A DNA stretch of 64,000 bases, from the IMG/VR virus record IMGVR_UViG_3300043540_000465; one strand, 5' to 3'. The DNA is from an uncultured virus (IMG/VR IMGVR_UViG_3300043540_000465). Taxonomy: Duplodnaviria > Heunggongvirae > Uroviricota > Caudoviricetes. Positions 1 to 64,000 of the stretch are shown here, piece after piece. The position numbers and the translations under genes were made by a program. A model generated the notes under the pieces. It was not told the DNA's origin and did not search any database. It saw nothing but the letters and a program-made list of their open reading frames with translations. Each line of letters begins with the position of its first letter. Within the stretch, counting starts at the first letter, position 1.

Positions 1-2
1 GG

Positions 3-1214
3 GCGTGGGGCATTGGTGGCGCCGGCAACAACGAAGGCTACGTCGACGGTCGCAGCATCAACTATGGTGGGGGAGCGGTGCGGTTGCTTGAGGCGCCGCC
101 GCCGACGATCGCGCAACCGGCACCGCCTAATCCGAACCCGTGGTGGTACATGCCGTCGAACCTGATCCATCGCCACGTGTGGGCGCCCGACCTGCGACGA
201 TGGGACTGCAATCACGACTTCCCATGGTCGCCGTCGCAGGGCAACTCCAAGTACTTCTTGATGTGCCCGTGGGTGCTCAACTGGACTGACTGGCACGCGC
301 TCGACGCGCTCTGCCGGAGCGCACCCGACTGGGCCACCGCGCTGGTGCAGCGCGAGCTAGAAGCAACGCAGCTGGATGCCATGCTCACTGCATGGCCGGC
401 GTGGCGCCGTGTGCTAAATGCCTACGCGAGCACCTGGGCGGTGCAGCCGCCGTGGAGCAACATCAACGCTTATCTGGACGTCGAGGCGTTCCAGTTGATG
501 GGCAAGGCGCCAGAGGCAACCGTGGACCCGCGCAACACGCCCCCACCGGATCCGGCGTGGACGGACTCATCGGTGTCCGCGACGTTTACGCTCCGCGAAC
601 GAGACGTGCTGCTGGCGGTGTTTGAGCAGTATCTCGCCGATAGCCCGAGCAGCACGGGCCTGCCTGCGGACATGACCACGGTAGTCTGGTTCAGTCGGTT
701 GGGTAACTGCAGCAGGTACCCCTACTGGACGAGCAACAACACCAGCGTCTTGGACTGGAGCCAGATCGGCATAACGCGCGAGATGGCCGACGGGATCATC
801 GATCAAGCCGTCTACGATCCGCTGTGGGGCGCGGAGCCGTTCCACGCGCTCCACGCCGCCGCGGTCACCTTCCTGAGCGAGCTGTCACGGCAGGGCGTGC
901 TCAAGGAGAGCAATCCGCCGGGCGAGTTCTACAACTATGCCCAGACGGTGACGTACGGCGCGAATACCGTGTTCGACTACTACTGGCGGGTGTGGGGCAA
1001 GGAAGCGGCGGCGCCACCGCCAGATCCGCAGACGGATGGCGGTGCCTTCCGCGACATTCTCCCTGCGATGGATCCCATCTCCCGCTTCCATTCGGAGTAC
1101 TGGCAAGCGAGTGTGGACGCCGTCGGGGGAACGAATAAGCCCAGCGATAGCCTGATGATGCACTTCTTCATGGCCAGCGCGCTGATGTACTACATGGGCC
1201 ATCGAGGTTACTGA
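3..1214 (+). CDS. Hypothetical Trp/Pro-rich protein, probably virion structural; 5' end runs off the window
   Basis: The frame of ORF 78..1214 stays open back to base 3. Its stop overlaps the next start (TGATG). No recognisable motif. Confidence 0.7.
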   Translation, partial: AWGIGGAGNNEGYVDGRSINYGGGAVRLLEAPPPTIAQPAPPNPNPWWYMPSNLIHRHVWAPDLRRWDCNHDFPWSPSQGNSKYFLMCPWVLNWTDWHALDALCRSAPDWATALVQRELEATQLDAMLTAWPAWRRVLNAYASTWAVQPPWSNINAYLDVEAFQLMGKAPEATVDPRNTPPPDPAWTDSSVSATFTLRERDVLLAVFEQYLADSPSSTGLPADMTTVVWFSRLGNCSRYPYWTSNNTSVLDWSQIGITREMADGIIDQAVYDPLWGAEPFHALHAAAVTFLSELSRQGVLKESNPPGEFYNYAQTVTYGANTVFDYYWRVWGKEAAAPPPDPQTDGGAFRDILPAMDPISRFHSEYWQASVDAVGGTNKPSDSLMMHFFMASALMYYMGHRGY

Positions 1215-2140
1215 TGCCGCTGCCTTCAATCACTCCCTACAGCCCGGCGCAGCGTGTCGTCTTCGATGCACTGCTGGCGGGTGCGCCACCGGCCAACATT
1301 ACCACGGTCTTGGACTTTCTCGACCAAGTGATCTACAACGAACGCGACGTGATGTACAACGGCCTGCTAGCGGCGCCGACTACGCCACCAGATGAGCCGG
1401 TGACGATGCTCACCGACGTCGCCAATGCGTTGATTCACTTCGGCCCGGTAGGTTTCGCGTACCTGATCGAGCGGTTCTCTGTAGGCACGGGCGGCGTCGA
1501 CCTGCTGAACCCCCGATTGATTACGCCGGTAGATCCCACCGCGACCGGGCTGGTAAACGAGGTCTACAGCGACCTGCTGCTAGCCGAGCGGCAGATCAGC
1601 ATCAGCAGCTTCGTCGGCGGTACCAAGCCAAACGAGAGTGATGTGAATGCGGCGGCGGCGGTGCAGGGGGTGTACTACTTCGACATCCGTGCGGTGACGT
1701 TCATCGACCCAACGCACGCGACGCTGGATGTAGACGTGACGCCGCAAGGCAGTGCAGTCATCCATCTGACTGGGATTCCGTTCGATCCGTCGGCGCCAGG
1801 CGACATCGTGGCCTTGACAGTGAGCCCCAGTCTGTGGCATAATGTATCGGTAGCGATGATTCTAAGTTGGACGCCACTGATCACGCACTGGTATCTGCGC
1901 GTGCTGAACATTCCGATCATCGAGCGCCCGTCCGCGACGGCGATTGCAATTCCGTGCCGGATTCCGCAGCAGGCGCTGCGCTTCGGCTTGGGCGAGCTGG
2001 CCACGTGGGCACGGGTTACCGAAAACGGTACGCCCCTGCACCCGGTAGGGTCTACGTTCCTGTTCACGATCACGCACTTTCCGCTGCTGTGTGCTGTCGA
2101 CGCCACGGTGCATCTGCATCGCGTCGTGGTAAATCTGTAG
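1214..2140 (+). CDS. Hypothetical protein, possibly tail/baseplate-associated
   Basis: 308 aa ORF translationally coupled to the upstream gene; lies upstream of the tail genes. Confidence 0.6.
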   Translation: MPLPSITPYSPAQRVVFDALLAGAPPANITTVLDFLDQVIYNERDVMYNGLLAAPTTPPDEPVTMLTDVANALIHFGPVGFAYLIERFSVGTGGVDLLNPRLITPVDPTATGLVNEVYSDLLLAERQISISSFVGGTKPNESDVNAAAAVQGVYYFDIRAVTFIDPTHATLDVDVTPQGSAVIHLTGIPFDPSAPGDIVALTVSPSLWHNVSVAMILSWTPLITHWYLRVLNIPIIERPSATAIAIPCRIPQQALRFGLGELATWARVTENGTPLHPVGSTFLFTITHFPLLCAVDATVHLHRVVVNL

Positions 2141-2200
2141 AGCGCGACCGTCGGGTGCGCTTGTAAAGACCCGACACCCGGATTACCAAAGGACGAGACG

Positions 2201-3919
2201 ATGAACCTGCGCGACACGATTGCGGCCTTCAAGCAGAAGACGCTGCAGCCGGTATACAACCTCATGCGGCGGGGCCTAGCTCGCACCGGCGCCCCCACCA
2301 TCGACGCGGTGACCCAGCAAGTGGCCGTGGGCGCCGCCTACTATGTGGCGGGGCGGTGGGATGACCAGCAGTTCGAAGAGCTGCTGGTCAAGGAAGTCGT
2401 ACGCGTCCTCCGCCGCGCAGGCGCCCCCCGGGCGTGGCTGGACAAGGTGCGTACGGCCCTGCGCGGGATGCTGGGGTTCTTCGCCGGGCACTACGGTACG
2501 GCATTGAGCAGCGCCATCCACGAGGCGCTGCTGTTACACCATCCCATCTATGAGATGTTTACCATCACGGTCGGACACCAGACCATCCACGTGGCGACGG
2601 GGCGCGTGGGCACGCCCCAGGTTACGCTCACCGGCGATGCCACGTTGCTGGCGCAGGTGCTCACCGGCATGCCGGTAAATGAGGCGCTGAAGCAGCCGCA
2701 GAAGTTCCGTACCTCCAGCCCCGAAGACGTGATCCGGTTTGTTACGGCGCTGGCGCCGGTGCCCGCAGTTAGTCTCGACCTGGAAGAGACGCTGCGGGCG
2801 TTGCCGCGGCGGGTGGACGCCGAGCGGATGCACAACCTGCACATGGTGCTGCTGCTCAATGCTGAGACCGGTGCCAGTCAGGACCTGCGCTACCGCATGG
2901 AGCTGGCCGCGCGCAAGCATGGCGTCCCGGTAGAGGATGTGGCCTGGGTGTTTGAGTTGCTGAAAGCGGCCCCTACGGCGCCGTGGGTCACGCATCCACT
3001 GGCCGATGAGCCCGAGAAGGAAGTCGAAGACGCGGACGAAGATTCCAGCGATACCCGCGCCAAGAAGCAGCAGGCGCACCCGCAGGCGCCCGAGCCGGAG
3101 ACCAAGGATCTCACCAAGGAGCACATCAACACACTGTGGGAAACGGTACGCGACCGGCTGCCGCGGGCCATGGAAAAGTACTTCAACGCCTGGACCGCGG
3201 CATGGGATGTCGACGGCAAGTTCCACTCCACGCGTGTGTTCCCCAACCGCTCCGGCCGCGTGCAGTTCGGCATCGACCTGGACAGGGCACGCATCGTCGT
3301 ACCACTGAGCGCCCGCAACTGGTCTAATGCGCAACTGGCGGATGGCCTGGTGGAGATCGCGGTGCTGCACTTCGTGACCTCCACCCAGATGCTGGTGCCG
3401 GCGAAGATGGATCGCTTCCTGACCAAGTACGTCAAGGAAGCCGACATCGCCCGCGTGATCGACAACCTCAACGAGCTGGCGCAGGTGGTCATCAAGGAGG
3501 ATCAGGAGGCGCACTCGCTGATGGATCTGGACCGGCAGCTGCGTGAGCGCTTCGGCGATCCGCAGGCGGCTACGGTAGCAGCCGAGTGGATGGCCAAGCA
3601 CAGCAACTCGCTGCTCACCAAGCTTAGTGATCGGCGCATGATCCCGCTGTTCACCAAGTGGCTGGTAGAGGCGCTGCAGGACATCGTCGCCAATCGGCGG
3701 GTGCGGCCGGATGTACCGCAGGTCATCGTCGACTTCATCATGCAGGTCTTCGTACTCATCGGCTCGTCGGCGTGGAAGCGTGACGTGCTGCACCAGAGTT
3801 TGCAGCGCATCGCCGCCATCGAGCAGCAGCTGCAGATGCTCATCGATGCCGGGGTGGGCGAAGCCCGCGAGTTGCTGGCCCAAGTGCAGAGCATCAAGCA
3901 AGCCCTACCCAACCGGTAG
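2201..3919 (+). CDS. Hypothetical protein (572 aa) with a central acidic linker
   Basis: Long ORF with GC-rich third codon positions; AAGGA-like RBS upstream. Confidence 0.75.
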   Translation: MNLRDTIAAFKQKTLQPVYNLMRRGLARTGAPTIDAVTQQVAVGAAYYVAGRWDDQQFEELLVKEVVRVLRRAGAPRAWLDKVRTALRGMLGFFAGHYGTALSSAIHEALLLHHPIYEMFTITVGHQTIHVATGRVGTPQVTLTGDATLLAQVLTGMPVNEALKQPQKFRTSSPEDVIRFVTALAPVPAVSLDLEETLRALPRRVDAERMHNLHMVLLLNAETGASQDLRYRMELAARKHGVPVEDVAWVFELLKAAPTAPWVTHPLADEPEKEVEDADEDSSDTRAKKQQAHPQAPEPETKDLTKEHINTLWETVRDRLPRAMEKYFNAWTAAWDVDGKFHSTRVFPNRSGRVQFGIDLDRARIVVPLSARNWSNAQLADGLVEIAVLHFVTSTQMLVPAKMDRFLTKYVKEADIARVIDNLNELAQVVIKEDQEAHSLMDLDRQLRERFGDPQAATVAAEWMAKHSNSLLTKLSDRRMIPLFTKWLVEALQDIVANRRVRPDVPQVIVDFIMQVFVLIGSSAWKRDVLHQSLQRIAAIEQQLQMLIDAGVGEARELLAQVQSIKQALPNR

Positions 3920-3922
3920 TCC

Positions 3923-4078
3923 ATGCCGCTCATCCCCCGCTGTCTGCTCGCCGTAGCGTGCTACGGGTTCGTGCTGCTAGGTGGATGGATCCCGATCACG
4001 CTAGTGCTGCTGGATCCGCATACCTGGCTAGCCCTCGACTACCACAGCAACATCACCGACTACCCACCCACCCGATAG
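3923..4078 (+). CDS. Small putative membrane protein (51 aa, MPLIPRCLLAVACYGFVLLGGWIPITLVLL...)
   Basis: ATG 3 nt after the previous stop; one hydrophobic segment; too short for the ORF track. Confidence 0.4.
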   Translation: MPLIPRCLLAVACYGFVLLGGWIPITLVLLDPHTWLALDYHSNITDYPPTR

Positions 4079-4125
4079 TCGCTGTGCCGCCGCTTTCCCA
4101 CTAGACCTACTCCTATCTTTGTAGC

Positions 4126-5079
4126 GTGGCTACTACCGACCCCACGCCCACTACCGATGATGTGCTAGTGTTTGCGGATATTCCGCGCACGGCACAGGAC
4201 CAAGTCGAAAGCAGCATCACCGACTTCTCTACCCGTGCGGCCAAGTTGGCAGTGCTGGCGTACGTCAAAGAGTTCATTGACGGGCGCTTCCAGCACGTGA
4301 TGCGCGCGCTCGCGGATCGCATCGAGACCTTCACCACTGACACCATTCCCGCTACCGTCGACCAGGAACGCCACTACCTGATGCTGGCGCGCAAGGTAGC
4401 GACGCTGTATCAGCATCTGCCCGCCATCGTGGTGGTGGATTCTGGCACCACCATGAACCAGCCTGGCATCGGCTCCTACGACAAGAGCGAACAGCGCGAC
4501 GGGAAGATCTACCTGCGGCAGAACCGCATCCTCGACATTCCCCTGGAAGTCATCGTCGGCGCAGCCCGCGAAGATACCTGCGACGACATCTTCGATGGCG
4601 TACTGACGATGTTCGAGAATCGCACGCTGGTGGGATCGACCATCTCGGGCAGTAACTGGGTCGTGACGCTACCGCTCACCTACTCGCAGGGAGCGCGCAG
4701 CACTCAGCCGATGCCCGACGATCAGACCGGCTCCCAGGTGTTTGCTATTCGCAGCTTGACGTTCACGCCGCGGTTCGAGTTGTGGTACTACCACACCGTC
4801 AACCGTCTTGCCGACCCTAAGCTGCACGGCATGGCCGACCGCCCACACCCGCCGCGGCACTTTAACTACCCACCCCGCGTGCGCATCACCCAAGGCGCGG
4901 TGAAAGTACAGGCGTTCAACTACCCTGTGGGCACGGTGTTTCGCTCTGATCGCAGCGACATTGCGTTGTTCACCCCCGATCTGTACATCGTCCCCAAGCA
5001 GCTGGGCACCTGTCGCCTGTTAGCGACCGGGCCGCACGAAGAGTTCAAGGAAGAGTACCCGCTTACGGTTACGCTCTAG
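4126..5079 (+). CDS. Putative tail completion / sheath terminator protein with C-terminal Ig-like segment
   Basis: Directly upstream of the sheath gene. LPAIVVVDSG resembles tail-terminator motifs; C-terminus is beta-rich (FRSDRSDIALF...GTCRLLAT...VTL). Confidence 0.5.
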   Translation: MATTDPTPTTDDVLVFADIPRTAQDQVESSITDFSTRAAKLAVLAYVKEFIDGRFQHVMRALADRIETFTTDTIPATVDQERHYLMLARKVATLYQHLPAIVVVDSGTTMNQPGIGSYDKSEQRDGKIYLRQNRILDIPLEVIVGAAREDTCDDIFDGVLTMFENRTLVGSTISGSNWVVTLPLTYSQGARSTQPMPDDQTGSQVFAIRSLTFTPRFELWYYHTVNRLADPKLHGMADRPHPPRHFNYPPRVRITQGAVKVQAFNYPVGTVFRSDRSDIALFTPDLYIVPKQLGTCRLLATGPHEEFKEEYPLTVTL

Positions 5080-5164
5080 CTCATACGTAAGGGGCTTATC
5101 TTTAGTAGGACCAGTGTACGAGCGTCCCTGAGCTGATGCTCACGCCATAGCGCGGAGGAGACCA

Positions 5165-8100
5165 ATGGCAGTTTCGAGGCTTTCTACTACTCGCTGGGTT
5201 CCCCCAGGAAGCTACATCGGCCGCAAGAGCACCCCGCGACCAGCAGCGCCCGTGCTCAACCCGCGCAAGGTGTGTTTCGTGGGCCGCGGGCATCGGCTCA
5301 AGGTACTGCGCAACGTCGAGATGAAACGCAGCTTCATCTACGACGAGCAGATCTTCTTCCCGGTGGCCCCGCCGTACCGGGCGCAGCTGCGCCACACCTG
5401 CAACGCGGACCAGACGGTGGCCACGCTCAAGCTGCAGGATGGCAATCTCGTACGGACGTCGTCGTGGCGGTTTGAGAACACGGTAGACCCGGCCACCAAG
5501 GTGATCACGGCGTCCTACCTGATCATCGATCCCAACGACTACAGTCCGACGAACAGCTACTACCTGTCGTACCAGTCATTGGACCCTGACGTCTACGACC
5601 GCATCCCCTTCTGGCCCAACGACCAGGGGATGGAGATGCGTGGGGTGCTGGCGATGGGCAATGAACCGAATCAGGCTACCTACATCGAAGACCTGATTCA
5701 GTACGATCCCACCAAGCGGGGCGACTACCGCATCGTCATGAACTATACCTCACCCGCCGACATCACCGACTACCCGGCGGCGCGCGTGCAGCTAGCCGAC
5801 AAGTACAACATGGTTCCGTCGCCAGGCTACGACGACACGCCGCCGCGCACCGAGTTCGTGGTCGACATCGACTACCACCGCGTCGGCTACTACACCTTCA
5901 AGTGCACCAACATCGTCACCATCGGACTCACCACCACGGTGACGATAGACATCACGGTGCCGGGCAGCGCTACGGTGCAGACCATGGATCTGGTCTACAC
6001 CACGACCACGGATCCGGATCCCACCACCATCGACTCGCAGCTGACGTGGAACGCCACACGCGTGGTACTCAACGGCTTTCGCTATCAGACGGCGGTGACC
6101 AACTGGGTAGGTGCTGGCACACAACTGCTACCCACCGAGGTGGCCCATGTCGATCCTGCGGCGGGTATCTACAGCCTAGCGGTCACCACCAACGGTGCGG
6201 GCAACTTGGTGATCCAGGTGACGCCCCCCGGAGGGGCTCCGGTCTACTCGGTCGGCACTACTTACAATCCAGCGGACCCGCCGGCGACGGTGGTACCCGT
6301 GGTGGTCGCCCCGGGCCTACTCAACATCAACCCCACCGTTGGCACGGTGTTGACGTGGGTCGCGGGTGTCGAGGCCTGGGACATTGAGCTGCCCACCTAC
6401 TTCCAGGTGCAGATCCAGGACTGGGGCGTGCTGGGCTACCACGTGGACGGCGCGGGCCAGCGCGACTGGACCTACACCGCCAAGGACACGCGTAGCACCA
6501 CCTTCTACCTCGCACCGATTGGGTCAGTGCACCGCACGGGACCGTTGCCCACAGATCCGGTGGATTGGGTGCAGTTCACCTACAGCTCGACCACCATGGA
6601 AGGTGGCTTCGGCTCGGTCACGGTCGCCCGCGACTCCACTGTGTGGGATGCGCTGTTCGCGCTGGGCGTACCCGATCTCGCGCCCGGGGACTTCACCGAG
6701 TTCGACTTCAAGGACGGCATCAAGCTCAAGATTACGGATCCGAATGCGCTGGTGCCGGGCGAGAAGTGGGTGTTCACTATCACCAACGAACATCTCGTGG
6801 ACTGGTCGCCTCTAGCCGAGCGCACCGAGATCTTCTCCCCGGATGAGGTGTACACCGACTCGCTGGGCACCATCACCGGCACCCCGGGTGCGCCCTACAT
6901 CATCCTCAACAGTGTGCCGATGCAGTTCAACCAAACCGGCACCATCGTCAACATCATCGATCTGGGCGGCTCGCCCAACCAAGTGCGCATCGTGACCAGC
7001 GTCTCGCACTCGCTGAGCGCCGGGGCCACGGTCACGCTGGCGGGCACCACGCACTACAACGGCGCGTTCCTCGTAACCAATGTGGCGTCGCCGACGACGT
7101 TTGATATCGAGCATCTGTACGTCGGCTACGAAGCCGGTACGTGGACCTCGCCGCTGCCGCTCGATCCACGCAACCTCACCATCGTGGACGACCTGGGCCA
7201 CCCGGTCAGCTACCTCATCCCCCATGACAACACCGGGGACGTGCGGCTAACGTCGTACTCGCAGGGGCGGACGCTGACCGCGACCTACTACACGCGGGGC
7301 AACGAACCGGCCGCGGGCGCGACCTACTACGGTACCTTCACCGTGATTCGGCCGCAGAGCGACTACAACTCGGTGATCACCTCGTACTCGCCAGACGACT
7401 CGGCCAACCTGCTGGGACCGATGGCGGTCAACAACCACCTGGCGATCATGGCGGAGATCGCGTGGACCCAGGACACGGTGCCCCAGGCCATCTCGTGGGT
7501 GCAGGTGAAGGACGAGGACTCCGACGGCATCTACACCACGCGTGACTTCGCCAATGCGCTGATGGCCGTACGCAAGGCCCCGGCGGACGTCACCGACATC
7601 GTGGTGCTGTCGCACTTCGAATCGCTGTCGGACATGAAGTCCACGGTGATCTACCGCAACGACCCGTTCATCAAGCGGGCGGGGTTGGGATGGCAGGGCA
7701 TGCCGGCCATCCACTTCATCAAGGGCAGTGGCCAGGGCATCGGCTCCAGCGACGAAGAGGATGCGGGCTCCATCGTCTATACTGCGACTAACTCGCTGCA
7801 GACCTACAACGACTCGCCGGGTCGCGGGTCGTTCATCGCGATCGCCAACACCTGGGGCAAGCGCACCATCGTGACCGAGGATGGCAGCACCACGCAGGTG
7901 CTGCTGGATGGCTCGTTCCTGGCGGGCGCCGCCGCATCGCTGGTCACCAGCTTCGGGCGGCCGGAAGAGACCATCATTCGGCGGGCCATCCGTGGCTTCG
8001 ACGTCATCGACACGTTCGACGACAGCGAGATCCTGCGGGTGGGGGCGGCGTCGACCACCTACATTATCAAGGATGGGGACAACTACATCTTCGGCGAGTC

Positions 8101-8488
8101 GGTGACGGTGGACAAGGGCGAACCTGCTCTCAACGAGATCAGCGGGCGCACCCAAGAGCAGTTCGTGACGCGGTACATCAATGCCCAGGTGGATCAGCAG
8201 TTGGTGGGCTTCGTCCCGGAGAACGCTGACATCGGCGCGGCCATCGTGCAGAGCTTCATCGCCAGCGCCATCGGCCAGCTGCTCAGCCTCAACTACATCT
8301 CGGACTACCTGGACGACACCACGCGCAAGGTGCGGGAGTTCGATCCCAACACCGACGTCCAGGCCATCGCCGACGAGAACGACGCCCGCATCTACTACTT
8401 CAACTACTTCTACTTCCTAAGGTACCCGGGAAAGAGGTTCTTTGGGCTATACAGCGTGGATCGCAATCTGTTCGCGACCGCGAGCTAG
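5165..8488 (+). CDS. Contractile tail sheath protein (1107 aa, with large inserted beta domains)
   Basis: N-terminal WVPPGSYI resembles the sheath PGVY motif. The C-terminal domain (GSFLAGAAASL...GESVTVD...LNEISGRTQEQFVTRYIN...LVG) is sheath-like. GGAGGAG RBS; tube gene lies downstream. Confidence 0.85.
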   Translation: MAVSRLSTTRWVPPGSYIGRKSTPRPAAPVLNPRKVCFVGRGHRLKVLRNVEMKRSFIYDEQIFFPVAPPYRAQLRHTCNADQTVATLKLQDGNLVRTSSWRFENTVDPATKVITASYLIIDPNDYSPTNSYYLSYQSLDPDVYDRIPFWPNDQGMEMRGVLAMGNEPNQATYIEDLIQYDPTKRGDYRIVMNYTSPADITDYPAARVQLADKYNMVPSPGYDDTPPRTEFVVDIDYHRVGYYTFKCTNIVTIGLTTTVTIDITVPGSATVQTMDLVYTTTTDPDPTTIDSQLTWNATRVVLNGFRYQTAVTNWVGAGTQLLPTEVAHVDPAAGIYSLAVTTNGAGNLVIQVTPPGGAPVYSVGTTYNPADPPATVVPVVVAPGLLNINPTVGTVLTWVAGVEAWDIELPTYFQVQIQDWGVLGYHVDGAGQRDWTYTAKDTRSTTFYLAPIGSVHRTGPLPTDPVDWVQFTYSSTTMEGGFGSVTVARDSTVWDALFALGVPDLAPGDFTEFDFKDGIKLKITDPNALVPGEKWVFTITNEHLVDWSPLAERTEIFSPDEVYTDSLGTITGTPGAPYIILNSVPMQFNQTGTIVNIIDLGGSPNQVRIVTSVSHSLSAGATVTLAGTTHYNGAFLVTNVASPTTFDIEHLYVGYEAGTWTSPLPLDPRNLTIVDDLGHPVSYLIPHDNTGDVRLTSYSQGRTLTATYYTRGNEPAAGATYYGTFTVIRPQSDYNSVITSYSPDDSANLLGPMAVNNHLAIMAEIAWTQDTVPQAISWVQVKDEDSDGIYTTRDFANALMAVRKAPADVTDIVVLSHFESLSDMKSTVIYRNDPFIKRAGLGWQGMPAIHFIKGSGQGIGSSDEEDAGSIVYTATNSLQTYNDSPGRGSFIAIANTWGKRTIVTEDGSTTQVLLDGSFLAGAAASLVTSFGRPEETIIRRAIRGFDVIDTFDDSEILRVGAASTTYIIKDGDNYIFGESVTVDKGEPALNEISGRTQEQFVTRYINAQVDQQLVGFVPENADIGAAIVQSFIASAIGQLLSLNYISDYLDDTTRKVREFDPNTDVQAIADENDARIYYFNYFYFLRYPGKRFFGLYSVDRNLFATAS

Positions 8489-8502
8489 CCTACGGAGCCG
8501 AC

Positions 8503-9035
8503 GTGACCTGGGATCGCGCCAAGAACTTGCTGGTGTGCGCGACGTGTGGCAAGCGTCGGCACACCGGCAGCAGTCACACGCACGAGCAGCGGTGCGTGGT
8601 GTGCGACGGCAAGTTCTGTCACCCCAGCGTCGTCAAGCAGACCTGCTCACCCACGTGCCACAGCGTACTAGCGTCCAAGTGCGGACACGCCACCAACCAA
8701 CACCGCAGCGCGTGCTGTCTGTGCGGCAAGACCATGCGCAGTCATCACAACGGCGCGCACCAGATCAAATGCGTCGAGTGCGGCATGCGGTTCTGCGCAC
8801 CAGCGTACGTGCGTGGTGTGCGAGCAGCCGTTCTGCAGTGCCAGTCGCAACGCTGCGGAGCCTGGGCGTGCGGGTGAAGCTGGGCCACTCGGTGTACATG
8901 GGACATCACCTGCTCATGATCCATCAGGACGACTTCAGCAAGGCGCTGAAGGTGATGAAGGACTACCGCATGACGTTCCTCGACACCTTCCGCCAGTTCT
9001 TCAAGAGTTTCCGGTCAGAGTACAAGCTCAAGTGA
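8503..9035 (+). pseudogene. Cys/His-rich zinc-finger protein, possibly frameshifted into the tail segment 8875..9035
   Basis: Several CxxC motifs in 8503..8877; a protein-like tail (VKLGHSVYMGHH...FKSFRSEYKLK) continues in another frame. Confidence 0.4.
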
Positions 9036-9042
9036 GGCGACC

Positions 9043-9345
9043 ATGATCCCACCCCGGACTCTTCGCTACCAAGGTCAGCTATACGTCCTCGCGGATGCCG
9101 TCGAGAAGGACGCGATAACATCGCAGCCCATCGAGCGGGCCATGATTCGTATCAACGACCTGATCAGTCGGGGTCAGGATCCAGTGGCCGGGACGAAGCG
9201 GCGGCTGGAAGCCACCTTCGACCGCGACAAGATCATGGGTATCGAGCAGGCCGCGCTGATCACGGCCAAGCAGGCCAAGAGCCCCGCGCTCAAGAAGGCG
9301 TGGGAAGACGTGGCCGCTGCCGCGCGCAAGAAGTACAAGGCTTAG
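9043..9345 (+). CDS. Small protein carrying the shared leader (MIPPRTLRYQGQLYVLA)
   Basis: GAGG RBS and ATG; leader motif. Confidence 0.75.
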   Translation: MIPPRTLRYQGQLYVLADAVEKDAITSQPIERAMIRINDLISRGQDPVAGTKRRLEATFDRDKIMGIEQAALITAKQAKSPALKKAWEDVAAAARKKYKA

Positions 9346-9405
9346 CATGGCCGCCCCCAAGCTGATCAAAGCTAGGGCTGGCCGGCTGGCAGAAAGACAA
9401 GTAAC

Positions 9406-9696
9406 ATGACCACGCCGCGCACACTGCACTACCTCGGGCAACGGTACCTCCTCGCCGACGCTGAAGTCACGCTGGAGTTCGCGTTCCCCAACGCGGATGC
9501 GGCCGAGCAGTTCTGGCCCGCGCTGGAGCGGCTAGACCTCAACACCGCGACCGAGACGCGCAACAACCACGCGGTGGTAACAGCGCCGGCCGCGGCTGTA
9601 GCGCAGGTCGTGCAGCTGGCACAGCAGTACGGTGGTACCCCGCGGCCAAGGTGGCAGACACGGCGCCGTCGCACAAGCGCTGACCGCAGTACGTAA
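9406..9696 (+). CDS. Small protein carrying the shared leader (MTTPRTLHYLGQRYLLA)
   Basis: Leader motif; the 3' end may be frameshifted. Confidence 0.65.
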   Translation: MTTPRTLHYLGQRYLLADAEVTLEFAFPNADAAEQFWPALERLDLNTATETRNNHAVVTAPAAAVAQVVQLAQQYGGTPRPRWQTRRRRTSADRST

Positions 9697-9788
9697 GCAC
9701 TTCGACCGCGTCATGACCGAGCCGGAGCAGACGTAGCTTTGGCCTATTTTAGTACAGACACAGATACGAGCGTTACCAGGAGACGCCC

Positions 9789-10196
9789 ATGCCACTGATC
9801 ACCAAGAAGCACCCGCTCGCCACCTCCACGGTCGTGCGTCGCGTCAAGGACGGAGCGTTGGTGGGGTTCATCAAGCGCATCCACACCGAGGAAGGCTGGC
9901 TGGAACGCTACAAGGTGGATCGCAAGCTACACGTGGCCACCACCGCGGAGGGCAAGCCGCGGATCGTGCGCGAAAGCATCGCCGGTAAGTACGAAGTCAT
10001 CACCGGCGTACCGCCGTTCATCAAGGTGCGGGATCCCAAGAGCGGCAGGCTCAAGCTGTTCCGCCGCGCGGATGTCATCCCCACGCCGCCGGCCCCCGTG
10101 CCAACGCCACCACCGGATGACACCAAGCATCCAGCACAGATCAAGGTGGGTGGCCATCGCTACATACGTGAGGATCTGGTGCGCAAAGACAAGTAG
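9789..10196 (+). CDS. Hypothetical protein with internal/C-terminal copies of the leader-like motif
   Basis: AGGAG RBS; PPFIKV...LFRRAD and HPAQIKVGGHRYIRED. Confidence 0.75.
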   Translation: MPLITKKHPLATSTVVRRVKDGALVGFIKRIHTEEGWLERYKVDRKLHVATTAEGKPRIVRESIAGKYEVITGVPPFIKVRDPKSGRLKLFRRADVIPTPPAPVPTPPPDDTKHPAQIKVGGHRYIREDLVRKDK

Positions 10197-10245
10197 CACC
10201 ACTTTTACTGTTGCGCTTACTCTGATCACTGAGACGAGGTAACCG

Positions 10246-10755
10246 ATGGCCAGCAACCCCTTCAACGTCGTCGTACCGACGCTGGATTTCTCACACCCCC
10301 ACGCGCCGACGACCCAGAGCTGCCATGGCGTCAGCATCATGGTCAACGGCCAGATCGTCGGGCGCTTGGAGGACTGGGCGGTATCGGGCGTCTACCAGCG
10401 TACCGTGAACGCGGTGCGCGAGCTGAACTGGCGCACCTTCGGCCGCGTGGTCGACATCGTCCCCTCCATCAACACGGAGTACACCGCGACCGCCAACCGC
10501 TACGAGGTATGGTTCGAAGAAGCGGAGCGGGCGCTGGGCTACAGTAAGGTATTCACCGACCTGCTCGATCAGACCTTCCCGTTCTCCGCCAAGGAAGTGT
10601 GGCTACGGGGCAAGACCCCGTACCGCATCATGGACTACTTCGGCTGCTGGCTAGCGGGTAAGGAGATCACCGGTATCAACGCCACCGGCGACGCCATCAT
10701 CAAGACCAACCTCACCATTCACTTCGTCAGCAAGCAGATCACGTTCGGCCGCTAG
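10246..10755 (+). CDS. Tail tube protein
   Basis: 169 aa, downstream of the sheath. Pattern SIMVNGQIVG...VRELN...DIVPS...DLLDQTFPF...YFGCW fits myovirus tube proteins. GAGGT RBS. Confidence 0.8.
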   Translation: MASNPFNVVVPTLDFSHPHAPTTQSCHGVSIMVNGQIVGRLEDWAVSGVYQRTVNAVRELNWRTFGRVVDIVPSINTEYTATANRYEVWFEEAERALGYSKVFTDLLDQTFPFSAKEVWLRGKTPYRIMDYFGCWLAGKEITGINATGDAIIKTNLTIHFVSKQITFGR

Positions 10756-10791
10756 GTTTTCTGGACATTTCATCGTATCTTTCCACTAGCC

Positions 10792-11187
10792 TTGTAAAGG
10801 CGCGGTACCCGCCTCAATCCTACCGAAGTTCAAGAGCGTTTCAATCAAGTAGGACTGCAGCTACTCACGCCCTACCACAACGCACACACCACAGTAACCG
10901 TGCGATGTCGGCGTTGCAAGGACACCTACGATGTCGAACCGTACGGCGTGTTCCAGGGCCACGACTGCGCTCGGTGCAACAAATACAAGCCACCGCAGTT
11001 AACGCAGGTTGAAGTCAGGCGCCGACTGCGTAAAGTCAACGACGACCTGCGAGCTAGGTATCTTTGTCTAGTAGTCCAGGGTGCGTTTGTTACGTGGCCT
11101 GTGGGCGGCAGCGAGCTGACTGTAAAGGTGGATCACACCCGCTTGACTGTGGTCGCAGATCCATGGTACCATGGAGCCCAGCCATAG
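10792..11187 (+). pseudogene. Remnant of a zinc-ribbon DNA-binding module of homing-endonuclease type
   Basis: The frame of ORF 10900 extends upstream as EVQERFNQVGLQLLTPYHNAHTTVTVRCRRC...CARC, but TTG 10792 is followed immediately by TAA. Confidence 0.45.
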
Positions 11188-11231
11188 CGGTAGCGGCAGT
11201 GTGATCAACCTTCTGACAAAAGGACTGCACC

Positions 11232-12581
11232 GTGCCGACGACGACGCCGCACAACATGGGCCAGCTGAACACGCTGCGTGATAAGCTAACTGCACTCTTG
11301 GGGCCGCTCAATCAAGGTCCATCCACGCTCACCTTCATCATGTCCGGCAACGTGCCAGCCACGCGACTGGATGTGCACAGCGACCTCGCCCGCTTGGAAG
11401 ACAACTACCTCACCAAGGTACCGGAGTTGGCCCGGCCGATCATGGATCGGCTGCGGGAGATTGATGTGGATCTGGTACCGCTGACGCCCGAGCAGCGCCT
11501 GGCGCGTATCGCCGAGATGGAGGCTAGCCTGCTGCACATTCGTACCGCGGTATACAAACTGCGGTACCTGTTCGAAACCGGCCTGCCCATCGGCAACGAC
11601 TGGCGTGCCATCAAGCAGGAGATGGAGGCCAGCATCACCCCCTTCCGCCAGCTGGCGCGTGACGTGGATACATGGGTGCGCAATCTGAACCTGGGCCGCA
11701 CGGCCACGGGGCAACCGAGTGGGGTGCCCGGCGGCGTACCGCACAAGCCCGGCCCGCAGCCCAAGGACGAAGAGCCCAAGCCGCTCACGCCGGAGCAGAA
11801 GGCCAAGTTGCGGGAGGAGATGGAGCGGCGGCGGCATCTACCCTTCGCCGAGCAGCTGCGGCTGTCGCTGCAGGACTACGAGGCGATGGCGGGCATCTAC
11901 CGCAAGCTGCACCCCAAGCCCGGGCCGACGCAGAAGCCCGAGGACGTCGACATCGCGCCCGAAGAGTTCGAAGTCGATGACGACGGCCGCGCTCGCACCG
12001 ATCGCTGGGGCCGTCCCATCAAGAAGGAGAAGCCGCCGACCACGCCCGAGGAGTTCGAGCGCCGCGAGCAGGAGACCGACAAGAAGTTCGAATCGGCACA
12101 AGAGCGGTGGGTGCAACGGGTGATAAACAAGCTGGACTCCATGTCCAAGTTCACCAGGCTCAACCACTTGCTGGAAGCCGATGAGCCGTTCGGCATCTTC
12201 CTGGCGTCCTTGGTGGTCACCAAGTACACCGCCGGCAAGCTGGCATTGCAAGCGGTGCGGCAGGCCAAGGGCGTGATTGGCGCGCGCACCGGTACCGGCT
12301 ACCTCGTCATTCGCAACGTGCCGGTGATCGGGGTGCAGCACGGCGAGGATCCGCGGCTCGCGATGAAGATCTTGAGCGAATCGACGTCACGGGTGCTTGA
12401 TAAGCAACGGCGCTGGGCACGGTTCTGGTTCGTAGCGTCGACACGACGCTACTACAAAGGCCACGACTACTACGTCCTGTGGCCCAAGACGCTGGGCGAC
12501 GACGTGCACAATCTACACATCGAGCAGTGGGACTTCAACCTGCGCGATCAGAGCAACGTCGACGCTGGTACCAAAGAGTAG
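11232..12581 (+). CDS. Hypothetical protein (449 aa) with Pro/charge-rich linker
   Basis: AAGGA RBS; coding-like codon usage. Confidence 0.75.
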   Translation: MPTTTPHNMGQLNTLRDKLTALLGPLNQGPSTLTFIMSGNVPATRLDVHSDLARLEDNYLTKVPELARPIMDRLREIDVDLVPLTPEQRLARIAEMEASLLHIRTAVYKLRYLFETGLPIGNDWRAIKQEMEASITPFRQLARDVDTWVRNLNLGRTATGQPSGVPGGVPHKPGPQPKDEEPKPLTPEQKAKLREEMERRRHLPFAEQLRLSLQDYEAMAGIYRKLHPKPGPTQKPEDVDIAPEEFEVDDDGRARTDRWGRPIKKEKPPTTPEEFERREQETDKKFESAQERWVQRVINKLDSMSKFTRLNHLLEADEPFGIFLASLVVTKYTAGKLALQAVRQAKGVIGARTGTGYLVIRNVPVIGVQHGEDPRLAMKILSESTSRVLDKQRRWARFWFVASTRRYYKGHDYYVLWPKTLGDDVHNLHIEQWDFNLRDQSNVDAGTKE

Positions 12582-12610
12582 CTCCACGGTTTTCACTGCT
12601 TGAGGTATCC

Positions 12611-14893
12611 ATGCAGGTCGCTACCCTTCCACCCATCACCAGTTTCGACGATCTGCACCTAGTCCCACCTCCGTTACTGCCCGGCGACGCGCATCTGGCA
12701 CTGCTGTACCTCGATGGAGTGCAGCAGCGGTTAGTGCAGTTGCTGGATACGCAGGTCGAGTACCTGACGACGTTAGCCGCCTGCCAGCAGCTCATCGACG
12801 CCCTAGCCGGTAGCGACAAGCTGCACGATCCGGCCGCAGTTGCAGCGGTGGAGCAGCCGGTGATTGCCGCCACGCCTACGGTGCAGATCAACGCCCCCGT
12901 ACCGGTAGCGATCGCGCAGGCACTGGCGTTCCTGCAACCGGGACTCGCGGGCGATCGCACTCTCAAGCTACGCGACCTCGTGGCCCGCGGCGAAGGCAGC
13001 ATCTTGCTGCAACCCCAACCGTTCCCGCACTACGTGCTGTTCGGCGTCACGATGGGAGCGTTCCTACTGGCCGAGCAGGCGCTGGTACCGGCCTCGGGAC
13101 TACCGCCCGCGGTTCAGACGTGGCTACTGCTAGGCAACGGCCTGCGGGATATGCTTGCCGACCGCTGCGACTGGTTGGAGTTGCAGGCGTACGATCTGAA
13201 TGCGTACGTAGCGCGCGTGCCACTAGCTACGGCCGTGACCGTGCCGGTCCCGGTCGACGGTACTGTCGACGTCACGTGGACGCCGGTGTTCCCCGCCGCG
13301 ATCCTGGTAGGACAGGTCAGTGGCCGCACCACCTGGCCTACCGGCACGTTCCTCAACATCGATGTGCAGGTCAATGGACTGTACCGTATCACCGTGGCGG
13401 TGCTGCAAGACGGCATGATCCCGCGGCTGCGAGACTACTACTACGTGCGCGGCCCGGGGAGTCTACCACCGGCCCTACCCGCCCTGCCGCTGTCGGGTGG
13501 CGGAGTGCCACAACTGGAGCTAGCGCTGCTGTACCAGAATGCGCGCGATGCGGCCTCGGACTTCGTGGTGGGCGTAAGCGTGCAGCCGCTGCTGGCGGGC
13601 GACCAGTGGACGCTGTGGCCGTACCTGCCCATGGCCTACCCCCAGCTGCTGTCCAGTCGTGACCTAAGCGTACCGCCGACTGCGTGTCTGCATGAGCGTG
13701 GCGATCAACTGACCCTGTGGCGCGTGTCCGACACGCTCCTGCCAGTACCGCCGGTACCGATTCCCGGCCTGCCGGTACCGGTAGTCACAGCGTACGCCTA
13801 TGAGTGGCGTGCGGGCGCGGTACCGCTGGTAGGCGAGTTAGATCCGGCGTTGGAGGTGTCGGCTACCCTCGCCGCGGTACGCACCGCACGTGAGCCCTAC
13901 TACTTTGTAGACGACGAGGTGATCCAAGCCGGGATCAGCAGCGGTACCCTGCCCGGTCCCGTTACCGAGCTGGATCCGTTCCTTGATGATCCCTTGGATA
14001 TCCTACTGGGGCACGGCATGCCGGGTCAGTGGGGTGCGATTCGGTGCATGGCAACCGAAGATAACAGCCTCTACGCGCTGCTGCCCAACTACGGTCCTGA
14101 GCCAGATGTGCAGCTGTTCCGCTGGAGTGGTGTGGGACCGTGGACCCGCGAAGCGCTGGTGCGAGTCGGTGGGCGTTGGCGCATCCCCGCCTATGTGGGT
14201 ACCGAGCGCCTCATCCTATTCCAGTTCCGTGGCGACGGCTACGGCCATCGCTTCAAGGGTGACACCATGACCATGTTCGATCTGAGTGGTACGTTCGTGC
14301 CCTTCGGTCCCTACCCAGCCTACCCCATCGTCTGCGGCGGTACCTACACCGCGCCGGCGGCGCAGTACCTCAAGTATCGCATGCCCATCTACGCCGTCAG
14401 TGGGGTGGCGGCGGACTTCATGGGGGCCGGGTACTTGACCGGCATCACCATCGGTGGTAGTGCGCCGTCGGAGCACCAACTGGTGGCGGGCATGGTACCG
14501 CAGCTAAAGGTGACGACGCCGCACGGGGTGTTCCGCTTCACCCTCAACAGCGATCTGACCGAAGCCAATCCAGGCCACAACCTGCTGCTAGGCCAGTCGC
14601 GCACCGACGTGGCCAACCGGCTGGCCGGCTTCAACCTCACGCTGGTCACACCGACCATGGACTACGACCCCTGTGCGCTGGTGCCCAACCTCCCCAAGCG
14701 GCAGTACGACGTCATCATCGAAAAGCTGGACGGCACGGGCACTCCCGAGCTGTTCCGCATCGAAGAGCAGTTCATCTTCGATCTGAGCCAGCTCAACGTG
14801 GCCACGGCCACGCCACCGCCTCCACCCCTGCACACGGTGTACTCGTACCCGGTGTACCCGTGGCCACACCTCGCGATTATCCAACCTAGCTGA
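12611..14893 (+). CDS. Putative tail/baseplate structural protein
   Basis: Start reassigned to ATG 12611 after GAGGT; Pro/Val/Thr-rich, beta-type composition. Confidence 0.6.
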   Translation: MQVATLPPITSFDDLHLVPPPLLPGDAHLALLYLDGVQQRLVQLLDTQVEYLTTLAACQQLIDALAGSDKLHDPAAVAAVEQPVIAATPTVQINAPVPVAIAQALAFLQPGLAGDRTLKLRDLVARGEGSILLQPQPFPHYVLFGVTMGAFLLAEQALVPASGLPPAVQTWLLLGNGLRDMLADRCDWLELQAYDLNAYVARVPLATAVTVPVPVDGTVDVTWTPVFPAAILVGQVSGRTTWPTGTFLNIDVQVNGLYRITVAVLQDGMIPRLRDYYYVRGPGSLPPALPALPLSGGGVPQLELALLYQNARDAASDFVVGVSVQPLLAGDQWTLWPYLPMAYPQLLSSRDLSVPPTACLHERGDQLTLWRVSDTLLPVPPVPIPGLPVPVVTAYAYEWRAGAVPLVGELDPALEVSATLAAVRTAREPYYFVDDEVIQAGISSGTLPGPVTELDPFLDDPLDILLGHGMPGQWGAIRCMATEDNSLYALLPNYGPEPDVQLFRWSGVGPWTREALVRVGGRWRIPAYVGTERLILFQFRGDGYGHRFKGDTMTMFDLSGTFVPFGPYPAYPIVCGGTYTAPAAQYLKYRMPIYAVSGVAADFMGAGYLTGITIGGSAPSEHQLVAGMVPQLKVTTPHGVFRFTLNSDLTEANPGHNLLLGQSRTDVANRLAGFNLTLVTPTMDYDPCALVPNLPKRQYDVIIEKLDGTGTPELFRIEEQFIFDLSQLNVATATPPPPPLHTVYSYPVYPWPHLAIIQPS

Positions 14894-14936
14894 TTTCTGC
14901 GTATCTTTCTTCAGGGCCACAACCCTGGAGATCACC

Positions 14937-15519
14937 TTGCTAACACCAGAAGCCGTGCTCCGTCAGCAGTTGGCGAAAACTGCTGCTGCGTAATCCCCGG
15001 GCGCGGGTGATCACCGAGATGGATGTGGGCCGCGCCCGCGTCGACGTCGTCACCATCCACCACGAGCTGGTGGGCTACGAGATCAAGAGCGACGTCGACT
15101 CCCTCCACCGCCTCCTCAACCGGATCGAGTACTACAACCGCGTACTCGATCGGGCTACGCTGGTAACCACCGAGCGGCGTCTGCGAGCGGCCCAGCAGCA
15201 GCTGCCTCCAGAGTGGGGTATCCTGCTGGCCGACTTCTGGTGTCGCGGCGTGCAACTGCACCGCCTCCGACCCGCGCAGCGTAATCCACATCTACGTGAC
15301 TATGAGCTATCCCGCTTGCTGTGGCGGGCGGAGCTACTAGCCGCCCTGCGGGACGCCGGTGCCTTGACCGGGTACCAGCACCAGCGTTGTACGGTCCTGT
15401 GCCAACGGCTAGTTGAGGTGCTCCCGCTGCGTACGTTGCTGGCCGTAGTGCGCCGCTGTTTGAAGCAGCTCCCGCGGTGGCATCACACTCCCGCGGTGGC
15501 CGTCGCGGACCACGCCTAG
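14937..15519 (+). pseudogene. sce7726-family (PD-(D/E)xK-like) protein with an N-terminal frameshift
   Basis: ARVDVV...GYEIKSDVDSLHRL...YNRVLD...LPPEWGI motif. The frame from GGAG + TTG 14937 stops at TAA; the family frame resumes after the AAAA run at ~14976-14979. Confidence 0.65.
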
Positions 15520-15550
15520 TCCGCCCTATCTTTTCAGTATCGAGTTCGCC

Positions 15551-17968
15551 ATGCAAGTCAGCGTGCGCCCCATCTATCCACTAGGTGATGTCGACGACAA
15601 CGGCAGTTTCGACGCGGCCGACATGGCAGTAGTCGATGCGGTCTATCTCGGAGCGCCGTTGCCCCCGGGCGTGCCGCTCGCGCGCCTCACGCCTGAGCCC
15701 ACGCTGACGTTGAGCTGGGTGAACTATCTGCACACGGTGCTAGGTGGGACCGCGGTACAGCAGTACGCCGCCAATCCCCCGCCGGCCACCCCGGCCGCCG
15801 ACCTGACTACCGCCTGGCGCCTAACGGCCCCAGAGCAGTACGACTGCTACCTGTGGTGCGAGACGCCGTCGCTGGTGCTGCTGCATGGCTACGCGACGCC
15901 CACTCGCGTGGCACTGTACGCCGCTGACTACACCACCCTACTGGAAGAGCACCTCAACGACTACTGGCTCCCCGCAGCGCTGAGCCTATTCGATCAGAAA
16001 GTGACGCCCGACTGGCACTGCCAGCTAGCAGCTCCCGCGGGATGGAGTCTGGTGCGCGTCGTCGCAACCAGTGTCTCGCAGGTGAGCTTACAACTGGTGG
16101 GGCAGTTCGTTACTGCGGCCAGCGACACCGCCAGCCTCGCGGTAGCTGAGACTCGATCCTGGCTGCTGCCATACAGCAGCGACTTCACGCTCAACCTCCC
16201 CGGACCTACTGCGGACTACGCTATCGCCGTGCAGGGCCTGTTCCGCGCGGTGACCACGCTGCAGTTTGGCGAGGGCGCGGTGCTACCCGACTGCACGCTG
16301 GCGCCACAGGTGTCGTATCCGCAGCTGGGGGAGGATGCGCACCTGCAGCCCCTAGTGCAGGACTACCAGAGTTCGCTGGCGGGCTTGGGTACGCCCGCCC
16401 CAGCCACGGCCCCACCCACCGACGCCTACGCCGATCGCGTGGTCAACACGTGGTGGTCCATCTACACCGCGCCCGAGGCGCGCACCTTCCGCGCCTTCGA
16501 CGTGTTCCAGTCGCCGTCGCAGACCATCGGCTTGCCGCCGTACGACTCGCTGTTGGTCGGGCACGAGGTACTGCACGATCCCTTCCCCATCACCGCCGAC
16601 ATCGAAGCAGTACTGCAGCCAGAGTGGGATGCGTGGCGTCTAGCCAACCAGCGCGACGATACGCTGGAGGTGTACCTGTACTCGCAGTCCAAGTCGGCGC
16701 TATTCGCCACGGTGGATCTGGGTGCGGTATGGCAGCAGCGGGTGCGTCTAGCGCTCAACGTTGGCTGGCTGCTGCAGCGACCCACGACCGCCCACGCCGA
16801 GTTACTGCGCACGACCATGGCCTGGGCTGCGTGGCTATCGCGGTGGGTAGAAGCTACCGGCACCAACCCAGGACTGTATGCACCCCCGTTGGGGTTTGAG
16901 CGGGGCGCGGCACTGCTGTACCCCAACCTCGATACGGCACCGCAACTACTGGCGTTCGAACTGGAAGCGGCCCGTCACTGCTGGTTGTATCCGTGGTTGG
17001 GGTACAACATCCGCAACTTCAACCAACTGGCACTGGCCATCGAGCGCTACGGTACCTATCTGCAAGCGCTGTTCGACGACACATTAGATGACGTGCTGTG
17101 GCAGCCGACCATCACCGTGACCATGGCCGGCAATCGCCTGGCGCTACTGAGCGATGCGGTCATTCCCAGCCTGGTCTCGCTGCTTCTCAACGCGGCTACC
17201 GAGTGGGGCTACGTGCCGCGCACTACCACTACCGATCCCATTGCCGTGCAGCGGGCTACCCTGCCCCTCGACACCGCTGACCTCTGCACTCAGGTGACCA
17301 CGCAGACCACCGCCTATATCACCACCGAGCATGCCAAGCGCTACTACACCAGCTCGACGGCGATGTTTTCCCCACTGACCGATCTGTATGCCACGCAGTC
17401 CCTGCCCGGCGAGTTCGCCGCGAACGTGTGGTTGGCCGATGCCCTCGCGGCCAAGACCACGGATGATCGCCGCGCGCTGCTGGCGACGCTGACTGGCGCG
17501 GCGTCGCCGCTATGGGCCATCCAGCAGGTACTTGGCGGTACGCTGCTGACGGCCTTGCGCGACATCAACAGCGACATCGCGCTGCACCGCTTCCCCACGT
17601 GGCACGCCGGATCCATGTTCGTAACCAACTACGAGACGGCCAGTGATCGCCTGCAGCGCGACATCTACTATGTGTCGACGCCTGATCACGGCGTGGCCTT
17701 GCTGACGTTGCTGCAAGCCTGGCCTGACGTGGCACTCACCCCAGCCGCGTTGCCGTATGCGCGCATCGAGTTAAACGGCACGGCGACGCTGCCCAACTTC
17801 GTACCAGCCTACAGCAGCTACGCTCCACATCCGCTGCCCGGCGTACCCGAGCACTGCTTACCTGCAGGCGCGGTGGCGCTGTTCAGCAAGACCCAAACGG
17901 GTACCCCTGCCGCACTGCGATTGACTGCTGATCAAGCCGTGCTGCTCGTAGTAACTCGCACCAAGTAG
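15551..17968 (+). CDS. Large putative structural protein with an N-terminal dockerin/EF-hand-like Ca-binding loop
   Basis: GDVDDNGSFDAADM near the N-terminus; 805 aa ORF. Confidence 0.6.
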   Translation: MQVSVRPIYPLGDVDDNGSFDAADMAVVDAVYLGAPLPPGVPLARLTPEPTLTLSWVNYLHTVLGGTAVQQYAANPPPATPAADLTTAWRLTAPEQYDCYLWCETPSLVLLHGYATPTRVALYAADYTTLLEEHLNDYWLPAALSLFDQKVTPDWHCQLAAPAGWSLVRVVATSVSQVSLQLVGQFVTAASDTASLAVAETRSWLLPYSSDFTLNLPGPTADYAIAVQGLFRAVTTLQFGEGAVLPDCTLAPQVSYPQLGEDAHLQPLVQDYQSSLAGLGTPAPATAPPTDAYADRVVNTWWSIYTAPEARTFRAFDVFQSPSQTIGLPPYDSLLVGHEVLHDPFPITADIEAVLQPEWDAWRLANQRDDTLEVYLYSQSKSALFATVDLGAVWQQRVRLALNVGWLLQRPTTAHAELLRTTMAWAAWLSRWVEATGTNPGLYAPPLGFERGAALLYPNLDTAPQLLAFELEAARHCWLYPWLGYNIRNFNQLALAIERYGTYLQALFDDTLDDVLWQPTITVTMAGNRLALLSDAVIPSLVSLLLNAATEWGYVPRTTTTDPIAVQRATLPLDTADLCTQVTTQTTAYITTEHAKRYYTSSTAMFSPLTDLYATQSLPGEFAANVWLADALAAKTTDDRRALLATLTGAASPLWAIQQVLGGTLLTALRDINSDIALHRFPTWHAGSMFVTNYETASDRLQRDIYYVSTPDHGVALLTLLQAWPDVALTPAALPYARIELNGTATLPNFVPAYSSYAPHPLPGVPEHCLPAGAVALFSKTQTGTPAALRLTADQAVLLVVTRTK

Positions 17969-17983
17969 CGATCGGATTACCAT

Positions 17984-20900
17984 ATGCGCGCTCGCATGGG
18001 CTCTGCCAAACATCGTGCTCGTCCTACCTCCGCACACCGCTCGCGTGAGGATGCGCGGCCGTTCGACCCTTCTGAGCTGATCAAGGAAGCTATCAAGCAC
18101 GACCTGGACTCCTCGGTCCTCAACGAGTTCGACGATCGCTGGGTACCCAAGGCCAAGAACATCTACGATTGGTGCATTGATGGTGAGGCTCTAGTAACTA
18201 CGGATCACGGGTTAATACCGCTACACCAGCTGCAGAAATTAGTTGGCAAAGTCAAGCTGCTCACTTCTACTGGCTTTGCTTCGCTGCTCAGATGGATACC
18301 AAAAGGACAACGAGTAACGCAACGTGTAACTACCGCGGCGGGCTACAGCGTGATTGGTACTCCAGACCATCTCGTCAAGGTACTAAACCCAGATCTGACG
18401 TTAGGGTTTAAACCAATCCGTGATCTGACGGTCGGAGACTATGTAGTGCTAGGAGTAGGAAAGCGACAGCATCGCGGCAAACCGTTAGACCTTACGCAGT
18501 TAGTTGTGAAACCTACTGCCATTGGATGGCGGTCGCAACCGCGACGATCCTCGCGACGTCTAGTACTGCCACGACGTATGTCGCCTGACCTAGCTACCCT
18601 ACTTGGCTACCTCTCATCCGAGGGACATGTCAGATCGGATCGCCTGGCCTTCCATAACACTGATCAGGTTATGATCCGCGAGTTTGCTAGGTGCGTCCTA
18701 CGAAGCTTCGCCATCAGTGTACGCCCCAGTGGAAAGACCTGCTGCCACATCAATAGTGCGGTGGTAGCTAACTACTTGATAGCTCTGGGTCTAGCCCCAG
18801 TCAAAGCGTCCGACAAGCGGATACCGTGGGCAATCCTGCAAGCCGATCGTGCTAGTCAACTAGCTTACTTGCGATCCTACTTCAATGGTGACGGCGGTTT
18901 CGGTGGTCGACGTATGCTTGCGATCTACTCTTCATCGGAGAGGATGACCGCGGATCTCCAATGTCTGCTACTGCAACTAGGCTATCTGTCGAGAAGTAGT
19001 AAGCTGAAGACCTCAGCTATTCCACGCCGCTGGCGCAACAAGATCTTCAAGAGTGGTCCCCTCTGGAAAGTTGCAGTATACGGTCATCAGGCAGTAGATC
19101 TTGTCCGAGAACTACATCTGACCCTGCCTGCTACTTGGAGATACGCCACAAAGCGTCGTGCGAGCCAACAACATGAGACGATACCGTATACCCACGAGCT
19201 ACTACGACGGCTACGACAACAGCATCTAGTTGTTGGCGGTCCCAAGGGACTGTATACCTGCAGTGACGGCCGCCAACGGAGGTTGGGCTTTGCAGTGCAC
19301 ACACCTGCAGGTAAGACCGGCTACCAACTAAAGGGCGACTGGCGTCGTGGATCGCTTACAGAGCTGTTACCGGCAATAGCGACGCTAGACCCTGCAGTAG
19401 CAGCGCGGCTGCGGGCGATAGTCTCTGCAGGTCTAGTATTTGACGCCGTAAAGTTAATAACCCCAGAGACTAAACGCGATGTCTACGATGTGACGGTGGC
19501 GTCACAAGGATCCCCAGAGTTTGTAGCTAATGGGGTGGTGGTACATAACTGCGTCAACCGCAAGTTCCTGGGGATGGATCCGTTCCCCATGCAGATGTTC
19601 CTGATGCTGGAGCTGTTCGAAGACTACTGCGTTGCAGCTGATACGCTAGTCTGCACTGCTGACGGCATCAAACAGATCGATGCGCTAGGACCGTCAACCA
19701 CCGGGTGTGGCTTGCAACCGCGGTGCGTGTCGCTCGTGACACGCGACGGCGTGGAGACGACTTCGCGCCACGGTCTGACCAAGCGGCGGGCCAAGGTCGT
19801 GGAGCTGGAGCTGGAGCGTGGTCTCACGCTACGCGCCACCCCAACTCATCGTGTACTGACTGCCAATGACAACGGCGAAGGGGAGTGGCGACAGCTCGAT
19901 CGTCTGAACACCAACGACTATGTCGCCGTCAAGCTAGGCGCAGACCTGTGGGCGAAGCGCTCGGCCCCGTTGGATGGTTTCAGCTACGCGCAGTCTAAGT
20001 ACCGGTCAGCACGCGAGTACCCTACGCCACGCAAGTGCACGCCCGAGCTGGCACGTGTCCTGGGCTATCTGGTTGCCGAAGGACATGTGTCAACCCACGA
20101 AGCCACCTTCACCAACAGCGATGAGCGGTTGCTAGACGACTACTTGCGTTGCGTGCGTGCGTGCTTTGGCGACGTGCCGGTGTACGTTGACGTAGATCAG
20201 CGCAAAGGCAAAACCAAAGCCGGTACGCTCTACCAACGCGCCACCAATCTGCGCATCGCTAGCCGCTACGTACTCGCTTATCTACGCTACGCCGGCTTGG
20301 GGCCGTCGCTGTCACACACCAAAGAAGTGCCGTGGAGTGTACTGCAATCGCCCAAGACGCTGGTGCTGGAGTTCCTACGTGCCTACGCAGAGGGCGATGG
20401 CAGTGCGTCCAGCGGCTGTACTCATTCCGCGTCTCGAAAGCTGACACAGCAACTGGTGACCATACTGCTGAATCTCGGCGTGCTGCCCGCCGTACGTCGA
20501 CTGCAGCCCAGGACCGGTCGTCCTCAGTGGATGGTTGATCTACGCGGCCCGGCAGAACGCAGCTATATCGAGAAGGTCAGCTGCTTCGCGGGTATGGGCC
20601 GCGCTGACCAGTACGCGGCGCGACCTGACGTGGCCGAAGGTACGCAATACAAGCGTGGCTTGGTATGGCTGCGAGTGCGTAGCGTACGCGCTGCAGGCAC
20701 GGCTGACGTCTACGATGTCACCGTGCCCGGTAGCCAGTCCTTCGTAGCTGACGGGGTAGTGGTCCACAACTGTCCGTGGTGCTCCGATATGGAGTGGTGG
20801 CGCAACCAGCTACAGGTCGACACGCCACTGACGGAGTTCCGTAGCCACCTGCAGCTCTACCGTCACGGCAAGTGCCGGAAGTGTGGTCGCACTCGACTGG

Positions 20901-23900
20901 ATGCGGTCAAGGAACACAAGTGGTTCTTCCGCGACGAGCTAGCCGCCTGCCTAGGGCAGCGCGCTGGCAAGACCGCATGCATCGGCTTCATCTCCACCTA
21001 CCACCTGCACCGCTTCCTCACGCGCGAAGCGCCGTGGCAGACCTACGGCGTGCTGGCCAATCAGAAGATGCTGATGACCTTCGTCGCCTTGACGGAGAAG
21101 CAGGTCGTGGAGTCGCTGTGGGACTCCTTCATCGGCAAGGTGGGTATCTCGCCGTGGTTCGACAAGTACCACAAGTTCCTCCGCGATGAAGGCAAGCGGT
21201 TGGGCGAGGAGCTGTTCTCGTGGAAGACCACCTTCATCACCTACTTCCACAAGCGGTTGATGGCGCACTACGCGGTGGCCGACGAGCGCACCCTGCGTGG
21301 TCCCACGCGGTTCTTCGCCTGTGTCACGGGCGATACGCTGGTTCCCACCGAGCGCGGCTTGCTGCGTGCCGATGCGTTACACGCTGGACATGCCCAGCAA
21401 GTTGTCACTGAAACTGGAACTTGGGGTGCGGTTACTAAGCGCTTCACGCAAGTTGCGCCGGTGATCCGCCTCCGTACGCAACATGGCTTCGAGTTGGGCG
21501 GCTCGCCTGAGCATCCGGTGCGCGTGTTGCGTCTCAACGGTCGGCTTACCTACAAGCGCCTGGAGGAGGTCACACGGCGGGATGTGGTAGTGTTGCGACG
21601 CGGCTTCACTTTCGCGACCACGCCTCCCGAGCTTCCCGAGGTGGCCGTCCCCGCTAGCAACAACCAGCGTTATCATGTCCCACGCGTGATGTCGCGCGAA
21701 CTAGCACGCCTGCTCGGCTATCTGGCGGCCGAAGGTGGCACGAGCAGCACCAACATGGCGAAGAACCACGAGCAGGTTACGCTCTACACCGCGGACGCCG
21801 AGATCGCGGACGACTATCGTCAATGCTTCGCCAAGGTATTCGGGCGAGCGCCGATCCAGGAGAGAGGGCGACCGTGGCGCTTCGCTACACAAAGTAACAT
21901 TGTGGTGCGTTTCCTGCGTGCCCTCGGGGCTGACGGTGATAGCCACACCAAGCAGGTGCCGTGGCCGATCTTGCAGGCGCCGCGAGAGTATGTCGTAGAG
22001 TTCCTGCGGGGTTACTTCGACGGCGATAGTACGCTTGACGACAATCGGTGCCTGACCGCCGAGAGCGCGTCGTTCGTACTACACCAGCAGATCCAGCTTT
22101 TGCTACTAGGGATCGGCATCGTCGCGCATCGACGTACGACGCAGCACCACGTCACTATCAAGCAAGCCGACGCCAGCTACGCGAAAGAGTGGCGCACCTA
22201 TAGCATGCTGCGCATCAGTGGACGTGCCCTCAATCGCTACGGCCAGCAAATTGGCTCAATCCTGCCGCGCAAGCGTGTACGTAGCGTGCCGCGTGATGAC
22301 CGCGACGTAATTCCGGTGATGGTTAGCGCGTTCCGTCAGCTCCCAGCGTCGTACTTGAGCCGTGTACGAACTGCCCGCGGTGTGGCACGGGCGATGTTGC
22401 GCGCTGGCGACTACGTAGGTCGCGCACTCGACGCAGTGGCACCGGCTACTATGCGGCGCGTGCGCAAGCTGGCACATCGACACCTCGTCTACGACCGGGT
22501 GGTGGCCATCACCACCGACACGCTGGAGCAGCCGGTCTACGACATCACAGTGCTGCCGCAGCATAACTTCGTCGCTAATGGTTTGGTTGTATCGAACTCA
22601 GTCGACGAGGTAGGCTGGTTCGACGCCAAGAACTACAACAAGAAGGTCAAGGGCAACGCGCGCGGAGTCATCGCCTCGCTGGCCAACAGCTTGATGACGG
22701 TGCGCGGCGCGGCCGAGAAGCGGCGCTTCCGCGGCGACTACGATCTACCTACTGCCATCATGTGTAACATCGGGTCGCCGTCGTCGATGGACGATGAGAT
22801 CATGCGGCTGGTGCGGATGGCCAGCAAGCATGTAAAGATCTTTGCCCTGCACGCGCCGACTTGGGATATCAATCCCGAGTTGAGCCCGGACGCGTGTCGC
22901 CGCGCGGCCGACGAGGATGGGGGTCTGGATTTCGACCGTGACTTTGGCGCGATTCCCCCGCTGGCCTCGGATCCGTTCATCGACAATAAGACCAAGCTGG
23001 ATATGATCTTCAGCCACGGCGATCCGCCGCTGCTGCACCTGGAGCCGCAGGAGAAGTTGCTGACGCTGTACGGACAGCCGGAGACCTTCGTGTGGTACAA
23101 GGTCACCAACACCATGCCCGAGCGCACCATCCCGCGCATGGTGGCCGTCGACACAGGCGAAACGTTCAACTCCTTTGGGCTCACGATCGCGCACTGGGAC
23201 ATCGAGAACAACCGCATCGTGGTAGATCAGGTCATCGAGATCAATCCGGCAGGCGGGCGGCGAGTATTTTTCCCTGGGGTGCTGAATGACATGCTGCTGT
23301 GGATGGCCGACAACCTGCGCGTGCGCCTGTTCGCCTTCGACCGCTGGCAGTGCCTTGCGGCGGGCACGCGAATCAACACGAATCGCGGCTTGATACCCAT
23401 CGAAGAGGTGGTTGAAGGGGACATGGTTCATTCTCGTGTCGGCCCCCGCCCGGTCAAGAAGCGTTGGTCCTTTGGTAAACGACCCACCCTCCGCCTCATC
23501 ACGGAAGATGGTGACGTGCTTGAAGGGACACACAAACATCGGATTGAGGTAGCTACGTCGTGGCAATACGATTCCGTGACTACTAGACTACGCCGCCCCG
23601 TGTGGGGCTGGCGTCGTTTGGATCAACTTAGAGTCGGCGATGTAGTCCATATGGTTGACGACGCGGTGTCGGTTGACGCCCCTGACGCCGCTCTGACGGG
23701 AGACAAACAACAGCTAGGCTTTCGCAAGACCGGCAGTGTGGGAAAGATTGCGGAGTGGGAGTTTCCCAAGACGATGACGCCTGCTCTAGCCGAATGGTTA
23801 GGACTTATTTGGGGAGACGGTACGATACAACGAGATGGCGTGAGCCTTACGGTGGCTGACCATGAAGCGCGCGATGCTGCTCGCGTGTTTGAGCGGCTGT

Positions 23901-25051
23901 TCGGCGTACCCTTCGCTTACCTGCCGCGCGGTGACCACCACGGAGTGGTTCAGGTTTCCGGCAGGTGGTTGGTCAGATGGTTGAAAGAAAATGGACTGAC
24001 TAAGCCGCTTATCCCCGAAGCAGTTCTACGCAGCAGCCGCAAGGTCAAGGCTGCCTTTGTCAAGGGCCTGTTTGCTACTGACGGCAACGTTAAGAAAGAT
24101 GACGGGGGAGTTTCCTTCTACACCAAACACCGGGTTTTGGCGGATCAGGTGCGCGTGCTGCTACGCACAGATTTCGGATTGGAGTCACAGCTGGTGGTGC
24201 TGGAGCGAAAGCCGGGCGACTACGTGCAGACGGGGCTACACTATGTAGTGTCGGTGCGTGGATCTCGACGGCGTTTTTTGGAGCAGGTATCCTTCTCCTA
24301 CCAGCGTAAGCAGAGCGAGTTGCGGCGGCACGCAGACGTTTGTGGACGACATGCTTATACGCGAGTGGCCTTGATCGAAGACAGCCAAGCGGATGTATAT
24401 GACCTTATGGTAGAGGACGACCCCTCATACATCGCCAACGGCTTCATCTCGCACAATTCCACGGACTTCGTCCATACCCTGGCTGACCACAAGCAAGACG
24501 CCGTCGTCCACTCACTCAAGTACGCCGAGATGGTAAACGTGCGCGCCGCGTTGCTATCGGATCAGGTGCTGTTGCCCAGCACCGATTTCAGGCTGGCATC
24601 CATCCAAGGCGCCACCGTCGACAAGGCGGTGCTGGCCAATCCTATATCCCATCTCAAGTTGCAGCTAGGCACTATCCGTAACCTGGGGCATCGCGTAGTC
24701 AAACCCGCCAAGGGCACCGACGATCTGTGGCGCACGCTAGCACTGGCAGTGCACCACATCCTCGGCCTCAAATCTGACTTCGCTGCCTACGTTACGGGAT
24801 TAGCAGGTCCGGCCCGGCGCAGCATGGCGCTATACGCGGTGCGCAAGGGTACCTTAGGGGGTACCGGAGGCTTCCGCGGCAGCACCGCGTCGTATTACTC
24901 CAAAAAGGCCCACGGGGTGCGCGGGCTGGTTACCGTCAAGAAGGGTGCGGGAGGTATGGCCTCGACTCCCAGCGGCCAGCGCGGACGCGGTCTAGGTCCG
25001 CAAGCTACAACGGCTCAACCTTCTACTGGGGCTAGCGTGAGGAAACGATGA
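17984..25051 (+). CDS. terL: Terminase large subunit with 4 inteins (about 720 aa after splicing)
   Basis: Walker A LGQRAGKT; Walker B FFA|SVDE rebuilt across an intein; motif III IGSP; nuclease motifs VAVDTG, FDRWQ|S and GTDDLW. Confidence 0.9.
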   Translation: MRARMGSAKHRARPTSAHRSREDARPFDPSELIKEAIKHDLDSSVLNEFDDRWVPKAKNIYDWCIDGEALVTTDHGLIPLHQLQKLVGKVKLLTSTGFASLLRWIPKGQRVTQRVTTAAGYSVIGTPDHLVKVLNPDLTLGFKPIRDLTVGDYVVLGVGKRQHRGKPLDLTQLVVKPTAIGWRSQPRRSSRRLVLPRRMSPDLATLLGYLSSEGHVRSDRLAFHNTDQVMIREFARCVLRSFAISVRPSGKTCCHINSAVVANYLIALGLAPVKASDKRIPWAILQADRASQLAYLRSYFNGDGGFGGRRMLAIYSSSERMTADLQCLLLQLGYLSRSSKLKTSAIPRRWRNKIFKSGPLWKVAVYGHQAVDLVRELHLTLPATWRYATKRRASQQHETIPYTHELLRRLRQQHLVVGGPKGLYTCSDGRQRRLGFAVHTPAGKTGYQLKGDWRRGSLTELLPAIATLDPAVAARLRAIVSAGLVFDAVKLITPETKRDVYDVTVASQGSPEFVANGVVVHNCVNRKFLGMDPFPMQMFLMLELFEDYCVAADTLVCTADGIKQIDALGPSTTGCGLQPRCVSLVTRDGVETTSRHGLTKRRAKVVELELERGLTLRATPTHRVLTANDNGEGEWRQLDRLNTNDYVAVKLGADLWAKRSAPLDGFSYAQSKYRSAREYPTPRKCTPELARVLGYLVAEGHVSTHEATFTNSDERLLDDYLRCVRACFGDVPVYVDVDQRKGKTKAGTLYQRATNLRIASRYVLAYLRYAGLGPSLSHTKEVPWSVLQSPKTLVLEFLRAYAEGDGSASSGCTHSASRKLTQQLVTILLNLGVLPAVRRLQPRTGRPQWMVDLRGPAERSYIEKVSCFAGMGRADQYAARPDVAEGTQYKRGLVWLRVRSVRAAGTADVYDVTVPGSQSFVADGVVVHNCPWCSDMEWWRNQLQVDTPLTEFRSHLQLYRHGKCRKCGRTRLDAVKEHKWFFRDELAACLGQRAGKTACIGFISTYHLHRFLTREAPWQTYGVLANQKMLMTFVALTEKQVVESLWDSFIGKVGISPWFDKYHKFLRDEGKRLGEELFSWKTTFITYFHKRLMAHYAVADERTLRGPTRFFACVTGDTLVPTERGLLRADALHAGHAQQVVTETGTWGAVTKRFTQVAPVIRLRTQHGFELGGSPEHPVRVLRLNGRLTYKRLEEVTRRDVVVLRRGFTFATTPPELPEVAVPASNNQRYHVPRVMSRELARLLGYLAAEGGTSSTNMAKNHEQVTLYTADAEIADDYRQCFAKVFGRAPIQERGRPWRFATQSNIVVRFLRALGADGDSHTKQVPWPILQAPREYVVEFLRGYFDGDSTLDDNRCLTAESASFVLHQQIQLLLLGIGIVAHRRTTQHHVTIKQADASYAKEWRTYSMLRISGRALNRYGQQIGSILPRKRVRSVPRDDRDVIPVMVSAFRQLPASYLSRVRTARGVARAMLRAGDYVGRALDAVAPATMRRVRKLAHRHLVYDRVVAITTDTLEQPVYDITVLPQHNFVANGLVVSNSVDEVGWFDAKNYNKKVKGNARGVIASLANSLMTVRGAAEKRRFRGDYDLPTAIMCNIGSPSSMDDEIMRLVRMASKHVKIFALHAPTWDINPELSPDACRRAADEDGGLDFDRDFGAIPPLASDPFIDNKTKLDMIFSHGDPPLLHLEPQEKLLTLYGQPETFVWYKVTNTMPERTIPRMVAVDTGETFNSFGLTIAHWDIENNRIVVDQVIEINPAGGRRVFFPGVLNDMLLWMADNLRVRLFAFDRWQCLAAGTRINTNRGLIPIEEVVEGDMVHSRVGPRPVKKRWSFGKRPTLRLITEDGDVLEGTHKHRIEVATSWQYDSVTTRLRRPVWGWRRLDQLRVGDVVHMVDDAVSVDAPDAALTGDKQQLGFRKTGSVGKIAEWEFPKTMTPALAEWLGLIWGDGTIQRDGVSLTVADHEARDAARVFERLFGVPFAYLPRGDHHGVVQVSGRWLVRWLKENGLTKPLIPEAVLRSSRKVKAAFVKGLFATDGNVKKDDGGVSFYTKHRVLADQVRVLLRTDFGLESQLVVLERKPGDYVQTGLHYVVSVRGSRRRFLEQVSFSYQRKQSELRRHADVCGRHAYTRVALIEDSQADVYDLMVEDDPSYIANGFISHNSTDFVHTLADHKQDAVVHSLKYAEMVNVRAALLSDQVLLPSTDFRLASIQGATVDKAVLANPISHLKLQLGTIRNLGHRVVKPAKGTDDLWRTLALAVHHILGLKSDFAAYVTGLAGPARRSMALYAVRKGTLGGTGGFRGSTASYYSKKAHGVRGLVTVKKGAGGMASTPSGQRGRGLGPQATTAQPSTGASVRKR
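18173..19549 (+). mobile_element. Intein TerL-1 (459 aa, LAGLIDADG)
   Basis: Starts CIDGEALV; block B GTPDH; LLGYLSSEG and YFNGDG; ends VYDVTV...ANGVVVHN, +1 Cys. Confidence 0.92.
19628..20770 (+). mobile_element. Intein TerL-2 (381 aa, LAGLIDADG)
   Basis: CVAADTLV...ATPTH...LGYLVAEG...YAEGDG...ADGVVVHN; +1 Cys is the first Cys of CPWC. Confidence 0.92.
21320..22597 (+). mobile_element. Intein TerL-3 (426 aa, LAGLIDADG) in the Walker B motif
   Basis: CVTGDTLV...GSPEH...LGYLAAEG...YFDGDS...ANGLVVSN, +1 Ser. Confidence 0.92.
23351..24457 (+). mobile_element. Intein TerL-4 (369 aa, LAGLIDADG) in the nuclease domain
   Basis: CLAAGTRI...GTHKH...LGLIWGDG...LFATDG...ANGFISHN, +1 Ser. Confidence 0.92.
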
Positions 25052-25419
25052 TGACCGTCCGTGAGCTGCTCGATCGCAAGTATCCCACGTGGAACTCCAA
25101 CCCGCTGATGCGAGCGGCGGTATGCACTCGGCTCATGCGTGCCGGGTACAATCTCGACGAGCACTTGCCACCGGAATCGATCAAGGCGGCTAAGGCCATC
25201 ATCCACCGGGCCAAGAAGGATCCACCCAAGATGCACAAGGTGGATCATCAGCGTATGGTCACTGCTGGCCTGCAGGTCGGCGTCATCACCAAGGTCGTCT
25301 GCAAGATCTGCGCCCAGCCTACCATCATCGCCAAGCTCGCTACGGGCGATGACGCGTACTACTGCCCCGCGTGCAGGGCGGTAATCGGCACGCTCGCGCA
25401 GCTTCAGCCTACACTTTAG
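25048..25419 (+). CDS. Small protein with C-terminal zinc ribbon (CKIC...CPAC)
   Basis: Overlaps the terL stop (ATGA); two CxxC motifs. Confidence 0.7.
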   Translation: MMTVRELLDRKYPTWNSNPLMRAAVCTRLMRAGYNLDEHLPPESIKAAKAIIHRAKKDPPKMHKVDHQRMVTAGLQVGVITKVVCKICAQPTIIAKLATGDDAYYCPACRAVIGTLAQLQPTL

Positions 25420-25506
25420 CACTACGCTGCAGCTTACACGCTGCCCACCTTCGGCTATTTTTTGGTGGAGGTTAACTCCTACCGCCACCTTACCGGAGGT
25501 CTTTCC

Positions 25507-25857
25507 ATGCAGCGTGTCCTGATGTCGTTCAAAGTCGCGGACGTCAAGGCGATCGAAGAGATCCGACTGGTGCGTCCTAGCGATGGTAGCGTGCAGACCA
25601 TGCGCGTGCTACCCATCTCGTCGGACATCGTCGAAGACGCCGTGCGCAACGCGCTCGCCAACGCCGCCAAGCAGCCCATGCCTCCCACCGCTCAGATCTA
25701 CGTCTGCACCATTCGCGATGAGCTACCGCCGTCCAAGCGCGACGACGGAACGCTGGAAGATCGGGTGGTCTACGGCATCTGCGTGTCGTCCGAGCCGGCT
25801 ACGGTCGAGGTGATCGAGCCGCACTTCGTCAAGCCGCACGATGTGCGGGTAGGATAG
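25507..25857 (+). CDS. Hypothetical protein
   Basis: GGAGGT RBS before ATG 25507. Confidence 0.7.
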   Translation: MQRVLMSFKVADVKAIEEIRLVRPSDGSVQTMRVLPISSDIVEDAVRNALANAAKQPMPPTAQIYVCTIRDELPPSKRDDGTLEDRVVYGICVSSEPATVEVIEPHFVKPHDVRVG

Positions 25858-25860
25858 TAC

Positions 25861-28800
25861 ATGGCGCTCTTCAAGGTGTCCACCTACGATGGCCGCGTCA
25901 ACCCCAGCAGTCGGCGGTTGGCCATGGAGGCGTCGGAGCAGCGCAACGGCGTAGCAGTTATCCGTCGGGCCTCCGCGGATGGTAGCAAGGCCAGCACCGG
26001 CACCATCATCAAGCGCGGTGGAGTTGCCGGACCTGCCTCTACTCCTGGCGGAGGTCTCGCCGCCCCAGGCGGTCTGCGCACGCCGTCGACCATCCGTAAC
26101 CAGACCGGCAACCCCCTACTAGACAACTCGCTGGTCGACTACTGGATCCCCATCGATCCGGTCGGGCTGCACCAGCTGTGGCGCCGCATCTACCTGCGCG
26201 ATCCGATCTGCGGTCCTGCCATCGACTTCTTTCGTGAGCTACCGTGGTCGGAGTGGACGCTGTCTGGCGTGGACGACAAGCTACTGCAGCGCTACGACGA
26301 CACGCTGCATCGGATCAACCTGTTGGGGTGGTTGCCTGAGTTCTCCGGCGACTTCCTGGTGCTGGGCAAGGGCTGCCTGCACCTACTGTGGGATCGTACC
26401 AAGGGCGAGTGGAGGGATCTAATCATCCACGATCCCGACCACATCGAAGTCAGCATCGTGCCACTAGTCAACCAGCCCATCAAGGTGGACCTGAAGCCCA
26501 CGCCCGCCCACCAAGCGTTCATCTTGTCGCCCGATCCCCGCGACCAGATGGCGCGCAAGGAACTGGACCCCAACATCATCCGCATGATCCTCTCAGGCGA
26601 GCCCATCCCGCTCGATCCACGCAATACTCTGTACCTACCGCGCCGCGCGTTCCCCTACGACGTCGAAGGGGTGTCACTGTTCTGTGTGGCTGGGAGTACC
26701 CGCATTCCTACTCAGTTTGGTCTGGTGCGCGTGGACCAGCTCCCCAAACTACTGCGGTTAGACCGGCAGCCGCGGATCCGGATCGACGACGAACGCTACG
26801 AGTACGAGACCGGCCTGTCACTGAAGTCTGAGGTCTATGGCCAGCGGACTGCCGTGACCAACTGGATCTACTCGGGAGTCCGGCCTACGCTGCAACTACG
26901 AACCGAGCTAGGGTATCGGCTCACGGTCACCCCCAACGAGAAGGTACGGGTGCTCAACACGCAGCTAGAACTGGAGTGGAAGCGGGCGGACGCGTTGACA
27001 GTCGGCGATCAACTGGTGGTGCAGCCAGGCACAGATACATTGTGGCCGGAGCACGAGCCCCGTCTGGGGAAGTTCCGACGGTGGGTACCCAAGAGCAACG
27101 AGGAACAGGATAAGCACCTAGCTCGGATACCGCGCCGTATGTCACCATCCCTGGCCCGCGTGCTGGGCTATCTGGTGGCGGAGGGACACGTTGGTGAGAA
27201 CCACGTCTCGTTCACCAACAGCGATGAGTTCGTGTTGCAGGACTATCAGACCGCGTTTGCGCGAGTGTTTGGTCTAGATCTTAGCGAAAAACTACTCCTG
27301 GCAGATACGCATAACCAACGTCACGCTGAAGGTCGACAGGGTTACGCATTCAAGAGAAACAAAGACGCTAGCGTGATCACCTGTTCTAGTACGGAACTAG
27401 TCCTGTACCTGGAACACTTAGGATACCGACGCGGGTCCAAGTCCGCCGCCAAACGGGTGCCCAAGCACCTCTGGCGTAGTACTCGCGTATCGGTTAGGGC
27501 CTTCCTGCAGGCGCTATTTGAGGGTGATGGCAGCATCACCGCCAACCAGGTGGACTACGCCACCCGTAGTCGGCGATTGGCGCGCGAGGTGCAGCTGCTG
27601 CTGTTGCAGTTTGGCATCGCGGCGTCGTGTCGGTTTCATCCGGTAGCCAAGATGTGGCATGTGCTGCTCGGCAACCGCGGATATGTTCAGTTCAACGAGA
27701 AGATTGGCTTCCGCTCGCCTACCAAGCTGGGCGTGTGGACGGCTAACCAAGAACGGATCCGGGCCGATAACAACTCAACGCTGTACGCTGTGCCGGGGAT
27801 CCGGGAGGCAGTGTTGGCCGAGTGCGAGCAGCGGCTTGTGGCCAACGACCGCATCCCGGCCTACGCTACGGTCGGGCTGCCGCCTGCAGGCGGGCGCACC
27901 TTCCTCAAGCTCGCTGATGGGTCGGTGGCCGCTAGCACTTTCCCCATGCGGGTGCGCCACCTCAAAGTAACGGCGACGCCGACCAACGATGCTTTCATGG
28001 CCGAGTTGGCGACGATCAGCCCGTCGTTGCACCAGCGACTGATCAAGCTACGCGACGCCCAATTGGTGTTCTCGCCGGTGACCGCCATCAAGCAGGGCCA
28101 GGTCCGGCCGGTCTACGATGTCACCGTGGGTAAGGTGCACGAGTTTGTCGCCAACGGTCTGGTGATCAGCAACTCAAGGACGATCTACTTTATCGCCCTC
28201 GAGAGGTCGCTGTTCACCGCGTCGATCTTGGCCGCACGCCGGCGTGCCGGTCCCGTCACCCACATTGCCGCGGGCAACGAGGAGTGGGAGCCGACCAACG
28301 AAGAGCTGGATGCGCTCGCCCTCGCGTACATGGAGTCCGAGGAAGACGCCGTATCGGCGGTCTTTGCCACCCGCAACGACGTGCAGGTCAACCGCGCGGT
28401 GTCGTCGCTGCAAGCGGACCTGTGGAAGATCAACGACGAATCGCAGTTCATCTCGGAAGGCAAGATGCGCGCGCTGGGCATCAACGACGCGTTCCTCTGC
28501 CTACCAGGAAATACGTTGCTCCCCACGCTTGAGCGTGGTCTGATCAGACTCGATAGCATCTCCTCTGGACAAGAGGGTGAAGCCCAGCCGATCTCACTGA
28601 CGGTGGGATCTAGCGTGAAAGCAGCTACTGCCGCGAAGTGGATTTTCAATGGAGAGAAGCCGCTGCTACGTCTGACCACGAAGCACGGCTACCGCATAGA
28701 AGCTACGGCCCAGCACCGCTGTCTGGTGCTGAACGATACCACGCTAGAAACGGAGTGGAAGCAGGCCAAGGACATTGGGCTGGGAGAACGGTTGTGCCTC

Positions 28801-30972
28801 AGCATGACGCCGGTGGTGCGTACCACTTCTTTGGCGCTTGACCTGCCGTCTCCGGTTCGTAGTAAGTACACTGCCCATGTCGAGCTCCCCCTGCGTCCTA
28901 CCACCATGACGCCGGAGCTGGCCTTTGTGCTAGGGATGGTGGTGTCGGTGGGACACCACGACCCCCATCGGGTCAGGGTGGTTAACCATGACACGGCGCT
29001 CTTGGATCGTTACGAAGACTTGGTGAAGAAGACCTTCGGGCTAACACCGACCCGCACTACCTGCTACTCGGAGGAGCGTGGATACATCCACGGCGGTACG
29101 CGAACGGCGCACACCAAGAACAGCTATGAGTCAGTCGTGGACAGCAGTGTGCTCGCAAGCTGGCTCACCTATCTCGGGGTACATTCAGGGGGAAAGCGGG
29201 GCAAAACCTCTTCCCGGTACAAGGAGGTGCCGTGGTCGATCCTCGAAGCAGACGAGTCGTCGCAGCTAGCGTATCTTGCAGCCTGCTTCGAGAGTAATGG
29301 ACATACGGCCCGCAACGGCTCGGCCCTTGCCTTCTATGCCTCATCGGCTAAAACCCTACGGCAGATGCAAATCTTGTTGGCCGCCCACGGTATTCTCAGT
29401 CGGCGGCTGCCCAAGAAGTACCACCGCTTGGAGTTGGATGCCAAGTTCTCGTGGACTCTGTATCAAAAGATCGGGCCTTACTTGGTTAGCAAGCGCGCGG
29501 CGTCCGATAAGTGGCGCACCAGCCATCATACGTTTGGCGTGCCCATCGGAGGCCTAAAGGCCGCGCTGGAGGAGCGCACGGTACTAGCGGATGCTACTGG
29601 GACGTGGTTCTTGAATGATGACGGCGTAGAAGTATATGTGCACCGCTGGAAGTCGTCACTGCAATCCGTGGGTGATAGCCTGCTGTACCAATCCTATCGG
29701 GAGGGCCGCTACACGGCCTTTATGGATCGGCTGCAATTGATCTCCCCGTTGTTGTATAAGCGCCTTCTGACCCTGTTACACTCTGAATATTACTTCGATC
29801 CCCTGAGTGCAATCAAGGATGTGGGAACGAAGAAGGTATACGATTTGACTATGGTCGAGGGGTGCGAGCCCGCCTTTGTGGCCAATGGGATAATAGTGCA
29901 CAACTCCGGCGACGCGTCGATCAACACCACCGAAGCCGCGACCTCGGTGTTCCTAGAGCGCATTCGCGCTCACCGCCGGCTGATGACCGAGCGCGTGGTC
30001 CAGCAAAAGATCTTCCGCGAGATGGCGCGCGCCAACCGTTGGGTCAAGCGCACGCCGGCGGAGATCACGCACCACGTGCGCGAAGACTCGGACGAGCAGG
30101 CGGCCCAGGACGACGATCGGCTGGCCATTCCTACCATCAACTGGACCAAGTCGCTCAAGCCCACCGCCGACGAGCAGCTGATCAACCTGCTGCGGCAGGC
30201 GCAGGAATGGGGTCTACCCATTACCATCCGTGACCTAGCTTCAGCTACCGGTATTGACATCGACGGCGTACTCAGCGATCAGACCGAAGAGGCTGAGCTA
30301 CGTACGAAGATCAAGACGTGGCAGGACACGATGCAGAAGACCGGCATCACCACCGGCGCCATGGCCCCCGGCGGTGAAGGTGGGGGTGGTATGATACCTC
30401 CGGGCGGGGGTTACGAGATGCCGGGCATGCCACCCGAGGGACCACCGGCAGGCGGTGAGGCTCCGAGTGGAGGTGAGGGCGGCGAAGCTCCGGAAGGCAT
30501 GGCAACCGCTGCCTCTTTCGGGGGCAACATCGAGGACGCGATCCAACAACGCATCGCGGCGCTGCCCATCTGGAACGACACCGGCCGCTGCATCAATGTG
30601 CATCGGGATCAGCTGCGCGAGCTACTACACCAGCCCGAGATGCAGCAGAAGCTAGCCCGGGGCATCAGCTGGCGGGCGCTGCAGAAGCACCTGCGGAATG
30701 GCTACACCTTCACCGAGCGCGAAACCGAAGTCATCGGCTACGCGTTGCACCGCGTCGGACTGGTACCCGACTTTGTAGTACCGCCAGGCTTCGCTCGCGC
30801 GGTCATGCAGAGCTGTGGCCGCGATCTGGATAACAACGCCGGGCTGCTCCGCGAGCTGCAATACATGGAGCGCTTTAGCACCGTACGTCGGCGCCTGGAC
30901 GCCGCCGGTGCTAACGCCCGCCTCAAGCGCGAATTGGCCATCCCTGGCCGCCGGCTATACACCGGTGTCTAA
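25861..30972 (+). CDS. Portal protein with 2 inteins (about 737 aa after splicing)
   Basis: Follows terL. RRIYLRDPICGPAIDF...ELP, FLVLGK and ALGINDAFL|SGDAS helical pattern; Gly/Pro/Glu-rich tail typical of portals. Confidence 0.8.
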   Translation: MALFKVSTYDGRVNPSSRRLAMEASEQRNGVAVIRRASADGSKASTGTIIKRGGVAGPASTPGGGLAAPGGLRTPSTIRNQTGNPLLDNSLVDYWIPIDPVGLHQLWRRIYLRDPICGPAIDFFRELPWSEWTLSGVDDKLLQRYDDTLHRINLLGWLPEFSGDFLVLGKGCLHLLWDRTKGEWRDLIIHDPDHIEVSIVPLVNQPIKVDLKPTPAHQAFILSPDPRDQMARKELDPNIIRMILSGEPIPLDPRNTLYLPRRAFPYDVEGVSLFCVAGSTRIPTQFGLVRVDQLPKLLRLDRQPRIRIDDERYEYETGLSLKSEVYGQRTAVTNWIYSGVRPTLQLRTELGYRLTVTPNEKVRVLNTQLELEWKRADALTVGDQLVVQPGTDTLWPEHEPRLGKFRRWVPKSNEEQDKHLARIPRRMSPSLARVLGYLVAEGHVGENHVSFTNSDEFVLQDYQTAFARVFGLDLSEKLLLADTHNQRHAEGRQGYAFKRNKDASVITCSSTELVLYLEHLGYRRGSKSAAKRVPKHLWRSTRVSVRAFLQALFEGDGSITANQVDYATRSRRLAREVQLLLLQFGIAASCRFHPVAKMWHVLLGNRGYVQFNEKIGFRSPTKLGVWTANQERIRADNNSTLYAVPGIREAVLAECEQRLVANDRIPAYATVGLPPAGGRTFLKLADGSVAASTFPMRVRHLKVTATPTNDAFMAELATISPSLHQRLIKLRDAQLVFSPVTAIKQGQVRPVYDVTVGKVHEFVANGLVISNSRTIYFIALERSLFTASILAARRRAGPVTHIAAGNEEWEPTNEELDALALAYMESEEDAVSAVFATRNDVQVNRAVSSLQADLWKINDESQFISEGKMRALGINDAFLCLPGNTLLPTLERGLIRLDSISSGQEGEAQPISLTVGSSVKAATAAKWIFNGEKPLLRLTTKHGYRIEATAQHRCLVLNDTTLETEWKQAKDIGLGERLCLSMTPVVRTTSLALDLPSPVRSKYTAHVELPLRPTTMTPELAFVLGMVVSVGHHDPHRVRVVNHDTALLDRYEDLVKKTFGLTPTRTTCYSEERGYIHGGTRTAHTKNSYESVVDSSVLASWLTYLGVHSGGKRGKTSSRYKEVPWSILEADESSQLAYLAACFESNGHTARNGSALAFYASSAKTLRQMQILLAAHGILSRRLPKKYHRLELDAKFSWTLYQKIGPYLVSKRAASDKWRTSHHTFGVPIGGLKAALEERTVLADATGTWFLNDDGVEVYVHRWKSSLQSVGDSLLYQSYREGRYTAFMDRLQLISPLLYKRLLTLLHSEYYFDPLSAIKDVGTKKVYDLTMVEGCEPAFVANGIIVHNSGDASINTTEAATSVFLERIRAHRRLMTERVVQQKIFREMARANRWVKRTPAEITHHVREDSDEQAAQDDDRLAIPTINWTKSLKPTADEQLINLLRQAQEWGLPITIRDLASATGIDIDGVLSDQTEEAELRTKIKTWQDTMQKTGITTGAMAPGGEGGGGMIPPGGGYEMPGMPPEGPPAGGEAPSGGEGGEAPEGMATAASFGGNIEDAIQQRIAALPIWNDTGRCINVHRDQLRELLHQPEMQQKLARGISWRALQKHLRNGYTFTERETEVIGYALHRVGLVPDFVVPPGFARAVMQSCGRDLDNNAGLLRELQYMERFSTVRRRLDAAGANARLKRELAIPGRRLYTGV
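26683..28173 (+). mobile_element. Intein Portal-1 (497 aa, LAGLIDADG)
   Basis: CVAGSTRI...LGYLVAEG...LFEGDG...ANGLVISN, +1 Ser. Confidence 0.9.
28498..29904 (+). mobile_element. Intein Portal-2 (469 aa, degenerate LAGLIDADG)
   Basis: CLPGNTLL...ATAQH...LGMVVSVG...CFESNG...ANGIIVHN, +1 Ser. Confidence 0.9.
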
Positions 30973-30988
30973 CAGCGGAGCAATCACC

Positions 30989-31402
30989 ATGAGTGGCTAC
31001 TCATTCAAACCGATGTCCTATCGCGCGCAGTGCCTCAACGTAGTCGACGGCGATACGGTCGACCTGTTCGTGGACCTGGGTTTCAGAATGTATACCAAGG
31101 CGCGCTTTCGTCTAGCCCGCATCAACACCCCAGAACTCAACAGCGCTGATCCAGCCGTGGTAGCTCGTGCGCAACAGGCCCGCGAGTTTGTCAAGCAGGC
31201 GCTTACAGTACTAGCCGTGGCTAGCTTCGACGCTAACTCATGGAATCTGCGCATCGTGCCGGAGAAGAGCGCCGACGAATATGGGCGCTGGCTGGCCGAG
31301 ATCTTCTATCTGCTCCCCGCGGTTCCCGGGGCGGTTCCCGTTGAAGTCAGCCTGAATCAGCAGCTGCTAGATCATGGCTTGGCCATCCTGTATAAGAAGT
31401 AG
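30989..31402 (+). CDS. Thermonuclease (SNase-like) family nuclease
   Basis: VVDGDTV, RLARINTPE, DEYGRWLA and LNQQLLDHGLA motifs; GGAG RBS before ATG 30989. Confidence 0.9.
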   Translation: MSGYSFKPMSYRAQCLNVVDGDTVDLFVDLGFRMYTKARFRLARINTPELNSADPAVVARAQQAREFVKQALTVLAVASFDANSWNLRIVPEKSADEYGRWLAEIFYLLPAVPGAVPVEVSLNQQLLDHGLAILYKK

Positions 31403-31498
31403 TGCCCCTCATTAGCGCACCGCCTTTCATACCACCTCGCCCACCGTTTCCCTTATCTTTTACCATAACGTAGTGCATCACCATAGGCAGGCCGATCC

Positions 31499-32941
31499 AT
31501 GTCGGACAAGTTCAACGTCGGTCTCGTGATCCGTAGTCTGGACCGCATCACCACGCAGTTGGAGCAGCTGCAAACTGCACCCGTGGTGCGTGACGCCGCT
31601 ACGCCGCCCCCGCGCGGTCCCAGTCGCGTGAGTCTCACCGATGTCGAATGGGCGATGTACCAGACGGTAGCGGACTACCGCACCGACGACTTTGCCGATG
31701 CGGGGAAAATCCTAACCTACCTCAAGGCCCGGATGGGCTACCATCGGCTAGAACCCGGGAAGCAGATCACCATCACCTTCCGCCGGAACGGCAGCGACGT
31801 GCTGCTGCAGCCGTTCGATGGACGTAAGGCCAAAGTGCTAGCAGTAGATCAGCAGGGACGGGCGTGGGTGCAGTTCGCCGACGATGCATGGAAGCACGCG
31901 GTGACCGTAGGCAAGGCCCACGGCCCGGCCGCTACCGTGGGCGTGTCCCCCTACGAAGCGTCGGTCTACGACAACGTGGACGCCAAGCGCAAGGCGCTGC
32001 GGGTAGACCCCCTGGACACCCGCGAATACCTCACCCATCTAACCAACCTGAGCTTCCACGCCCCCGCCGCCCCCAAGCTAGCCGCGATCGATCCCGCGCT
32101 GCAACCAGAGCCGGAGGCTAAGCCGAGTGCGAGTCCGGCGGCTGAGGACTCCAGCAGCGCCGACGACTCCTCTACGCCGGATGATGGGGCTGACGACGAG
32201 TCGGATGGGTACTTCTACGACCCGCTGGTCCGCGATCTACCTGATGTGTCGCGCGAGCAGTACCTCTACGTCATCAAGAACCTCAACGACTTCGGGTTAG
32301 GTGACTGGACACCTACCGAAGAGCACGTGCTGCAAGCACACACAGGAGGCTCCATGCGAACGCTAAGTGAGATCGATAAGCTACTGATGAAGCTGGCCGC
32401 GGACAAGAAGCCCAAGGCGAAGAAGCCGGATCCGCGTGATCCCAGTCCCGAGCGCGGGCCGCGGTACCTCACTGGACACGGGGCCAAGGTCTGGGAGTCG
32501 ATGTTCGAGATCCCGCACGTCAAGCAGTACATCGAGAGCGGGGACAACCCCGGGCACAAGTGGGCACGCGCGTTCTCCTCGATGATGGCGCACCACGATT
32601 ACCTCACCAAGACCACCGGCAAGTTCAAGCCGGTGATAAAGAACTGGGACGAGAAGAGGCACCGAGAGTGGGCAAACCAGACGGCGCTGCGCAAGCACAA
32701 GCACAGCAAGCGGTTGAAGGCACTGGGCGAGTACTTCCAGAGCGAGGCCAATGCTCACGCGGCGCGGGAGGAGCAGAAGCGCAACTTCGGCGGGCAGTAC
32801 CACAAGAAGCCGCATCATCCCTGTGCGCATGGCTACTCGCAGTCGCGCAAGGATCCGTCGCTGTGCGTGAAGAAGGGGCAGCGCGCCAGCTATGTCGGCA
32901 AGAAGCGCAAGGCCGCTGAGTCCGTCACCTGGGCATGGTGA
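31499..32941 (+). CDS. Hypothetical protein, possibly a fusion of two genes (internal strong RBS and ATG at 32354)
   Basis: Acidic N-half and Lys/His-rich C-half; AGGAGG-ctcc-ATG in frame at 32354. Confidence 0.65.
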   Translation: MSDKFNVGLVIRSLDRITTQLEQLQTAPVVRDAATPPPRGPSRVSLTDVEWAMYQTVADYRTDDFADAGKILTYLKARMGYHRLEPGKQITITFRRNGSDVLLQPFDGRKAKVLAVDQQGRAWVQFADDAWKHAVTVGKAHGPAATVGVSPYEASVYDNVDAKRKALRVDPLDTREYLTHLTNLSFHAPAAPKLAAIDPALQPEPEAKPSASPAAEDSSSADDSSTPDDGADDESDGYFYDPLVRDLPDVSREQYLYVIKNLNDFGLGDWTPTEEHVLQAHTGGSMRTLSEIDKLLMKLAADKKPKAKKPDPRDPSPERGPRYLTGHGAKVWESMFEIPHVKQYIESGDNPGHKWARAFSSMMAHHDYLTKTTGKFKPVIKNWDEKRHREWANQTALRKHKHSKRLKALGEYFQSEANAHAAREEQKRNFGGQYHKKPHHPCAHGYSQSRKDPSLCVKKGQRASYVGKKRKAAESVTWAW

Positions 32942-32951
32942 GGGGAATCTC

Positions 32952-33337
32952 ATGGACGCGCCCCAGCAGATCAAGTATCACGGGCAGCGCTACGTGCTCG
33001 CGGCCACCAAGCACAAGAAGTGCCCCAAGGGCCAGCACTGGGACGACTTTGACCGGAAGTGCGTAAAGCTACCGGCGAGCATCGCGCGTGCTAGTGCGCG
33101 GGCCTTCAAGCTGTCGGCCAGGGCCGACGCACTGCACGATGCGGTGCCGTCAAGCAGTAACAGGTGAATCACCACAAGCTGGTAGCTAACCGGCGCGCCG
33201 TCGAGGCACACAAACACGCCTCGGCCGCGGCGTACGATAACGGGTTCAACCACCTGGCGCACGCGCATAGCAAGAAGTGGGATGCGCACGCCGCGGTGAT
33301 CAAGTCCATGACCCACTACAACCCGGGTCGGAACTAG
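32952..33337 (+). pseudogene. Leader-bearing ORF (MDAPQQIKYHGQRYVLA) with apparent frameshift near 33160
   Basis: First frame stops at 33167; an Ala/His-rich continuation (VNHHKLVANRRAVEAHKH...) runs in another frame to TAG. Confidence 0.55.
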
Positions 33338-33346
33338 GAGCGGACC

Positions 33347-33691
33347 ATGAGTAAGCGGGCACCGAAGCAGATCAAGTACCAAGGTCAGATCTACAAGCTG
33401 GCGGACGACGACACCGTCTACTGCGAGAAGTGCGGTCGGCCGCTGCCGAAGCACGTCACCGCCAGTTATAGTTACAACGTGCCGCCGCCGAAGCACGTCA
33501 CCGCCAATCAGTACGTGCAGGCCATCATGCGGCTGCTGCACGTGAAAAATCCGAGGCAGCGCACCCAGAGGGAGGTGCTGACAGCCCTCGACAATGCCAT
33601 ACGCGACGCCAGTTTAACCTACGGGAGTCTCGAGTACGTATACGAGATCCTGGACGGCCTCGGGAAGCGTCTGGAAGAGAAAAAGGACTAG
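33347..33691 (+). CDS. Leader-bearing small protein (MSKRAPKQIKYQGQIYKLA) with CEKC and an internal 20 bp direct repeat
   Basis: AGGAG RBS; gccgaagcacgtcaccgcca at 33445 and 33487. Confidence 0.75.
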   Translation: MSKRAPKQIKYQGQIYKLADDDTVYCEKCGRPLPKHVTASYSYNVPPPKHVTANQYVQAIMRLLHVKNPRQRTQREVLTALDNAIRDASLTYGSLEYVYEILDGLGKRLEEKKD

Positions 33692-33887
33692 CATGAGCAG
33701 GGGCGCTCATCCACGTCAACAATGAGGTCGCGCACCTACTGCACACAATCGGCTACCGGTGAACTGGGTCAGCTGGCGATGGCGGTCAACAAGCATATCG
33801 GCGAGGCCATCAAGCTGCTGACCGCCTTTCAGAAGAAGCACCAGTAGTTTCACCCTGCCGCCGCGGCGGCGTTGAAGGAGACGATTC

Positions 33888-34142
33888 ATGGCGAACGGAA
33901 AGTCAGGAAACGGCATGTACAAGATCGACAGCACGAAGGCCCTGCCCACGTTCGGCAGCAAGCCGGGCGCCGGCAAGGGCAGCACCGGGCAGCGCAGCGC
34001 CAACGACATCTTCAAGGTATCGCCGGGTGCTGCGGTCCCGCCCAAGCCGAGCAAGGACATCGACCCCAACGCGCCGGGCAGCGCCAACAAGGTCTACACC
34101 AGCAAGCCCGGCATCTCCGGGCCGCTGCCGCGCAACAAGTAG
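33888..34142 (+). CDS. Small Gly/Pro/Lys-rich protein
   Basis: AAGGAG RBS; strongly GC-biased third codon positions. Confidence 0.7.
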   Translation: MANGKSGNGMYKIDSTKALPTFGSKPGAGKGSTGQRSANDIFKVSPGAAVPPKPSKDIDPNAPGSANKVYTSKPGISGPLPRNK

Positions 34143-34651
34143 TTCGCGCCCAAGGCGCGCTGGCACCTCCGCCGCGGGTCATAACGTACCGCGGGGTGGT
34201 GTATCGTCTGCACACCGGGCTATTCGGTCTGGGCACCCCCGAGGTGCAACCGGACTGGGATGCTGCGTACCGCGCTGCGGGCGAGGTGCAGGAGCAGTCG
34301 CGCAAGTTGTATCGCGCGGCGCGGGAGCTGCAACGGCAGGTGTGGGACAGCAGACAGCTAGCGTCAAGGTACTGGGCACCCGAGTACAGCAGCTGCTGAA
34401 GCAACTCGTCGACCAGCTCAAACTGGTGTTGCAGCATACACCGTCGTAGGAGCTCGATCATAAGCACCAAGGCGCCGTTGTCGCAGGAGATGAAGGACGA
34501 CAACGAGGCCGAAGGCAAGGAGAAGTAGCCATGCGCACCACGCCCCAGCAGATCAAGTGCTGAAGGCCGCGCGGGCGATTCCTGAGCACATCATCGGCGT
34601 GTGGCTGGCACACCAGCCGCCGAAGAAGCTGGTCTAGAGAAGGAGCACACC

Positions 34652-37600
34652 ATGTTGTACGCACCGGAAGACATCCTGGCAGGACCGAGCATCCGCAAGG
34701 TCTCGGACTCCGTGGATAGCTACCACCTGTTCGCCCAGGCGGGCATGCCCGTAGTGCGCACCTTCGATCTGCACTACTTCAAGACCGAGCAGGACATGAC
34801 GGGCAACCTGCGGCTGGCCGATGCGCAGGGCTTCAAGGTGCCGTACGACCGGCCGGTGGATCTGTCGCGGCTCAAGATCGCGGCCGAGACCTACAACATC
34901 AGCCCCGACTACCGGGACTACATCGCGTCCGAAGTACCCATCGTCACCGCCGACGTTCCTAATCGTAACATGGATTGTCTGGTGGGTAGTTCGCTAGTGC
35001 CAACGGATGTGGGGTTGGTGCCGTTGCGCGACATTCCGCAGTCGGGGGCCAAGTACGTGCTGACCCCTGACGGGCCGTGCAAGATCCACAACTGGAGGCG
35101 CGTCGGCTACCTACCCACCGTCAAAGTCACCCTGCGCGACGGTCGTACGTTGCAGGGCACGGCCGACCACGAAGTGCTAGCGGTGGACCGAGCCACGTTG
35201 GCAGCGGTATGGCGCCCACTGGGCGAGCTGTCACCCAGCGATTGCGTGATCTGCATGACGGGCACCAACTTTGAGGCGGCCGCTCCGCTGCCGCCCACCC
35301 CGCGGGCGGAGCAGTTCTTGGCAGTGGCGCTGGAGGCACGTGACGATCAACGTTACAGTCGAACCATCAACGAGATCACCACGCCGCCGACCATGACCGC
35401 GGAGTTGGCGCGGCTGTTGGGCTACCTGGTGGCTGAGGGTACGGTCACGCACGCCAACACCGTCACCTTCTCCAACAATGACCCCGCCCTGCTAGACGAC
35501 TTCTGTCACTGTTGGCAAGTCACGTTCGGGCTGACCATCGCGCCGACATACGAGAGCAATTCGGGTGGCTACGCTTACGGCAGTAGCGTGCTGGCGCGAC
35601 AATGGTTGGCCGCGCTGGGGCTGGGCTACCAGCGGGCCGCGAAGAAGCGCGTGCCGTGGGCCGTACTGCGGTCGAGCAAGCGTATGATGGGAGAGTTCCT
35701 GCGCGCCTACCTCGCGGGTGATGGCTGTGTCGGTCACGATACCGTGATTATGACATCGGCGTCGGCCCGGCTGTTGCGGCAACTGCAGTACTTGCTGCTG
35801 GGTTTGGGCGTACACACCACGTTTTCACGAGAGAAAGCTGCGGGTAAGCGGGTCATCCGCGGCCAGGAGTACGAGTGCCGCGCGATGTGGCGTCTGGCGG
35901 TGGGGCGTACGGCCGCCGCCAAGCTGCTAGAGCAGATCGGTGCCCTGCCCGGCGCCAAGGGTCAGCTAACTGTGAGTGGTGCCACGAACGTAGACCGTCA
36001 CGAAGTGGTGCCGTTTGCTAAGGAGGCCCTGCAGCAGTTGGTGGCCGATCGACGCGCAGAACGCGATGGCCCACGTGGCCCCTACCAGTACCGCACTGAT
36101 AAGGGAAAAATGGTCGCGGCCTATCTCTCCCCCGGCGCTATGGGCGACCATGTGCACAAGAGTGACCTGCTGCCGGAGCTGCTGGATAGTATCACTAAGA
36201 TCGATACTGAGCTAGGACATAATCTAGCGTTTCTGTGTCGTGACGACGTGTTTGCCGGTGAGGTGGTGGCCGTTGACCGCGCCGGTGACGAGTGGGTGTA
36301 CGACATCGGTGTGGAGCAGGCACATCGTTTCATCGCCAATGGCGTGGTAGTCCACAACTGTTTCTCGTTCTCCGAACTTTCCTTCTACAACCCACTGTAC
36401 GGCTGCTGCTCATACCAGACGTTCGTGGGCAAGGGCGTGCACCTGCAGCACGACAACCAGGATCCGAAGAAGGCCAAGGGCATCATCCTCGATGCCGCCA
36501 TGCGCAAGGTGGGGCACAACTGGCACGTGATGATCCTGCTAGCGTGCGACCGCACCAAGGATCGCCAGCTGGTCGAGGAGATCGTCCGCTCGCCGATCAA
36601 CGGGTGGTGCTTGACCGCGGGTACGCTGGTGTCTACCTCGAAGGGGCTAGTGCCCATCGAAAGCCTAGGGCACGGGCGTAAGCTGCGGCACGCGATGCCG
36701 GTGGAGGGGGTTACTGTTGACACCCCCAACGGTCCGGGTCGGGTAACGCACTGGTACTACTCCGGCCGCAAGTCCGTGATCGAGCTGCAAACCAAGCCCG
36801 GATTTGCGGTCCGCGGCTCGACCAACCAGATGGCGTTGATACTTCGACCCAACTTGACAACCGAATGGGTCGAGTTCAAAGACGTCACGCCCGGCATGTA
36901 TATGGCCTTAGCGTCAGAACCGGCCCACGCCTGGCCAGAGAAGCTGTCGCTGCCGTCCGTAGAAGTCAAAGAAGACACGGTAGAATACCGGGAGCCGATT
37001 CGGTGTCGACTGTGCCACACTGACTGTCTGAGTCTCAGCTCGCATGTACGCTACACGCACTTGACTTCAGTGGACGACTACCGCCGCCGGTTCCGTTACG
37101 ACGGACCGATGGCCGCCTACACGATCCGCAACTCTCGGCCTAAGCCAGTGACTCTACCGACGGAGATGACGCCCGCCCTAGCTACGGTGCTGGGTTACTT
37201 GGCCGCTGAGGGCGGAGTCTACCGGATCAAGGGCTACCGCATGACGAGCTTGAGCAACACGGATGAGGCCATCGTCAGCGACTACAGTGACGCCTTTGAG
37301 CAGTGTTTTGGCAGTGCGCCCATCGTTAATTGGACGGCTCGTGGCGCGGGTGACCACATCAATGGCGTTCGCGTTAAGAGCCGCAAGCCTCTGGCTAACG
37401 TCTACTTCCACAGCGAGACGGTGGCCGAGTTCCTGACTCAGATCGCAGGAGAGTGCGTGACCCACGACTCTCACCACAAAGAGGTGCCGTGGGCCATTTT
37501 GCAGGCGCCCCGTGCTAGTGCCGCGGCCTTCTTGCGTGCGCTGTATCTAGGAGACGGTAGCGGGCGGTTCCGTTCCGGCAGTCTGGTTCGCAGCATCACG

Positions 37601-39694
37601 CTACATTCGTCCTCGCTGAGTATGCGGCAGCAGGTGCAGTTGCTGTTACTGCGCTTTGGGATCCGTAGTCGCATCACCGACTACGATGAGCGTTATCCCG
37701 ATCTGGTGGTTTCTGACACCCGCAGCATGGTACGCTTCATGCGTGAGATCATGGGCGAGGCGGGCTTCGAGCTGGACTACGAGGAGAGGGTTGACCGACT
37801 TCCCTACTTCCGGAGCAACGTTCTTGGAGTAACTGAAGACCTCTTGCCCCCGTGTGGTGGCCAGCCGTCAGCCTCCTGGCTGCGGAGTGGCGCTGGCAAG
37901 GAACTGCTCGCTACCCTAGAGGACAAACAACAGCGAGATCTGCGACGACTGCTGGCGCTCAAGTGTGAGTGGGTCGAGGTCACGGCCGTAGACGAGTGCG
38001 GGGAAGAGGAGACTTTTGACCTGACAGTTGCGGGGGCCGAGGGGCCGCTCAGTGATCCCTCCTGTTTCCCGGCCAACGGACTCTATTGTCACAACAGCAT
38101 GGGCGCGCTGGTCTCGTACACCACCTGTCTGACTGGTAGCACGCTAGTAGCTACCACCCGGGGTTTGATTCGACTCGACCAGCTGGATCAGTATGCTGGT
38201 AGAGTACGGGTGCCTACCAGCTACGGCAGCACCCGCCTGCTGGCGTGGAAGTACCAGGGCGTCAAGGACGTGCATCAGGTCACTACGTCGATGGGTTACC
38301 GTCTCAACGGCACGGGCGATCATCGCGTGCGGGTGGTCAATCCTGATCTGACGCTGGGCTTCAAGCAGATCGGTGACCTCCAGTCGGGCGATTGGTTGGT
38401 GCTGCGTAAGGGCGGTACGCCGGAACACCGGCACGTTAGCTTGAAGCGGGCGGCGCGGAAGGTGACCGCCACGCTGACTGGCCGCGAGCGCGGTAGCGAA
38501 CGACAAGACCTACGCTTGCCGGAGCACATGACACCGGAGTTGGCGGCCATCCTCGGCTACCTGGGCGCGAAAGGTCACCTGCGACGCGAGTTGCTGGTGT
38601 TCACCAACACGGACGGCGATTACAACCGCGAGTTCGTCGCCCACTGCGAGTCGGTGTTCGGCCTCACGCCCCGCGCTTACAGCGCCGACAAGCTCCAGAT
38701 CAGTCGCACCGCGCTGATGCAGTTCCTCCGCGCCATCGGCCTCGCACGGGTCAAGTCGATGCACAAGCGGGTGCCGTGGTCGGTACTGCGTGCTGACCGG
38801 GCCTGTCAGCTGGCCTACCTACGTGCGTACATCAATGGTGACGGTCATCTGCCGCAGCACGCACGTACCGTGAGCATCTCCTCCAAGTCAGAGGGGATGA
38901 TCCGTGATCTCCAGACGATGATGCTAGCGTTGGGCTACGTCAGCTATGTACGCCAGCAAGGCGAGACGCACGGGGCGGTGCCGACTCCCATGTGGCACGT
39001 CTACGTGTACGGTCGGGACGCCGTGGAGTTGGCGGCGGAACTCAACTACCAAGCCACCGACATCTGGGCGGAGCAGTTCGAGCAGGACATCACGCCCAAG
39101 TTGGAGGTGGTGCCCTACTCAGCACAGATCGTCGACCAGCTACGGCAAGACAAGCTGGTGGCCGGTAACTGTTCGTACGCCTGCGCTGATGGTAGTGTGC
39201 AGCGCCTCTGCTTCCAACCCACTACGACGGGCGGCAACCGCTATAAGGGCTCGCGGCGCGGTAACGACTGGACTCGGCGCAACCTCCAGCAGATCCTGCC
39301 GTCGGTTGCTGCTTGCGATCCCGAAGTAGCCGAGCGGTTGCGCGGGTTGCTCGACCGTCGGTTGGTTTTCGACCGGGTGGACACACGGTTGATCACCGGG
39401 CAGGAGAAGGTCTACGACGTAATGGTAGCGGAGAATGGCCACGAGCCAGAGTTCACGGCCGCCGGCTTCGTGGTGCACAACTGCTCCGTGTGCGGCTTCC
39501 GCTCCAACGGTAAGGTGTTCTGTGAACCACACATCGGCCGCAACGGGTCGAAGAAGGGCCGCATCTTCGACGGCCGCATCGCCTACGAGCGCTGCCATCT
39601 CGTCAACTTTATCGAGACCAGCAAGGTCAAGAACCCCGCTGACATCAACGCATATAGTGAGGAAAAGCTTTTCTTGGCGTATTTTACGGGATAG
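34652..39694 (+). CDS. Prohead maturation protease with 3 inteins (about 271 aa after splicing)
   Basis: Spliced extein reads VPNRNMD|CF...LQHD...GIILDA...GW|SMGALVSYTT|CSVCG...VNFIETSKVKNPAD, with His and SMG Ser as in HK97/assemblin-like proteases. AAGGAG RBS before ATG 34652; lies between portal and capsid. Confidence 0.8.
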   Translation: MLYAPEDILAGPSIRKVSDSVDSYHLFAQAGMPVVRTFDLHYFKTEQDMTGNLRLADAQGFKVPYDRPVDLSRLKIAAETYNISPDYRDYIASEVPIVTADVPNRNMDCLVGSSLVPTDVGLVPLRDIPQSGAKYVLTPDGPCKIHNWRRVGYLPTVKVTLRDGRTLQGTADHEVLAVDRATLAAVWRPLGELSPSDCVICMTGTNFEAAAPLPPTPRAEQFLAVALEARDDQRYSRTINEITTPPTMTAELARLLGYLVAEGTVTHANTVTFSNNDPALLDDFCHCWQVTFGLTIAPTYESNSGGYAYGSSVLARQWLAALGLGYQRAAKKRVPWAVLRSSKRMMGEFLRAYLAGDGCVGHDTVIMTSASARLLRQLQYLLLGLGVHTTFSREKAAGKRVIRGQEYECRAMWRLAVGRTAAAKLLEQIGALPGAKGQLTVSGATNVDRHEVVPFAKEALQQLVADRRAERDGPRGPYQYRTDKGKMVAAYLSPGAMGDHVHKSDLLPELLDSITKIDTELGHNLAFLCRDDVFAGEVVAVDRAGDEWVYDIGVEQAHRFIANGVVVHNCFSFSELSFYNPLYGCCSYQTFVGKGVHLQHDNQDPKKAKGIILDAAMRKVGHNWHVMILLACDRTKDRQLVEEIVRSPINGWCLTAGTLVSTSKGLVPIESLGHGRKLRHAMPVEGVTVDTPNGPGRVTHWYYSGRKSVIELQTKPGFAVRGSTNQMALILRPNLTTEWVEFKDVTPGMYMALASEPAHAWPEKLSLPSVEVKEDTVEYREPIRCRLCHTDCLSLSSHVRYTHLTSVDDYRRRFRYDGPMAAYTIRNSRPKPVTLPTEMTPALATVLGYLAAEGGVYRIKGYRMTSLSNTDEAIVSDYSDAFEQCFGSAPIVNWTARGAGDHINGVRVKSRKPLANVYFHSETVAEFLTQIAGECVTHDSHHKEVPWAILQAPRASAAAFLRALYLGDGSGRFRSGSLVRSITLHSSSLSMRQQVQLLLLRFGIRSRITDYDERYPDLVVSDTRSMVRFMREIMGEAGFELDYEERVDRLPYFRSNVLGVTEDLLPPCGGQPSASWLRSGAGKELLATLEDKQQRDLRRLLALKCEWVEVTAVDECGEEETFDLTVAGAEGPLSDPSCFPANGLYCHNSMGALVSYTTCLTGSTLVATTRGLIRLDQLDQYAGRVRVPTSYGSTRLLAWKYQGVKDVHQVTTSMGYRLNGTGDHRVRVVNPDLTLGFKQIGDLQSGDWLVLRKGGTPEHRHVSLKRAARKVTATLTGRERGSERQDLRLPEHMTPELAAILGYLGAKGHLRRELLVFTNTDGDYNREFVAHCESVFGLTPRAYSADKLQISRTALMQFLRAIGLARVKSMHKRVPWSVLRADRACQLAYLRAYINGDGHLPQHARTVSISSKSEGMIRDLQTMMLALGYVSYVRQQGETHGAVPTPMWHVYVYGRDAVELAAELNYQATDIWAEQFEQDITPKLEVVPYSAQIVDQLRQDKLVAGNCSYACADGSVQRLCFQPTTTGGNRYKGSRRGNDWTRRNLQQILPSVAACDPEVAERLRGLLDRRLVFDRVDTRLITGQEKVYDVMVAENGHEPEFTAAGFVVHNCSVCGFRSNGKVFCEPHIGRNGSKKGRIFDGRIAYERCHLVNFIETSKVKNPADINAYSEEKLFLAYFTG
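34976..36358 (+). mobile_element. Intein Prot-1 (461 aa, LAGLIDADG)
   Basis: CLVGSSLV...GTADH...LGYLVAEG...YLAGDG...ANGVVVHN, +1 Cys. Confidence 0.92.
36608..38095 (+). mobile_element. Intein Prot-2 (496 aa, LAGLIDADG plus C2H2 zinc-finger insert)
   Basis: CLTAGTLV...CRLC..SHVRYTH...LGYLAAEG...LYLGDG...ANGLYCHN, +1 Ser of SMG. Confidence 0.9.
38126..39481 (+). mobile_element. Intein Prot-3 (452 aa)
   Basis: CLTGSTLV...GTGDH...LGYLGAKG...YINGDG...AAGFVVHN, +1 Cys of CSVC. Confidence 0.92.
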
Positions 39695-39824
39695 CCAGTT
39701 CTGCGTATCTTTCCGGAGACCAGGCCACTCAGGAGCAGATCATGCGGCAGGCGGAGTTCGAGCAGCAACGACAGCGCTGCGTGCAGCACTTCTTCCACTT
39801 CGTTGCACCTAAGAGCTTCTGACC

Positions 39825-40135
39825 ATGAGCACACCACAGCAGATCAAGTATCGTGGTCGCATCTACAAGCGTGCCGAAGGCGACGACTGGCCACCCCCGT
39901 GGAAGCGGATTGCCGCCAACTCGTGGGAGTACGATGGCCGCCGCGCGCGCGCGTCATCGCACGGCAGGTCAAACCGGGGTACTACGACTTGACCGCTACC
40001 GCCGGCGGCGTCACCTTCTACAACGCCCGCAAGTTGTTTGCCCCCAAACCCGATACCGTATGGCATCTGCAGCGCCTGGGCGAACTCCTCGGCACGAACG
40101 GACCGTGGCTAGGGAAATGGCATGTAGATATATGA
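39825..40135 (+). pseudogene. Leader-bearing ORF (MSTPQQIKYRGRIYKRA), frameshifted near 39945
   Basis: First frame stops at 39992; the protein-like tail RVIARQVKPGYYDL... is in another frame. Confidence 0.6.
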
Positions 40136-40182
40136 CCGCACCGATACAGATCAAGTACCGCGGTAAGCTGTAACGCCGCGCG
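40132..40182 (+). pseudogene. Leader remnant MTAPIQIKYRGKL*RRA, with TAA where the conserved Tyr codon is expected
   Basis: Direct reading of 40132-40182. Confidence 0.6.
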
Positions 40183-40462
40183 TACACACCGCCCACGCAA
40201 CCTACCGCTGGGCCGGTATCCACTGCGCACCGTAGTACCCGCCCTCGCTACCTGCCTCATCTTACCAGGTCGTGGAAAACTCCAACACTCTCGTCTATCG
40301 GCAACAAGCGTACCTGCCACAACAACTAGCTAATGCCACCCAAAAGTTGCTTATACTTGATGGTGATGTGTTACCGCCGACATTAATGACTCTGCACGGG
40401 GCTGTAGCCCAGCAACCGGCTGTGTTACCGTAGTACGTTAACGACCGGAGAAGGAGACTTAC

Positions 40463-41833
40463 ATGACCAAGAACAAGAAGCTGAAGAAGAAGATCCAGAA
40501 GATGGCAGCCGCCGATCTCGACATCGATGTGCTGCAGTCCAAGCGTGCAGACGAAGTGCCGCCCCCACCGGCGGACGACCATGGCATCGTCACGCCGCCC
40601 GAGTCCGAAGTCACGGCACTACCAGATGACGACGAGTCGTCCGATGACAGCAGCGACGAGAGCGATCAGCTCGCGCCGACCGCCGACGACAGTGACAGTG
40701 ACAGCAACGACGAGGACGACGAGAGCACCGCGGCGGGTCCGACCTACGCCGGTCCCGAGGTGCAGGAAGGCGATCCCAACCAGTCCATGGCGCCGGCCAG
40801 CCCCGCTTCGCCAGGCGCGACGCCTCCGGTCGACCCGGGTGCCGCCAGCGACAGCAGCAGCGACCTGTCGGTTAGCAGCGACGAGATGGGCGCGCAGCAG
40901 CCCGGCGTCGGCGGCCCGACCGACGATCCGACTACGCCGATTCCGGCCGAGGCGGGTGTGGATGAGATGATCATCCATCCCATCGCCGAGGTGCTGAACG
41001 AGAAGACGGCGTCGCTGGAGATGTTCCTGTTCGACGCGCAGGGCAAGAATCCGACGTGGATGGTCATCGCCAACGGCGATCCCTACGCCAAGATCTGCCT
41101 CGCCGATCAGGAGAACCCGGAGCTGATCCGCCAGGCGTTCTGCGCGGACAGCTACGCCGACACCGTCATGGCCAACGCCAAGAAGCTGGGCATGATGACG
41201 GTGCTGGCCGACGTCAAGGCCCGCTTCTACCACGCGCAGATCTTCAAGTCGAAGCTGGCCGAGACCCTCACCAAGAAGATCACGGCGAACGTCGAGAAGC
41301 GCGTCGCCACCGCCAACTATAAGTACAACGAGCGCGTCGCCGAGATGATGCACCTCGTCGTCAAGGCCGCCGCGGTCAACTTCTTCAAGGATCCCGATCC
41401 GTTCAAGGCGGCCATGGTGCAGGTCATGCGCACCGCTGGCGTGGCCGATCCGACCGCCGCCGTCGAGCAGCTGTTCACCACCCACGCGCCCGAGTGGTTC
41501 AAGCGGGTGTTGGCCAAAGCCACCGAGTGGACCACCTTCGCCCCCGACGCCATGAAGCAGATCCGCGCCTCCATCGATGACATGGGCGTGCGCAGCGTCG
41601 ACTACGTCGCCGCCGCCGCGCAGGATGCGCGGGACACCGCGCGCCACGAAGTGGCCGCGCCTACGGCGATGGCGGTAGGCGTGCCGCTGGTCACTCAGGG
41701 GTACCACAGCCACAGCCTCGTGCCGCAGTCGGCCGGGGCGCGCGTGGCCGCCACGTCGGAGGAAGAGCAGCTGCGGCAGCAGTACCGCACGCGGCTCCAA
41801 GGGCTCCGCCAGTCTCGCCGTACCGGCGAGTAG
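40463..41833 (+). CDS. Putative scaffolding protein (acidic disordered N-half, helical C-half)
   Basis: Between protease and capsid genes; AAGGAG RBS; very strong codon bias suggesting high expression. Confidence 0.6.
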   Translation: MTKNKKLKKKIQKMAAADLDIDVLQSKRADEVPPPPADDHGIVTPPESEVTALPDDDESSDDSSDESDQLAPTADDSDSDSNDEDDESTAAGPTYAGPEVQEGDPNQSMAPASPASPGATPPVDPGAASDSSSDLSVSSDEMGAQQPGVGGPTDDPTTPIPAEAGVDEMIIHPIAEVLNEKTASLEMFLFDAQGKNPTWMVIANGDPYAKICLADQENPELIRQAFCADSYADTVMANAKKLGMMTVLADVKARFYHAQIFKSKLAETLTKKITANVEKRVATANYKYNERVAEMMHLVVKAAAVNFFKDPDPFKAAMVQVMRTAGVADPTAAVEQLFTTHAPEWFKRVLAKATEWTTFAPDAMKQIRASIDDMGVRSVDYVAAAAQDARDTARHEVAAPTAMAVGVPLVTQGYHSHSLVPQSAGARVAATSEEEQLRQQYRTRLQGLRQSRRTGE

Positions 41834-41975
41834 GCACCAGGATTTCCAGCTTTACCCCATGTTTGAGCCGCATTACTCGTAAGGCTGAAATACCCACACG
41901 TTACCATCGGCAGCCGCACCGCCTCACCCACTTTACCGTCGTGATTAAGTCGCACGCTCCGTCATGGAGGACCAC

Positions 41976-42734
41976 ATGCTGAATCAAGCTGGGAAGAACA
42001 TCTTTTCGGTGATGCAGGAGCTGCCGCTCTCCGCGGGAGTATCCGAGGTGTTCGAGGGCATGGCCCTCGTCGCCGACAACACCGGAACCGAGGTCTACGC
42101 CAAGCCGTCCACCGGCGCCAAGGGTGAGCAGTTCCTGGGCGTCGCGTTGATCAACGCGCTGAAGGTGGTGGACCTGCCCATCGTCGAATCGCTCATCGCG
42201 GTTCTGCAGCCGCCGGCTGGCCCCAACACGCAGGTCACGCTCAGCCGCTCGCCTACGGGCGCGCCGCCAGAGCTGACCGGCTACGTGGGGACGCCCGCCA
42301 CCGTCGTCACCTTCACCCTGATCTCGGGCACCACCTACCAGACCGATCTCGCTGGCCCAATTCCGGTGCCGGCGGGTACGACGGTGGTGTGCTCGTACAC
42401 CTACAAGCCGACCCTGGCTGAGGTGCTGGCGGTGTTCCACCAGAGCGCCATCAACTTCGAGAACGTCAACGCGCTGCTGTCGCAGATCAGCGTGGGTGGT
42501 GGCGTCAACTCGGAGTTCCAGACCATGCAGTACATCAACACCCCGGGCGTCAACTACACGCTCGGCGGCCCGGTGTACCTGGGACCGAACGGCAAGTTCT
42601 CGGCAGACCCCGGCAGCGCTCCGGCGACGATGGTGGGCATCTGCACCAAGCTGCCGACCCCGTCCACCACGCCGCTGGCGCTCAGCGATGATCGCTACCT
42701 CGGGGTGAAGGTCACCGACGGGATGGGTCCGTAA
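41976..42734 (+). CDS. Head decoration / capsid-associated protein
   Basis: Immediately upstream of MCP. EGMALV...FLGVA...YTLGGPVYLGPNGKF...VGIC...LGV pattern; GGAGG RBS before ATG 41976. Confidence 0.65.
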   Translation: MLNQAGKNIFSVMQELPLSAGVSEVFEGMALVADNTGTEVYAKPSTGAKGEQFLGVALINALKVVDLPIVESLIAVLQPPAGPNTQVTLSRSPTGAPPELTGYVGTPATVVTFTLISGTTYQTDLAGPIPVPAGTTVVCSYTYKPTLAEVLAVFHQSAINFENVNALLSQISVGGGVNSEFQTMQYINTPGVNYTLGGPVYLGPNGKFSADPGSAPATMVGICTKLPTPSTTPLALSDDRYLGVKVTDGMGP

Positions 42735-42754
42735 CGCGAGCTTGGGACAAGGAG

Positions 42755-43894
42755 ATGATGATGAGCTACCAAGTGACTCCCGTAACCAAGAAGAACCTCC
42801 CGGCCCGCCCGATGGCGGCCTCCTTCAATCCCCGCTCCGGGTCGTTCAAGACCTCGGAGCGCGAGCCTGCGTGGAACGACGCCGGCGAGTTCAACGCCAG
42901 CTCCAAGCAGGAGCTGACCACACGCATCGCGCAGATGATCGATGCCTTCCAGAAGGGTGAGCTGAAGACGGCGCATACCGAGGTGGGCGAGCAGGATGAG
43001 GCGCAGCTGCGCGCCGCGGATCTGCAGGAAGCGTACCACGACCCAACCGGGCAGAAGATGAAGGTGCTCGGTGACACCGTGGTTGAGGAGCTGGTCGAAG
43101 TCGGCAAGCGTGAGGGCTTCACGCGCACCCTGTGGGGTGTGCAGCGCGTGCCGCAGGGCCAGGATGGCAAAGTCCGCATCCGCTACAAGCAGGCCGTCGC
43201 CATCATCGCCACTTCCGCCACCACCGTGCGCGCGGTGCGGTGGAAGGAGCGCTACATCCGGCCGCCGGTGTACTACCTCAACGCCAACCTCCTGATCGAG
43301 GACGTCGAGGTTCGCCTCTCCCCCGTAGGCATCATGGAGGAGATGTTCGAGGACGGCCTGGAAGCGCTGATGGTCACCGAGGACAGGCTGTCGATCAAGT
43401 TCCTCAACGCGCTGAACGGCGTCTTCAACGTGCCCATCGGCATTCCCGGCCAGCTGTCGCCAGAGATCTGGGCACGCCTCAAGTCGGGCATCGAAGGCTT
43501 CGGGAACCCCGCGGCCACCGCGTTGATGTCGTACGACTTCTGGCCGGACATCCACGCCAGCACGTCGTTCACCGGCGGCGCCACGGGCGGCGGATACTTC
43601 GATCCGGTCACTAGGTACCAGTTGGTGCTGGAAGGCCGCCTCGGCAGCCTCATGGGCGTCAACATCATCACCGACGCGTTCCGCGAGCCGAAGCTGCGCG
43701 TTCTCACCGAGGGCCAGATCTACATGGTGGCCCCGCCGAACGTCCTGGGCGTCATCACGCAGCACCAGGAGCTGACGCCGTATCAGGTCGACCTGCGCAA
43801 CCAGGGCCAGCCGGTGCAGGGCTGGTTCCTCGAACAACTCCAGGGTCAAATTTGTCAAAATCCGCGCGCCGTGTTTGCGGCGTATCGCGTGTAA
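42755..43894 (+). CDS. Major capsid protein, unspliced form; spliced form joins 42755..43846 to 44200..44247
   Basis: About 379 aa with AAGGAG RBS and strong codon bias. EALMVTEDR, GRLGSLMGVNIITD, GQIYMVAPP and GWFLEQ...NPRAV are HK97-fold-like motifs; head-module context. Confidence 0.85.
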   Translation: MMMSYQVTPVTKKNLPARPMAASFNPRSGSFKTSEREPAWNDAGEFNASSKQELTTRIAQMIDAFQKGELKTAHTEVGEQDEAQLRAADLQEAYHDPTGQKMKVLGDTVVEELVEVGKREGFTRTLWGVQRVPQGQDGKVRIRYKQAVAIIATSATTVRAVRWKERYIRPPVYYLNANLLIEDVEVRLSPVGIMEEMFEDGLEALMVTEDRLSIKFLNALNGVFNVPIGIPGQLSPEIWARLKSGIEGFGNPAATALMSYDFWPDIHASTSFTGGATGGGYFDPVTRYQLVLEGRLGSLMGVNIITDAFREPKLRVLTEGQIYMVAPPNVLGVITQHQELTPYQVDLRNQGQPVQGWFLEQLQGQICQNPRAVFAAYRV

Positions 43895-44199
43895 TGACAT
43901 ACGGCTCCTTTGCGGAGTAATCCGTAAAGCAAACTCGGTGAATTGCTGGAACACCCTGAGAGCCATGAACGCGACAACGCAGCCCGCAAGGGCCAACGTG
44001 AACGCTAAAAAGTTCATGGATTGGGCAATCAGCAGCCAAGCGACCTGGCAACAGGCCGAAGGTTCAACGACTAGAGCGCAAGCTCGTAGGACTCAAGTGA
44101 GTCCGAAGTGCCGAGGCACCCAAAGTGGTGCAAGATATAGTCTCTCCTGCAGCGAAAGTTGCAGAGCCGTTATGGCCACGATAACGGCGTAAGACAGAG
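43847..44199 (+). ncRNA. Group I self-splicing intron (353 nt, no endonuclease ORF) in the MCP gene
   Basis: P AATTGCTGGAA (43941), Q AATCAGCAGCC (~44027), R GTTCAACGACTA (44062), S AAGATATAGTCT (44132). P2 hairpin with GTAA loop, P3 CTCGGTG/TGCCGAG, P7.1/P7.2, P8, P9 with GAAA loop. Upstream exon ends in T and the intron ends in G. Confidence 0.92.
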
Positions 44200-44247
44200 C
44201 AGGTAGCGCAGAATCCGCGCGCGGTCTACGCGGCGTTCCGTGTCTAG
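44200..44247 (+). CDS. MCP exon 2 (QVAQNPRAVYAAFRV*)
   Basis: In frame after splicing at GGT|...G|CAG; aligns without gaps to the intron-encoded tail. Confidence 0.88.
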   Translation, partial: QVAQNPRAVYAAFRV

Positions 44248-44289
44248 CTGACGCGACTGTAGTCCCAACTTTACCTCACTGCCTTACCC

Positions 44290-44328
44290 CCGCAGCCGAG
44301 TACTTGGCGTACTCGGCTGCGGTTGTTT
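44290..44328 (+). terminator. Intrinsic terminator-like hairpin downstream of MCP exon 2
   Basis: Perfect 14 bp stem CCGCAGCCGAGTAC-ttggc-GTACTCGGCTGCGG followed by TTGTTT. Confidence 0.75.
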
Positions 44329-44454
44329 CGACCCTATCTTTGAAGCATGGCACGGCTATCGGTGAGCACAACCTGCTGGGCCTCAGCGCCGCGCACGGCA
44401 CGCTCCTGTGCTTCCCCGGCGTGATGGGTACCGGCGCCCCGCAGGTCGTAGCCC

Positions 44455-44697
44455 ATGGCATGGCCGCCCCAGATCGCGGCGGTCGTGCCGCTACACGCCC
44501 AGGTGGTAGTAGCCCGGGAGGTGGTACCTGATGCGTTCGCGTGGCCCCGCGCTCAAGAACTACTCTGGCTGCTCACCCAGCGCGAGATACTAGTGCTGCT
44601 AAAGACCACCACGGGAAAGCGCTACTTTCTCGGGCCACAAGCCGAGATTGTAGTATTACAGGCCGCGTTGCAACGCTATCAACACGACGCGATCTAG
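44455..44697 (+). CDS. Hypothetical small protein
   Basis: 80 aa ORF with weak support. Confidence 0.4.
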   Translation: MAWPPQIAAVVPLHAQVVVAREVVPDAFAWPRAQELLWLLTQREILVLLKTTTGKRYFLGPQAEIVVLQAALQRYQHDAI

Positions 44698-44715
44698 CAC
44701 CGTATCTTTAGTGCA

Positions 44716-44826
44716 GTGTTTGATCCCACCGGCCTCAAGCTAATGCTGTGCTTCAGTGCCCCGGTAATGGTACTGGGCGTACTGGTATGGAGGCGGCACT
44801 GGTGGGAACATCGGCCACGACACTAG
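44716..44826 (+). CDS. Putative leaderless small membrane peptide (36 aa)
   Basis: GTG 6 nt after TATCTTT; hydrophobic LMLCFSAPVMVLGVLVW followed by a basic tail. Confidence 0.35.
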   Translation: MFDPTGLKLMLCFSAPVMVLGVLVWRRHWWEHRPRH

Positions 44827-44836
44827 GAGAGCGCAT

Positions 44837-45139
44837 ATGCTACCGCCCGTGATCAAGTACGCCAACCACCTGTACGTCATCGCCGTCGACGTGCGCGAAC
44901 GTGTGCAGCAGATCCAGACTCGCATGAAGATCGTGAAGCTGCGGCAGGACATCAGCAAGCTACAGCTGACGCTTGCCAAGACGCCGGAAGCGCAGCAACG
45001 CGTCACCGCGCGGATGCAGAAGCTAGATGAGCGGATGCAGAAGTTGAACGCGCAACTGACCGCCGCCCGCCAGACGCCCATGGATCGGCGCCGGCTGCGG
45101 CGACCAGATGTGCGCCCTCTGCCGCGCAAGAAGCGGTAG
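44837..45139 (+). CDS. Leader-bearing coiled-coil protein (MLPPVIKYANHLYVIA)
   Basis: AGGAG RBS; heptad pattern. Confidence 0.75.
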   Translation: MLPPVIKYANHLYVIAVDVRERVQQIQTRMKIVKLRQDISKLQLTLAKTPEAQQRVTARMQKLDERMQKLNAQLTAARQTPMDRRRLRRPDVRPLPRKKR

Positions 45140-45144
45140 CCCTG

Positions 45145-45436
45145 TTGCTGGATGCCTACCTGTTTCGGGGCGTACGCTACGTGTACGCGGCGACGCTGGA
45201 AGAGCGTCGCCAGTGCATCCAGACCCGCATCAAGATCACCAAGCTGGACACCCAAGCTGCAGCTGACCATTGCTGCCAAGAGCAAAGCCAAAGCCAGCAT
45301 CAACTGCCGCATCGCGCTCCTGAATACGCTACTGCAAGTACTAGCGATTCAGTTGCAGGGACTGCAGCGGCAACGTGAACGACGTACGCATCCCTGCCCC
45401 AAGGGTCCAGTGCGTACGCCAGTAGCCCAACCTTAA
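45145..45436 (+). pseudogene. Frameshifted paralog of 44837..45139 (leader LFRGVRYVYA)
   Basis: IQTRIKITKL and KLQLTIA lie in two frames and match IQTRMKIVKL...KLQLTLA of the upstream gene. Confidence 0.7.
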
Positions 45437-45447
45437 GGAGGTGTTCC

Positions 45448-45855
45448 ATGGTGCGTGGACTGCAGATCACTCTCGTAACGCTACTACTCGCGGTGGGCAC
45501 CACCGGCTGTCCGTGGTGGAAGGAGCACGGCCCGGTAGTCAAGCAGGGCATCGTCGACTGCACGCTCGATGCCGTGAAGAAGGAGGCCCCGCAGTTCGTC
45601 CCGGCGGTGGAAGCCATCCTCCAGGGCAAGGCGCCCAACTGGGAGCAGCAGCTGCAGGCGCTGATCACACTGGGCAAGGAAGCTACGGTGTGCGCCATCT
45701 ACATGGTGTACAACGAGTTCAAGACCAAGGCCACTCCGTCCACGCAGACGGCCAAGGTGTCGCCCGAGAGCGCCAAGCAGATGAAGGCGGCGGCGGAGAT
45801 CGCGCAGATGGCCGAGACCTTCCTGGCCAAGCACAAGTGGCGGCCCAAGCAGTAG
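45448..45855 (+). CDS. Putative lipoprotein
   Basis: AAGGAGGT RBS; signal peptide MVRGLQITLVTLLLAVGTTG-C with lipobox-like Cys. Confidence 0.7.
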   Translation: MVRGLQITLVTLLLAVGTTGCPWWKEHGPVVKQGIVDCTLDAVKKEAPQFVPAVEAILQGKAPNWEQQLQALITLGKEATVCAIYMVYNEFKTKATPSTQTAKVSPESAKQMKAAAEIAQMAETFLAKHKWRPKQ

Positions 45856-45879
45856 CTGCACTGCGTATCTTTGTATAGC

Positions 45880-46281
45880 ATGCAGCCGGTCTACGTCATT
45901 ATCGGCAATCGCCGCTACCGTCGGGCCAGTGCGCCGTCGGTAGTCGAGACGCTTCCGCAGTTGACGCCGTCCGCCATCACCGCGATCACCCAGTTTCTAA
46001 CCCGCACCGCCGGGGGTACCTGGGTAGCCGAGGTGCCACAAGATGATGGCCAGCACACCATTGTGCTGCGGTGGTCGCAACCCAATCACGATCCTACCCA
46101 ACCGCGGGCGTATGGGTTGAAGCTGCACTACCTGCCAGCCCAAGACTGCTTCGACGTCATCGCCTGGTTTATCGACGTCGGCGGGCAACGCCGCGAGCAG
46201 CATCGCTTTCCCCGTCTCACCCTAGCGCAACTGCTAGACCCCAAGGTCACCTTCAACTGGGTGCGCCGCGAGCTGCACTGA
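45880..46281 (+). CDS. Leader-bearing protein (MQPVYVIIGNRRYRRA)
   Basis: ATG 7 nt after TATCTTT, with no RBS. Confidence 0.7.
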   Translation: MQPVYVIIGNRRYRRASAPSVVETLPQLTPSAITAITQFLTRTAGGTWVAEVPQDDGQHTIVLRWSQPNHDPTQPRAYGLKLHYLPAQDCFDVIAWFIDVGGQRREQHRFPRLTLAQLLDPKVTFNWVRRELH

Positions 46282-46292
46282 GGAGCCGGGTC

Positions 46293-46616
46293 ATGACTAC
46301 CCCACCACGAGAACTACACTACCAGAAGCACCGCTATGTGCTCGTGGCCAAGTCGGACCTACTGCCGGCCATCCGCAAGGACACCGGCAAGAAGGTGATG
46401 GTAGCGCCCGAGATCCTCAAGGAGCAGCCGCAGGAGTACGAGCCGCGCAAGTTGTTCCTCGATGCCCAGCACGGGGATGTGGTCACCGAGCGCAATCAGC
46501 GTCACCGCTATCCACCACGGCATCGACACGCTGCTGCACGTCATGGCGAAGAACTCCACGAGTGTACCAAGGTGCACGGCAGGAACCACGACCTGACGCC
46601 TGCGGACACACGATAG
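46293..46616 (+). pseudogene. Degraded paralog of the downstream ankyrin gene (leader MTTPPRELHYQKHRYVLVA)
   Basis: Shares LPAI..KVMV.P..L...P..Y; an out-of-frame DTLLHVMAKNS matches TTPLHTLAKSS. Confidence 0.6.
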
Positions 46617-46625
46617 GAGCCTACG

Positions 46626-47348
46626 ATGTTACCCCTCTACCTCAACTATGGTGGAGAACGCTACGTGCTGGCGGCAGCACGCAAGCTAGTGCCCGCCATC
46701 AAGCTCAAAGACTCACAGGGCCAGCCCATCAACCGTAAGGTAATGGTCTCGCCAGCGACCCTGCAAGCCCATCCCGAAATGTACCGCTTGCGCAGTCTGA
46801 GTTGGGGCGATCTGCACGGTTATGCACAGAGTCACGATGAGCACAAGCAGCTGGAGGCGTTGCAGCACAAGGAAGTGCACCAGCATGCCGACACCAACGG
46901 TACGACACCGTTGCACACCCTCGCTAAGTCGTCTAGCCGCAAAGTGCGCACTAAGGTCATCGCCCATCCCTATGCCCATCGGGTGAAGGACTATCGTGGC
47001 CAGACGCCGCTGCACCATGCGGTGTCGACCGCCGAACCTGCAGTAGAACGCGCAGCGCTGCAGCATCCGCAAGTGGGCCGGGTGCAAGACAATGAAGGCC
47101 GCACGCCACTGCACCTCATGGCCGCACGCCCCCATCGGCCAAGTCTGCAGCGCCACCTACTCCAGCACCGGGACATCAGTCACATTGCCGACAACCGCGG
47201 CAACACGCCGCTGCACAACCTAGCCCGTAGTGCTACCGGCAAGGTGCTGCGGGACATCGTGCAGCACCCGGCAGCCAAGCGCAAGCGCAACGCGGCCGGG
47301 CTCACCGCCGCGGACATCGCCCAGCAGTCACTCGCCCGAGGCGGGTAG
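46626..47348 (+). CDS. Ankyrin-repeat protein with shared leader
   Basis: Four G-x-TPLH repeats plus terminal GLTAADIA; AGGAG RBS. Confidence 0.85.
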   Translation: MLPLYLNYGGERYVLAAARKLVPAIKLKDSQGQPINRKVMVSPATLQAHPEMYRLRSLSWGDLHGYAQSHDEHKQLEALQHKEVHQHADTNGTTPLHTLAKSSSRKVRTKVIAHPYAHRVKDYRGQTPLHHAVSTAEPAVERAALQHPQVGRVQDNEGRTPLHLMAARPHRPSLQRHLLQHRDISHIADNRGNTPLHNLARSATGKVLRDIVQHPAAKRKRNAAGLTAADIAQQSLARGG

Positions 47349-47350
47349 TC

Positions 47351-47806
47351 ATGAACAAGAAACTACGCCAGGAGCTAGGCCCTGTACTGGCTGCAGAGTT
47401 TCGCAAGGCCAGCAAGCAAGCACAGGCGGATATCCGAGGACAGATCGCAGAAGTCATCGCCGATGTGCTAGCTAATCATGCTCAGCAGCTGCTAGATACC
47501 CTCAAAGAGCGGCATGGGGACGTGGGCCTGACCAAGGCCCTGCCGTTTGTGCATGAGTGGGCGGTGCATCAGGCGAAGCAAGTGCTGCAGGACCGCGAGG
47601 TACTCGTTAGCGATGTGCAGCATATTATACACGGTACCCGACCCCCCACCACTACGGCCGCGCAGCAGGCGCAACAGCAGCAAGTGGTCACCCGGCACGC
47701 TACTGCCGCTACGCTACAGGATGTCGCACACTACCTGCGGCAGCGGGGTGATCTGCGTCGCGCGCAGCGCGTCGGTCGAGTAGCCAAACTGCTAATGCAC
47801 TTGTAA
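47351..47806 (+). CDS. Hypothetical helical protein
   Basis: 151 aa ORF starting 2 nt after the previous stop. Confidence 0.65.
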   Translation: MNKKLRQELGPVLAAEFRKASKQAQADIRGQIAEVIADVLANHAQQLLDTLKERHGDVGLTKALPFVHEWAVHQAKQVLQDREVLVSDVQHIIHGTRPPTTTAAQQAQQQQVVTRHATAATLQDVAHYLRQRGDLRRAQRVGRVAKLLMHL

Positions 47807-47827
47807 AGAGTGGCCAAGGAGGCAGCT

Positions 47828-47986
47828 ATGTCGAAGAAGACCAACAGGAACCTCGTCAAAGCGCGTGATCGAGTCGCGAGTGATCTGCAGAAGATCCACC
47901 AGGTGCTGAGCCAACGGGCGGGCGCCGAGGCCCTCGCGAAGCAGGCCAAGGACACGCTACGTTCCGTCAAGAAGATCGCTCGATAG
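47828..47986 (+). CDS. Small basic protein (52 aa, MSKKTNRNLVKARDRVAS...)
   Basis: AAGGAGG RBS; below the ORF-track length cut-off. Confidence 0.65.
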   Translation: MSKKTNRNLVKARDRVASDLQKIHQVLSQRAGAEALAKQAKDTLRSVKKIAR

Positions 47987-48052
47987 TTCCCCACCGCTAC
48001 ATCTCCTTCTCATATCTTTATCTAGCTACCAACTTTTCCTGCGGAGGTTACC

Positions 48053-48265
48053 ATGCCGGACAAGCCCAACGTCTATACATTGCGACGCAATGACGTCGAT
48101 GGTGCACTAGCCTTCATCGAACAGCACTGGGGCAACCTGCGGCCGGAGGATTTCTCCGTACTACGGCAGTTGCAAACCAATCCCACCGAGTACTTGCGGC
48201 GCCTCGACGTGCTGAAAAAGAAGCTGCTGGCCCTCAAGGGCAGTCCACTACGCCGTCGGCGATGA
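48053..48265 (+). CDS. Hypothetical small protein
   Basis: GGAGGT RBS; TATCTTT upstream. Confidence 0.65.
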   Translation: MPDKPNVYTLRRNDVDGALAFIEQHWGNLRPEDFSVLRQLQTNPTEYLRRLDVLKKKLLALKGSPLRRRR

Positions 48266-48271
48266 GGGTAC

Positions 48272-49324
48272 ATGTCGGCGATCGTTTTTCGTGGCTGCGT
48301 GTACGTAGAAGCCAAGCGCAACTTAGTACCCGCAGTGAACGTCGAGACTGGCATGAAGGTCATGGTCAGTCCGCATACGTTGCAAACTCAACCGCAGCGC
48401 TACAAGGTGCGCCGTACAGATCCAGCTGAACGTACGGTAGTGCATCCCGCGATTGCCCGACAACCGGCCCCTACTACTCCGACTGCACCTGATACTGCGG
48501 GACCGCAACCGCACGAGTTGTTGCTGCAGGCAATGGCGGCCAAGCGTGTGCCCTATACGCCGAATAAGCAAGAAACCAGTGCGCTCCTGGCTCCAACCCA
48601 GTTACCTCCCGCGGCCCAAAGCGAAGTACGACAACGGCTGCGTGATACTCTAGGGTACCTGGGGCTGCACCATCATGGCGTCAAGCGGGGCGCCAACTCC
48701 TACCTACTCAATGACGACCCCGATGCCTACGGCTCCTACAACCTGGCCACAGGTGCCATTAACATGCAGGAGAGAGTGCACCAGCGGGCCATGGCCTTCC
48801 TACGCGATCCACACAACCCCCGCAATCGCAAGTACGCCGACGACGCGGCGACATTGCTGCATGAGACCATTCACTCGTGCTCGCCGCTACACCACAAAGC
48901 GTACGCCACTCATGCCGCGTTCGTGGAAGAAGCTACCACTGAGCTGTTGTCGCGCAAGGTCATGCGCGACAAGTTTGGCGTGCCGGATGAGCACTGGCAG
49001 GAACCTGATGGGTCGGTCGATGGTTCCTACGGCAAGGAGATCCATGGACTGCTGCGCATCATCAGCCGGGCGCTAGGTGATCCGCCGACTGCGCACCGGC
49101 GGCTGCAGCAGATGGTGGAAGATGCCGCGGTGAAGATGCGGCAACCGCAGCCCAAAGTGTTCGACCGGCGCAATCCCTACGTGGATCACTTCGTCGCACA
49201 GTTGGAGCTACCGGAGCACCTGTTCGCCGGGATGAATCCCGAAATGCGCGAGCAGAAAGAGCGCGAAGTGCGCAACAACATTAGCAATGCCATCAGCGAA
49301 CAGTACGGGACGTGGGAAGGATAG
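48272..49324 (+). CDS. Zincin-like metallopeptidase with shared leader
   Basis: GSYNLATGAINM, TLLHETIHS (HExxH) and downstream FVEEATTE third-ligand helix. Confidence 0.8.
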   Translation: MSAIVFRGCVYVEAKRNLVPAVNVETGMKVMVSPHTLQTQPQRYKVRRTDPAERTVVHPAIARQPAPTTPTAPDTAGPQPHELLLQAMAAKRVPYTPNKQETSALLAPTQLPPAAQSEVRQRLRDTLGYLGLHHHGVKRGANSYLLNDDPDAYGSYNLATGAINMQERVHQRAMAFLRDPHNPRNRKYADDAATLLHETIHSCSPLHHKAYATHAAFVEEATTELLSRKVMRDKFGVPDEHWQEPDGSVDGSYGKEIHGLLRIISRALGDPPTAHRRLQQMVEDAAVKMRQPQPKVFDRRNPYVDHFVAQLELPEHLFAGMNPEMREQKEREVRNNISNAISEQYGTWEG

Positions 49325-49358
49325 TAAGCTGGTATTTTGTGCTACTAAGGACCATACC

Positions 49359-50975
49359 ATGCAGGTGCAACTCCACGACGGCGCAGCCTTTTACGACTAC
49401 ACGCAGCTGCTGCCGTTTCTAGCCGACGTGCCCGGGGGCAACAACCGTTTGACGGCGGCCAACCGCCCGTCGTGGTACGATCCGGCATGGGACGTCACCT
49501 ACACCCACGACTTCACCGCGTTCCTGTTTGAGGGGCGGGGTGAGTTGCCGCCCGCCATCCTTCTGCATCCCATCGATCCTACCCAGCGAGGCCGCGTGGT
49601 GCTGCAGTACAAGCACCAGGAGGGTACCCCGTTCTACACGGTGATCGTCACCAAGGGGGGCCGCACCGTGTGGCAGGAAGAGCACGTGGCGACGCACGAT
49701 GTGACGGAGACGCTGCACAAGGCGCTCGATATGCTGCGCGAGACGCCGGCGGCCTACGTAGCACCCCCGGTCGCGCCGCCCGCGCAACCCGCACCCCCGC
49801 CCATCGACCCGCGCCATCCGATTCCGCTAGTGCATGCGCCGGTACCGGCGTGGTGGGATGTGCACTGGCACGGCTACGATTTCACCGACTTGTACATGGC
49901 AGGCCTTCCCACCAATCGGCTGCGCCCACCCACTATCATCCTGGAGTCGCGCATCGACAACGAGTTCGAAATCGTGGTGCACGACTACACCCAGGATCCG
50001 TGGCGCAAGGTCTGGCCCGCCCCGGAGCGGCCCATTCAGATCCTGGTGACGTTCCAGGGTAAGCCGATCTACGAGCAGCGCTTGCCCGCTGATAAGCTAC
50101 GCATCTACCGCGGCTGGCAGAGCGCGGCGCGGATGCTGCGGCGAGAGATCGCCACCAAGCAGCAGCGCGAGAAGCAGCAGGTGGACATCGGTCTACCGCC
50201 GCCCGGTCCTACGACCATGCGGCAGGTGGATCCGTTCTACGACGTGCTGCATCCGCGCAGGACCAACATCGCCCCGACCCAACCGGTGGCGCCGCACGAA
50301 GTGGACCTGCCGGAAGCGGCGCCGCCACAGCTTCAGACCTTCACCCGCAAGACGCTGTTCCCGCAGTTCGCGGACATCCACGATCCGACGGATCCCGCGG
50401 ACGAGGGGTTGGCGACTACGGGGTTGGTAGCGACGTTCATTGCGCCGGTGGGCGCCAACCCCCCGGTGTTGATACTGCGACGCACCGAGCGATCGCTAGA
50501 TCCTACCATCGCCGAGCCGTCCAAAGAAGATCGCATTCTGGTCACATGGTTTGGCGCGCGGTGGTCGCGTAAACGCTTCAAGCAGTTACCGTACAACATC
50601 CGCGTGTACTTTGCCAACCGGCTGCTGGCCGAGGACAACGTCGCCGCGCCGGGTGAGGCGTGGCGCTTGGTGCAGAAGGCCAACCGCGACCTCGCGGCCA
50701 AGCGGCGCCGCGTGGAGATTGCTGACATCACCATCAAGCCCATCAAGCTGGTGGTGAATGCCAGGCAGATCGAGCTTACCCCGGAGATGATCGCCCGCAT
50801 CAAGGGCGTGATTGCCAATGGCGATACCTACCGCTTCCTGTACCGCAACAAGGAGCTGTACGGCGTGCGCAAGGGCAAGAAGCCCAAGGTCATCAGCGTG
50901 CCCTACGGCGACACCAAGCCGGTGTACATCAAGGCACTAGACGCGTGGGTCGGCCTGATCAAGGCGGAAGGCTGA
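49359..50975 (+). CDS. Hypothetical protein with three internal domain repeats
   Basis: PPAILL / PPTIIL / PPVLIL units, each followed by similar strand-strand-helix patterns. Confidence 0.7.
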   Translation: MQVQLHDGAAFYDYTQLLPFLADVPGGNNRLTAANRPSWYDPAWDVTYTHDFTAFLFEGRGELPPAILLHPIDPTQRGRVVLQYKHQEGTPFYTVIVTKGGRTVWQEEHVATHDVTETLHKALDMLRETPAAYVAPPVAPPAQPAPPPIDPRHPIPLVHAPVPAWWDVHWHGYDFTDLYMAGLPTNRLRPPTIILESRIDNEFEIVVHDYTQDPWRKVWPAPERPIQILVTFQGKPIYEQRLPADKLRIYRGWQSAARMLRREIATKQQREKQQVDIGLPPPGPTTMRQVDPFYDVLHPRRTNIAPTQPVAPHEVDLPEAAPPQLQTFTRKTLFPQFADIHDPTDPADEGLATTGLVATFIAPVGANPPVLILRRTERSLDPTIAEPSKEDRILVTWFGARWSRKRFKQLPYNIRVYFANRLLAEDNVAAPGEAWRLVQKANRDLAAKRRRVEIADITIKPIKLVVNARQIELTPEMIARIKGVIANGDTYRFLYRNKELYGVRKGKKPKVISVPYGDTKPVYIKALDAWVGLIKAEG

Positions 50976-51017
50976 TTTTCTCGTACATGTCTGCGTATCT
51001 CCTTCTAGGAGGAATAT

Positions 51018-51152
51018 ATGCAGCTTACACAGCAGGAAGTTGCACAGCGCTGTCGCCGCAGTGGTCTCCGACTGGTAAGTAAGTACCACAGTACTGCGCA
51101 GCCGATACGCGTAGCTTGTAGAACCTGTGGACGGGAGTGGTACCGACTCTAA
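51018..51152 (+). pseudogene. 44 aa zinc-ribbon fragment (GLRLVSKYHSTAQPIRVACRTCGREW)
   Basis: AGGAGG RBS; same module as at 10792. Confidence 0.5.
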
Positions 51153-51161
51153 GGAGCTGCC

Positions 51162-51299
51162 ATGAGCCCGACACCGACGATAATCAAGTATCAGGGGCAG
51201 GTCTACAAGTTAGTTGGCACCCGCAGCGGGTAAAGCCTACACGGTGCAACAGGGTCAGTTCACCGACTGGATCGAGACGGGGCAGATCGAGAAAGCTTG
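51162..51299 (+). pseudogene. Leader-bearing truncated ORF (MSPTPTIIKYQGQVYKLV)
   Basis: AAGGAG RBS; stop at 51233 after 23 codons. Confidence 0.55.
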
Positions 51300-51305
51300 A
51301 TGATC

Positions 51306-51857
51306 ATGCGTACTCCTAAGCGTATCACCTACCACGGCCAACAGTACGTACGCGCGGACTGGCCGGTGCTGCCCGGCATGGGTGGCCGACTCACCGTTGG
51401 CCCACACATGCCGCACCAGTCGCCGTCGCCATCACAAGCGGTACGACCGCCGGGTGGAGGCCAGAGTGCGGGCGGTCCTGGCGGGCCGTCGGTACCGGTA
51501 CCATCCATCTCCGGTCCCGACATCGAGAAGGGACAGATTCCGCCACGGAAGGTACGCAAGCGGCTGCGGCGGTTCCTGCATCATCTGCGCAAGCTACTAC
51601 TGCAGACCGTGGATATGCGCGACGTTGATCTGCGCTATCTGCTGGCCAACTATAAGCTGCCCGCCGTGAGCATCTTGCTCAACGAGTGGCACGCCAGTCA
51701 CGACCGCATCGCCAAGTACATTGACGACGCGGAGATGGAGTTGGCAACCGCGGTACCGCGGCCCACGCACACGCCCAGCCTGGAACCGGGGCGGCGCCTG
51801 CCGCAGGAACCGTGGCCGAGTCCCTCCAACCCCTTCACGGGTCCGCAGAATCGCTAG
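51306..51857 (+). CDS. Leader-bearing Pro/Gly-rich protein (MRTPKRITYHGQQYVRA)
   Basis: Leader motif; intact ORF. Confidence 0.75.
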   Translation: MRTPKRITYHGQQYVRADWPVLPGMGGRLTVGPHMPHQSPSPSQAVRPPGGGQSAGGPGGPSVPVPSISGPDIEKGQIPPRKVRKRLRRFLHHLRKLLLQTVDMRDVDLRYLLANYKLPAVSILLNEWHASHDRIAKYIDDAEMELATAVPRPTHTPSLEPGRRLPQEPWPSPSNPFTGPQNR

Positions 51858-51865
51858 GAGCCACC

Positions 51866-52098
51866 ATGGGTACGCCAGCCGAGCTCAAACCGGAGAAGGA
51901 TGTTGAGGTTGAGGTCAAGACGCACGAGCACTCGCTGTCAAGGAGCATGCGTTCCTGGATGGCTTCTTGTCGGGATCGCACCAGGGATACATGGAGGCGC
52001 CGCCCGCGCCGTCGCCGTGGCAACAGCAGCGACTGGAGCGCGCGCCGTTGCGCGATCTGCCCACGGACATCGAGACGCTCAAGCACATCAAGCGGTAG
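51866..52098 (+). pseudogene. Small gene with apparent frameshift near 51935
   Basis: AGGAG + ATG MGTPAELKPEK...; a protein-like tail VKEHAFLDGFLSG...LKHIKR* lies in another frame. Confidence 0.45.
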
Positions 52099-52128
52099 CT
52101 ATCCTTAGTGTGTGGCTCGGAGACGATC

Positions 52129-52701
52129 ATGTCTATTCGCTACAAAGGCGTGTTCTACGTTGATGCGGCGTCCGCGGACTTCATGGCGCCTGCCCCCACC
52201 AAGCCGCTGGTGACTATTCCCACGCTGGATCCAAGTAGTAGTGGACCAGTGGGACAGATCGAGCCGGATGGATACACCGTGCATCTGGGACCGGATATGT
52301 ACCCACCCATCGGCTTCGACACTCCGCCAGATCTATGGGCCGCGAAGCAGCGTAACCCTAGCGACCTCGTGGTCATGAAAGAGATCGACGTCTACCGGGT
52401 GCTCAACATCCAGACCGCCAAGGATATGCAGGCGGCCATGATTACGTGGGACGCCGATCAGCTGCTGAAGTTCGAACGGCCAGTACGCACGTCGCTGGCC
52501 CGCGCGCTGATCGATATGGCACTACGGTACCAACGTCAGCCCATGGGCGTGTGGGTCAAAGCGGTAGAGGATCCGGACTTCTTCGATCGCTGGCGTGATG
52601 AGCGAGCGACGGTAGTGCTGAACGACCTCACTGACAGTCCGGACAACCTCGCCGACGGCGAACCGTTGCCCCGCGAGGAGCAGCAATCGCTGCCGCCCTA
52701 G
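52129..52701 (+). CDS. Protein with shortened leader (MSIRYKGVFYVDA)
   Basis: GGAG RBS before ATG 52129. Confidence 0.75.
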   Translation: MSIRYKGVFYVDAASADFMAPAPTKPLVTIPTLDPSSSGPVGQIEPDGYTVHLGPDMYPPIGFDTPPDLWAAKQRNPSDLVVMKEIDVYRVLNIQTAKDMQAAMITWDADQLLKFERPVRTSLARALIDMALRYQRQPMGVWVKAVEDPDFFDRWRDERATVVLNDLTDSPDNLADGEPLPREEQQSLPP

Positions 52702-52961
52702 CCAGCGAGGTAGCAGTCACAACACCTACTACGCTTACCACCACAGCTACGGAACCGGTACCCGAAGTTGCGGTACCTGCTGAAACCATCCCCACCTTCG
52801 CCACCCCGCCCGGCGTCTCCGCCGAGTAGTTCACCAGCGCCACGCTCCCGCGGCTGCGCTGTGCGCGACTTGACGGCCGCGCAGTTTCATGCTATATTTG
52901 TGTCGAAGCTGTAAGCAGCGTGGCGCCAAAACCGGCAGTTACAGCTTCCCAGGAGAGGATT

Positions 52962-55900
52962 ATGTCCGAGTACCTGTTTAAGACCAGTCAAGGTGACTTC
53001 TTCGCGGTCGAACCTGTGGATCACCGCGAGGAAGCGGCAGCCGCCGAGAAGGTGTACGCCGCGGAATGGACCCGGTACCTCGCGGGTGACATTCCTATGC
53101 CACACCACCCCTACGAGCGGCGCATCTCGTATCTGAACCCCGGCCGGGAGATGATCTACTACACCAAGGGTGACGTGCTCAATGGCGTGCCCATCCCCGC
53201 CAAGCGCGTGACGCGGCTACTGCGCGACGCCAGCCCCTTGAACGATCGCGACATTCGCGACATCCTGGAACTGCCACGATACTACGTCGAGCAGCTGTAC
53301 GACTCGCGCATTCTCACCGACGAGGAGTACAACGAGGTCTACGACTGGGCGTACAAGGAGCGCATGCGGCGGGCGCTGCCTGGTACCGGTTTCCCCCTGT
53401 ACTTCTACGGCCTGCATCGACTCTTCAAGAAGTTCATCGACGGCAAACTGGACCTGATGCGGCAGCAGTACTCCGATGGCACCTACTCGTGGATGATGTT
53501 CCTCGATCCGGTGCCGCATGCGTCGGCAGCCGAGGCCGCGTTCACCGGCAAGGTGAAGAAGAAGCAGCGGGAGAAGTTCCAAGAAATCATCGAGGATTCC
53601 AGCGGCGTTCCCCAGGATTACGTGCGCTACTGCGTGGCCCAGCAGTACGGGGCCAAGTTCGCCGAGATCACCGCGCGGATCGATGCCAAGGTCGCGGCCA
53701 TTGCCAACGCTAAGCCCGAGGACTGTCCGCTCATCCCCAACACCTCCAGCAAGGAAGAGTTGTACACGCACCAGGCACTGGCGCTGGCGAAGCTGCACCC
53801 CAAGGGACCAGACGGCAAGCGTATCGACGTGGATGAGGCGGTCATCGACATCGACGTTGGCGGCGGCAAGCTGCGCATCCTGGTGTACGATGCGTTGCTG
53901 TGCATCAAGGAAGGGCGCTGCAAGCGACCGTTGCTGGTCATGCCTAACTCCACTATCGCGCAGCAAAAGGACGAGATCGAGAGGTTCACGGGCCGTAAGA
54001 TGAAGCAGCTGGCCGACGGTGTCAGCAAGAAGATGGTGCGGCCTCCCAAGGTCAACGTGGTGGTGATCAACACCGACACGTTCCAGAAGTACGGCCTCAA
54101 GTACTGGGGCCACGGGGGCGAAGAGGCGGGCCGCAAGCGGTTCGAAGAGATCGCCAACGCGATGCCGCCCAATACCATCTACATCACCAGCTACGACTGG
54201 CTGCGGATGGGCGGCGAAGACGAGCCCGAGGGCGCGCCGATCGGCGAGATGGTAAAACAGTACCAGCGAGATTCGGACGGAAATCTGGAGATAGACGAGC
54301 AGGGCAATCCCAAGGAGATCAAGGCCGCGGTCAAGGTGATCACGCGGTACCCGCGGGCCGAGTGGCTCATCGATGCACTGGGCATCGATTACGTGGCGCT
54401 CGATGAGAGTCACCTTATCAAGAACCGCTCGTCAGCTACCGGCAACGTAGCGCTGCATCTGGGCAACGTCAAGATCAAGCGCATCGCCACTGGTACCATC
54501 ACTCCCAACCAGCCCGAAGACCTGTGGCGCCAGTACGCGTTCGTGGATCCGGGCCTGTTCCGCAAGTACTCCGACTTCCTAGCAGCCTACGGCAACGAGA
54601 CCGACGAGCAGGGCAAGGTGCTCAAGTGGAAACGCACCGCCCTGTCGGAGATCCGGCAGAAGATGATCAAGCACGGCGCGGTTATGTACCGCCGCGCTAC
54701 GTGGAAGCACCGCCTGCCGAAGAAGACCGAGACCTTCCACCAGGTGCAGCTGAACGATAACCAGCAAGCGGTGTACAAAGCCATCATCCTCGACCTGCAG
54801 CAGGAGATCGAGAACAACCCCACGCTCAAGGCGGAGTGGGAGAAGTTCCAGCAGGATCCCAACGCGATGCGCGACGTCGAGGCCAAGCACATCCTGGTCA
54901 AGCTGTCGCGGCTGGACTCGTTCCTCACCGCCATGGGTCAGGACACGGGCGATCTGGACGAGATCACCATCGTCGATGAAGAGGGCAAGGAACAGAAAGT
55001 CGAGACCAACCGCAAGTTCGTGCAGACGCTGCAGGGCGAGGACAAGGTTAGTCCCAAGTCCGCCGCCATCGACAAGATCCTGGATGGCCACTTTGCCAAC
55101 CCGAAGAACGGCAAGGTGGTGGTGTTCGTGCAGAACGAGATATCGTGCCAGCACTTGTACGACAACAGCAAGTACAAGGACAAGGCTGGCTGGTTCATGA
55201 AGTCGCCCCAGCTGCGACCGGTAGATGAGGCCCAAACCAACCTGAAGCGCTGGGAAAACCCTGACGACAAGGGCCTGCTAGTGCTGTTCGCAGTCGACAA
55301 GTCGCTGCGCACGGGTCGCAACTTCCAGAAGGTGTGCAACCGCGTCATCCATGCGGACTGCCTGTGGGACCCAGGTAATATGGATCAGCGTATCGGCCGC
55401 ATCGAAAGGCCGAAGTCGCCGTTCGGTGAGGGACCGCAGGCGGATCCCGGCATCTTCGTAGACTGGGTGGTCACCAACAACACCGCAGAGACCACCAAGT
55501 TCGCGCGCCTGCTCAGCAAGGTGGCCATCGTCGCCCAGGTGAACAGCGGCTTCGAAACCGATACTGAATGGACGCCGATCACCATGAACCCCATCAACAT
55601 GGGGATGATCGTGAACGAGGATCAGACGCCACCGCCGCCGTTCATCTCCTGGGATACCATCGCCGCGCACCGCACGCTGCCCCCCGCCATAGCAGTGCAC
55701 GAAGACAAGACCGGCGCTGAGTTCCGCGCCACGTACGGCACGGCGGATTACAAGCGGCAAGATCCCGAGCTTATCCATAAGTCACAGCCGGTGCATACGC
55801 CGAAATTGAATACCGAGCGCGTCGCGTACGAAAAGGAAGAGATCGGTACGCCGATCAAGGTGGATGCCAAGGGTGAGGTAATCGATGCGGAGCCGGAGCA

Positions 55901-57071
55901 GGAGCCTACGGTTGAGGACATCCGCAAGAAGAAAGCCCCCGGCCCGACGGTGCGCATCGATCACAAGCTGAAGGGTGGCAAGCCCATCCTGGAGATCAGC
56001 CACCCGCAGTCCATCAAGAACCTCGACCCAGATCACATCAAGGAGCTGGGGTTCAAGTACACCAAGATCAAGGGGCAGAAGGTGCTGTTCGTGCACCGCA
56101 GTTCGAACCTGCACCTGAAGCGCATCATCCAAGCGCTGCGCGACCACGGCTACCGGGTGGACTACCAGCACTCCAAGGCGGTACCGCACGTGGATACCAT
56201 CAAGGATCCGCGCGCGGCCAAGGAAGAGGCGCCTCCCAAGCCGCAGCCCGAGCGTGAGCGGGTGCGCAAGCCCAAGCCGGAAGAGAACGAGGGCGGGCCG
56301 GAGTTGGAGCGCGAAGAAGGTGCCCCGCGGCCCCCGAAGCGCAAGCCGCAGGAGGACGAGGACGAGGACGTTATCACCTTGGACGATGTGGAGGAAGCGG
56401 CCAAGCCTCCGGTGTCGCTGGATGCCGTGATGATCAACGACGCCATGTTCTATCGGCTGCGAGAGCCCAAGGGTGAGCTAGAGAGCGAGTTGGCGGCGCT
56501 AGGCTTCCGCCCCGAGCGCCCGCACTACTACGCGCCGCTGCGGTCGTGGCAACAGGCGCTGTTCCTGATCAGCCGCATCAAGAAGCTAGGCATCACCATC
56601 GAGGACGAGGCCGACGTGGTCAAGGCTATCAAGAATCGCGCCGTGCCGCTGATCAAGCCCAAGGGCGGCTTCAGCGAACTGGAGATCGACAAGCGGCTGC
56701 CGAAGAAGAGGGTGCGGGGCACCATCACCCTGTACTTCGCCAAGATCGACGGCGAACCCAACCTGGGAGTCACCGACCGCGAGAACACCGTGGATCTGAG
56801 TATGCTGCGCGCCCTGGGCTTCAGGCCGGCCGAGCGGTCGTACTTCTGGCGGCGCATGCAGCAGAAGGGTGACCTGCTGGTGATTCTGAAGCGCATGCTG
56901 GTGGCCGGGTTCAAGATCAAGAACTGGGAGAAGCTGTCAACGGTACTGCGCTCCGTCTTCAAGGTGTCGACGGCGGGGTTGGAGGGGTTGGAGTACACCG
57001 AAGAGAAGGACCAGCCGCGCAAGAAGCGGCGGGCCTCGCTTACTGCCGCCGCGTTTCGTACGTGGCTCTAG
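52962..57071 (+). CDS. SNF2/SF2 helicase-like ATPase with atypical Walker A and C-terminal repeats
   Basis: YTHQ, DVGGGKLR, LLVMP, TSYD, LDESH, ATGT..PNQPEDLW, KVVVF, TGRNFQ, WDPGNMDQRIGRIER. AGGAGAGG RBS before ATG 52962 (alternative start GTG 52920). Confidence 0.85.
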   Translation: MSEYLFKTSQGDFFAVEPVDHREEAAAAEKVYAAEWTRYLAGDIPMPHHPYERRISYLNPGREMIYYTKGDVLNGVPIPAKRVTRLLRDASPLNDRDIRDILELPRYYVEQLYDSRILTDEEYNEVYDWAYKERMRRALPGTGFPLYFYGLHRLFKKFIDGKLDLMRQQYSDGTYSWMMFLDPVPHASAAEAAFTGKVKKKQREKFQEIIEDSSGVPQDYVRYCVAQQYGAKFAEITARIDAKVAAIANAKPEDCPLIPNTSSKEELYTHQALALAKLHPKGPDGKRIDVDEAVIDIDVGGGKLRILVYDALLCIKEGRCKRPLLVMPNSTIAQQKDEIERFTGRKMKQLADGVSKKMVRPPKVNVVVINTDTFQKYGLKYWGHGGEEAGRKRFEEIANAMPPNTIYITSYDWLRMGGEDEPEGAPIGEMVKQYQRDSDGNLEIDEQGNPKEIKAAVKVITRYPRAEWLIDALGIDYVALDESHLIKNRSSATGNVALHLGNVKIKRIATGTITPNQPEDLWRQYAFVDPGLFRKYSDFLAAYGNETDEQGKVLKWKRTALSEIRQKMIKHGAVMYRRATWKHRLPKKTETFHQVQLNDNQQAVYKAIILDLQQEIENNPTLKAEWEKFQQDPNAMRDVEAKHILVKLSRLDSFLTAMGQDTGDLDEITIVDEEGKEQKVETNRKFVQTLQGEDKVSPKSAAIDKILDGHFANPKNGKVVVFVQNEISCQHLYDNSKYKDKAGWFMKSPQLRPVDEAQTNLKRWENPDDKGLLVLFAVDKSLRTGRNFQKVCNRVIHADCLWDPGNMDQRIGRIERPKSPFGEGPQADPGIFVDWVVTNNTAETTKFARLLSKVAIVAQVNSGFETDTEWTPITMNPINMGMIVNEDQTPPPPFISWDTIAAHRTLPPAIAVHEDKTGAEFRATYGTADYKRQDPELIHKSQPVHTPKLNTERVAYEKEEIGTPIKVDAKGEVIDAEPEQEPTVEDIRKKKAPGPTVRIDHKLKGGKPILEISHPQSIKNLDPDHIKELGFKYTKIKGQKVLFVHRSSNLHLKRIIQALRDHGYRVDYQHSKAVPHVDTIKDPRAAKEEAPPKPQPERERVRKPKPEENEGGPELEREEGAPRPPKRKPQEDEDEDVITLDDVEEAAKPPVSLDAVMINDAMFYRLREPKGELESELAALGFRPERPHYYAPLRSWQQALFLISRIKKLGITIEDEADVVKAIKNRAVPLIKPKGGFSELEIDKRLPKKRVRGTITLYFAKIDGEPNLGVTDRENTVDLSMLRALGFRPAERSYFWRRMQQKGDLLVILKRMLVAGFKIKNWEKLSTVLRSVFKVSTAGLEGLEYTEEKDQPRKKRRASLTAAAFRTWL

Positions 57072-57079
57072 GAGTAGTC

Positions 57080-57625
57080 ATGGCCAAGTTCCTCGTGGTT
57101 AACCGTCTCAACCGCGCTATCAACGCGCCCACGCCGTTCAGTGGTACCATCACGGCGCACGCCAGTAAGCAGTACGATGACGTCGCGCCCGCGGATGTGG
57201 AGCGGTCACTGGATGTGCAGCGCTCCCTCGACAACGGCGCCATCCAGGTGACGCGCCTGGACCACGCGACGGTACCGACACCGGTACTCGGCGACGCCGT
57301 ACCCGCCGGTACCACGGCGGAGCTGGATGGGCGACTGGCACAGATCAGCGCGCAAGCGCAGCAGGCGGTCGAGCAAGCCCGGCAGGCGGTCGCATCCATG
57401 CAGCAACTAGCACACACCGTCACTGAGCTACCGCCCACGATCATGACCGAGGTCGAAGCCTACCTCGATGGCAGCCCCAAGGTGTTGCAGCAGCTGCGCG
57501 CCGACCTACAGCGCTACGTCGACGACAAGATCCTGGGTGTGGACACCAAGGTCAACATGGTGGCCACCGATGTGCAGAAGCTGAAGGAAGTGGTGGCGCA
57601 GCTGCAGAAGGATCTGGGTTCGTGA
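57080..57625 (+). CDS. Coiled-coil protein
   Basis: AGGAG RBS; heptad-rich C-half. Confidence 0.7.
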   Translation: MAKFLVVNRLNRAINAPTPFSGTITAHASKQYDDVAPADVERSLDVQRSLDNGAIQVTRLDHATVPTPVLGDAVPAGTTAELDGRLAQISAQAQQAVEQARQAVASMQQLAHTVTELPPTIMTEVEAYLDGSPKVLQQLRADLQRYVDDKILGVDTKVNMVATDVQKLKEVVAQLQKDLGS

Positions 57626-57743
57626 GCCCAACACCACCTCCCCGCAACGATGACCAGACGCCGCTGCCGGGTAAGGAGCCGTGGGCCGACGAGGATTTCC
57701 CCGACGATGAGTTTGAGGACGTGCCGCCTACGGAGGAAACGTC

Positions 57744-57974
57744 GTGCCCACCGCCCATCGACTAGTGCGTCATGGCGTGGTCTACGTGCGCGCCACTGAG
57801 TTAATGCCGCCGTGCCGCAACTACCGCCGCGACCGCATCCACGAGTGGACGCCGGTGATGACGGTTAGTGGTTGTCAGACCGGCTGTGAGGGCTACGGAG
57901 TCATGGCACTGGATCCGTGCCCATTTGATACTGACTGGGCAGCAGCAGCCCGCACCTGCCCGTGCTATCGTTAG
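57744..57974 (+). CDS. Cys-rich small protein with leader variant (MPTAHRLVRHGVVYVRA)
   Basis: GGAGGA RBS; six Cys. Confidence 0.6.
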   Translation: MPTAHRLVRHGVVYVRATELMPPCRNYRRDRIHEWTPVMTVSGCQTGCEGYGVMALDPCPFDTDWAAAARTCPCYR

Positions 57975-57982
57975 GAGAAGTC

Positions 57983-58247
57983 GTGATGCTACCAAGCCGG
58001 TATACCACCCCATCCATGAGGACAAAGCGCGGGCGTTTGCGCGCAAGCACCACCGCGACTTCACCCCACGATGAGCATAAGCAGGCCAGCGCGTTACTGT
58101 CCAACGCCGCCGACAAGCACGTAGCGTTGACCGATGCCATGGGCCACGCTCGTCCTGAATGGAAGCGTAATCCAACCATGGCGCGCAGCCTAAGTGCGCG
58201 CTAGCCAAGGCCCATCTCTACTACGCGAAGAAGAAGCAGACTGCGTA
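57983..58247 (+). pseudogene. His/Ala/Lys-rich gene broken by at least two frameshifts
   Basis: AGGAG RBS; segments KPVYHPIHEDKARAFARKHH, HDEHKQASALL... and AKAHLYYAKKKQTA* fall in different frames. Confidence 0.4.
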
Positions 58248-58251
58248 GCGT

Positions 58252-58800
58252 ATGCACTCAGTAGCTGCCAAACAACGATGGCAGCGCGTCCGCCGCGCCC
58301 GGCGCAAGCACAACTTTGCGCGCAAGATGGAGGCTGCGCAGGCGCGCAACCGCGCGCGCACGGCACTGGAGACACAGGGCTACACCGCCGTCGACTTCGA
58401 CTGGCTGGGTACCTACAATCCCCGCTGGGCACGCATCCGCTACTTCATCCTCAAGCGCGATCGCGGCGAATGTCAGAGCTGCACGGCCCACGCGTGCGGC
58501 GCCAAGTTCCCCATGCATTGCCATCACATCGTGCCCCGCCGCTATCCCGGCGGCACCGAGCGGGCTGACAACCTCATCACCCTATGCCCCAAATGTCACA
58601 AGCTGGTCGACGTCGCCATCTGGGACATCATCGAACGCCAGCATAGCCGGCGCACGCTAACCCCCGCGAAAATTCAGCAGCTGTGCCAAGACGTACTGCT
58701 CCGCGTAGCTAGCGCCCACTGCAGCCCCTATCTCGATACCATCGCCCGCTTGTGTCACCGCGATCGGGGCCAACCTCAAGCCACGGTCGCGCTGTACTAG
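58252..58800 (+). CDS. HNH endonuclease
   Basis: W..IR..ILKRD..CQSC...HHIVP....GG.....NLITLCPKCH. Confidence 0.88.
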   Translation: MHSVAAKQRWQRVRRARRKHNFARKMEAAQARNRARTALETQGYTAVDFDWLGTYNPRWARIRYFILKRDRGECQSCTAHACGAKFPMHCHHIVPRRYPGGTERADNLITLCPKCHKLVDVAIWDIIERQHSRRTLTPAKIQQLCQDVLLRVASAHCSPYLDTIARLCHRDRGQPQATVALY

Positions 58801-58851
58801 TCTCGTTTTTGCGACGGTGCAGCGTATCTTTATACACAGCGCGGCACTCCC

Positions 58852-60885
58852 ATGACCACGGCTTTGCGTACTGCCCAACCACCCGTAGTGGATCTGCGCA
58901 TCATGCGCGAGGATCCCAAGACCACGGTCTATCGCGTGGTCGTGTTCGATACCGCGCCGCTGGCGGCGTGCGTGGTAACCTGCACGCGCGAACCCACCGG
59001 TGAGGTATGGCACGGCTCATGTGCGCAGTGGCAGGCGCAGTTCACCTGCCCGCACATCGCCATGGCGCAGGCGTGGGAACAGCAGGGCCGCCAGCCGCAG
59101 CAGGCCCCCGATTCGTTGCTGACGCAGCTGCAGCAACTGCGGCAGCAAGTGAAGCAGGACGGGCCGCCCAAGCATCCCAAGCCGACGCCACGACGCTGGC
59201 GACCTACCATCGAGCACGTGACCCCCGGCCCGGCCTTGCAGGTGTTGGATCAGACGCCGCGGCAAGCACAGGGGACCGAAGAGGTCAAGACGCAAGTGCT
59301 GCAAGCTCGCCCGCGGCGGCAGCAGCAAGCGCAGGAGAAGTGGCGGCAGTTCAACGAGCAGACCGCCACCAAGTACAAGGTGGAGACGCCGGGCCACCAC
59401 TGCCCGGCAGGCTGGCACACGGGAGATGACGGCAAGTGCCATCCGGCCGATGCGACGCAGCAACAGCACGCGCGCCAGGAGTACGACGCCCATCCCGACA
59501 ACATCACCAAGTACCATGAGCATCTGCTGGCGCAGTTGAGCGGCGGGGCGATCAGTGACAGTAAGCGGCTCGATCCCGACAAGTCGGGCGTCAACCAAAC
59601 CCACATCATCACGCTCAAGGACGATGGTCAGGGCATCTACAAGCCGGCGGCCGGCGCCGGGTTGGAAATGGGTGCGGAGAACGAGCGGCTGCTAGCGGCG
59701 CTGCCGCCGGCTGAGCGCTTCACCTACGATCACCTGCTACGCAACCAGCACCGCCGCGAAGCCCTGTTCTACGATCTGGAGCGGCGGTTCATGGCTACGC
59801 ACCTAACGCCGCCGACGACTCTACGACATGACAGCAGTGGAGGCGAAGGCAGCGTTCAGCACATGGTGACCGATGCACGAACGCTACACGAGATCCCCAA
59901 GGACGAGCGCCGGCAGCTGGTAGAGACCGACCCCTGTCTCAAGCGGTCACTGCAAGATCTGCTGGCAGTGGACTTGTTCCAAGGTAGTGCCGATCGCCGC
60001 ACCCCCAACGTTATGGTGCGGCAGACCCGTCCGGGCTGCCATCAGGTGGTGGCCATCGACAACGGTATTAGCGGGCAGCCACCCACGCTAGGCGGCGGCG
60101 CCCAGGATAAGCACGTGGCCCTGGACCTGGGAGTGAACCAGCTGCGCCCCGAGCATGTGGCGACGCTACAGAAAGTGGTAGACGGTGGCATGGCGCCGTT
60201 GATCCACCGTGCGATCGCCCACGGCCTGCACCCCAACGAGGGGCGGCAACGCTATCTCAATGCGCTGTTTGTCACGCGCAAACTCAAGACCGAGCCCATC
60301 ACGGATCACGACGACTTGGCCGACAAGTACATCGACTTCCTGCTGGAGGCGGCGCAGGACAAGTCGCTGCCGTACGACGTGCGCGAGACGGTACACGCTG
60401 CCATCGAGCAGAAGCTATTGCCATACGACGAGGATGAGCGTACCAAAGGCATCGCCAAGTTCACGCCCCAGCCGAAACGTACTCCGGCGAAGGAGACCGG
60501 TTCCGCGGCGACCGCGCCCACGCAACTTAAGTCGCTGCGGGCGGTGGCCGCAGCGCCCATCACTGTCGCGGTCATGAAGCTGGGGCAGGATAAGCCGCTG
60601 GCTACATTCACGTTGAGTGGCACACGGTTGACGGTAGACAACGCGCTGTTCTATGCCGACCTGCGACGTCTGCCGTACCACTTTGGCGGCCCCGCCAAGC
60701 TGCTGGCGCTGGTGCAGCAATACGCTACGGCCGCGTACCTGCACCTGCGGTTCGTCAACGGATCGTTGGACGAATTGGTAGCGCAGGTGCCAAAGACCGA
60801 AGTGCAGCTACCGGCGCCGGTGGTCGCACAGCGAGAGTTCGCGGCGAAGCTGCAGGCCCGCCGCGCCGCGGCTAAGAGGAACTAG
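58852..60885 (+). CDS. SWIM-like zinc finger plus PI3/4-kinase-like (HipA-like) domain protein
   Basis: GSC...TCPH; GVNQT...GIYKP, RREAL, TPPT, GSVQ, D.FQGSADRRTPNVM, VAIDNG. Confidence 0.7.
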   Translation: MTTALRTAQPPVVDLRIMREDPKTTVYRVVVFDTAPLAACVVTCTREPTGEVWHGSCAQWQAQFTCPHIAMAQAWEQQGRQPQQAPDSLLTQLQQLRQQVKQDGPPKHPKPTPRRWRPTIEHVTPGPALQVLDQTPRQAQGTEEVKTQVLQARPRRQQQAQEKWRQFNEQTATKYKVETPGHHCPAGWHTGDDGKCHPADATQQQHARQEYDAHPDNITKYHEHLLAQLSGGAISDSKRLDPDKSGVNQTHIITLKDDGQGIYKPAAGAGLEMGAENERLLAALPPAERFTYDHLLRNQHRREALFYDLERRFMATHLTPPTTLRHDSSGGEGSVQHMVTDARTLHEIPKDERRQLVETDPCLKRSLQDLLAVDLFQGSADRRTPNVMVRQTRPGCHQVVAIDNGISGQPPTLGGGAQDKHVALDLGVNQLRPEHVATLQKVVDGGMAPLIHRAIAHGLHPNEGRQRYLNALFVTRKLKTEPITDHDDLADKYIDFLLEAAQDKSLPYDVRETVHAAIEQKLLPYDEDERTKGIAKFTPQPKRTPAKETGSAATAPTQLKSLRAVAAAPITVAVMKLGQDKPLATFTLSGTRLTVDNALFYADLRRLPYHFGGPAKLLALVQQYATAAYLHLRFVNGSLDELVAQVPKTEVQLPAPVVAQREFAAKLQARRAAAKRN

Positions 60886-60887
60886 CC

Positions 60888-62423
60888 ATGCACCAACGGG
60901 TGGCCATCCTGGTACAGCGTACGCACCCCAAGTCCGGCAAGAAGCGCTGGGCGCTGGTGTCGCGCAAGAAGGTCAAGGGCAAGCGGCGGGTGCTGCGGTG
61001 GTTCAAGGGCAAGCCCAGTACCGAGCGAGTCAAGAAAGAGGAGGCTCGAGTGCAGTTCTTCAAGCGCAAAGGTAGCCTGGCCGCGTGGTGCCGTGCGCGT
61101 ACCGGCAGCTACTTCGCCAGCCACAAGGTACTGCGGCGCCTAACGCCTGTGATCGACGACGTGCTGCTTACCAAGGTGGCCATGAAGTTTGGCAAGGACC
61201 ACAAGGCGGTCACGGCCATCTTCGACAAGCTACGACAGGCGCATCGGGAAGGGCGCCTATCGGATCACGACATGACCCTGACCCGGAGCATGATCCGCTA
61301 CCTGCAGCGGCATCAACACCTGACCAACCGGCAGATCGACTACCTGGAGAACCTGCACCATAACGCCGCCCGCCGCCCGTTGGGGAAGCCGCCGAAGGAG
61401 GACTTCCCCTCACTAGATGCCGACGTCAGCGAGCCCAAGCCGAAGAAGCCACCCAAGGGCAAGAAGAAGCCTGAGCCGCCAAAGCCCAAGGGCAAGAAGA
61501 AGCCTGAGCCGCCAAAGCCCAAGGGCAAGAAGAAGCCTGAGCCGCCAAAGCCCAAGGGCAAGAAGAAGCCTGAGCCGCCAAAGCCCAAGGGCAAGAAGGA
61601 ACCACCCAAGGGTAAGCAGGAGAAGGGCGAGGATCCTTACGGCGGTACGGGGTGGACACCCGAGGAGCCCGACCTGACTGAGTTCGGTGAGGATGACGAG
61701 GACGAGACGCCGCGCAAGAAGAAGGAACCGGCGCCGAAGAAGGAGAATCTCGATCCAGCGCTGCATGAGCACCTGTTGGAGTTCGGTGAGAGCGATGACG
61801 ATGAGGACGAGGACGAGGCGCCGCGCAAGCCGAAGAAGAAGGAGCCGGCACCGGTCGATCCTGATCTCATGGAGTTTGGCGAAGACGACGATGAGGCTCC
61901 GCGCAAGCCGAAGAAGAAGGAGCCGGCACCGGTCGATCCTGATCTCATGGAGTTTGGCGAAGACGACGATGAGGCTCCGCGCAAGCCGAAGAAGAAGGAC
62001 AAGAAGAAGCCGCGGGTGGAGCCGCTGGATATGACCGAGTTCGGCGGGGACGAAGATGATGCGCCGCCGCGCAAGCACAAGGACCACAAGAAGCCCAAGG
62101 TCCAGCCGGTGGTGAAGCCCAAGGTCAAGGTCAAGGTGCCCAAGCCGCCTAAGCCAGAACCGAAGCGACCCGACAAGGGTAAGGCGAGGGGCCAAGGCGT
62201 CGCCCCGCCAGGCACGGCCGAGTGGTTCCGCGCGGTGCGCAACAAGGACAAGAAGATCGTGTGGGTGAACCGTAAGCGGTTCATGGCCCACCCTGGCAAG
62301 TACTCGATCATGAAGAAGTACGTGCCGCGGTCGATCAGCCACCCGGGGGTGCCGCGCAAGCCTGACAAGCACAAGGCGAAGAAGGTAAAGACCATCACGT
62401 GGGCCAAGCCCAAGCGGCGGTAG
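60888..62423 (+). CDS. Highly charged Lys/Pro- and Asp/Glu-rich repetitive protein
   Basis: 511 aa ORF containing two tandem arrays. Confidence 0.8.
   Translation: MHQRVAILVQRTHPKSGKKRWALVSRKKVKGKRRVLRWFKGKPSTERVKKEEARVQFFKRKGSLAAWCRARTGSYFASHKVLRRLTPVIDDVLLTKVAMKFGKDHKAVTAIFDKLRQAHREGRLSDHDMTLTRSMIRYLQRHQHLTNRQIDYLENLHHNAARRPLGKPPKEDFPSLDADVSEPKPKKPPKGKKKPEPPKPKGKKKPEPPKPKGKKKPEPPKPKGKKKPEPPKPKGKKEPPKGKQEKGEDPYGGTGWTPEEPDLTEFGEDDEDETPRKKKEPAPKKENLDPALHEHLLEFGESDDDEDEDEAPRKPKKKEPAPVDPDLMEFGEDDDEAPRKPKKKEPAPVDPDLMEFGEDDDEAPRKPKKKDKKKPRVEPLDMTEFGGDEDDAPPRKHKDHKKPKVQPVVKPKVKVKVPKPPKPEPKRPDKGKARGQGVAPPGTAEWFRAVRNKDKKIVWVNRKRFMAHPGKYSIMKKYVPRSISHPGVPRKPDKHKAKKVKTITWAKPKRR
61452..61598 (+). repeat. 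33 bp tandem repeat, about 4.5 copies (PKGKKKPEPPK)
   Basis: cccaagggcaagaagaagcctgagccgccaaag at 61452, 61485, 61518, 61551 and partial at 61584. Confidence 0.95.
61821..61999 (+). repeat. 78 bp tandem repeat, about 2.3 copies (PRKPKKKEPAPVDPDLMEFGEDDDEA)
   Basis: Units start at 61821, 61899 and 61977. Confidence 0.95.
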
Positions 62424-62434
62424 GAGGACGGATC

Positions 62435-62680
62435 ATGACAACGGTTCCGAAGAAGATCAAGTACCGCGGGCAGGTGTACGTACTGAAGACGGCCACGACC
62501 AAGGCCGCCGCGTGGGAGAACCTGCCTAAAGGCTGGGACAAGAAAAGTCTCAAGAGCATGTGGCGGTCGCTCACCGGCAGCCGTAAGCATAAGATCACTG
62601 CATGTGCTAAAAAGATGGACGGTAAGGTATCAGATGCCTACGCATTCTGTGCCTCGCTGGCCAGAAAGGTTGATGAGTAG
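62435..62680 (+). CDS. Leader-bearing small basic protein (MTTVPKKIKYRGQVYVLKTA)
   Basis: AGGAGG RBS before ATG 62435. Confidence 0.8.
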   Translation: MTTVPKKIKYRGQVYVLKTATTKAAAWENLPKGWDKKSLKSMWRSLTGSRKHKITACAKKMDGKVSDAYAFCASLARKVDE

Positions 62681-62727
62681 CGGGGGCGCCGCGCCATGGC
62701 CTCAAGGTTCGCCGCCGCGCGGTATCC

Positions 62728-63318
62728 ATGTACCGCAGCGGATGCTCAATCCGAGAGACAGCTGCTAGTCTTGAGCTACCAGCAGGTACCGTTCAGTACA
62801 TGCTACGGGGCATTAAGCTACGACCACGCGCAGAGGCACTAACTGGTCGCAAGCTATCACCTGCGCATATCGAGAAGATCCGTGTTCTGAAGACCGGATT
62901 AGTGCAGTCAGCTGCGACGCGGAGAAAGCGAAGTTTGGCACTCAGGGGTCGGGTCAAGCCTGTTGCCTTCGTCCGACACATGAGTGAAACGCGGCGAGGG
63001 AAAAGCAATCCCAACTACCGTCACGATCTGAGCGCTCGCGATCGTGCACACCTGCGAGTACGAGGATATACCCCAGGCTATAACAACTGGAGCAGAGCCG
63101 TTCGAGCTAGAGACCACGATATCTGTGTTGTGTGTGATGGGCCAGGAGAACTAGCTCATCACCTGAATGGGTATCGCAGCTTTCCTGAGCAGCGAGCTGA
63201 TCTAGATAACGGCGTCACGCTGTGCTCAAACTGCCATACCGCGTTCCATCGACGCTACGGACGTCTGCTTGTAACAAAACAGCAATTCACTGAGTTTCTG
63301 CGACGCAAGATGGGCTAG
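62728..63318 (+). CDS. Free-standing HNH homing endonuclease with HTH and NUMOD3-like repeats
   Basis: SIRETAASL HTH; GRKLSPAHIEKI and KRSLALRG repeats; GKSNPNY; CVVC...AHHLN...LDNGVTLCSNCH; codon usage differs from flanking genes. Confidence 0.85.
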   Translation: MYRSGCSIRETAASLELPAGTVQYMLRGIKLRPRAEALTGRKLSPAHIEKIRVLKTGLVQSAATRRKRSLALRGRVKPVAFVRHMSETRRGKSNPNYRHDLSARDRAHLRVRGYTPGYNNWSRAVRARDHDICVVCDGPGELAHHLNGYRSFPEQRADLDNGVTLCSNCHTAFHRRYGRLLVTKQQFTEFLRRKMG

Positions 63319-63327
63319 GAGCTGACC

Positions 63328-63946
63328 ATGACGCAGCCGCTGCTAGTGCACTTCAACGGACGGCGGTACCTCCGCGCAGGGGTCACCAAGCTCGCCGCCG
63401 CCGTGAACCTCGCGGTCTACGACCCCACACACGAAGTCGAGGCGCAGAAGTGGGTCGCCGATCAGCTACGCAAAAAGCGGCGCGTGTGGCGCGACCTCGC
63501 CGAGCAGATGGACTTCGTGCTGTTCTCGTCGGACATTCCCGACGCGCAGAAGGCGGTGTTCGCCATCCGGCAGAAGTTTGACAAGATGTTCGATACGCCG
63601 GTGAAGCTGATCGAACTGGTCGAGGCCGAGCAGCTGCAGACCAAGCCGGTCGCGCCAGTCACCGACCGGTCCACAACCCCGGCCACGCCGCGCAGCCAAG
63701 CAGCTGACAGCGCCACCGCCAGAGTTGAAGCAGGAGGTCGACGCGCCGCTGCAACCTCGTCCGCACGAGACTGCATCCGAGTACTACAAGCGACTGCGCG
63801 CAGGAGTAGAGCGCGAGATGCAGAAGCTCCACCAGCTGATCCAACGCTACTACACGGAACAGGCTAGAAACCCGAAGGACTGGGGCTACGTGGGTGACCT
63901 GGGATACATCTACAGGAAGCTGCGTGAGATGAACCCAGAGGAGTAA
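63328..63946 (+). pseudogene. Leader-bearing gene (MTQPLLVHFNGRRYLRA), probably frameshifted into 63725..63946
   Basis: The first frame becomes low-complexity after ~63680, while frame 63725 is protein-like (...DWGYVGDLGYI...). Confidence 0.55.
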
Positions 63947-64000
63947 TCCGTGAGGCTGGCTCTACAAAACCCGCGCCGACTTCGAACGGGGCCTGAAGAA

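Follow-up and report, generated by a model that had tools for sequence, protein, structure and literature searches.

The question raised by this locus is why about 20 open reading frames (ORFs), which differ in most other respects, begin with the same short leader, P-x-x-I-x-Y-x-G-x-x-Y. The window, meaning the whole 64,000-nt stretch of DNA analysed, is the virion-gene region of a large, uncultured phage related to PaBG and RSL1. Its capsid protein matches 95 records of the PaBG, RSL1, Alexandra and Motura types, all at less than 60% identity, and the nearest solved capsid structure is gp27 of PDB 6wkk; the phage is not T4-like, its capsid being of the PaBG/RSL1-related type. The original prediction held that the leader is an N-terminal, hairpin-like tag that loads unrelated payloads into the head, in the manner of the T4 capsid targeting sequence (CTS). 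All 21 coordinates at which it placed leaders or remnants translate as it gave them.

Gene setting

Several head genes can be assigned in the window; these, like all genes and remnants located below, are on the + strand. The terminase large subunit (17984..25051; phrog_17415, E 1e-118) contains four intein-sized inserts, with Pfam intein and LAGLIDADG matches and gaps relative to locus L008, and the portal protein (25861..30972; phrog_16240, E 2e-85) contains two. The head maturation protease (34601..39694; phrog_18299, E 2e-35) contains three inteins. A probable scaffold-like protein (40463..41833) is assigned from its location, its acidic N-terminus and its resemblance to PaBG gp82; its PHROG label reads 'ATPase'. 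It is followed by a virion structural protein homologous to PaBG gp81 (41964..42734) and the major capsid protein (42755..43894), which has about 31% identity to PaBG gp80 and an N-terminal extension of about 75 aa. The capsid, scaffold, portal and protease proteins are untagged. An SNF2-type helicase gene (52962..57071), also untagged, is a distant homologue of a PaBG ORF that matches virion band gp202 by mass. A contig of depth 245 matches positions 32000-51900 with one base difference; it is possibly the window's own source, and so is not an independent check on the frameshifts described below.

Conservation and predicted shape of the motif

The pattern [ILVF]x[YF]x[GN]xx[YF] has 25 six-frame matches in the window, 19 of them on the + strand. 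Fourteen begin within 12 codons of a Met, comprising 13 true leaders and one internal chance match at 7646, whereas order-3 Markov controls (n=30) gave 2.4 +/- 1.6 matches overall (maximum 7) and 0.2 +/- 0.4 near a Met (maximum 1). The motif at ORF N-termini is therefore real, and lies far above the Markov background.

Its conservation had been attributed to the protein level and not to a DNA repeat, and the first half of that statement stands. Among 37 leaders, 20 from the window and 17 from a close relative, codon pairs for the same residue were identical in 1890 of 3402 cases (0.556), where codon usage would give 0.616, which shows that the tag motif is kept by protein-level selection. The residue pattern also holds across phages that range from 43 to 64% GC, with protease identity of 46%. 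However, DNA-level patches remain: seven copies of 53 nt have 62-77% identity to a reference copy, and tag DNA of the window and the close relative is 76-90% identical over 41-90 nt. The tag is thus also a weak DNA repeat, beside the protein constraint.

An AlphaFold2 model of a natural double tag consists of two hairpins (pLDDT about 70), in line with the shape first proposed, and the predicted fold of the tag is an amphipathic beta-hairpin, one face of which presents Ile, Tyr, Tyr and Leu. Comparison of the double-tag model with viral structures in Foldseek gave no matches at E <= 0.001, and the ESM Atlas gave no usable feature match, with every TM below 0.5. A Pfam scan of 30 tags (20-21 aa, E <= 10), of low power at such length, returned one stray match (E 0.073), and complex predictions combining the capsid protein, scaffold domain and tag scored 0.00 in both runs, which, the partner fold being uncertain, speaks neither for nor against binding. 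A Shine-Dalgarno-like word stands ahead of 13 of 21 starts, and upstream of the cassettes no conserved DNA was found beyond this ribosome site. A common promoter was considered and rejected (three sigma-70-like sites, against 3.8 expected). No description of the hairpin motif was found in a literature made up mostly of papers outside subscription; the phrase 'N-terminal motif' is absent from PMC7824862, as is 'targeting sequence' from PMC13282480.

Tagged cassettes and their decay

The first tagged ORF of the window is intact (9043..9345; 100 aa, as in its orthologue; tag at 9043-9093). It is followed by a remnant tag comprising the first eight codons, with the remaining cassette missing (9347..9409; orthologue of 90 aa in L029), by a tagged ORF with a frame switch (9406..9696; 96 aa vs 224 aa in the relative), and by a conserved 135-aa gene (9789..10196) that carries its hairpin copy at the C-terminal end (core 10140-10163), with no Ala after it. 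This last gene limits the description of the motif as an N-terminal leader.

The cassette at 32952..33337 is split by a frameshift into pieces at 32952-33167 and 33164-33337, corresponding to one 129-aa ORF in the relative, and encodes a Cys pair module and then His-rich helices. The neighbouring 114-aa tagged ORF (33347..33691) starts with a zinc ribbon, and its tag forms the junction where the window lacks four of the relative's cassettes. At 34160..34399, a tagged cassette has switched frame and lost its start codon (CTG in place of the relative's ATG), and 34531..34563 is a remnant tag of 10 codons. The ORF at 39825..39992 has a frame switch (55 aa vs 98 aa) and a hybrid tag made up of parts of two of the relative's cassettes, and 40132..40173 is a 13-aa remnant tag with an orthologue of 130 aa.

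A tagged coiled-coil ORF of 100 aa (44837..45139) has a tagged homologue in the distant locus L059 (41% identity). Degenerate tags open the ORFs at 45145..45378 (TTG start, 77 aa), 45880..46281 (133 aa) and 57744..57974 (GTG start, 76 aa), and these three copies are not returned by the strict profile. A tagged 107-aa ORF (46293..46616), an intact tagged ankyrin-repeat protein (46626..47348; 240 aa; Pfam Ank_2 E 2e-13) and an intact tagged ORF with an HExxH motif (48272..49324; 350 aa; neither Pfam nor PHROG match) have a second module in common, placed after the tag. A complete tag followed by a stop is found at 51162..51233 (23 aa; orthologue of 129 aa). The tagged ORFs at 51306..51857 (183 aa) and 62435..62680 (81 aa) are intact; that at 52129..52701 has a frame switch near its end (190 aa vs 234 aa), and that at 63328..63867 combines a conserved 120-aa first domain with a variable tail (179 aa vs 342 aa in the relative). 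The remnants at 9347 and 34531 had been recognised as such, whereas those at 40132 and 51162 had been listed among the leaders. Nine of the 15 window cassettes compared are shorter than their orthologues.

Like genes with the T4 CTS, the tagged genes form hypervariable loci, which are not the same from one close relative to the next. Alignment of the window with its close relative places junctions inside tag DNA at 39825 and 33347, and of the 41 ends of alignment blocks, 11 are no more than 45 nt from a tag core, a proportion biased by the position of tags at gene borders. Cassettes have been gained or lost at junctions within tag DNA, although the direction is not fixed.

Position of the tag and the closing alanine

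With relatives included, 115 copies of the tag are N-terminal, 14 are internal and nine, including two orthologues and one doubtful match, are C-terminal; placement is not strictly N-terminal. Tandem copies are spaced 14-19 residues apart, with at most three copies per carrier protein. The third residue after the last Tyr is Ala in 84 of the 115 N-terminal copies, four of the 14 internal copies and none of the nine C-terminal copies (Fisher p 2e-5), as counted with a profile that scores nothing beyond the last Tyr. The remaining 31 N-terminal copies have no Ala at that place, and 14 have none within three places. In a set of 83 N-terminal copies, Ala takes this position in 64, and Glu is outside the six commonest residues. 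Because Ala follows N-terminal but never C-terminal copies, this arrangement suggests a tag of two parts: a hairpin for docking and, distinct from it, an Ala site at which the prohead protease, of the gp21/assemblin fold, would cut.

Prohead protease and capsid maturation

The intein-free orthologue of the protease (267 aa) folds like T4 gp21 (5jbl; Z 8.8, rmsd 2.7, 133 aligned) and the herpesvirus proteases of VZV (Z 6.4, rmsd 3.5, 115 aligned) and HCMV (Z 5.2, rmsd 2.8, 111 aligned), while Foldseek alone returned nothing at E <= 0.001. His139 and Ser192 are invariant in all 15 aligned homologues, and are probably catalytic. The tag ends in Ala, unlike the sites of T4 gp21, which cleaves after Glu. 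SPN3US gp245 also cleaves after Glu, at the site A-X-E (excerpts of PMC10052503). Given that gp21-fold proteases can cleave after Glu, the fold alone does not fix specificity for Ala, the P1 residue of HCMV protease substrates in excerpts of PMC13486704.

In the linker ahead of the capsid core, [TV]A[SAE], a pattern chosen by eye, occurs in 25 of the 63 capsid homologues parsed, against 7.2 in shuffles (maximum 16 in 1000), 87 of the 150 homologues not being parsable; the window capsid protein has no match. The PaBG capsid protein sheds about 20% of its mass during maturation (PMC7412058). A cut after Ala73 in the window capsid protein would take off 19.2%, and in the PaBG linker Ala and Glu are both close to the 20% point. 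The near-invariant Asn-Ala of the family capsid, followed by Ser-Ser, resembles the HCMV assay substrate (excerpts of PMC13486704), but was rejected as the site of maturation. Cleavage there would take away only 11-13% of the mass, below the 20% of PaBG, and the linker near residue 73 is therefore the better candidate.

Payloads and distribution in relatives

The tagged payloads of relatives number 91 in 59 families, most without a known domain, and the view that payloads are unrelated holds broadly, with the exception of the module common to 46293, 46626 and 48272. Four of 54 payloads pass the Pfam cut-off (AAA, cupin, DUF6900 and CBM_14), and many are low-complexity acidic, His-rich or coiled-coil stretches without an enzyme domain. 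Tagged ORFs of distant relatives hold AAA_33, cREC and DUF5661 domains, and an ADP-ribosyltransferase-like fold also occurs among them, with ESM Atlas feature scores of 0.94-0.95; head packaging of payload classes such as cREC and ADP-ribosyltransferase is proposed in excerpts of PMC9503650. In two distant relatives (contigs G002 and G003), with block borders drawn after the data were seen, the tag is present on 22 of 43 head-region ORFs, on none of the 64 ORFs of the opposite-strand block (metabolic, recombination) and on eight of 89 other ORFs.

The hairpin tag is absent from PaBG and from 31 of 35 family loci. Two profiles gave no match in the complete PaBG record, and none was found in 45 kb of mycobacteriophage ET08 or among 34 N-termini read from 50 kb of Y3; the carriers found are all uncultured, and the cultured relatives checked are without the tag. 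In other branches of the family, several head-region ORFs open with different tags, mostly ending in Ala (Arg-rich, helical). A separate PaBG tag is not claimed, as only two or three starts of the I-x-I-N-L type, one of them in virion gp83, were found, which is too few. The protease tree covers 27 of the 35 loci (near-duplicates and the split L090 left out), with its root unresolved and no direction or donor claimed. On this tree the Arg-tagged L083 is sister to the hairpin carriers L078 and L087, and a single origin of the hairpin is not supported (two changes; 0% of 200 bootstrap trees with one).

Proposed function and alternatives

A head-loading tag resembling the T4 CTS, in a non-T4 family, is the explanation we favour, with a probability of about 0.6. 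It fits circumstantially because of the enrichment in the head region, the variable payloads, the N-terminal-only Ala, the gp21/herpes-fold protease and the predicted hairpin. In the proposed mechanism, late-region genes bear the conserved peptide of 11-17 residues, and its amphipathic hairpin would dock on sites that recur in the core or shell of the prohead as it assembles, from either end of the protein and with tandem copies for avidity. An N-terminal tag would then be cut by the prohead protease after the Ala, and the freed payload would remain inside the head, perhaps to enter the host by ejection. In this scheme every cassette begins with the tag, so that the 40-50 nt of similar tag DNA serve as a crossover point for deleting or inserting groups of cassettes or for changing a payload; many payloads are dispensable and decay. 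Against head loading count the core head proteins and the SNF2 gene, which are untagged, the eight tagged ORFs outside the head block, the truncation of nine of 15 window cassettes, the untagged PaBG, and the 31 N-terminal copies without Ala. The original prediction of some 20 working cargo proteins was thus overstated, many window cassettes having decayed, and it also missed the C-terminal, internal and tandem copies and the exchange junctions in tag DNA. A more elaborate form, a position-independent capsid code in two parts, with an 11-residue hairpin acting from either terminus, an Ala site present only where the tag has to come off, DNA that doubles as a recombination handle and so renews the cargo, and unrelated Ala-ending tags adopted in its place by different branches of the family, is offered only tentatively.

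The tandem and C-terminal copies would also suit a self-assembling or structural module, whose hairpins form mixed beta-sheets or a solenoid in an inner body or surface coat, with payloads that serve as filler or decoration and are neither freed nor ejected. The low-complexity payloads without enzyme domains and the location among head genes are consistent with such a module, but an Ala after N-terminal copies only is not expected of a permanent repeat, carriers never have more than three copies, and the intracellular-type domains (AAA ATPase, P-loop kinase, cREC, ART-like) speak against a surface coat; we consider it unlikely. We think it more improbable that the partner of the hairpin is a hub that is not part of the virion, for instance an adaptor, a chaperone or a protease, and that controls the timing or location of late proteins in the infected cell. 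A short, position-independent motif, the tagged ORFs outside the head block and the untagged core head proteins would be compatible with a hub; however, the metabolic and recombination ORFs of the opposite strand are all untagged, sister branches use other tags on ORFs of the same head region, and no candidate hub was found.

The junctions inside the tag, the (biased) clustering of block ends near its core, the truncated cassettes and the Shine-Dalgarno-like words could also be produced by a tag without protein function: the 5' end of a duplicated late gene, providing a translation start and recombination handle behind which ORFs are born and mostly decay. This is highly improbable and largely refuted by the synonymous sites, whose similarity does not exceed what codon usage would give; in addition, the residue pattern outlasts the spread in GC content and protease identity, and C-terminal copies would be useless for translation initiation.

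Relation to known systems

The head-loading tag would most resemble the CTS of T-even Ip1-Ip3, which, in excerpts of PMC3012670 and PMC12373910, is a short peptide common to unrelated, fast-changing proteins of a variable locus, with prohead-core loading proposed and a gp21-fold protease encoded in the genome. It differs in its non-T4 family, its predicted beta-hairpin and its C-terminal, internal and tandem copies, in being known here from sequence alone, and in number, with at least 20 cassettes per genome against three in T4. The Y-x-x-A with which the tag ends is also the herpesvirus release-site pattern. Herpesvirus assemblin belongs to the same protease fold family and has P1 Ala sites (excerpts of PMC13486704), but there it is the scaffold and protease that are processed, with no cargo array, and the resemblance is a lead only. 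In phiKZ and SPN3US, head proteins of giant phages are likewise matured by one prohead protease, some from short propeptides (20 and 24 residues); according to excerpts of PMC10052503, however, these unrelated phages share a cut site, A-X-E with Glu at P1, and not a docking motif. Effectors fused to MuF or portal proteins (PMC9503650, in excerpt) include similar payload classes (ART-like, cREC) near head genes, but are borne by a whole head domain where here the short peptide would serve. The PeSL cassettes of T4-like hyperplastic regions (excerpts of PMC4122927) likewise use a repeated element as the junction for gain and loss of small genes; they are non-coding promoter-terminator DNA, whereas the element here is a coding peptide under protein-level selection with no sigma-70 promoter excess.

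If the head-loading reading is correct, the virion-borne cargo of a phage would be readable straight from its sequence, and dozens of uncharacterised small proteins per genome would become candidates for factors that are injected to counter defences or take over the host, as has been established for T4 Ip1-Ip3 (excerpts of PMC12373910). Capsid targeting sequences would extend to a family unrelated to T4, with a different design (a beta-hairpin, either terminus, a separable cut site), which would bear on how proheads select their internal proteins. Cargo loading would also be tied to cargo evolution, with the same 45 nt marking the points of exchange.

Gene content of the window

PHROG matches in the window include the terminase (17984), portal (25861), head maturation protease (34601), a virion structural protein (41964) and the major capsid protein (42755). 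The capsid protein matches 95 phage records, with about 28-33% identity among the best 40 of the 95, and the matches listed include PaBG, RSL1, Alexandra-type Erwinia phages, Motura and BcepSauron. The window therefore covers the virion genes of a large phage akin to PaBG; judging by these relatives, the phage would have a contractile tail. The probable tail sheath and tube (5165-8488 and 10246-10755) are assigned by size and position, and neither is confirmed by Pfam or PHROG; in the relative L029, seven tagged ORFs lie between the putative sheath and tube genes.

Nine intein-sized inserts are present, four in the terminase (17984-25051), two in the portal (25861-30972) and three in the protease (34601-39694), and all are missing from the close relative L008 (90-97% identical). 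To our knowledge, portal and prohead protease rarely carry inteins at such density. HNH-type and SNase-like genes form insertions between cassettes (58252-58800, 62728-63318 and 30989-31402), and blocks shared with relatives break around them. A Lys/Pro-rich protein (60888-62423) contains tandem repeats of 33 nt and 78 nt that vary in copy number among relatives, and its N-terminal domain is similar to tagged ORFs in three other loci (L019, L078 and L087). The window also encodes an SNF2 helicase (52962-57071). Its distant PaBG homologue (1969 aa) corresponds by mass to the largest virion band in PMC7412058, and a virion-borne SNF2 enzyme may therefore be a trait of the PaBG-related family.

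The tag motif

All 21 sites named in the original prediction translate as given. Scanned in all six frames, the window gives 25 matches to [ILVF]x[YF]x[GN]xx[YF], 19 of them on the plus strand, versus 2.4 in controls (30 Markov sequences). The proposed enrichment at N-termini is borne out, with 14 matches no more than 12 codons from a Met versus 0.2 in controls, although one of these matches is internal and due to chance. Thirty leaders give the consensus M-x-x-P-x-x-I-K-Y-x-G-Q-x-Y-x-L-A, in which the Pro and last Tyr are invariant. Conservation is at the protein level, as had been claimed: when 37 leaders are compared, paired residues that are identical share their codon in 1890 of 3402 cases (0.556), less often than codon usage would give (0.616), so it is the peptide that is under selection.

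The description of the motif as an N-terminal leader holds for 115 copies, but 14 are internal and 9 C-terminal. These other placements, as well as tandem copies, are seen in relatives, and window gene 9789 has a copy at its end. Using a profile with zero scoring past the last Tyr, an Ala three residues beyond that Tyr was found in 84 of the 115 N-terminal copies and 4 of the 14 internal ones, but in none of the 9 C-terminal copies (p 2e-5), the last including two orthologues and one doubtful match. An AlphaFold2 model of a natural double tag predicts two beta-hairpins (pLDDT ~70). Positions, Ala counts and model together point to a portable hairpin and a separate Ala, which is kept only where a payload follows the hairpin.

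Payloads and distribution

The 91 payloads from the window and its relatives group into 59 families. Only 4 of 54 scanned payloads pass the Pfam cut-off, as does one of 17 window ORFs (ankyrin). Among the tagged ORFs of two distant carriers are ones with AAA_33, cREC and DUF5661, as well as an ADP-ribosyltransferase-like protein; PMC9503650 argues that phages often package ART and cREC domains in the head. The commonest payload (16 of 91) is a small H-K-K-C-P-x-G-x-H-W...C module with His-rich helices after it. It occurs in the window at 33003-33073, near the ends of 31499 and within 58852, is shuffled among cassettes, and in one copy matches CBM_14 above the cut-off.

The metagenome pattern scan yielded 56 loci, 34 with at least one profile match, of which about six are probably chance singles. 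Among 35 viral loci collected by protease alignment and then scanned, the tag is present in four (17, 12, 11 and 2 matches) and was not found in 31, nor was it found in PaBG or in two complete family genomes of ~390 kb. With block borders drawn after the map was seen, the two distant carriers (46% protease identity) have the tag on 22 of 43 ORFs in the head region, 8 of 89 other ORFs and 0 of 64 ORFs of an opposite-strand block (thymidylate kinase, RuvC and similar genes). An untagged block on the contig of one carrier (G002) encodes an Apyc1-like metallo-beta-lactamase (2548-3336), which scores above the Pfam cut-off, and a protein with a GmrSD N-terminal domain (89-619).

In the protease tree, tag carriers split between two branches, one of which has an Arg-tagged phage as its sister. 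Other family branches have different shared N-terminal peptides, mostly Ala-ending, in patterns picked by eye without a shuffle control. These are an Arg-rich leader ending in Ala on four head-region ORFs (L083:15784-18874), an M-[RK]-L-S-E type leader on five plus-strand head-region ORFs (L090:2685-13478 and L077), and an R-[IL]-L-x-V-A leader near the capsid gene, up to three per locus (L068, L070, L075, L082 and L092).

Cassette turnover

In L008, whose capsid protein is 97% identical, 18 tag matches lie in an 8-kb stretch surrounding the protease gene, versus about 7 in the window, which is without blocks of cassettes found in this relative. Two junctions fall within tag DNA. The tag at 39825 is a hybrid, its 5' side corresponding to cassette L008:14677 and its 3' side to L008:15908, and the tag at 33347 is placed at the start of L008:9561, yet runs into the payload of the fourth cassette on, L008:10949. 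These differences may be either deletions in the window or insertions in L008. Nine of 15 window cassettes are shorter than their orthologues, five with a visible frame switch; a depth-245 contig matches the window along 32000-51900 but could itself be the window's source. Missing blocks, tag junctions and shortened cassettes thus indicate an array in fast turnover, partly decayed in this genome. A natural ORF with two tandem tags (L055:137-712, minus strand) is what insertion or unequal crossover between tags would be expected to yield.

The prohead protease

His139 and Ser192 are invariant in the intein-free protease of L008. Its predicted fold resembles T4 gp21 (Z 8.8, rmsd 2.7, 133 aligned) and the VZV and HCMV proteases; a Foldseek search returned no significant match. 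T4 gp21 cleaves after Glu. The same residue is given for the SPN3US protease (PMC10052503), and P1 is Ala in the HCMV assay substrates (PMC13486704). In the family capsid proteins, [TV]A[SAE], a pattern picked by eye, lies in the linker before the core in 25 of 63 parsed sequences versus 7.2 in shuffles, 87 of 150 homologues not being parsed. The window linker, K-T-A-H, has no match to it. A putative cut after Ala73 would take off 19.2% of the window protein; the PaBG capsid protein loses ~20% at maturation (PMC7412058), and its linker at the corresponding place holds both Ala and Glu. No site consensus appears in the available part of PMC8539031. The putative specificity of the family protease is likely for Ala.

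Possible roles of the tag

We give a probability of roughly 0.6 to a joint reading in which the hairpin would dock cargo in the assembling prohead, the prohead protease would cut off N-terminal tags at Ala, and DNA similarity of the tags would drive exchange of cassettes. Tagged proteins would then be packaged and may be ejected. That the hairpin is instead a self-assembling structural module is unlikely; that it binds a non-virion hub is more doubtful still, and that the tag is a functionless handle for translation and recombination is the least probable of these alternatives.

Prohead docking has a precedent in the capsid targeting sequence (CTS) of T4, which brings diverse internal proteins, and also GFP, into the scaffolding core (PMC3012670); its cargoes Ip1-Ip3 are inhibitors of different GmrSD nucleases (PMC12373910). 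The hairpin tag, known here from the sequences of uncultured carriers, resembles the CTS in its proposed working, but it occurs in a non-T4 phage, is not strictly N-terminal and is without the Glu end; it is no member of the T4 system. A description of the motif was not found in the portions of the literature searched, including the jumbo-phage reviews PMC7824862 and PMC13282480. The concept is already known; what is specific and testable here is that the hairpin does not depend on position, that the Ala site would be separable from it, and that the tag would have a role in recombination.

Follow-up and report, generated by a model that had tools for sequence, protein, structure and literature searches.

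Group I introns are the textbook case of elements that are harmless only because they remove themselves by splicing. The locus described here raises the question of what it means that one of them, lodged near the end of a phage capsid gene, begins with a second version of the very ending that it displaces. The gene lies on the + strand of a 64,000-nucleotide stretch of DNA (the window) from a large phage that was assembled from a hot-spring metagenome. Its exon 1 (positions 42755..43846) comprises codons 1-364, ends in ...LEQLQG and leaves a phase-0 junction; as read through into the intron, the open reading frame (ORF) covers 42755-43894 and specifies 379 amino acids. The exon 1 product matches the phrog_2522 profile (major head protein) with an E-value of 2.7e-43, and the annotated major capsid or head proteins of PaBG and of Erwinia and Burkholderia jumbo phages are approximately 30% identical to the gene product (tblastn). 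An AlphaFold model of the protein (mean pLDDT of 68.6) resembles the shells of HK97, T5, and encapsulin with a Foldseek probability of 1.0; on the profile match and this model, the interrupted gene is that of an HK97-fold major capsid protein. Confident beta-strands of the HK97-like fold (pLDDT 84-88) were modeled at residues 355-367 and 373-378, and N369, P370, R371, and R378 show no variation across 17 homologues. Given these terminal strands and invariant residues, a capsid protein lacking its ending would probably fail.

The insert (43847..44199, + strand) is 353 nt long, contains no ORF, and separates codon 364 from codon 365 (phase 0), 15 codons before the gene end. A preliminary description of this DNA had placed a group I intron here, with an extended P1/L1 hairpin, two in-frame tails identical at 11 of 15 residues, a defined splice junction, and a terminator beyond the second exon, and each of these features was recovered by the analyses reported below. 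Rfam family RF00028 (group I intron) aligns over its model positions 1-253 of 253 with 43891-44164 of the + strand at 70 bits (E 1e-15), 20 bits over the gathering score of 50 bits, and this was the only Rfam match in the whole window. The intron borders are fixed by the availability of an exact intron-less allele: 43847-44199 is precisely missing from a relative whose DNA is 94.3% identical (loci L001 and L039, referred to below through L001), in both of which the predicted junction CAGGGT|CAGGTA is present exactly. Moreover, in DNA contigs from two other studies (runs X2 and X6), 43846 is joined to 44200 and the same 353 nt are skipped. The base 5' of the insert is a U (43846) and its final base is a G (44199). 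No Pfam endonuclease domain was detected in the ORFs overlapping the intron, and no homing endonuclease was found in or beside it, the nearest HNH ORFs lying approximately 14 kb away.

The ribozyme core, P3 to P9 (43891..44164), was delimited by the RF00028 alignment and its helices were assigned by reading of the sequence. The strands of P3 (CUCGGU/GCCGAG) are complementary and those of P7 (44069-73/44138-42; GACUA/UAGUC) perfectly so, giving the P3/P7 pseudoknot of a group I core; P8 (44116-31) and P9 (44147-64) were likewise read from the sequence. Two additional helices, P7.1 (44074-85; GAGC-GCAA-GCUC) and P7.2 (44089-104; GGACUC-AAGU-GAGUCC), follow P7. Such helices between P7 and P3' are a mark of subgroup IA and, as it possesses both, the intron looks like a member of this subgroup. 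At the 5' border, the first strand of P1 (43843..43847; GGGU|C), with the splice-site U at 43846, pairs with an internal guide sequence (43903..43907; GGCUC) which directly abuts P2 (43908..43929; 9 bp with a GUAA loop), and an alignment of related introns places a P2 with GNRA-type loops in these as well. The U43846·G43904 wobble appears in both the minimum-free-energy and the centroid folds. P1 is short, with 3 exon base pairs plus the wobble, and a cryptic pairing, U43823·G43903, is as good as that at the splice site; the predicted P10 amounts to C44200-G43903 alone plus a bulged 3-bp option (-2.5 kcal/mol). We infer from the sequence that the ribozyme splices.

The first 48 nt of the intron (43847..43894) continue the frame of exon 1 through 15 codons, QICQNPRAVFAAYRV, to a UAA stop, while exon 2 (44200..44247), which reads on after the terminal G of the intron, encodes the native ending QVAQNPRAVYAAFRV followed by UAG. 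The spare and native endings are thus of equal length and share 11 of 15 residues but differ at 16 of 48 nt; 15 of these differences fall within the 45 coding nt, 10 of them at third codon positions. A shuffle test of translated similarity (observed 63, shuffle maximum 61) is made uninformative by the GC-rich DNA and was replaced by fixed-register and stop-anchored tests. By simulation, an outcome with 11 or more of the 15 residues kept and no early stop had P = 0.00025, and when the window was translated in all six frames, the second-best 15-residue match to the exon tail had 7 of 15 identities. The GC3 values are 0.53 for the spare ending, 0.80 for exon 2, and 1.0 for L001. From native to spare, the residue changes are V to I, A to C, Y to F, and F to Y. 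The first and the last two are each found naturally at those positions in relatives; A to C is the one change new to the family, and its UGU codon contributes to an RNA stem described below. Despite 33% nucleotide divergence, the spare ending preserves frame, length, stop, and all family-invariant residues, a pattern which shows that the copy has diverged under selection for its peptide. To this extent, the earlier claim of protein-level selection on both tails stood; it did not carry over to selection inside the intron, as the selection on the peptide may date from a time when the copy was the ordinary gene end in a donor phage. Because the intron starts with an in-frame copy of the same length closed by a stop, the proposal that the gene encodes a full-length capsid protein whether its RNA is spliced or unspliced is supported. 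Downstream of exon 2, an intrinsic terminator-like hairpin (44290-44322, + strand; 14 bp, 10 GC, with a U-rich tail), which is also kept in L001, is the sole strong site of its kind on the + strand within 42600-44600, and the same scan detected no terminator from the spare stop to exon 2.

Together with the 5 nt after its stop, the spare ending forms the distal P1/L1 hairpin (43853..43899). In RNAfold predictions, UGUCA (43853-57) pairs with UGACA (43895-99) and a CG-rich inner stem is added, the fold of 43847-43902 having an energy of -20.2 kcal/mol (z -2.24); hairpin z-scores are modest, ranging from -2.2 to -3.8. The native tail itself folds to a hairpin of comparable energy (-23.4 kcal/mol), and for this reason the hairpin of the spare ending may be mere inheritance and not a structure shaped for P1. 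The notion that the spare ending represents a big insertion into a once-small P1 loop was not supported; in relatives, approximately 45-60 nt separate exon 1 from P3.

Which of the two tails is ancestral, a question raised in the preliminary description, was addressed through intron-less homologues. Exon 2 is identical to L001 at 45 of 48 nt, compared with 32 of 48 for the spare copy, and the native peptide recurs in eight of the ten remaining members of the cluster, the protein of L001 included. In a clade with approximately 64% amino-acid identity, the tails match L001 at 30 of 48 nt, about level with the spare copy. On these comparisons, the downstream ending is the native one and the intron-borne copy is foreign. 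Exon 1 differs from its L001 counterpart at 36 of 1090 nt, and five synonymous differences from the intron-less allele are clustered at 43829..43840, ending 6 nt before the insertion. This is the sole 12-nt interval of 1079 with at least five differences and it is preceded by 126 nt with none; the cluster looks like a gene-conversion tract, and the insertion of the intron looks recent.

One of 11 close proteins is encoded by an intron-bearing gene, and the two tails were found in one of 65 sequences, comprising the window and 64 loci obtained by protein and alignment searches of viral, metagenome, and genome contigs (with certain contigs represented more than once). No second intron-bearing allele or donor was present among those loci. 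An exact scan for the junction of spare stop, guide sequence, and P2 gave 0 matches, as did a degenerate back-translation of the spare peptide in viral_contigs and genome_contigs. The related introns of public phages share the common core only (query positions ~82-318, ~70% identity) and sit in genes for RNA polymerase, terminase, or ribonucleotide reductase, or in mid-capsid positions; none informs the spare ending. Fifteen IMG/VR loci and PAP02 were also surveyed, of which five loci were without the P7 3' motif and L083 gave no pair; a stop-anchored copy of the downstream ending occurred in 0 of the 10 related introns in which both core motifs were found. Judged from this survey, the spare ending is not a trait of the ribozyme lineage. 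Small shares of the words occurred in runs X2-X24, among which X2, X6, and X10 showed alleles without the intron or else unrelated introns with a P6-P7 region in common; no RNA run contained the locus, the single one listed having 0.04 of the words. Proteins P0001, P0017, and P0018 make up a clade at 91% identity.

The anatomy of the element, its borders, the contrast of foreign and native endings, and the conversion-like tract are matters of observation, and the explanation that we favor, with a probability of roughly 0.6, is that an endonuclease-less mobile group I intron brought with it a foreign replacement C-terminus which makes incomplete splicing harmless. Gene conversion would have introduced the element, with a diverged capsid allele that bore the intron as donor; the 15 displaced codons and a stop would be present as a foreign copy within the distal P1 hairpin. 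On unspliced RNA, ribosomes would complete a capsid protein of normal length with the intron-borne ending, while splicing would restore the native one. The likeliest role of the copy would be to offset what incomplete splicing costs a late gene that is very heavily translated and in which ribosome traffic through P1 would often block recognition of the splice site; the synonymous recoding would keep the direct repeats too unlike to recombine and delete the intron. Early in-frame stops in bacterial group I introns, and an interplay of ribosomes with intron folding, are established according to the available text of PMC3984707. Both proteins would presumably be made and assembled, and the copy would be maintained by selection.

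A broader proposal, possible but offered here tentatively, is that a recoded spare last exon in the P1 loop constitutes an adaptive and recurrent design that opens the ends of capsid genes to selfish group I introns, although so many ribosomes pass there that splicing could never be complete. Insertion would then be cost-free, the stop would park the ribosome on the guide sequence and set translation against splicing on every transcript, virions would be mosaic for the two endings, and the recoding would have been selected against the repeat recombination that deletes the intron.

Replacement gene ends are familiar from fungal mitochondria, in which gene hybrids formed by mobile endonuclease ORFs (mORFs) have been described for atp6 of Allomyces macrogynus and for atp6, atp9, cox2, and nad3 of Glomus (PMC3630166, available text), and partial C-terminal duplications of cob and atp6 occur beside endonuclease ORFs in Endoconidiophora (PMC6279837, available text). 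As in the mORF hybrids, a mobile insert provides a diverged in-phase C-terminus with the native C-terminus pushed downstream, and the native copy is the closer to relatives (45 of 48 vs. 32 of 48 nt here, and 91-98% vs. 64-81% in Glomus, by the same portions of PMC3630166). In contrast to these mitochondrial examples, the host is a phage capsid gene, and the insert, which lacks an endonuclease gene, is a complete group I intron in its own right; as its splice sites bracket it exactly, the native ending would be restorable at the RNA level. Other phage and bacterial group I introns also have an in-frame stop just inside the intron, those of T4 td, nrdB, and nrdD being examples. With introns of this kind, the element shares its probable membership in subgroup IA, its being ORF-less or small, and its location in a phage protein-coding gene. 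In such introns, as predicted here, translation of exon 1 enters P1 and meets an early in-frame stop, and the position of the ribosome is thought to affect folding (PMC3984707, available text). Their read-through product is truncated and useless, whereas in the present case the missing C-terminus is supplied anew by the 15 codons that lead up to the stop.

Capsid genes have been reported to harbor group I introns in mycobacteriophage LittleE and lactococcal phage Tuc2009 (PMC3706429) and in crAss-like phages (PMC7886860). In the portions of these reports that are available, they resemble the present element as self-splicing introns of the most highly expressed late gene, preceded by U, ending in G, and recognised against intron-less relatives; unlike it, they are described there with no mention of a copy of the downstream exon, and that of LittleE is situated close to the N-terminus and contains a LAGLIDADG gene (PMC3706429). 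Core creep also involves intron sequence that is translated on from exon 1 after a phase 0 insertion, but it extends an endonuclease or maturase ORF, whereas the translated part of this intron encodes host protein. The literature searched yielded no account of a group I intron with a copy of its own downstream exon. The initial impression that the arrangement is without a described equivalent thus holds for group I introns in that literature, but not for the general principle, of which the fungal mitochondrial hybrids provide an analogue (PMC3630166, available text).

It is from these hybrids that the main competing account, in our view rather unlikely, derives: like those of mitochondrial atp6 and cox2, the element would be a cassette with a replacement C-terminus from which only the QICQNPRAVFAAYRV product is made, with splicing lost or rare and exon 2 an untranslated relic. 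The layout is that of the mobile-ORF gene hybrids, with a diverged in-phase C-terminus and the native one displaced downstream (PMC3630166, available text), P1 and P10 are weak, and ribosomes stopping at the UAA (43892-94) would, given their usual footprint, cover the guide sequence; with a complete protein available from unspliced RNA, there would be little pressure for splicing to persist. Against such a loss stand the 20-bit excess over the Rfam threshold with every core helix intact, the U and terminal G situated exactly at the ends of the insert, and an exon 2 which is intact, in frame, and as close to the relative as noted above. Decay of the ribozyme or of exon 2 might not show yet, since the insertion looks recent.

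Decidedly improbable is the converse, in which splicing is fast and complete and the spare copy is an irrelevant leftover of the origin or movement of the element that happens to fold in P1. Efficient splicing is reported for other phage capsid-gene introns that have no copy of this kind (LittleE; PMC3706429, available text), and with a native tail that already forms a hairpin, placing a copy of it in the P1 loop could have been cost-free; a mere leftover sits poorly with the retention of frame, length, stop, and family-invariant residues at 33% nucleotide divergence. The switch between two C-termini that the preliminary description had suggested fared worse and is very unlikely. Under it, the ratio of two functionally different endings would be tuned by how efficiently the RNA is spliced, with temperature, the GTP level, or the rate of translation as possible controls; two distinct endings are indeed encoded, the Ala to Cys change is unique within the family, and the folding of a ribozyme from a hot spring could vary with temperature. 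The changes are nonetheless conservative, three of the four being natural in relatives, and the Cys codon is accounted for by the UGUCA/UGACA pairing that it serves; moreover, 9 of 10 close alleles, plus the gene of the relative itself, are without the intron, and a second isoform would accordingly be dispensable. That an assembly artefact or chimera produced a false duplication, as the occurrence of the intron-bearing form in one sample only might suggest, has a negligible probability, because an independent Logan contig from run X1 (62,869 nt, word depth 245) agrees with the window at every position of 43600-44400 (X1 is probably the source sample, and the agreement confirms the assembly and not an independent occurrence), the insert has exact intron borders, and tails differing at 16 of 48 nt are no collapsed or duplicated repeat.

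If the favored explanation of a mobile intron equipped with a foreign replacement C-terminus is correct, re-encoding of the protein part that is cut off would represent a second, independent route to harmlessness for an intron. It would link self-splicing introns with endonuclease cassettes bearing replacement gene ends, fields that have so far been treated as separate, and would help to explain the persistence of introns in the top-expressed genes of phages, where transcription is coupled to translation. Capsids made of two protein variants are a further prediction, and with intron-less alleles of approximately 94% DNA identity at hand for comparison, the locus provides an unusually clean natural test case. 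For annotation, the consequence is that gene callers will take the intron-borne ending for that of the protein, so that the intron goes unnoticed along with the native ending; P0022, an entry in a public protein collection, indeed gives the intron-borne ending as the end of the protein.

The open reading frame at 42755-43894 (+; 379 aa) encodes the major capsid protein of the phage: residues 43-375 match phrog_2522 'major head protein' (E 2.7e-43), the annotated capsid proteins of PaBG and of Erwinia and Burkholderia jumbo phages share approximately 30% identity with it across approximately 90% of its length, and its AlphaFold model (mean pLDDT 68.6) has the shell proteins of HK97, T5 and encapsulin as structural matches (probability 1.0). 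The sole Rfam match in the window is a group I intron at 43891-44164 (score 70 bits, threshold 50; E 1e-15), in agreement with the preliminary description, which had placed such an intron in this gene. Its proposed borders were confirmed by DNA that lacks it. Relative to the viral contig L001 and the metagenome locus L039, which represent a close relative (capsid protein 97% identical; DNA 94.3% identical over 3.5 kb), the window contains exactly 353 additional nt, 43847-44199; no Rfam match was obtained with L001, where the junction reads CTGCAGGGT followed directly by CAGGTGGCGCAG. With CA at the start of both the insert and exon 2, three offsets are possible against L001; group I introns require a U before the intron and a G at its end, and 43847-44199 is the only offset that provides both. 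Contigs from sequencing runs of two other studies, X2 (freshwater) and X6 (wetland), join 43846 to 44200, skipping the same 353 nt, and since these are DNA runs, they represent intron-less alleles and not splicing. As judged from these alignments, the borders are fixed by the intron-less alleles and not by P1. An assembly artefact was ruled out because an independent Logan contig from the probable source run, of the same sample as the window (a hot-spring metagenome according to run metadata), reproduces 43600-44400, duplicated tail included, without differences at a word depth of 245.

The intron opens with 48 nt (43847-43894) that continue the capsid frame as QICQNPRAVFAAYRV and a stop, and exon 2 (44200-44247) encodes QVAQNPRAVYAAFRV and a stop, so that two in-frame tails of the same length exist as initially described; across all six frames of the window, every other 15-residue word has at most 7 residues in common with the exon tail. 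Comparison with intron-less relatives, proposed earlier as the means of deciding which tail is ancestral, identifies exon 2 as the native ending, with identity to L001 at 45 of 48 nt, compared with 32 of 48 for the intron-borne, or spare, ending. The tails of a clade at approximately 64% amino-acid identity match L001 at 30 of 48 nt, so the spare copy is no closer. The exon 2 peptide occurs in 8/10 other cluster members (L001's own protein counted), three other close proteins (P0001, P0017, and P0018) end with QVAQNPRAVFAAFRV, P0002 ends with TVAQNPRAVYAAFRA, and the intron-borne ending was seen only in the window's own protein, P0022. The spare ending has a GC3 of 0.53, versus 0.80-1.0 for native tails, and is separated from exon 2 by 15 substitutions in 45 coding nt, 10 of them at third positions. 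When 15 substitutions were placed at random in 200,000 simulations, at least 11 of the 15 residues survived without a stop in only 0.025% of cases; the copy therefore diverged under selection for the peptide, as had been supposed, and that selection may have acted either inside the intron or earlier in the gene of a donor phage. The longest identical run between the two repeats is at most 11 bases, and the synonymous recoding should hinder recombination that deletes the intron.

The group I core elements were recovered within 43847-44199, where they had been reported. In RNAfold predictions, the 5' strand of P1, GGGUC (43843-47, +), pairs with GGCUC of the internal guide sequence (43903-07), the U43846·G43904 wobble marking the splice site, and P2 (43908-29, +), with a GUAA loop, lies directly after the guide. 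P3 (CUCGGU/GCCGAG), P7 (GACUA/UAGUC), P7.1 (GCAA loop), P7.2, P8, and P9 (GAAA loop), the last followed by a further 8-bp hairpin ahead of the final 11 nt, were located in the sequence with the help of the Rfam alignment. P7.1 and P7.2, the helices that mark subgroup IA, suggest that the intron belongs to this subgroup. P1 is weak, with only three exon base pairs and the wobble, and the P10 pairing is marginal. An equally good cryptic P1 can form between GGGCU (43819-43823) and the guide (43903-43907), with U43823·G43903, and its use would move the 5' splice site upstream by 23 nt and shift the reading frame. A group I P7 motif, GATATAGTC, was also observed in L004, a distant capsid relative (35% identity), at approximately 5537 (+), some 2 kb downstream of the capsid gene; it may mark an intron in another gene.

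In the most likely mode of operation, transcription would continue across the intron as far as the terminator (44290-44322), located after exon 2 as first noted. Were the ribozyme to act first, native mRNA would result; were ribosomes to arrive first, P1 would be unwound and the spare ending translated as far as the UAA at 43892-94, where a terminating ribosome, given its usual footprint, would cover the guide (43903-07). Either route would yield a 379-residue capsid protein. Early in-frame stops in bacterial and phage group I introns and effects of ribosomes on their folding are known (PMC3984707); relative to these, what would be new is that translating part of the intron rebuilds the protein. 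Loss of the capsid ending is probably harmful; residues 355-367 and 373-378 are beta-strands in the AlphaFold model (pLDDT 84-88), and N369, P370, R371, and R378 do not vary among 17 homologues.

A switch between two C-termini, as suggested in the preliminary description, is unlikely, as is a functional difference between the two capsid proteins, because three of the four residues by which the spare ending departs from exon 2 (I for V, F for Y, and Y for F) are each natural at the same position in relatives, and the UGU codon of the fourth, C for A, the only one new to the family, gives UGUCA, which pairs with UGACA just past the stop. Phe and Tyr are swapped between the endings (F10/Y13, 43874-43885; Y10/F13, 44227-44238), so that the resulting tryptic peptides, AVFAAYR and AVYAAFR, are isobaric, a point relevant to any distinction of the two by mass spectrometry. 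The extended P1/L1 hairpin proposed for the copy was reproduced: the spare ending and 5 nt past its stop are predicted to fold inside P1 at -20.2 kcal/mol (z -2.2), or -23.9 kcal/mol (z -2.3) with the P1 stem. The native tail with downstream nt forms a comparable hairpin (-23.4 kcal/mol), the four bases past the stop, TGAC, are common to both copies, and the duplicated unit looks like a self-contained hairpin with meeting ends, fit for a P1 loop. No enlargement of P1 by the copy is claimed, the exon 1-to-P3 distance being similar in relatives of the intron. The spare ending as a trait of the ribozyme lineage was ruled out, since a stop-anchored copy of the downstream ending was found in 0 of 10 related introns (best score 0.3 versus 4.6 for the window); these were the ones with both core motifs from 15 IMG/VR loci and PAP02, five loci without the P7 3' motif and L083, with no pair returned, being left out. 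In public phages, related introns lie within other genes and far from the ends of these genes.

Between exon 1 (42755-43846) and L001 there are 36 differences in 1090 nt. Five synonymous differences fall at 43829-43840, after 126 nt without any and ending 6 nt before the insertion, the sole case of so many among 1079 12-nt windows in the gene; exon 2 has three further synonymous differences. This pattern is the signature expected of co-conversion in homing from a diverged intron-bearing allele. No endonuclease gene was found inside the intron. LAGLIDADG inteins are numerous in the phage, which also has two free-standing HNH genes, but none of these elements adjoins the capsid gene; the HNH genes, at 58252-58800 (+; PF01844) and 62728-63318 (+; PF01844 and NUMOD3 motif), approximately 14-19 kb away, might supply a nuclease in trans to the intron, which has none of its own. 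In fungal mitochondria, endonuclease ORFs insert together with a foreign gene C-terminus, and the same foreign inserted ending beside a displaced native one as here has been described for them (PMC3630166). The literature searched covers introns in capsid genes, in-frame stops early in introns, 'core creep', and cassettes in which an endonuclease comes with a replacement C-terminus (PMC3706429, PMC3984707, PMC6279837, PMC8393795, PMC7886860, PMC3630166); it yielded no description of a group I intron that duplicates the exon downstream of it. The earlier statement that no equivalent had been described accordingly holds, within this literature, for the group I layout, but not for the general principle, given the foreign C-terminus inserts of PMC3630166.

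Upstream of the capsid gene are a scaffold-like and a structural-protein ORF and, further upstream, the intein-swollen genes for the terminase large subunit (17984-25051, +; 2355 aa), portal (25861-30972, +; 1703 aa), and head maturation protease (34601-39694, +; 1697 aa), all with LAGLIDADG domains and up to four stretches per protein matched by Intein_splicing and LAGLIDADG_3. Most head-module genes identified here thus contain a selfish element, counting the inteins and the capsid intron. An identical capsid protein is present in a protein collection, on a 153-kb contig. The phage also encodes an ankyrin-repeat protein (46626-47348, +; 240 aa) and a 1383-aa SNF2-family helicase (52920-57071, +). 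Just past the capsid terminator, L039 carries three ORFs (3736-6090; 342, 224, and 164 aa) with no Pfam family, the last of which matches phrog_9155; just two fragments of these are found in the window at 44349-44733 (44349-44471 and 44463-44733), approximately 2 kb being absent beside the intron-bearing capsid gene relative to L039.
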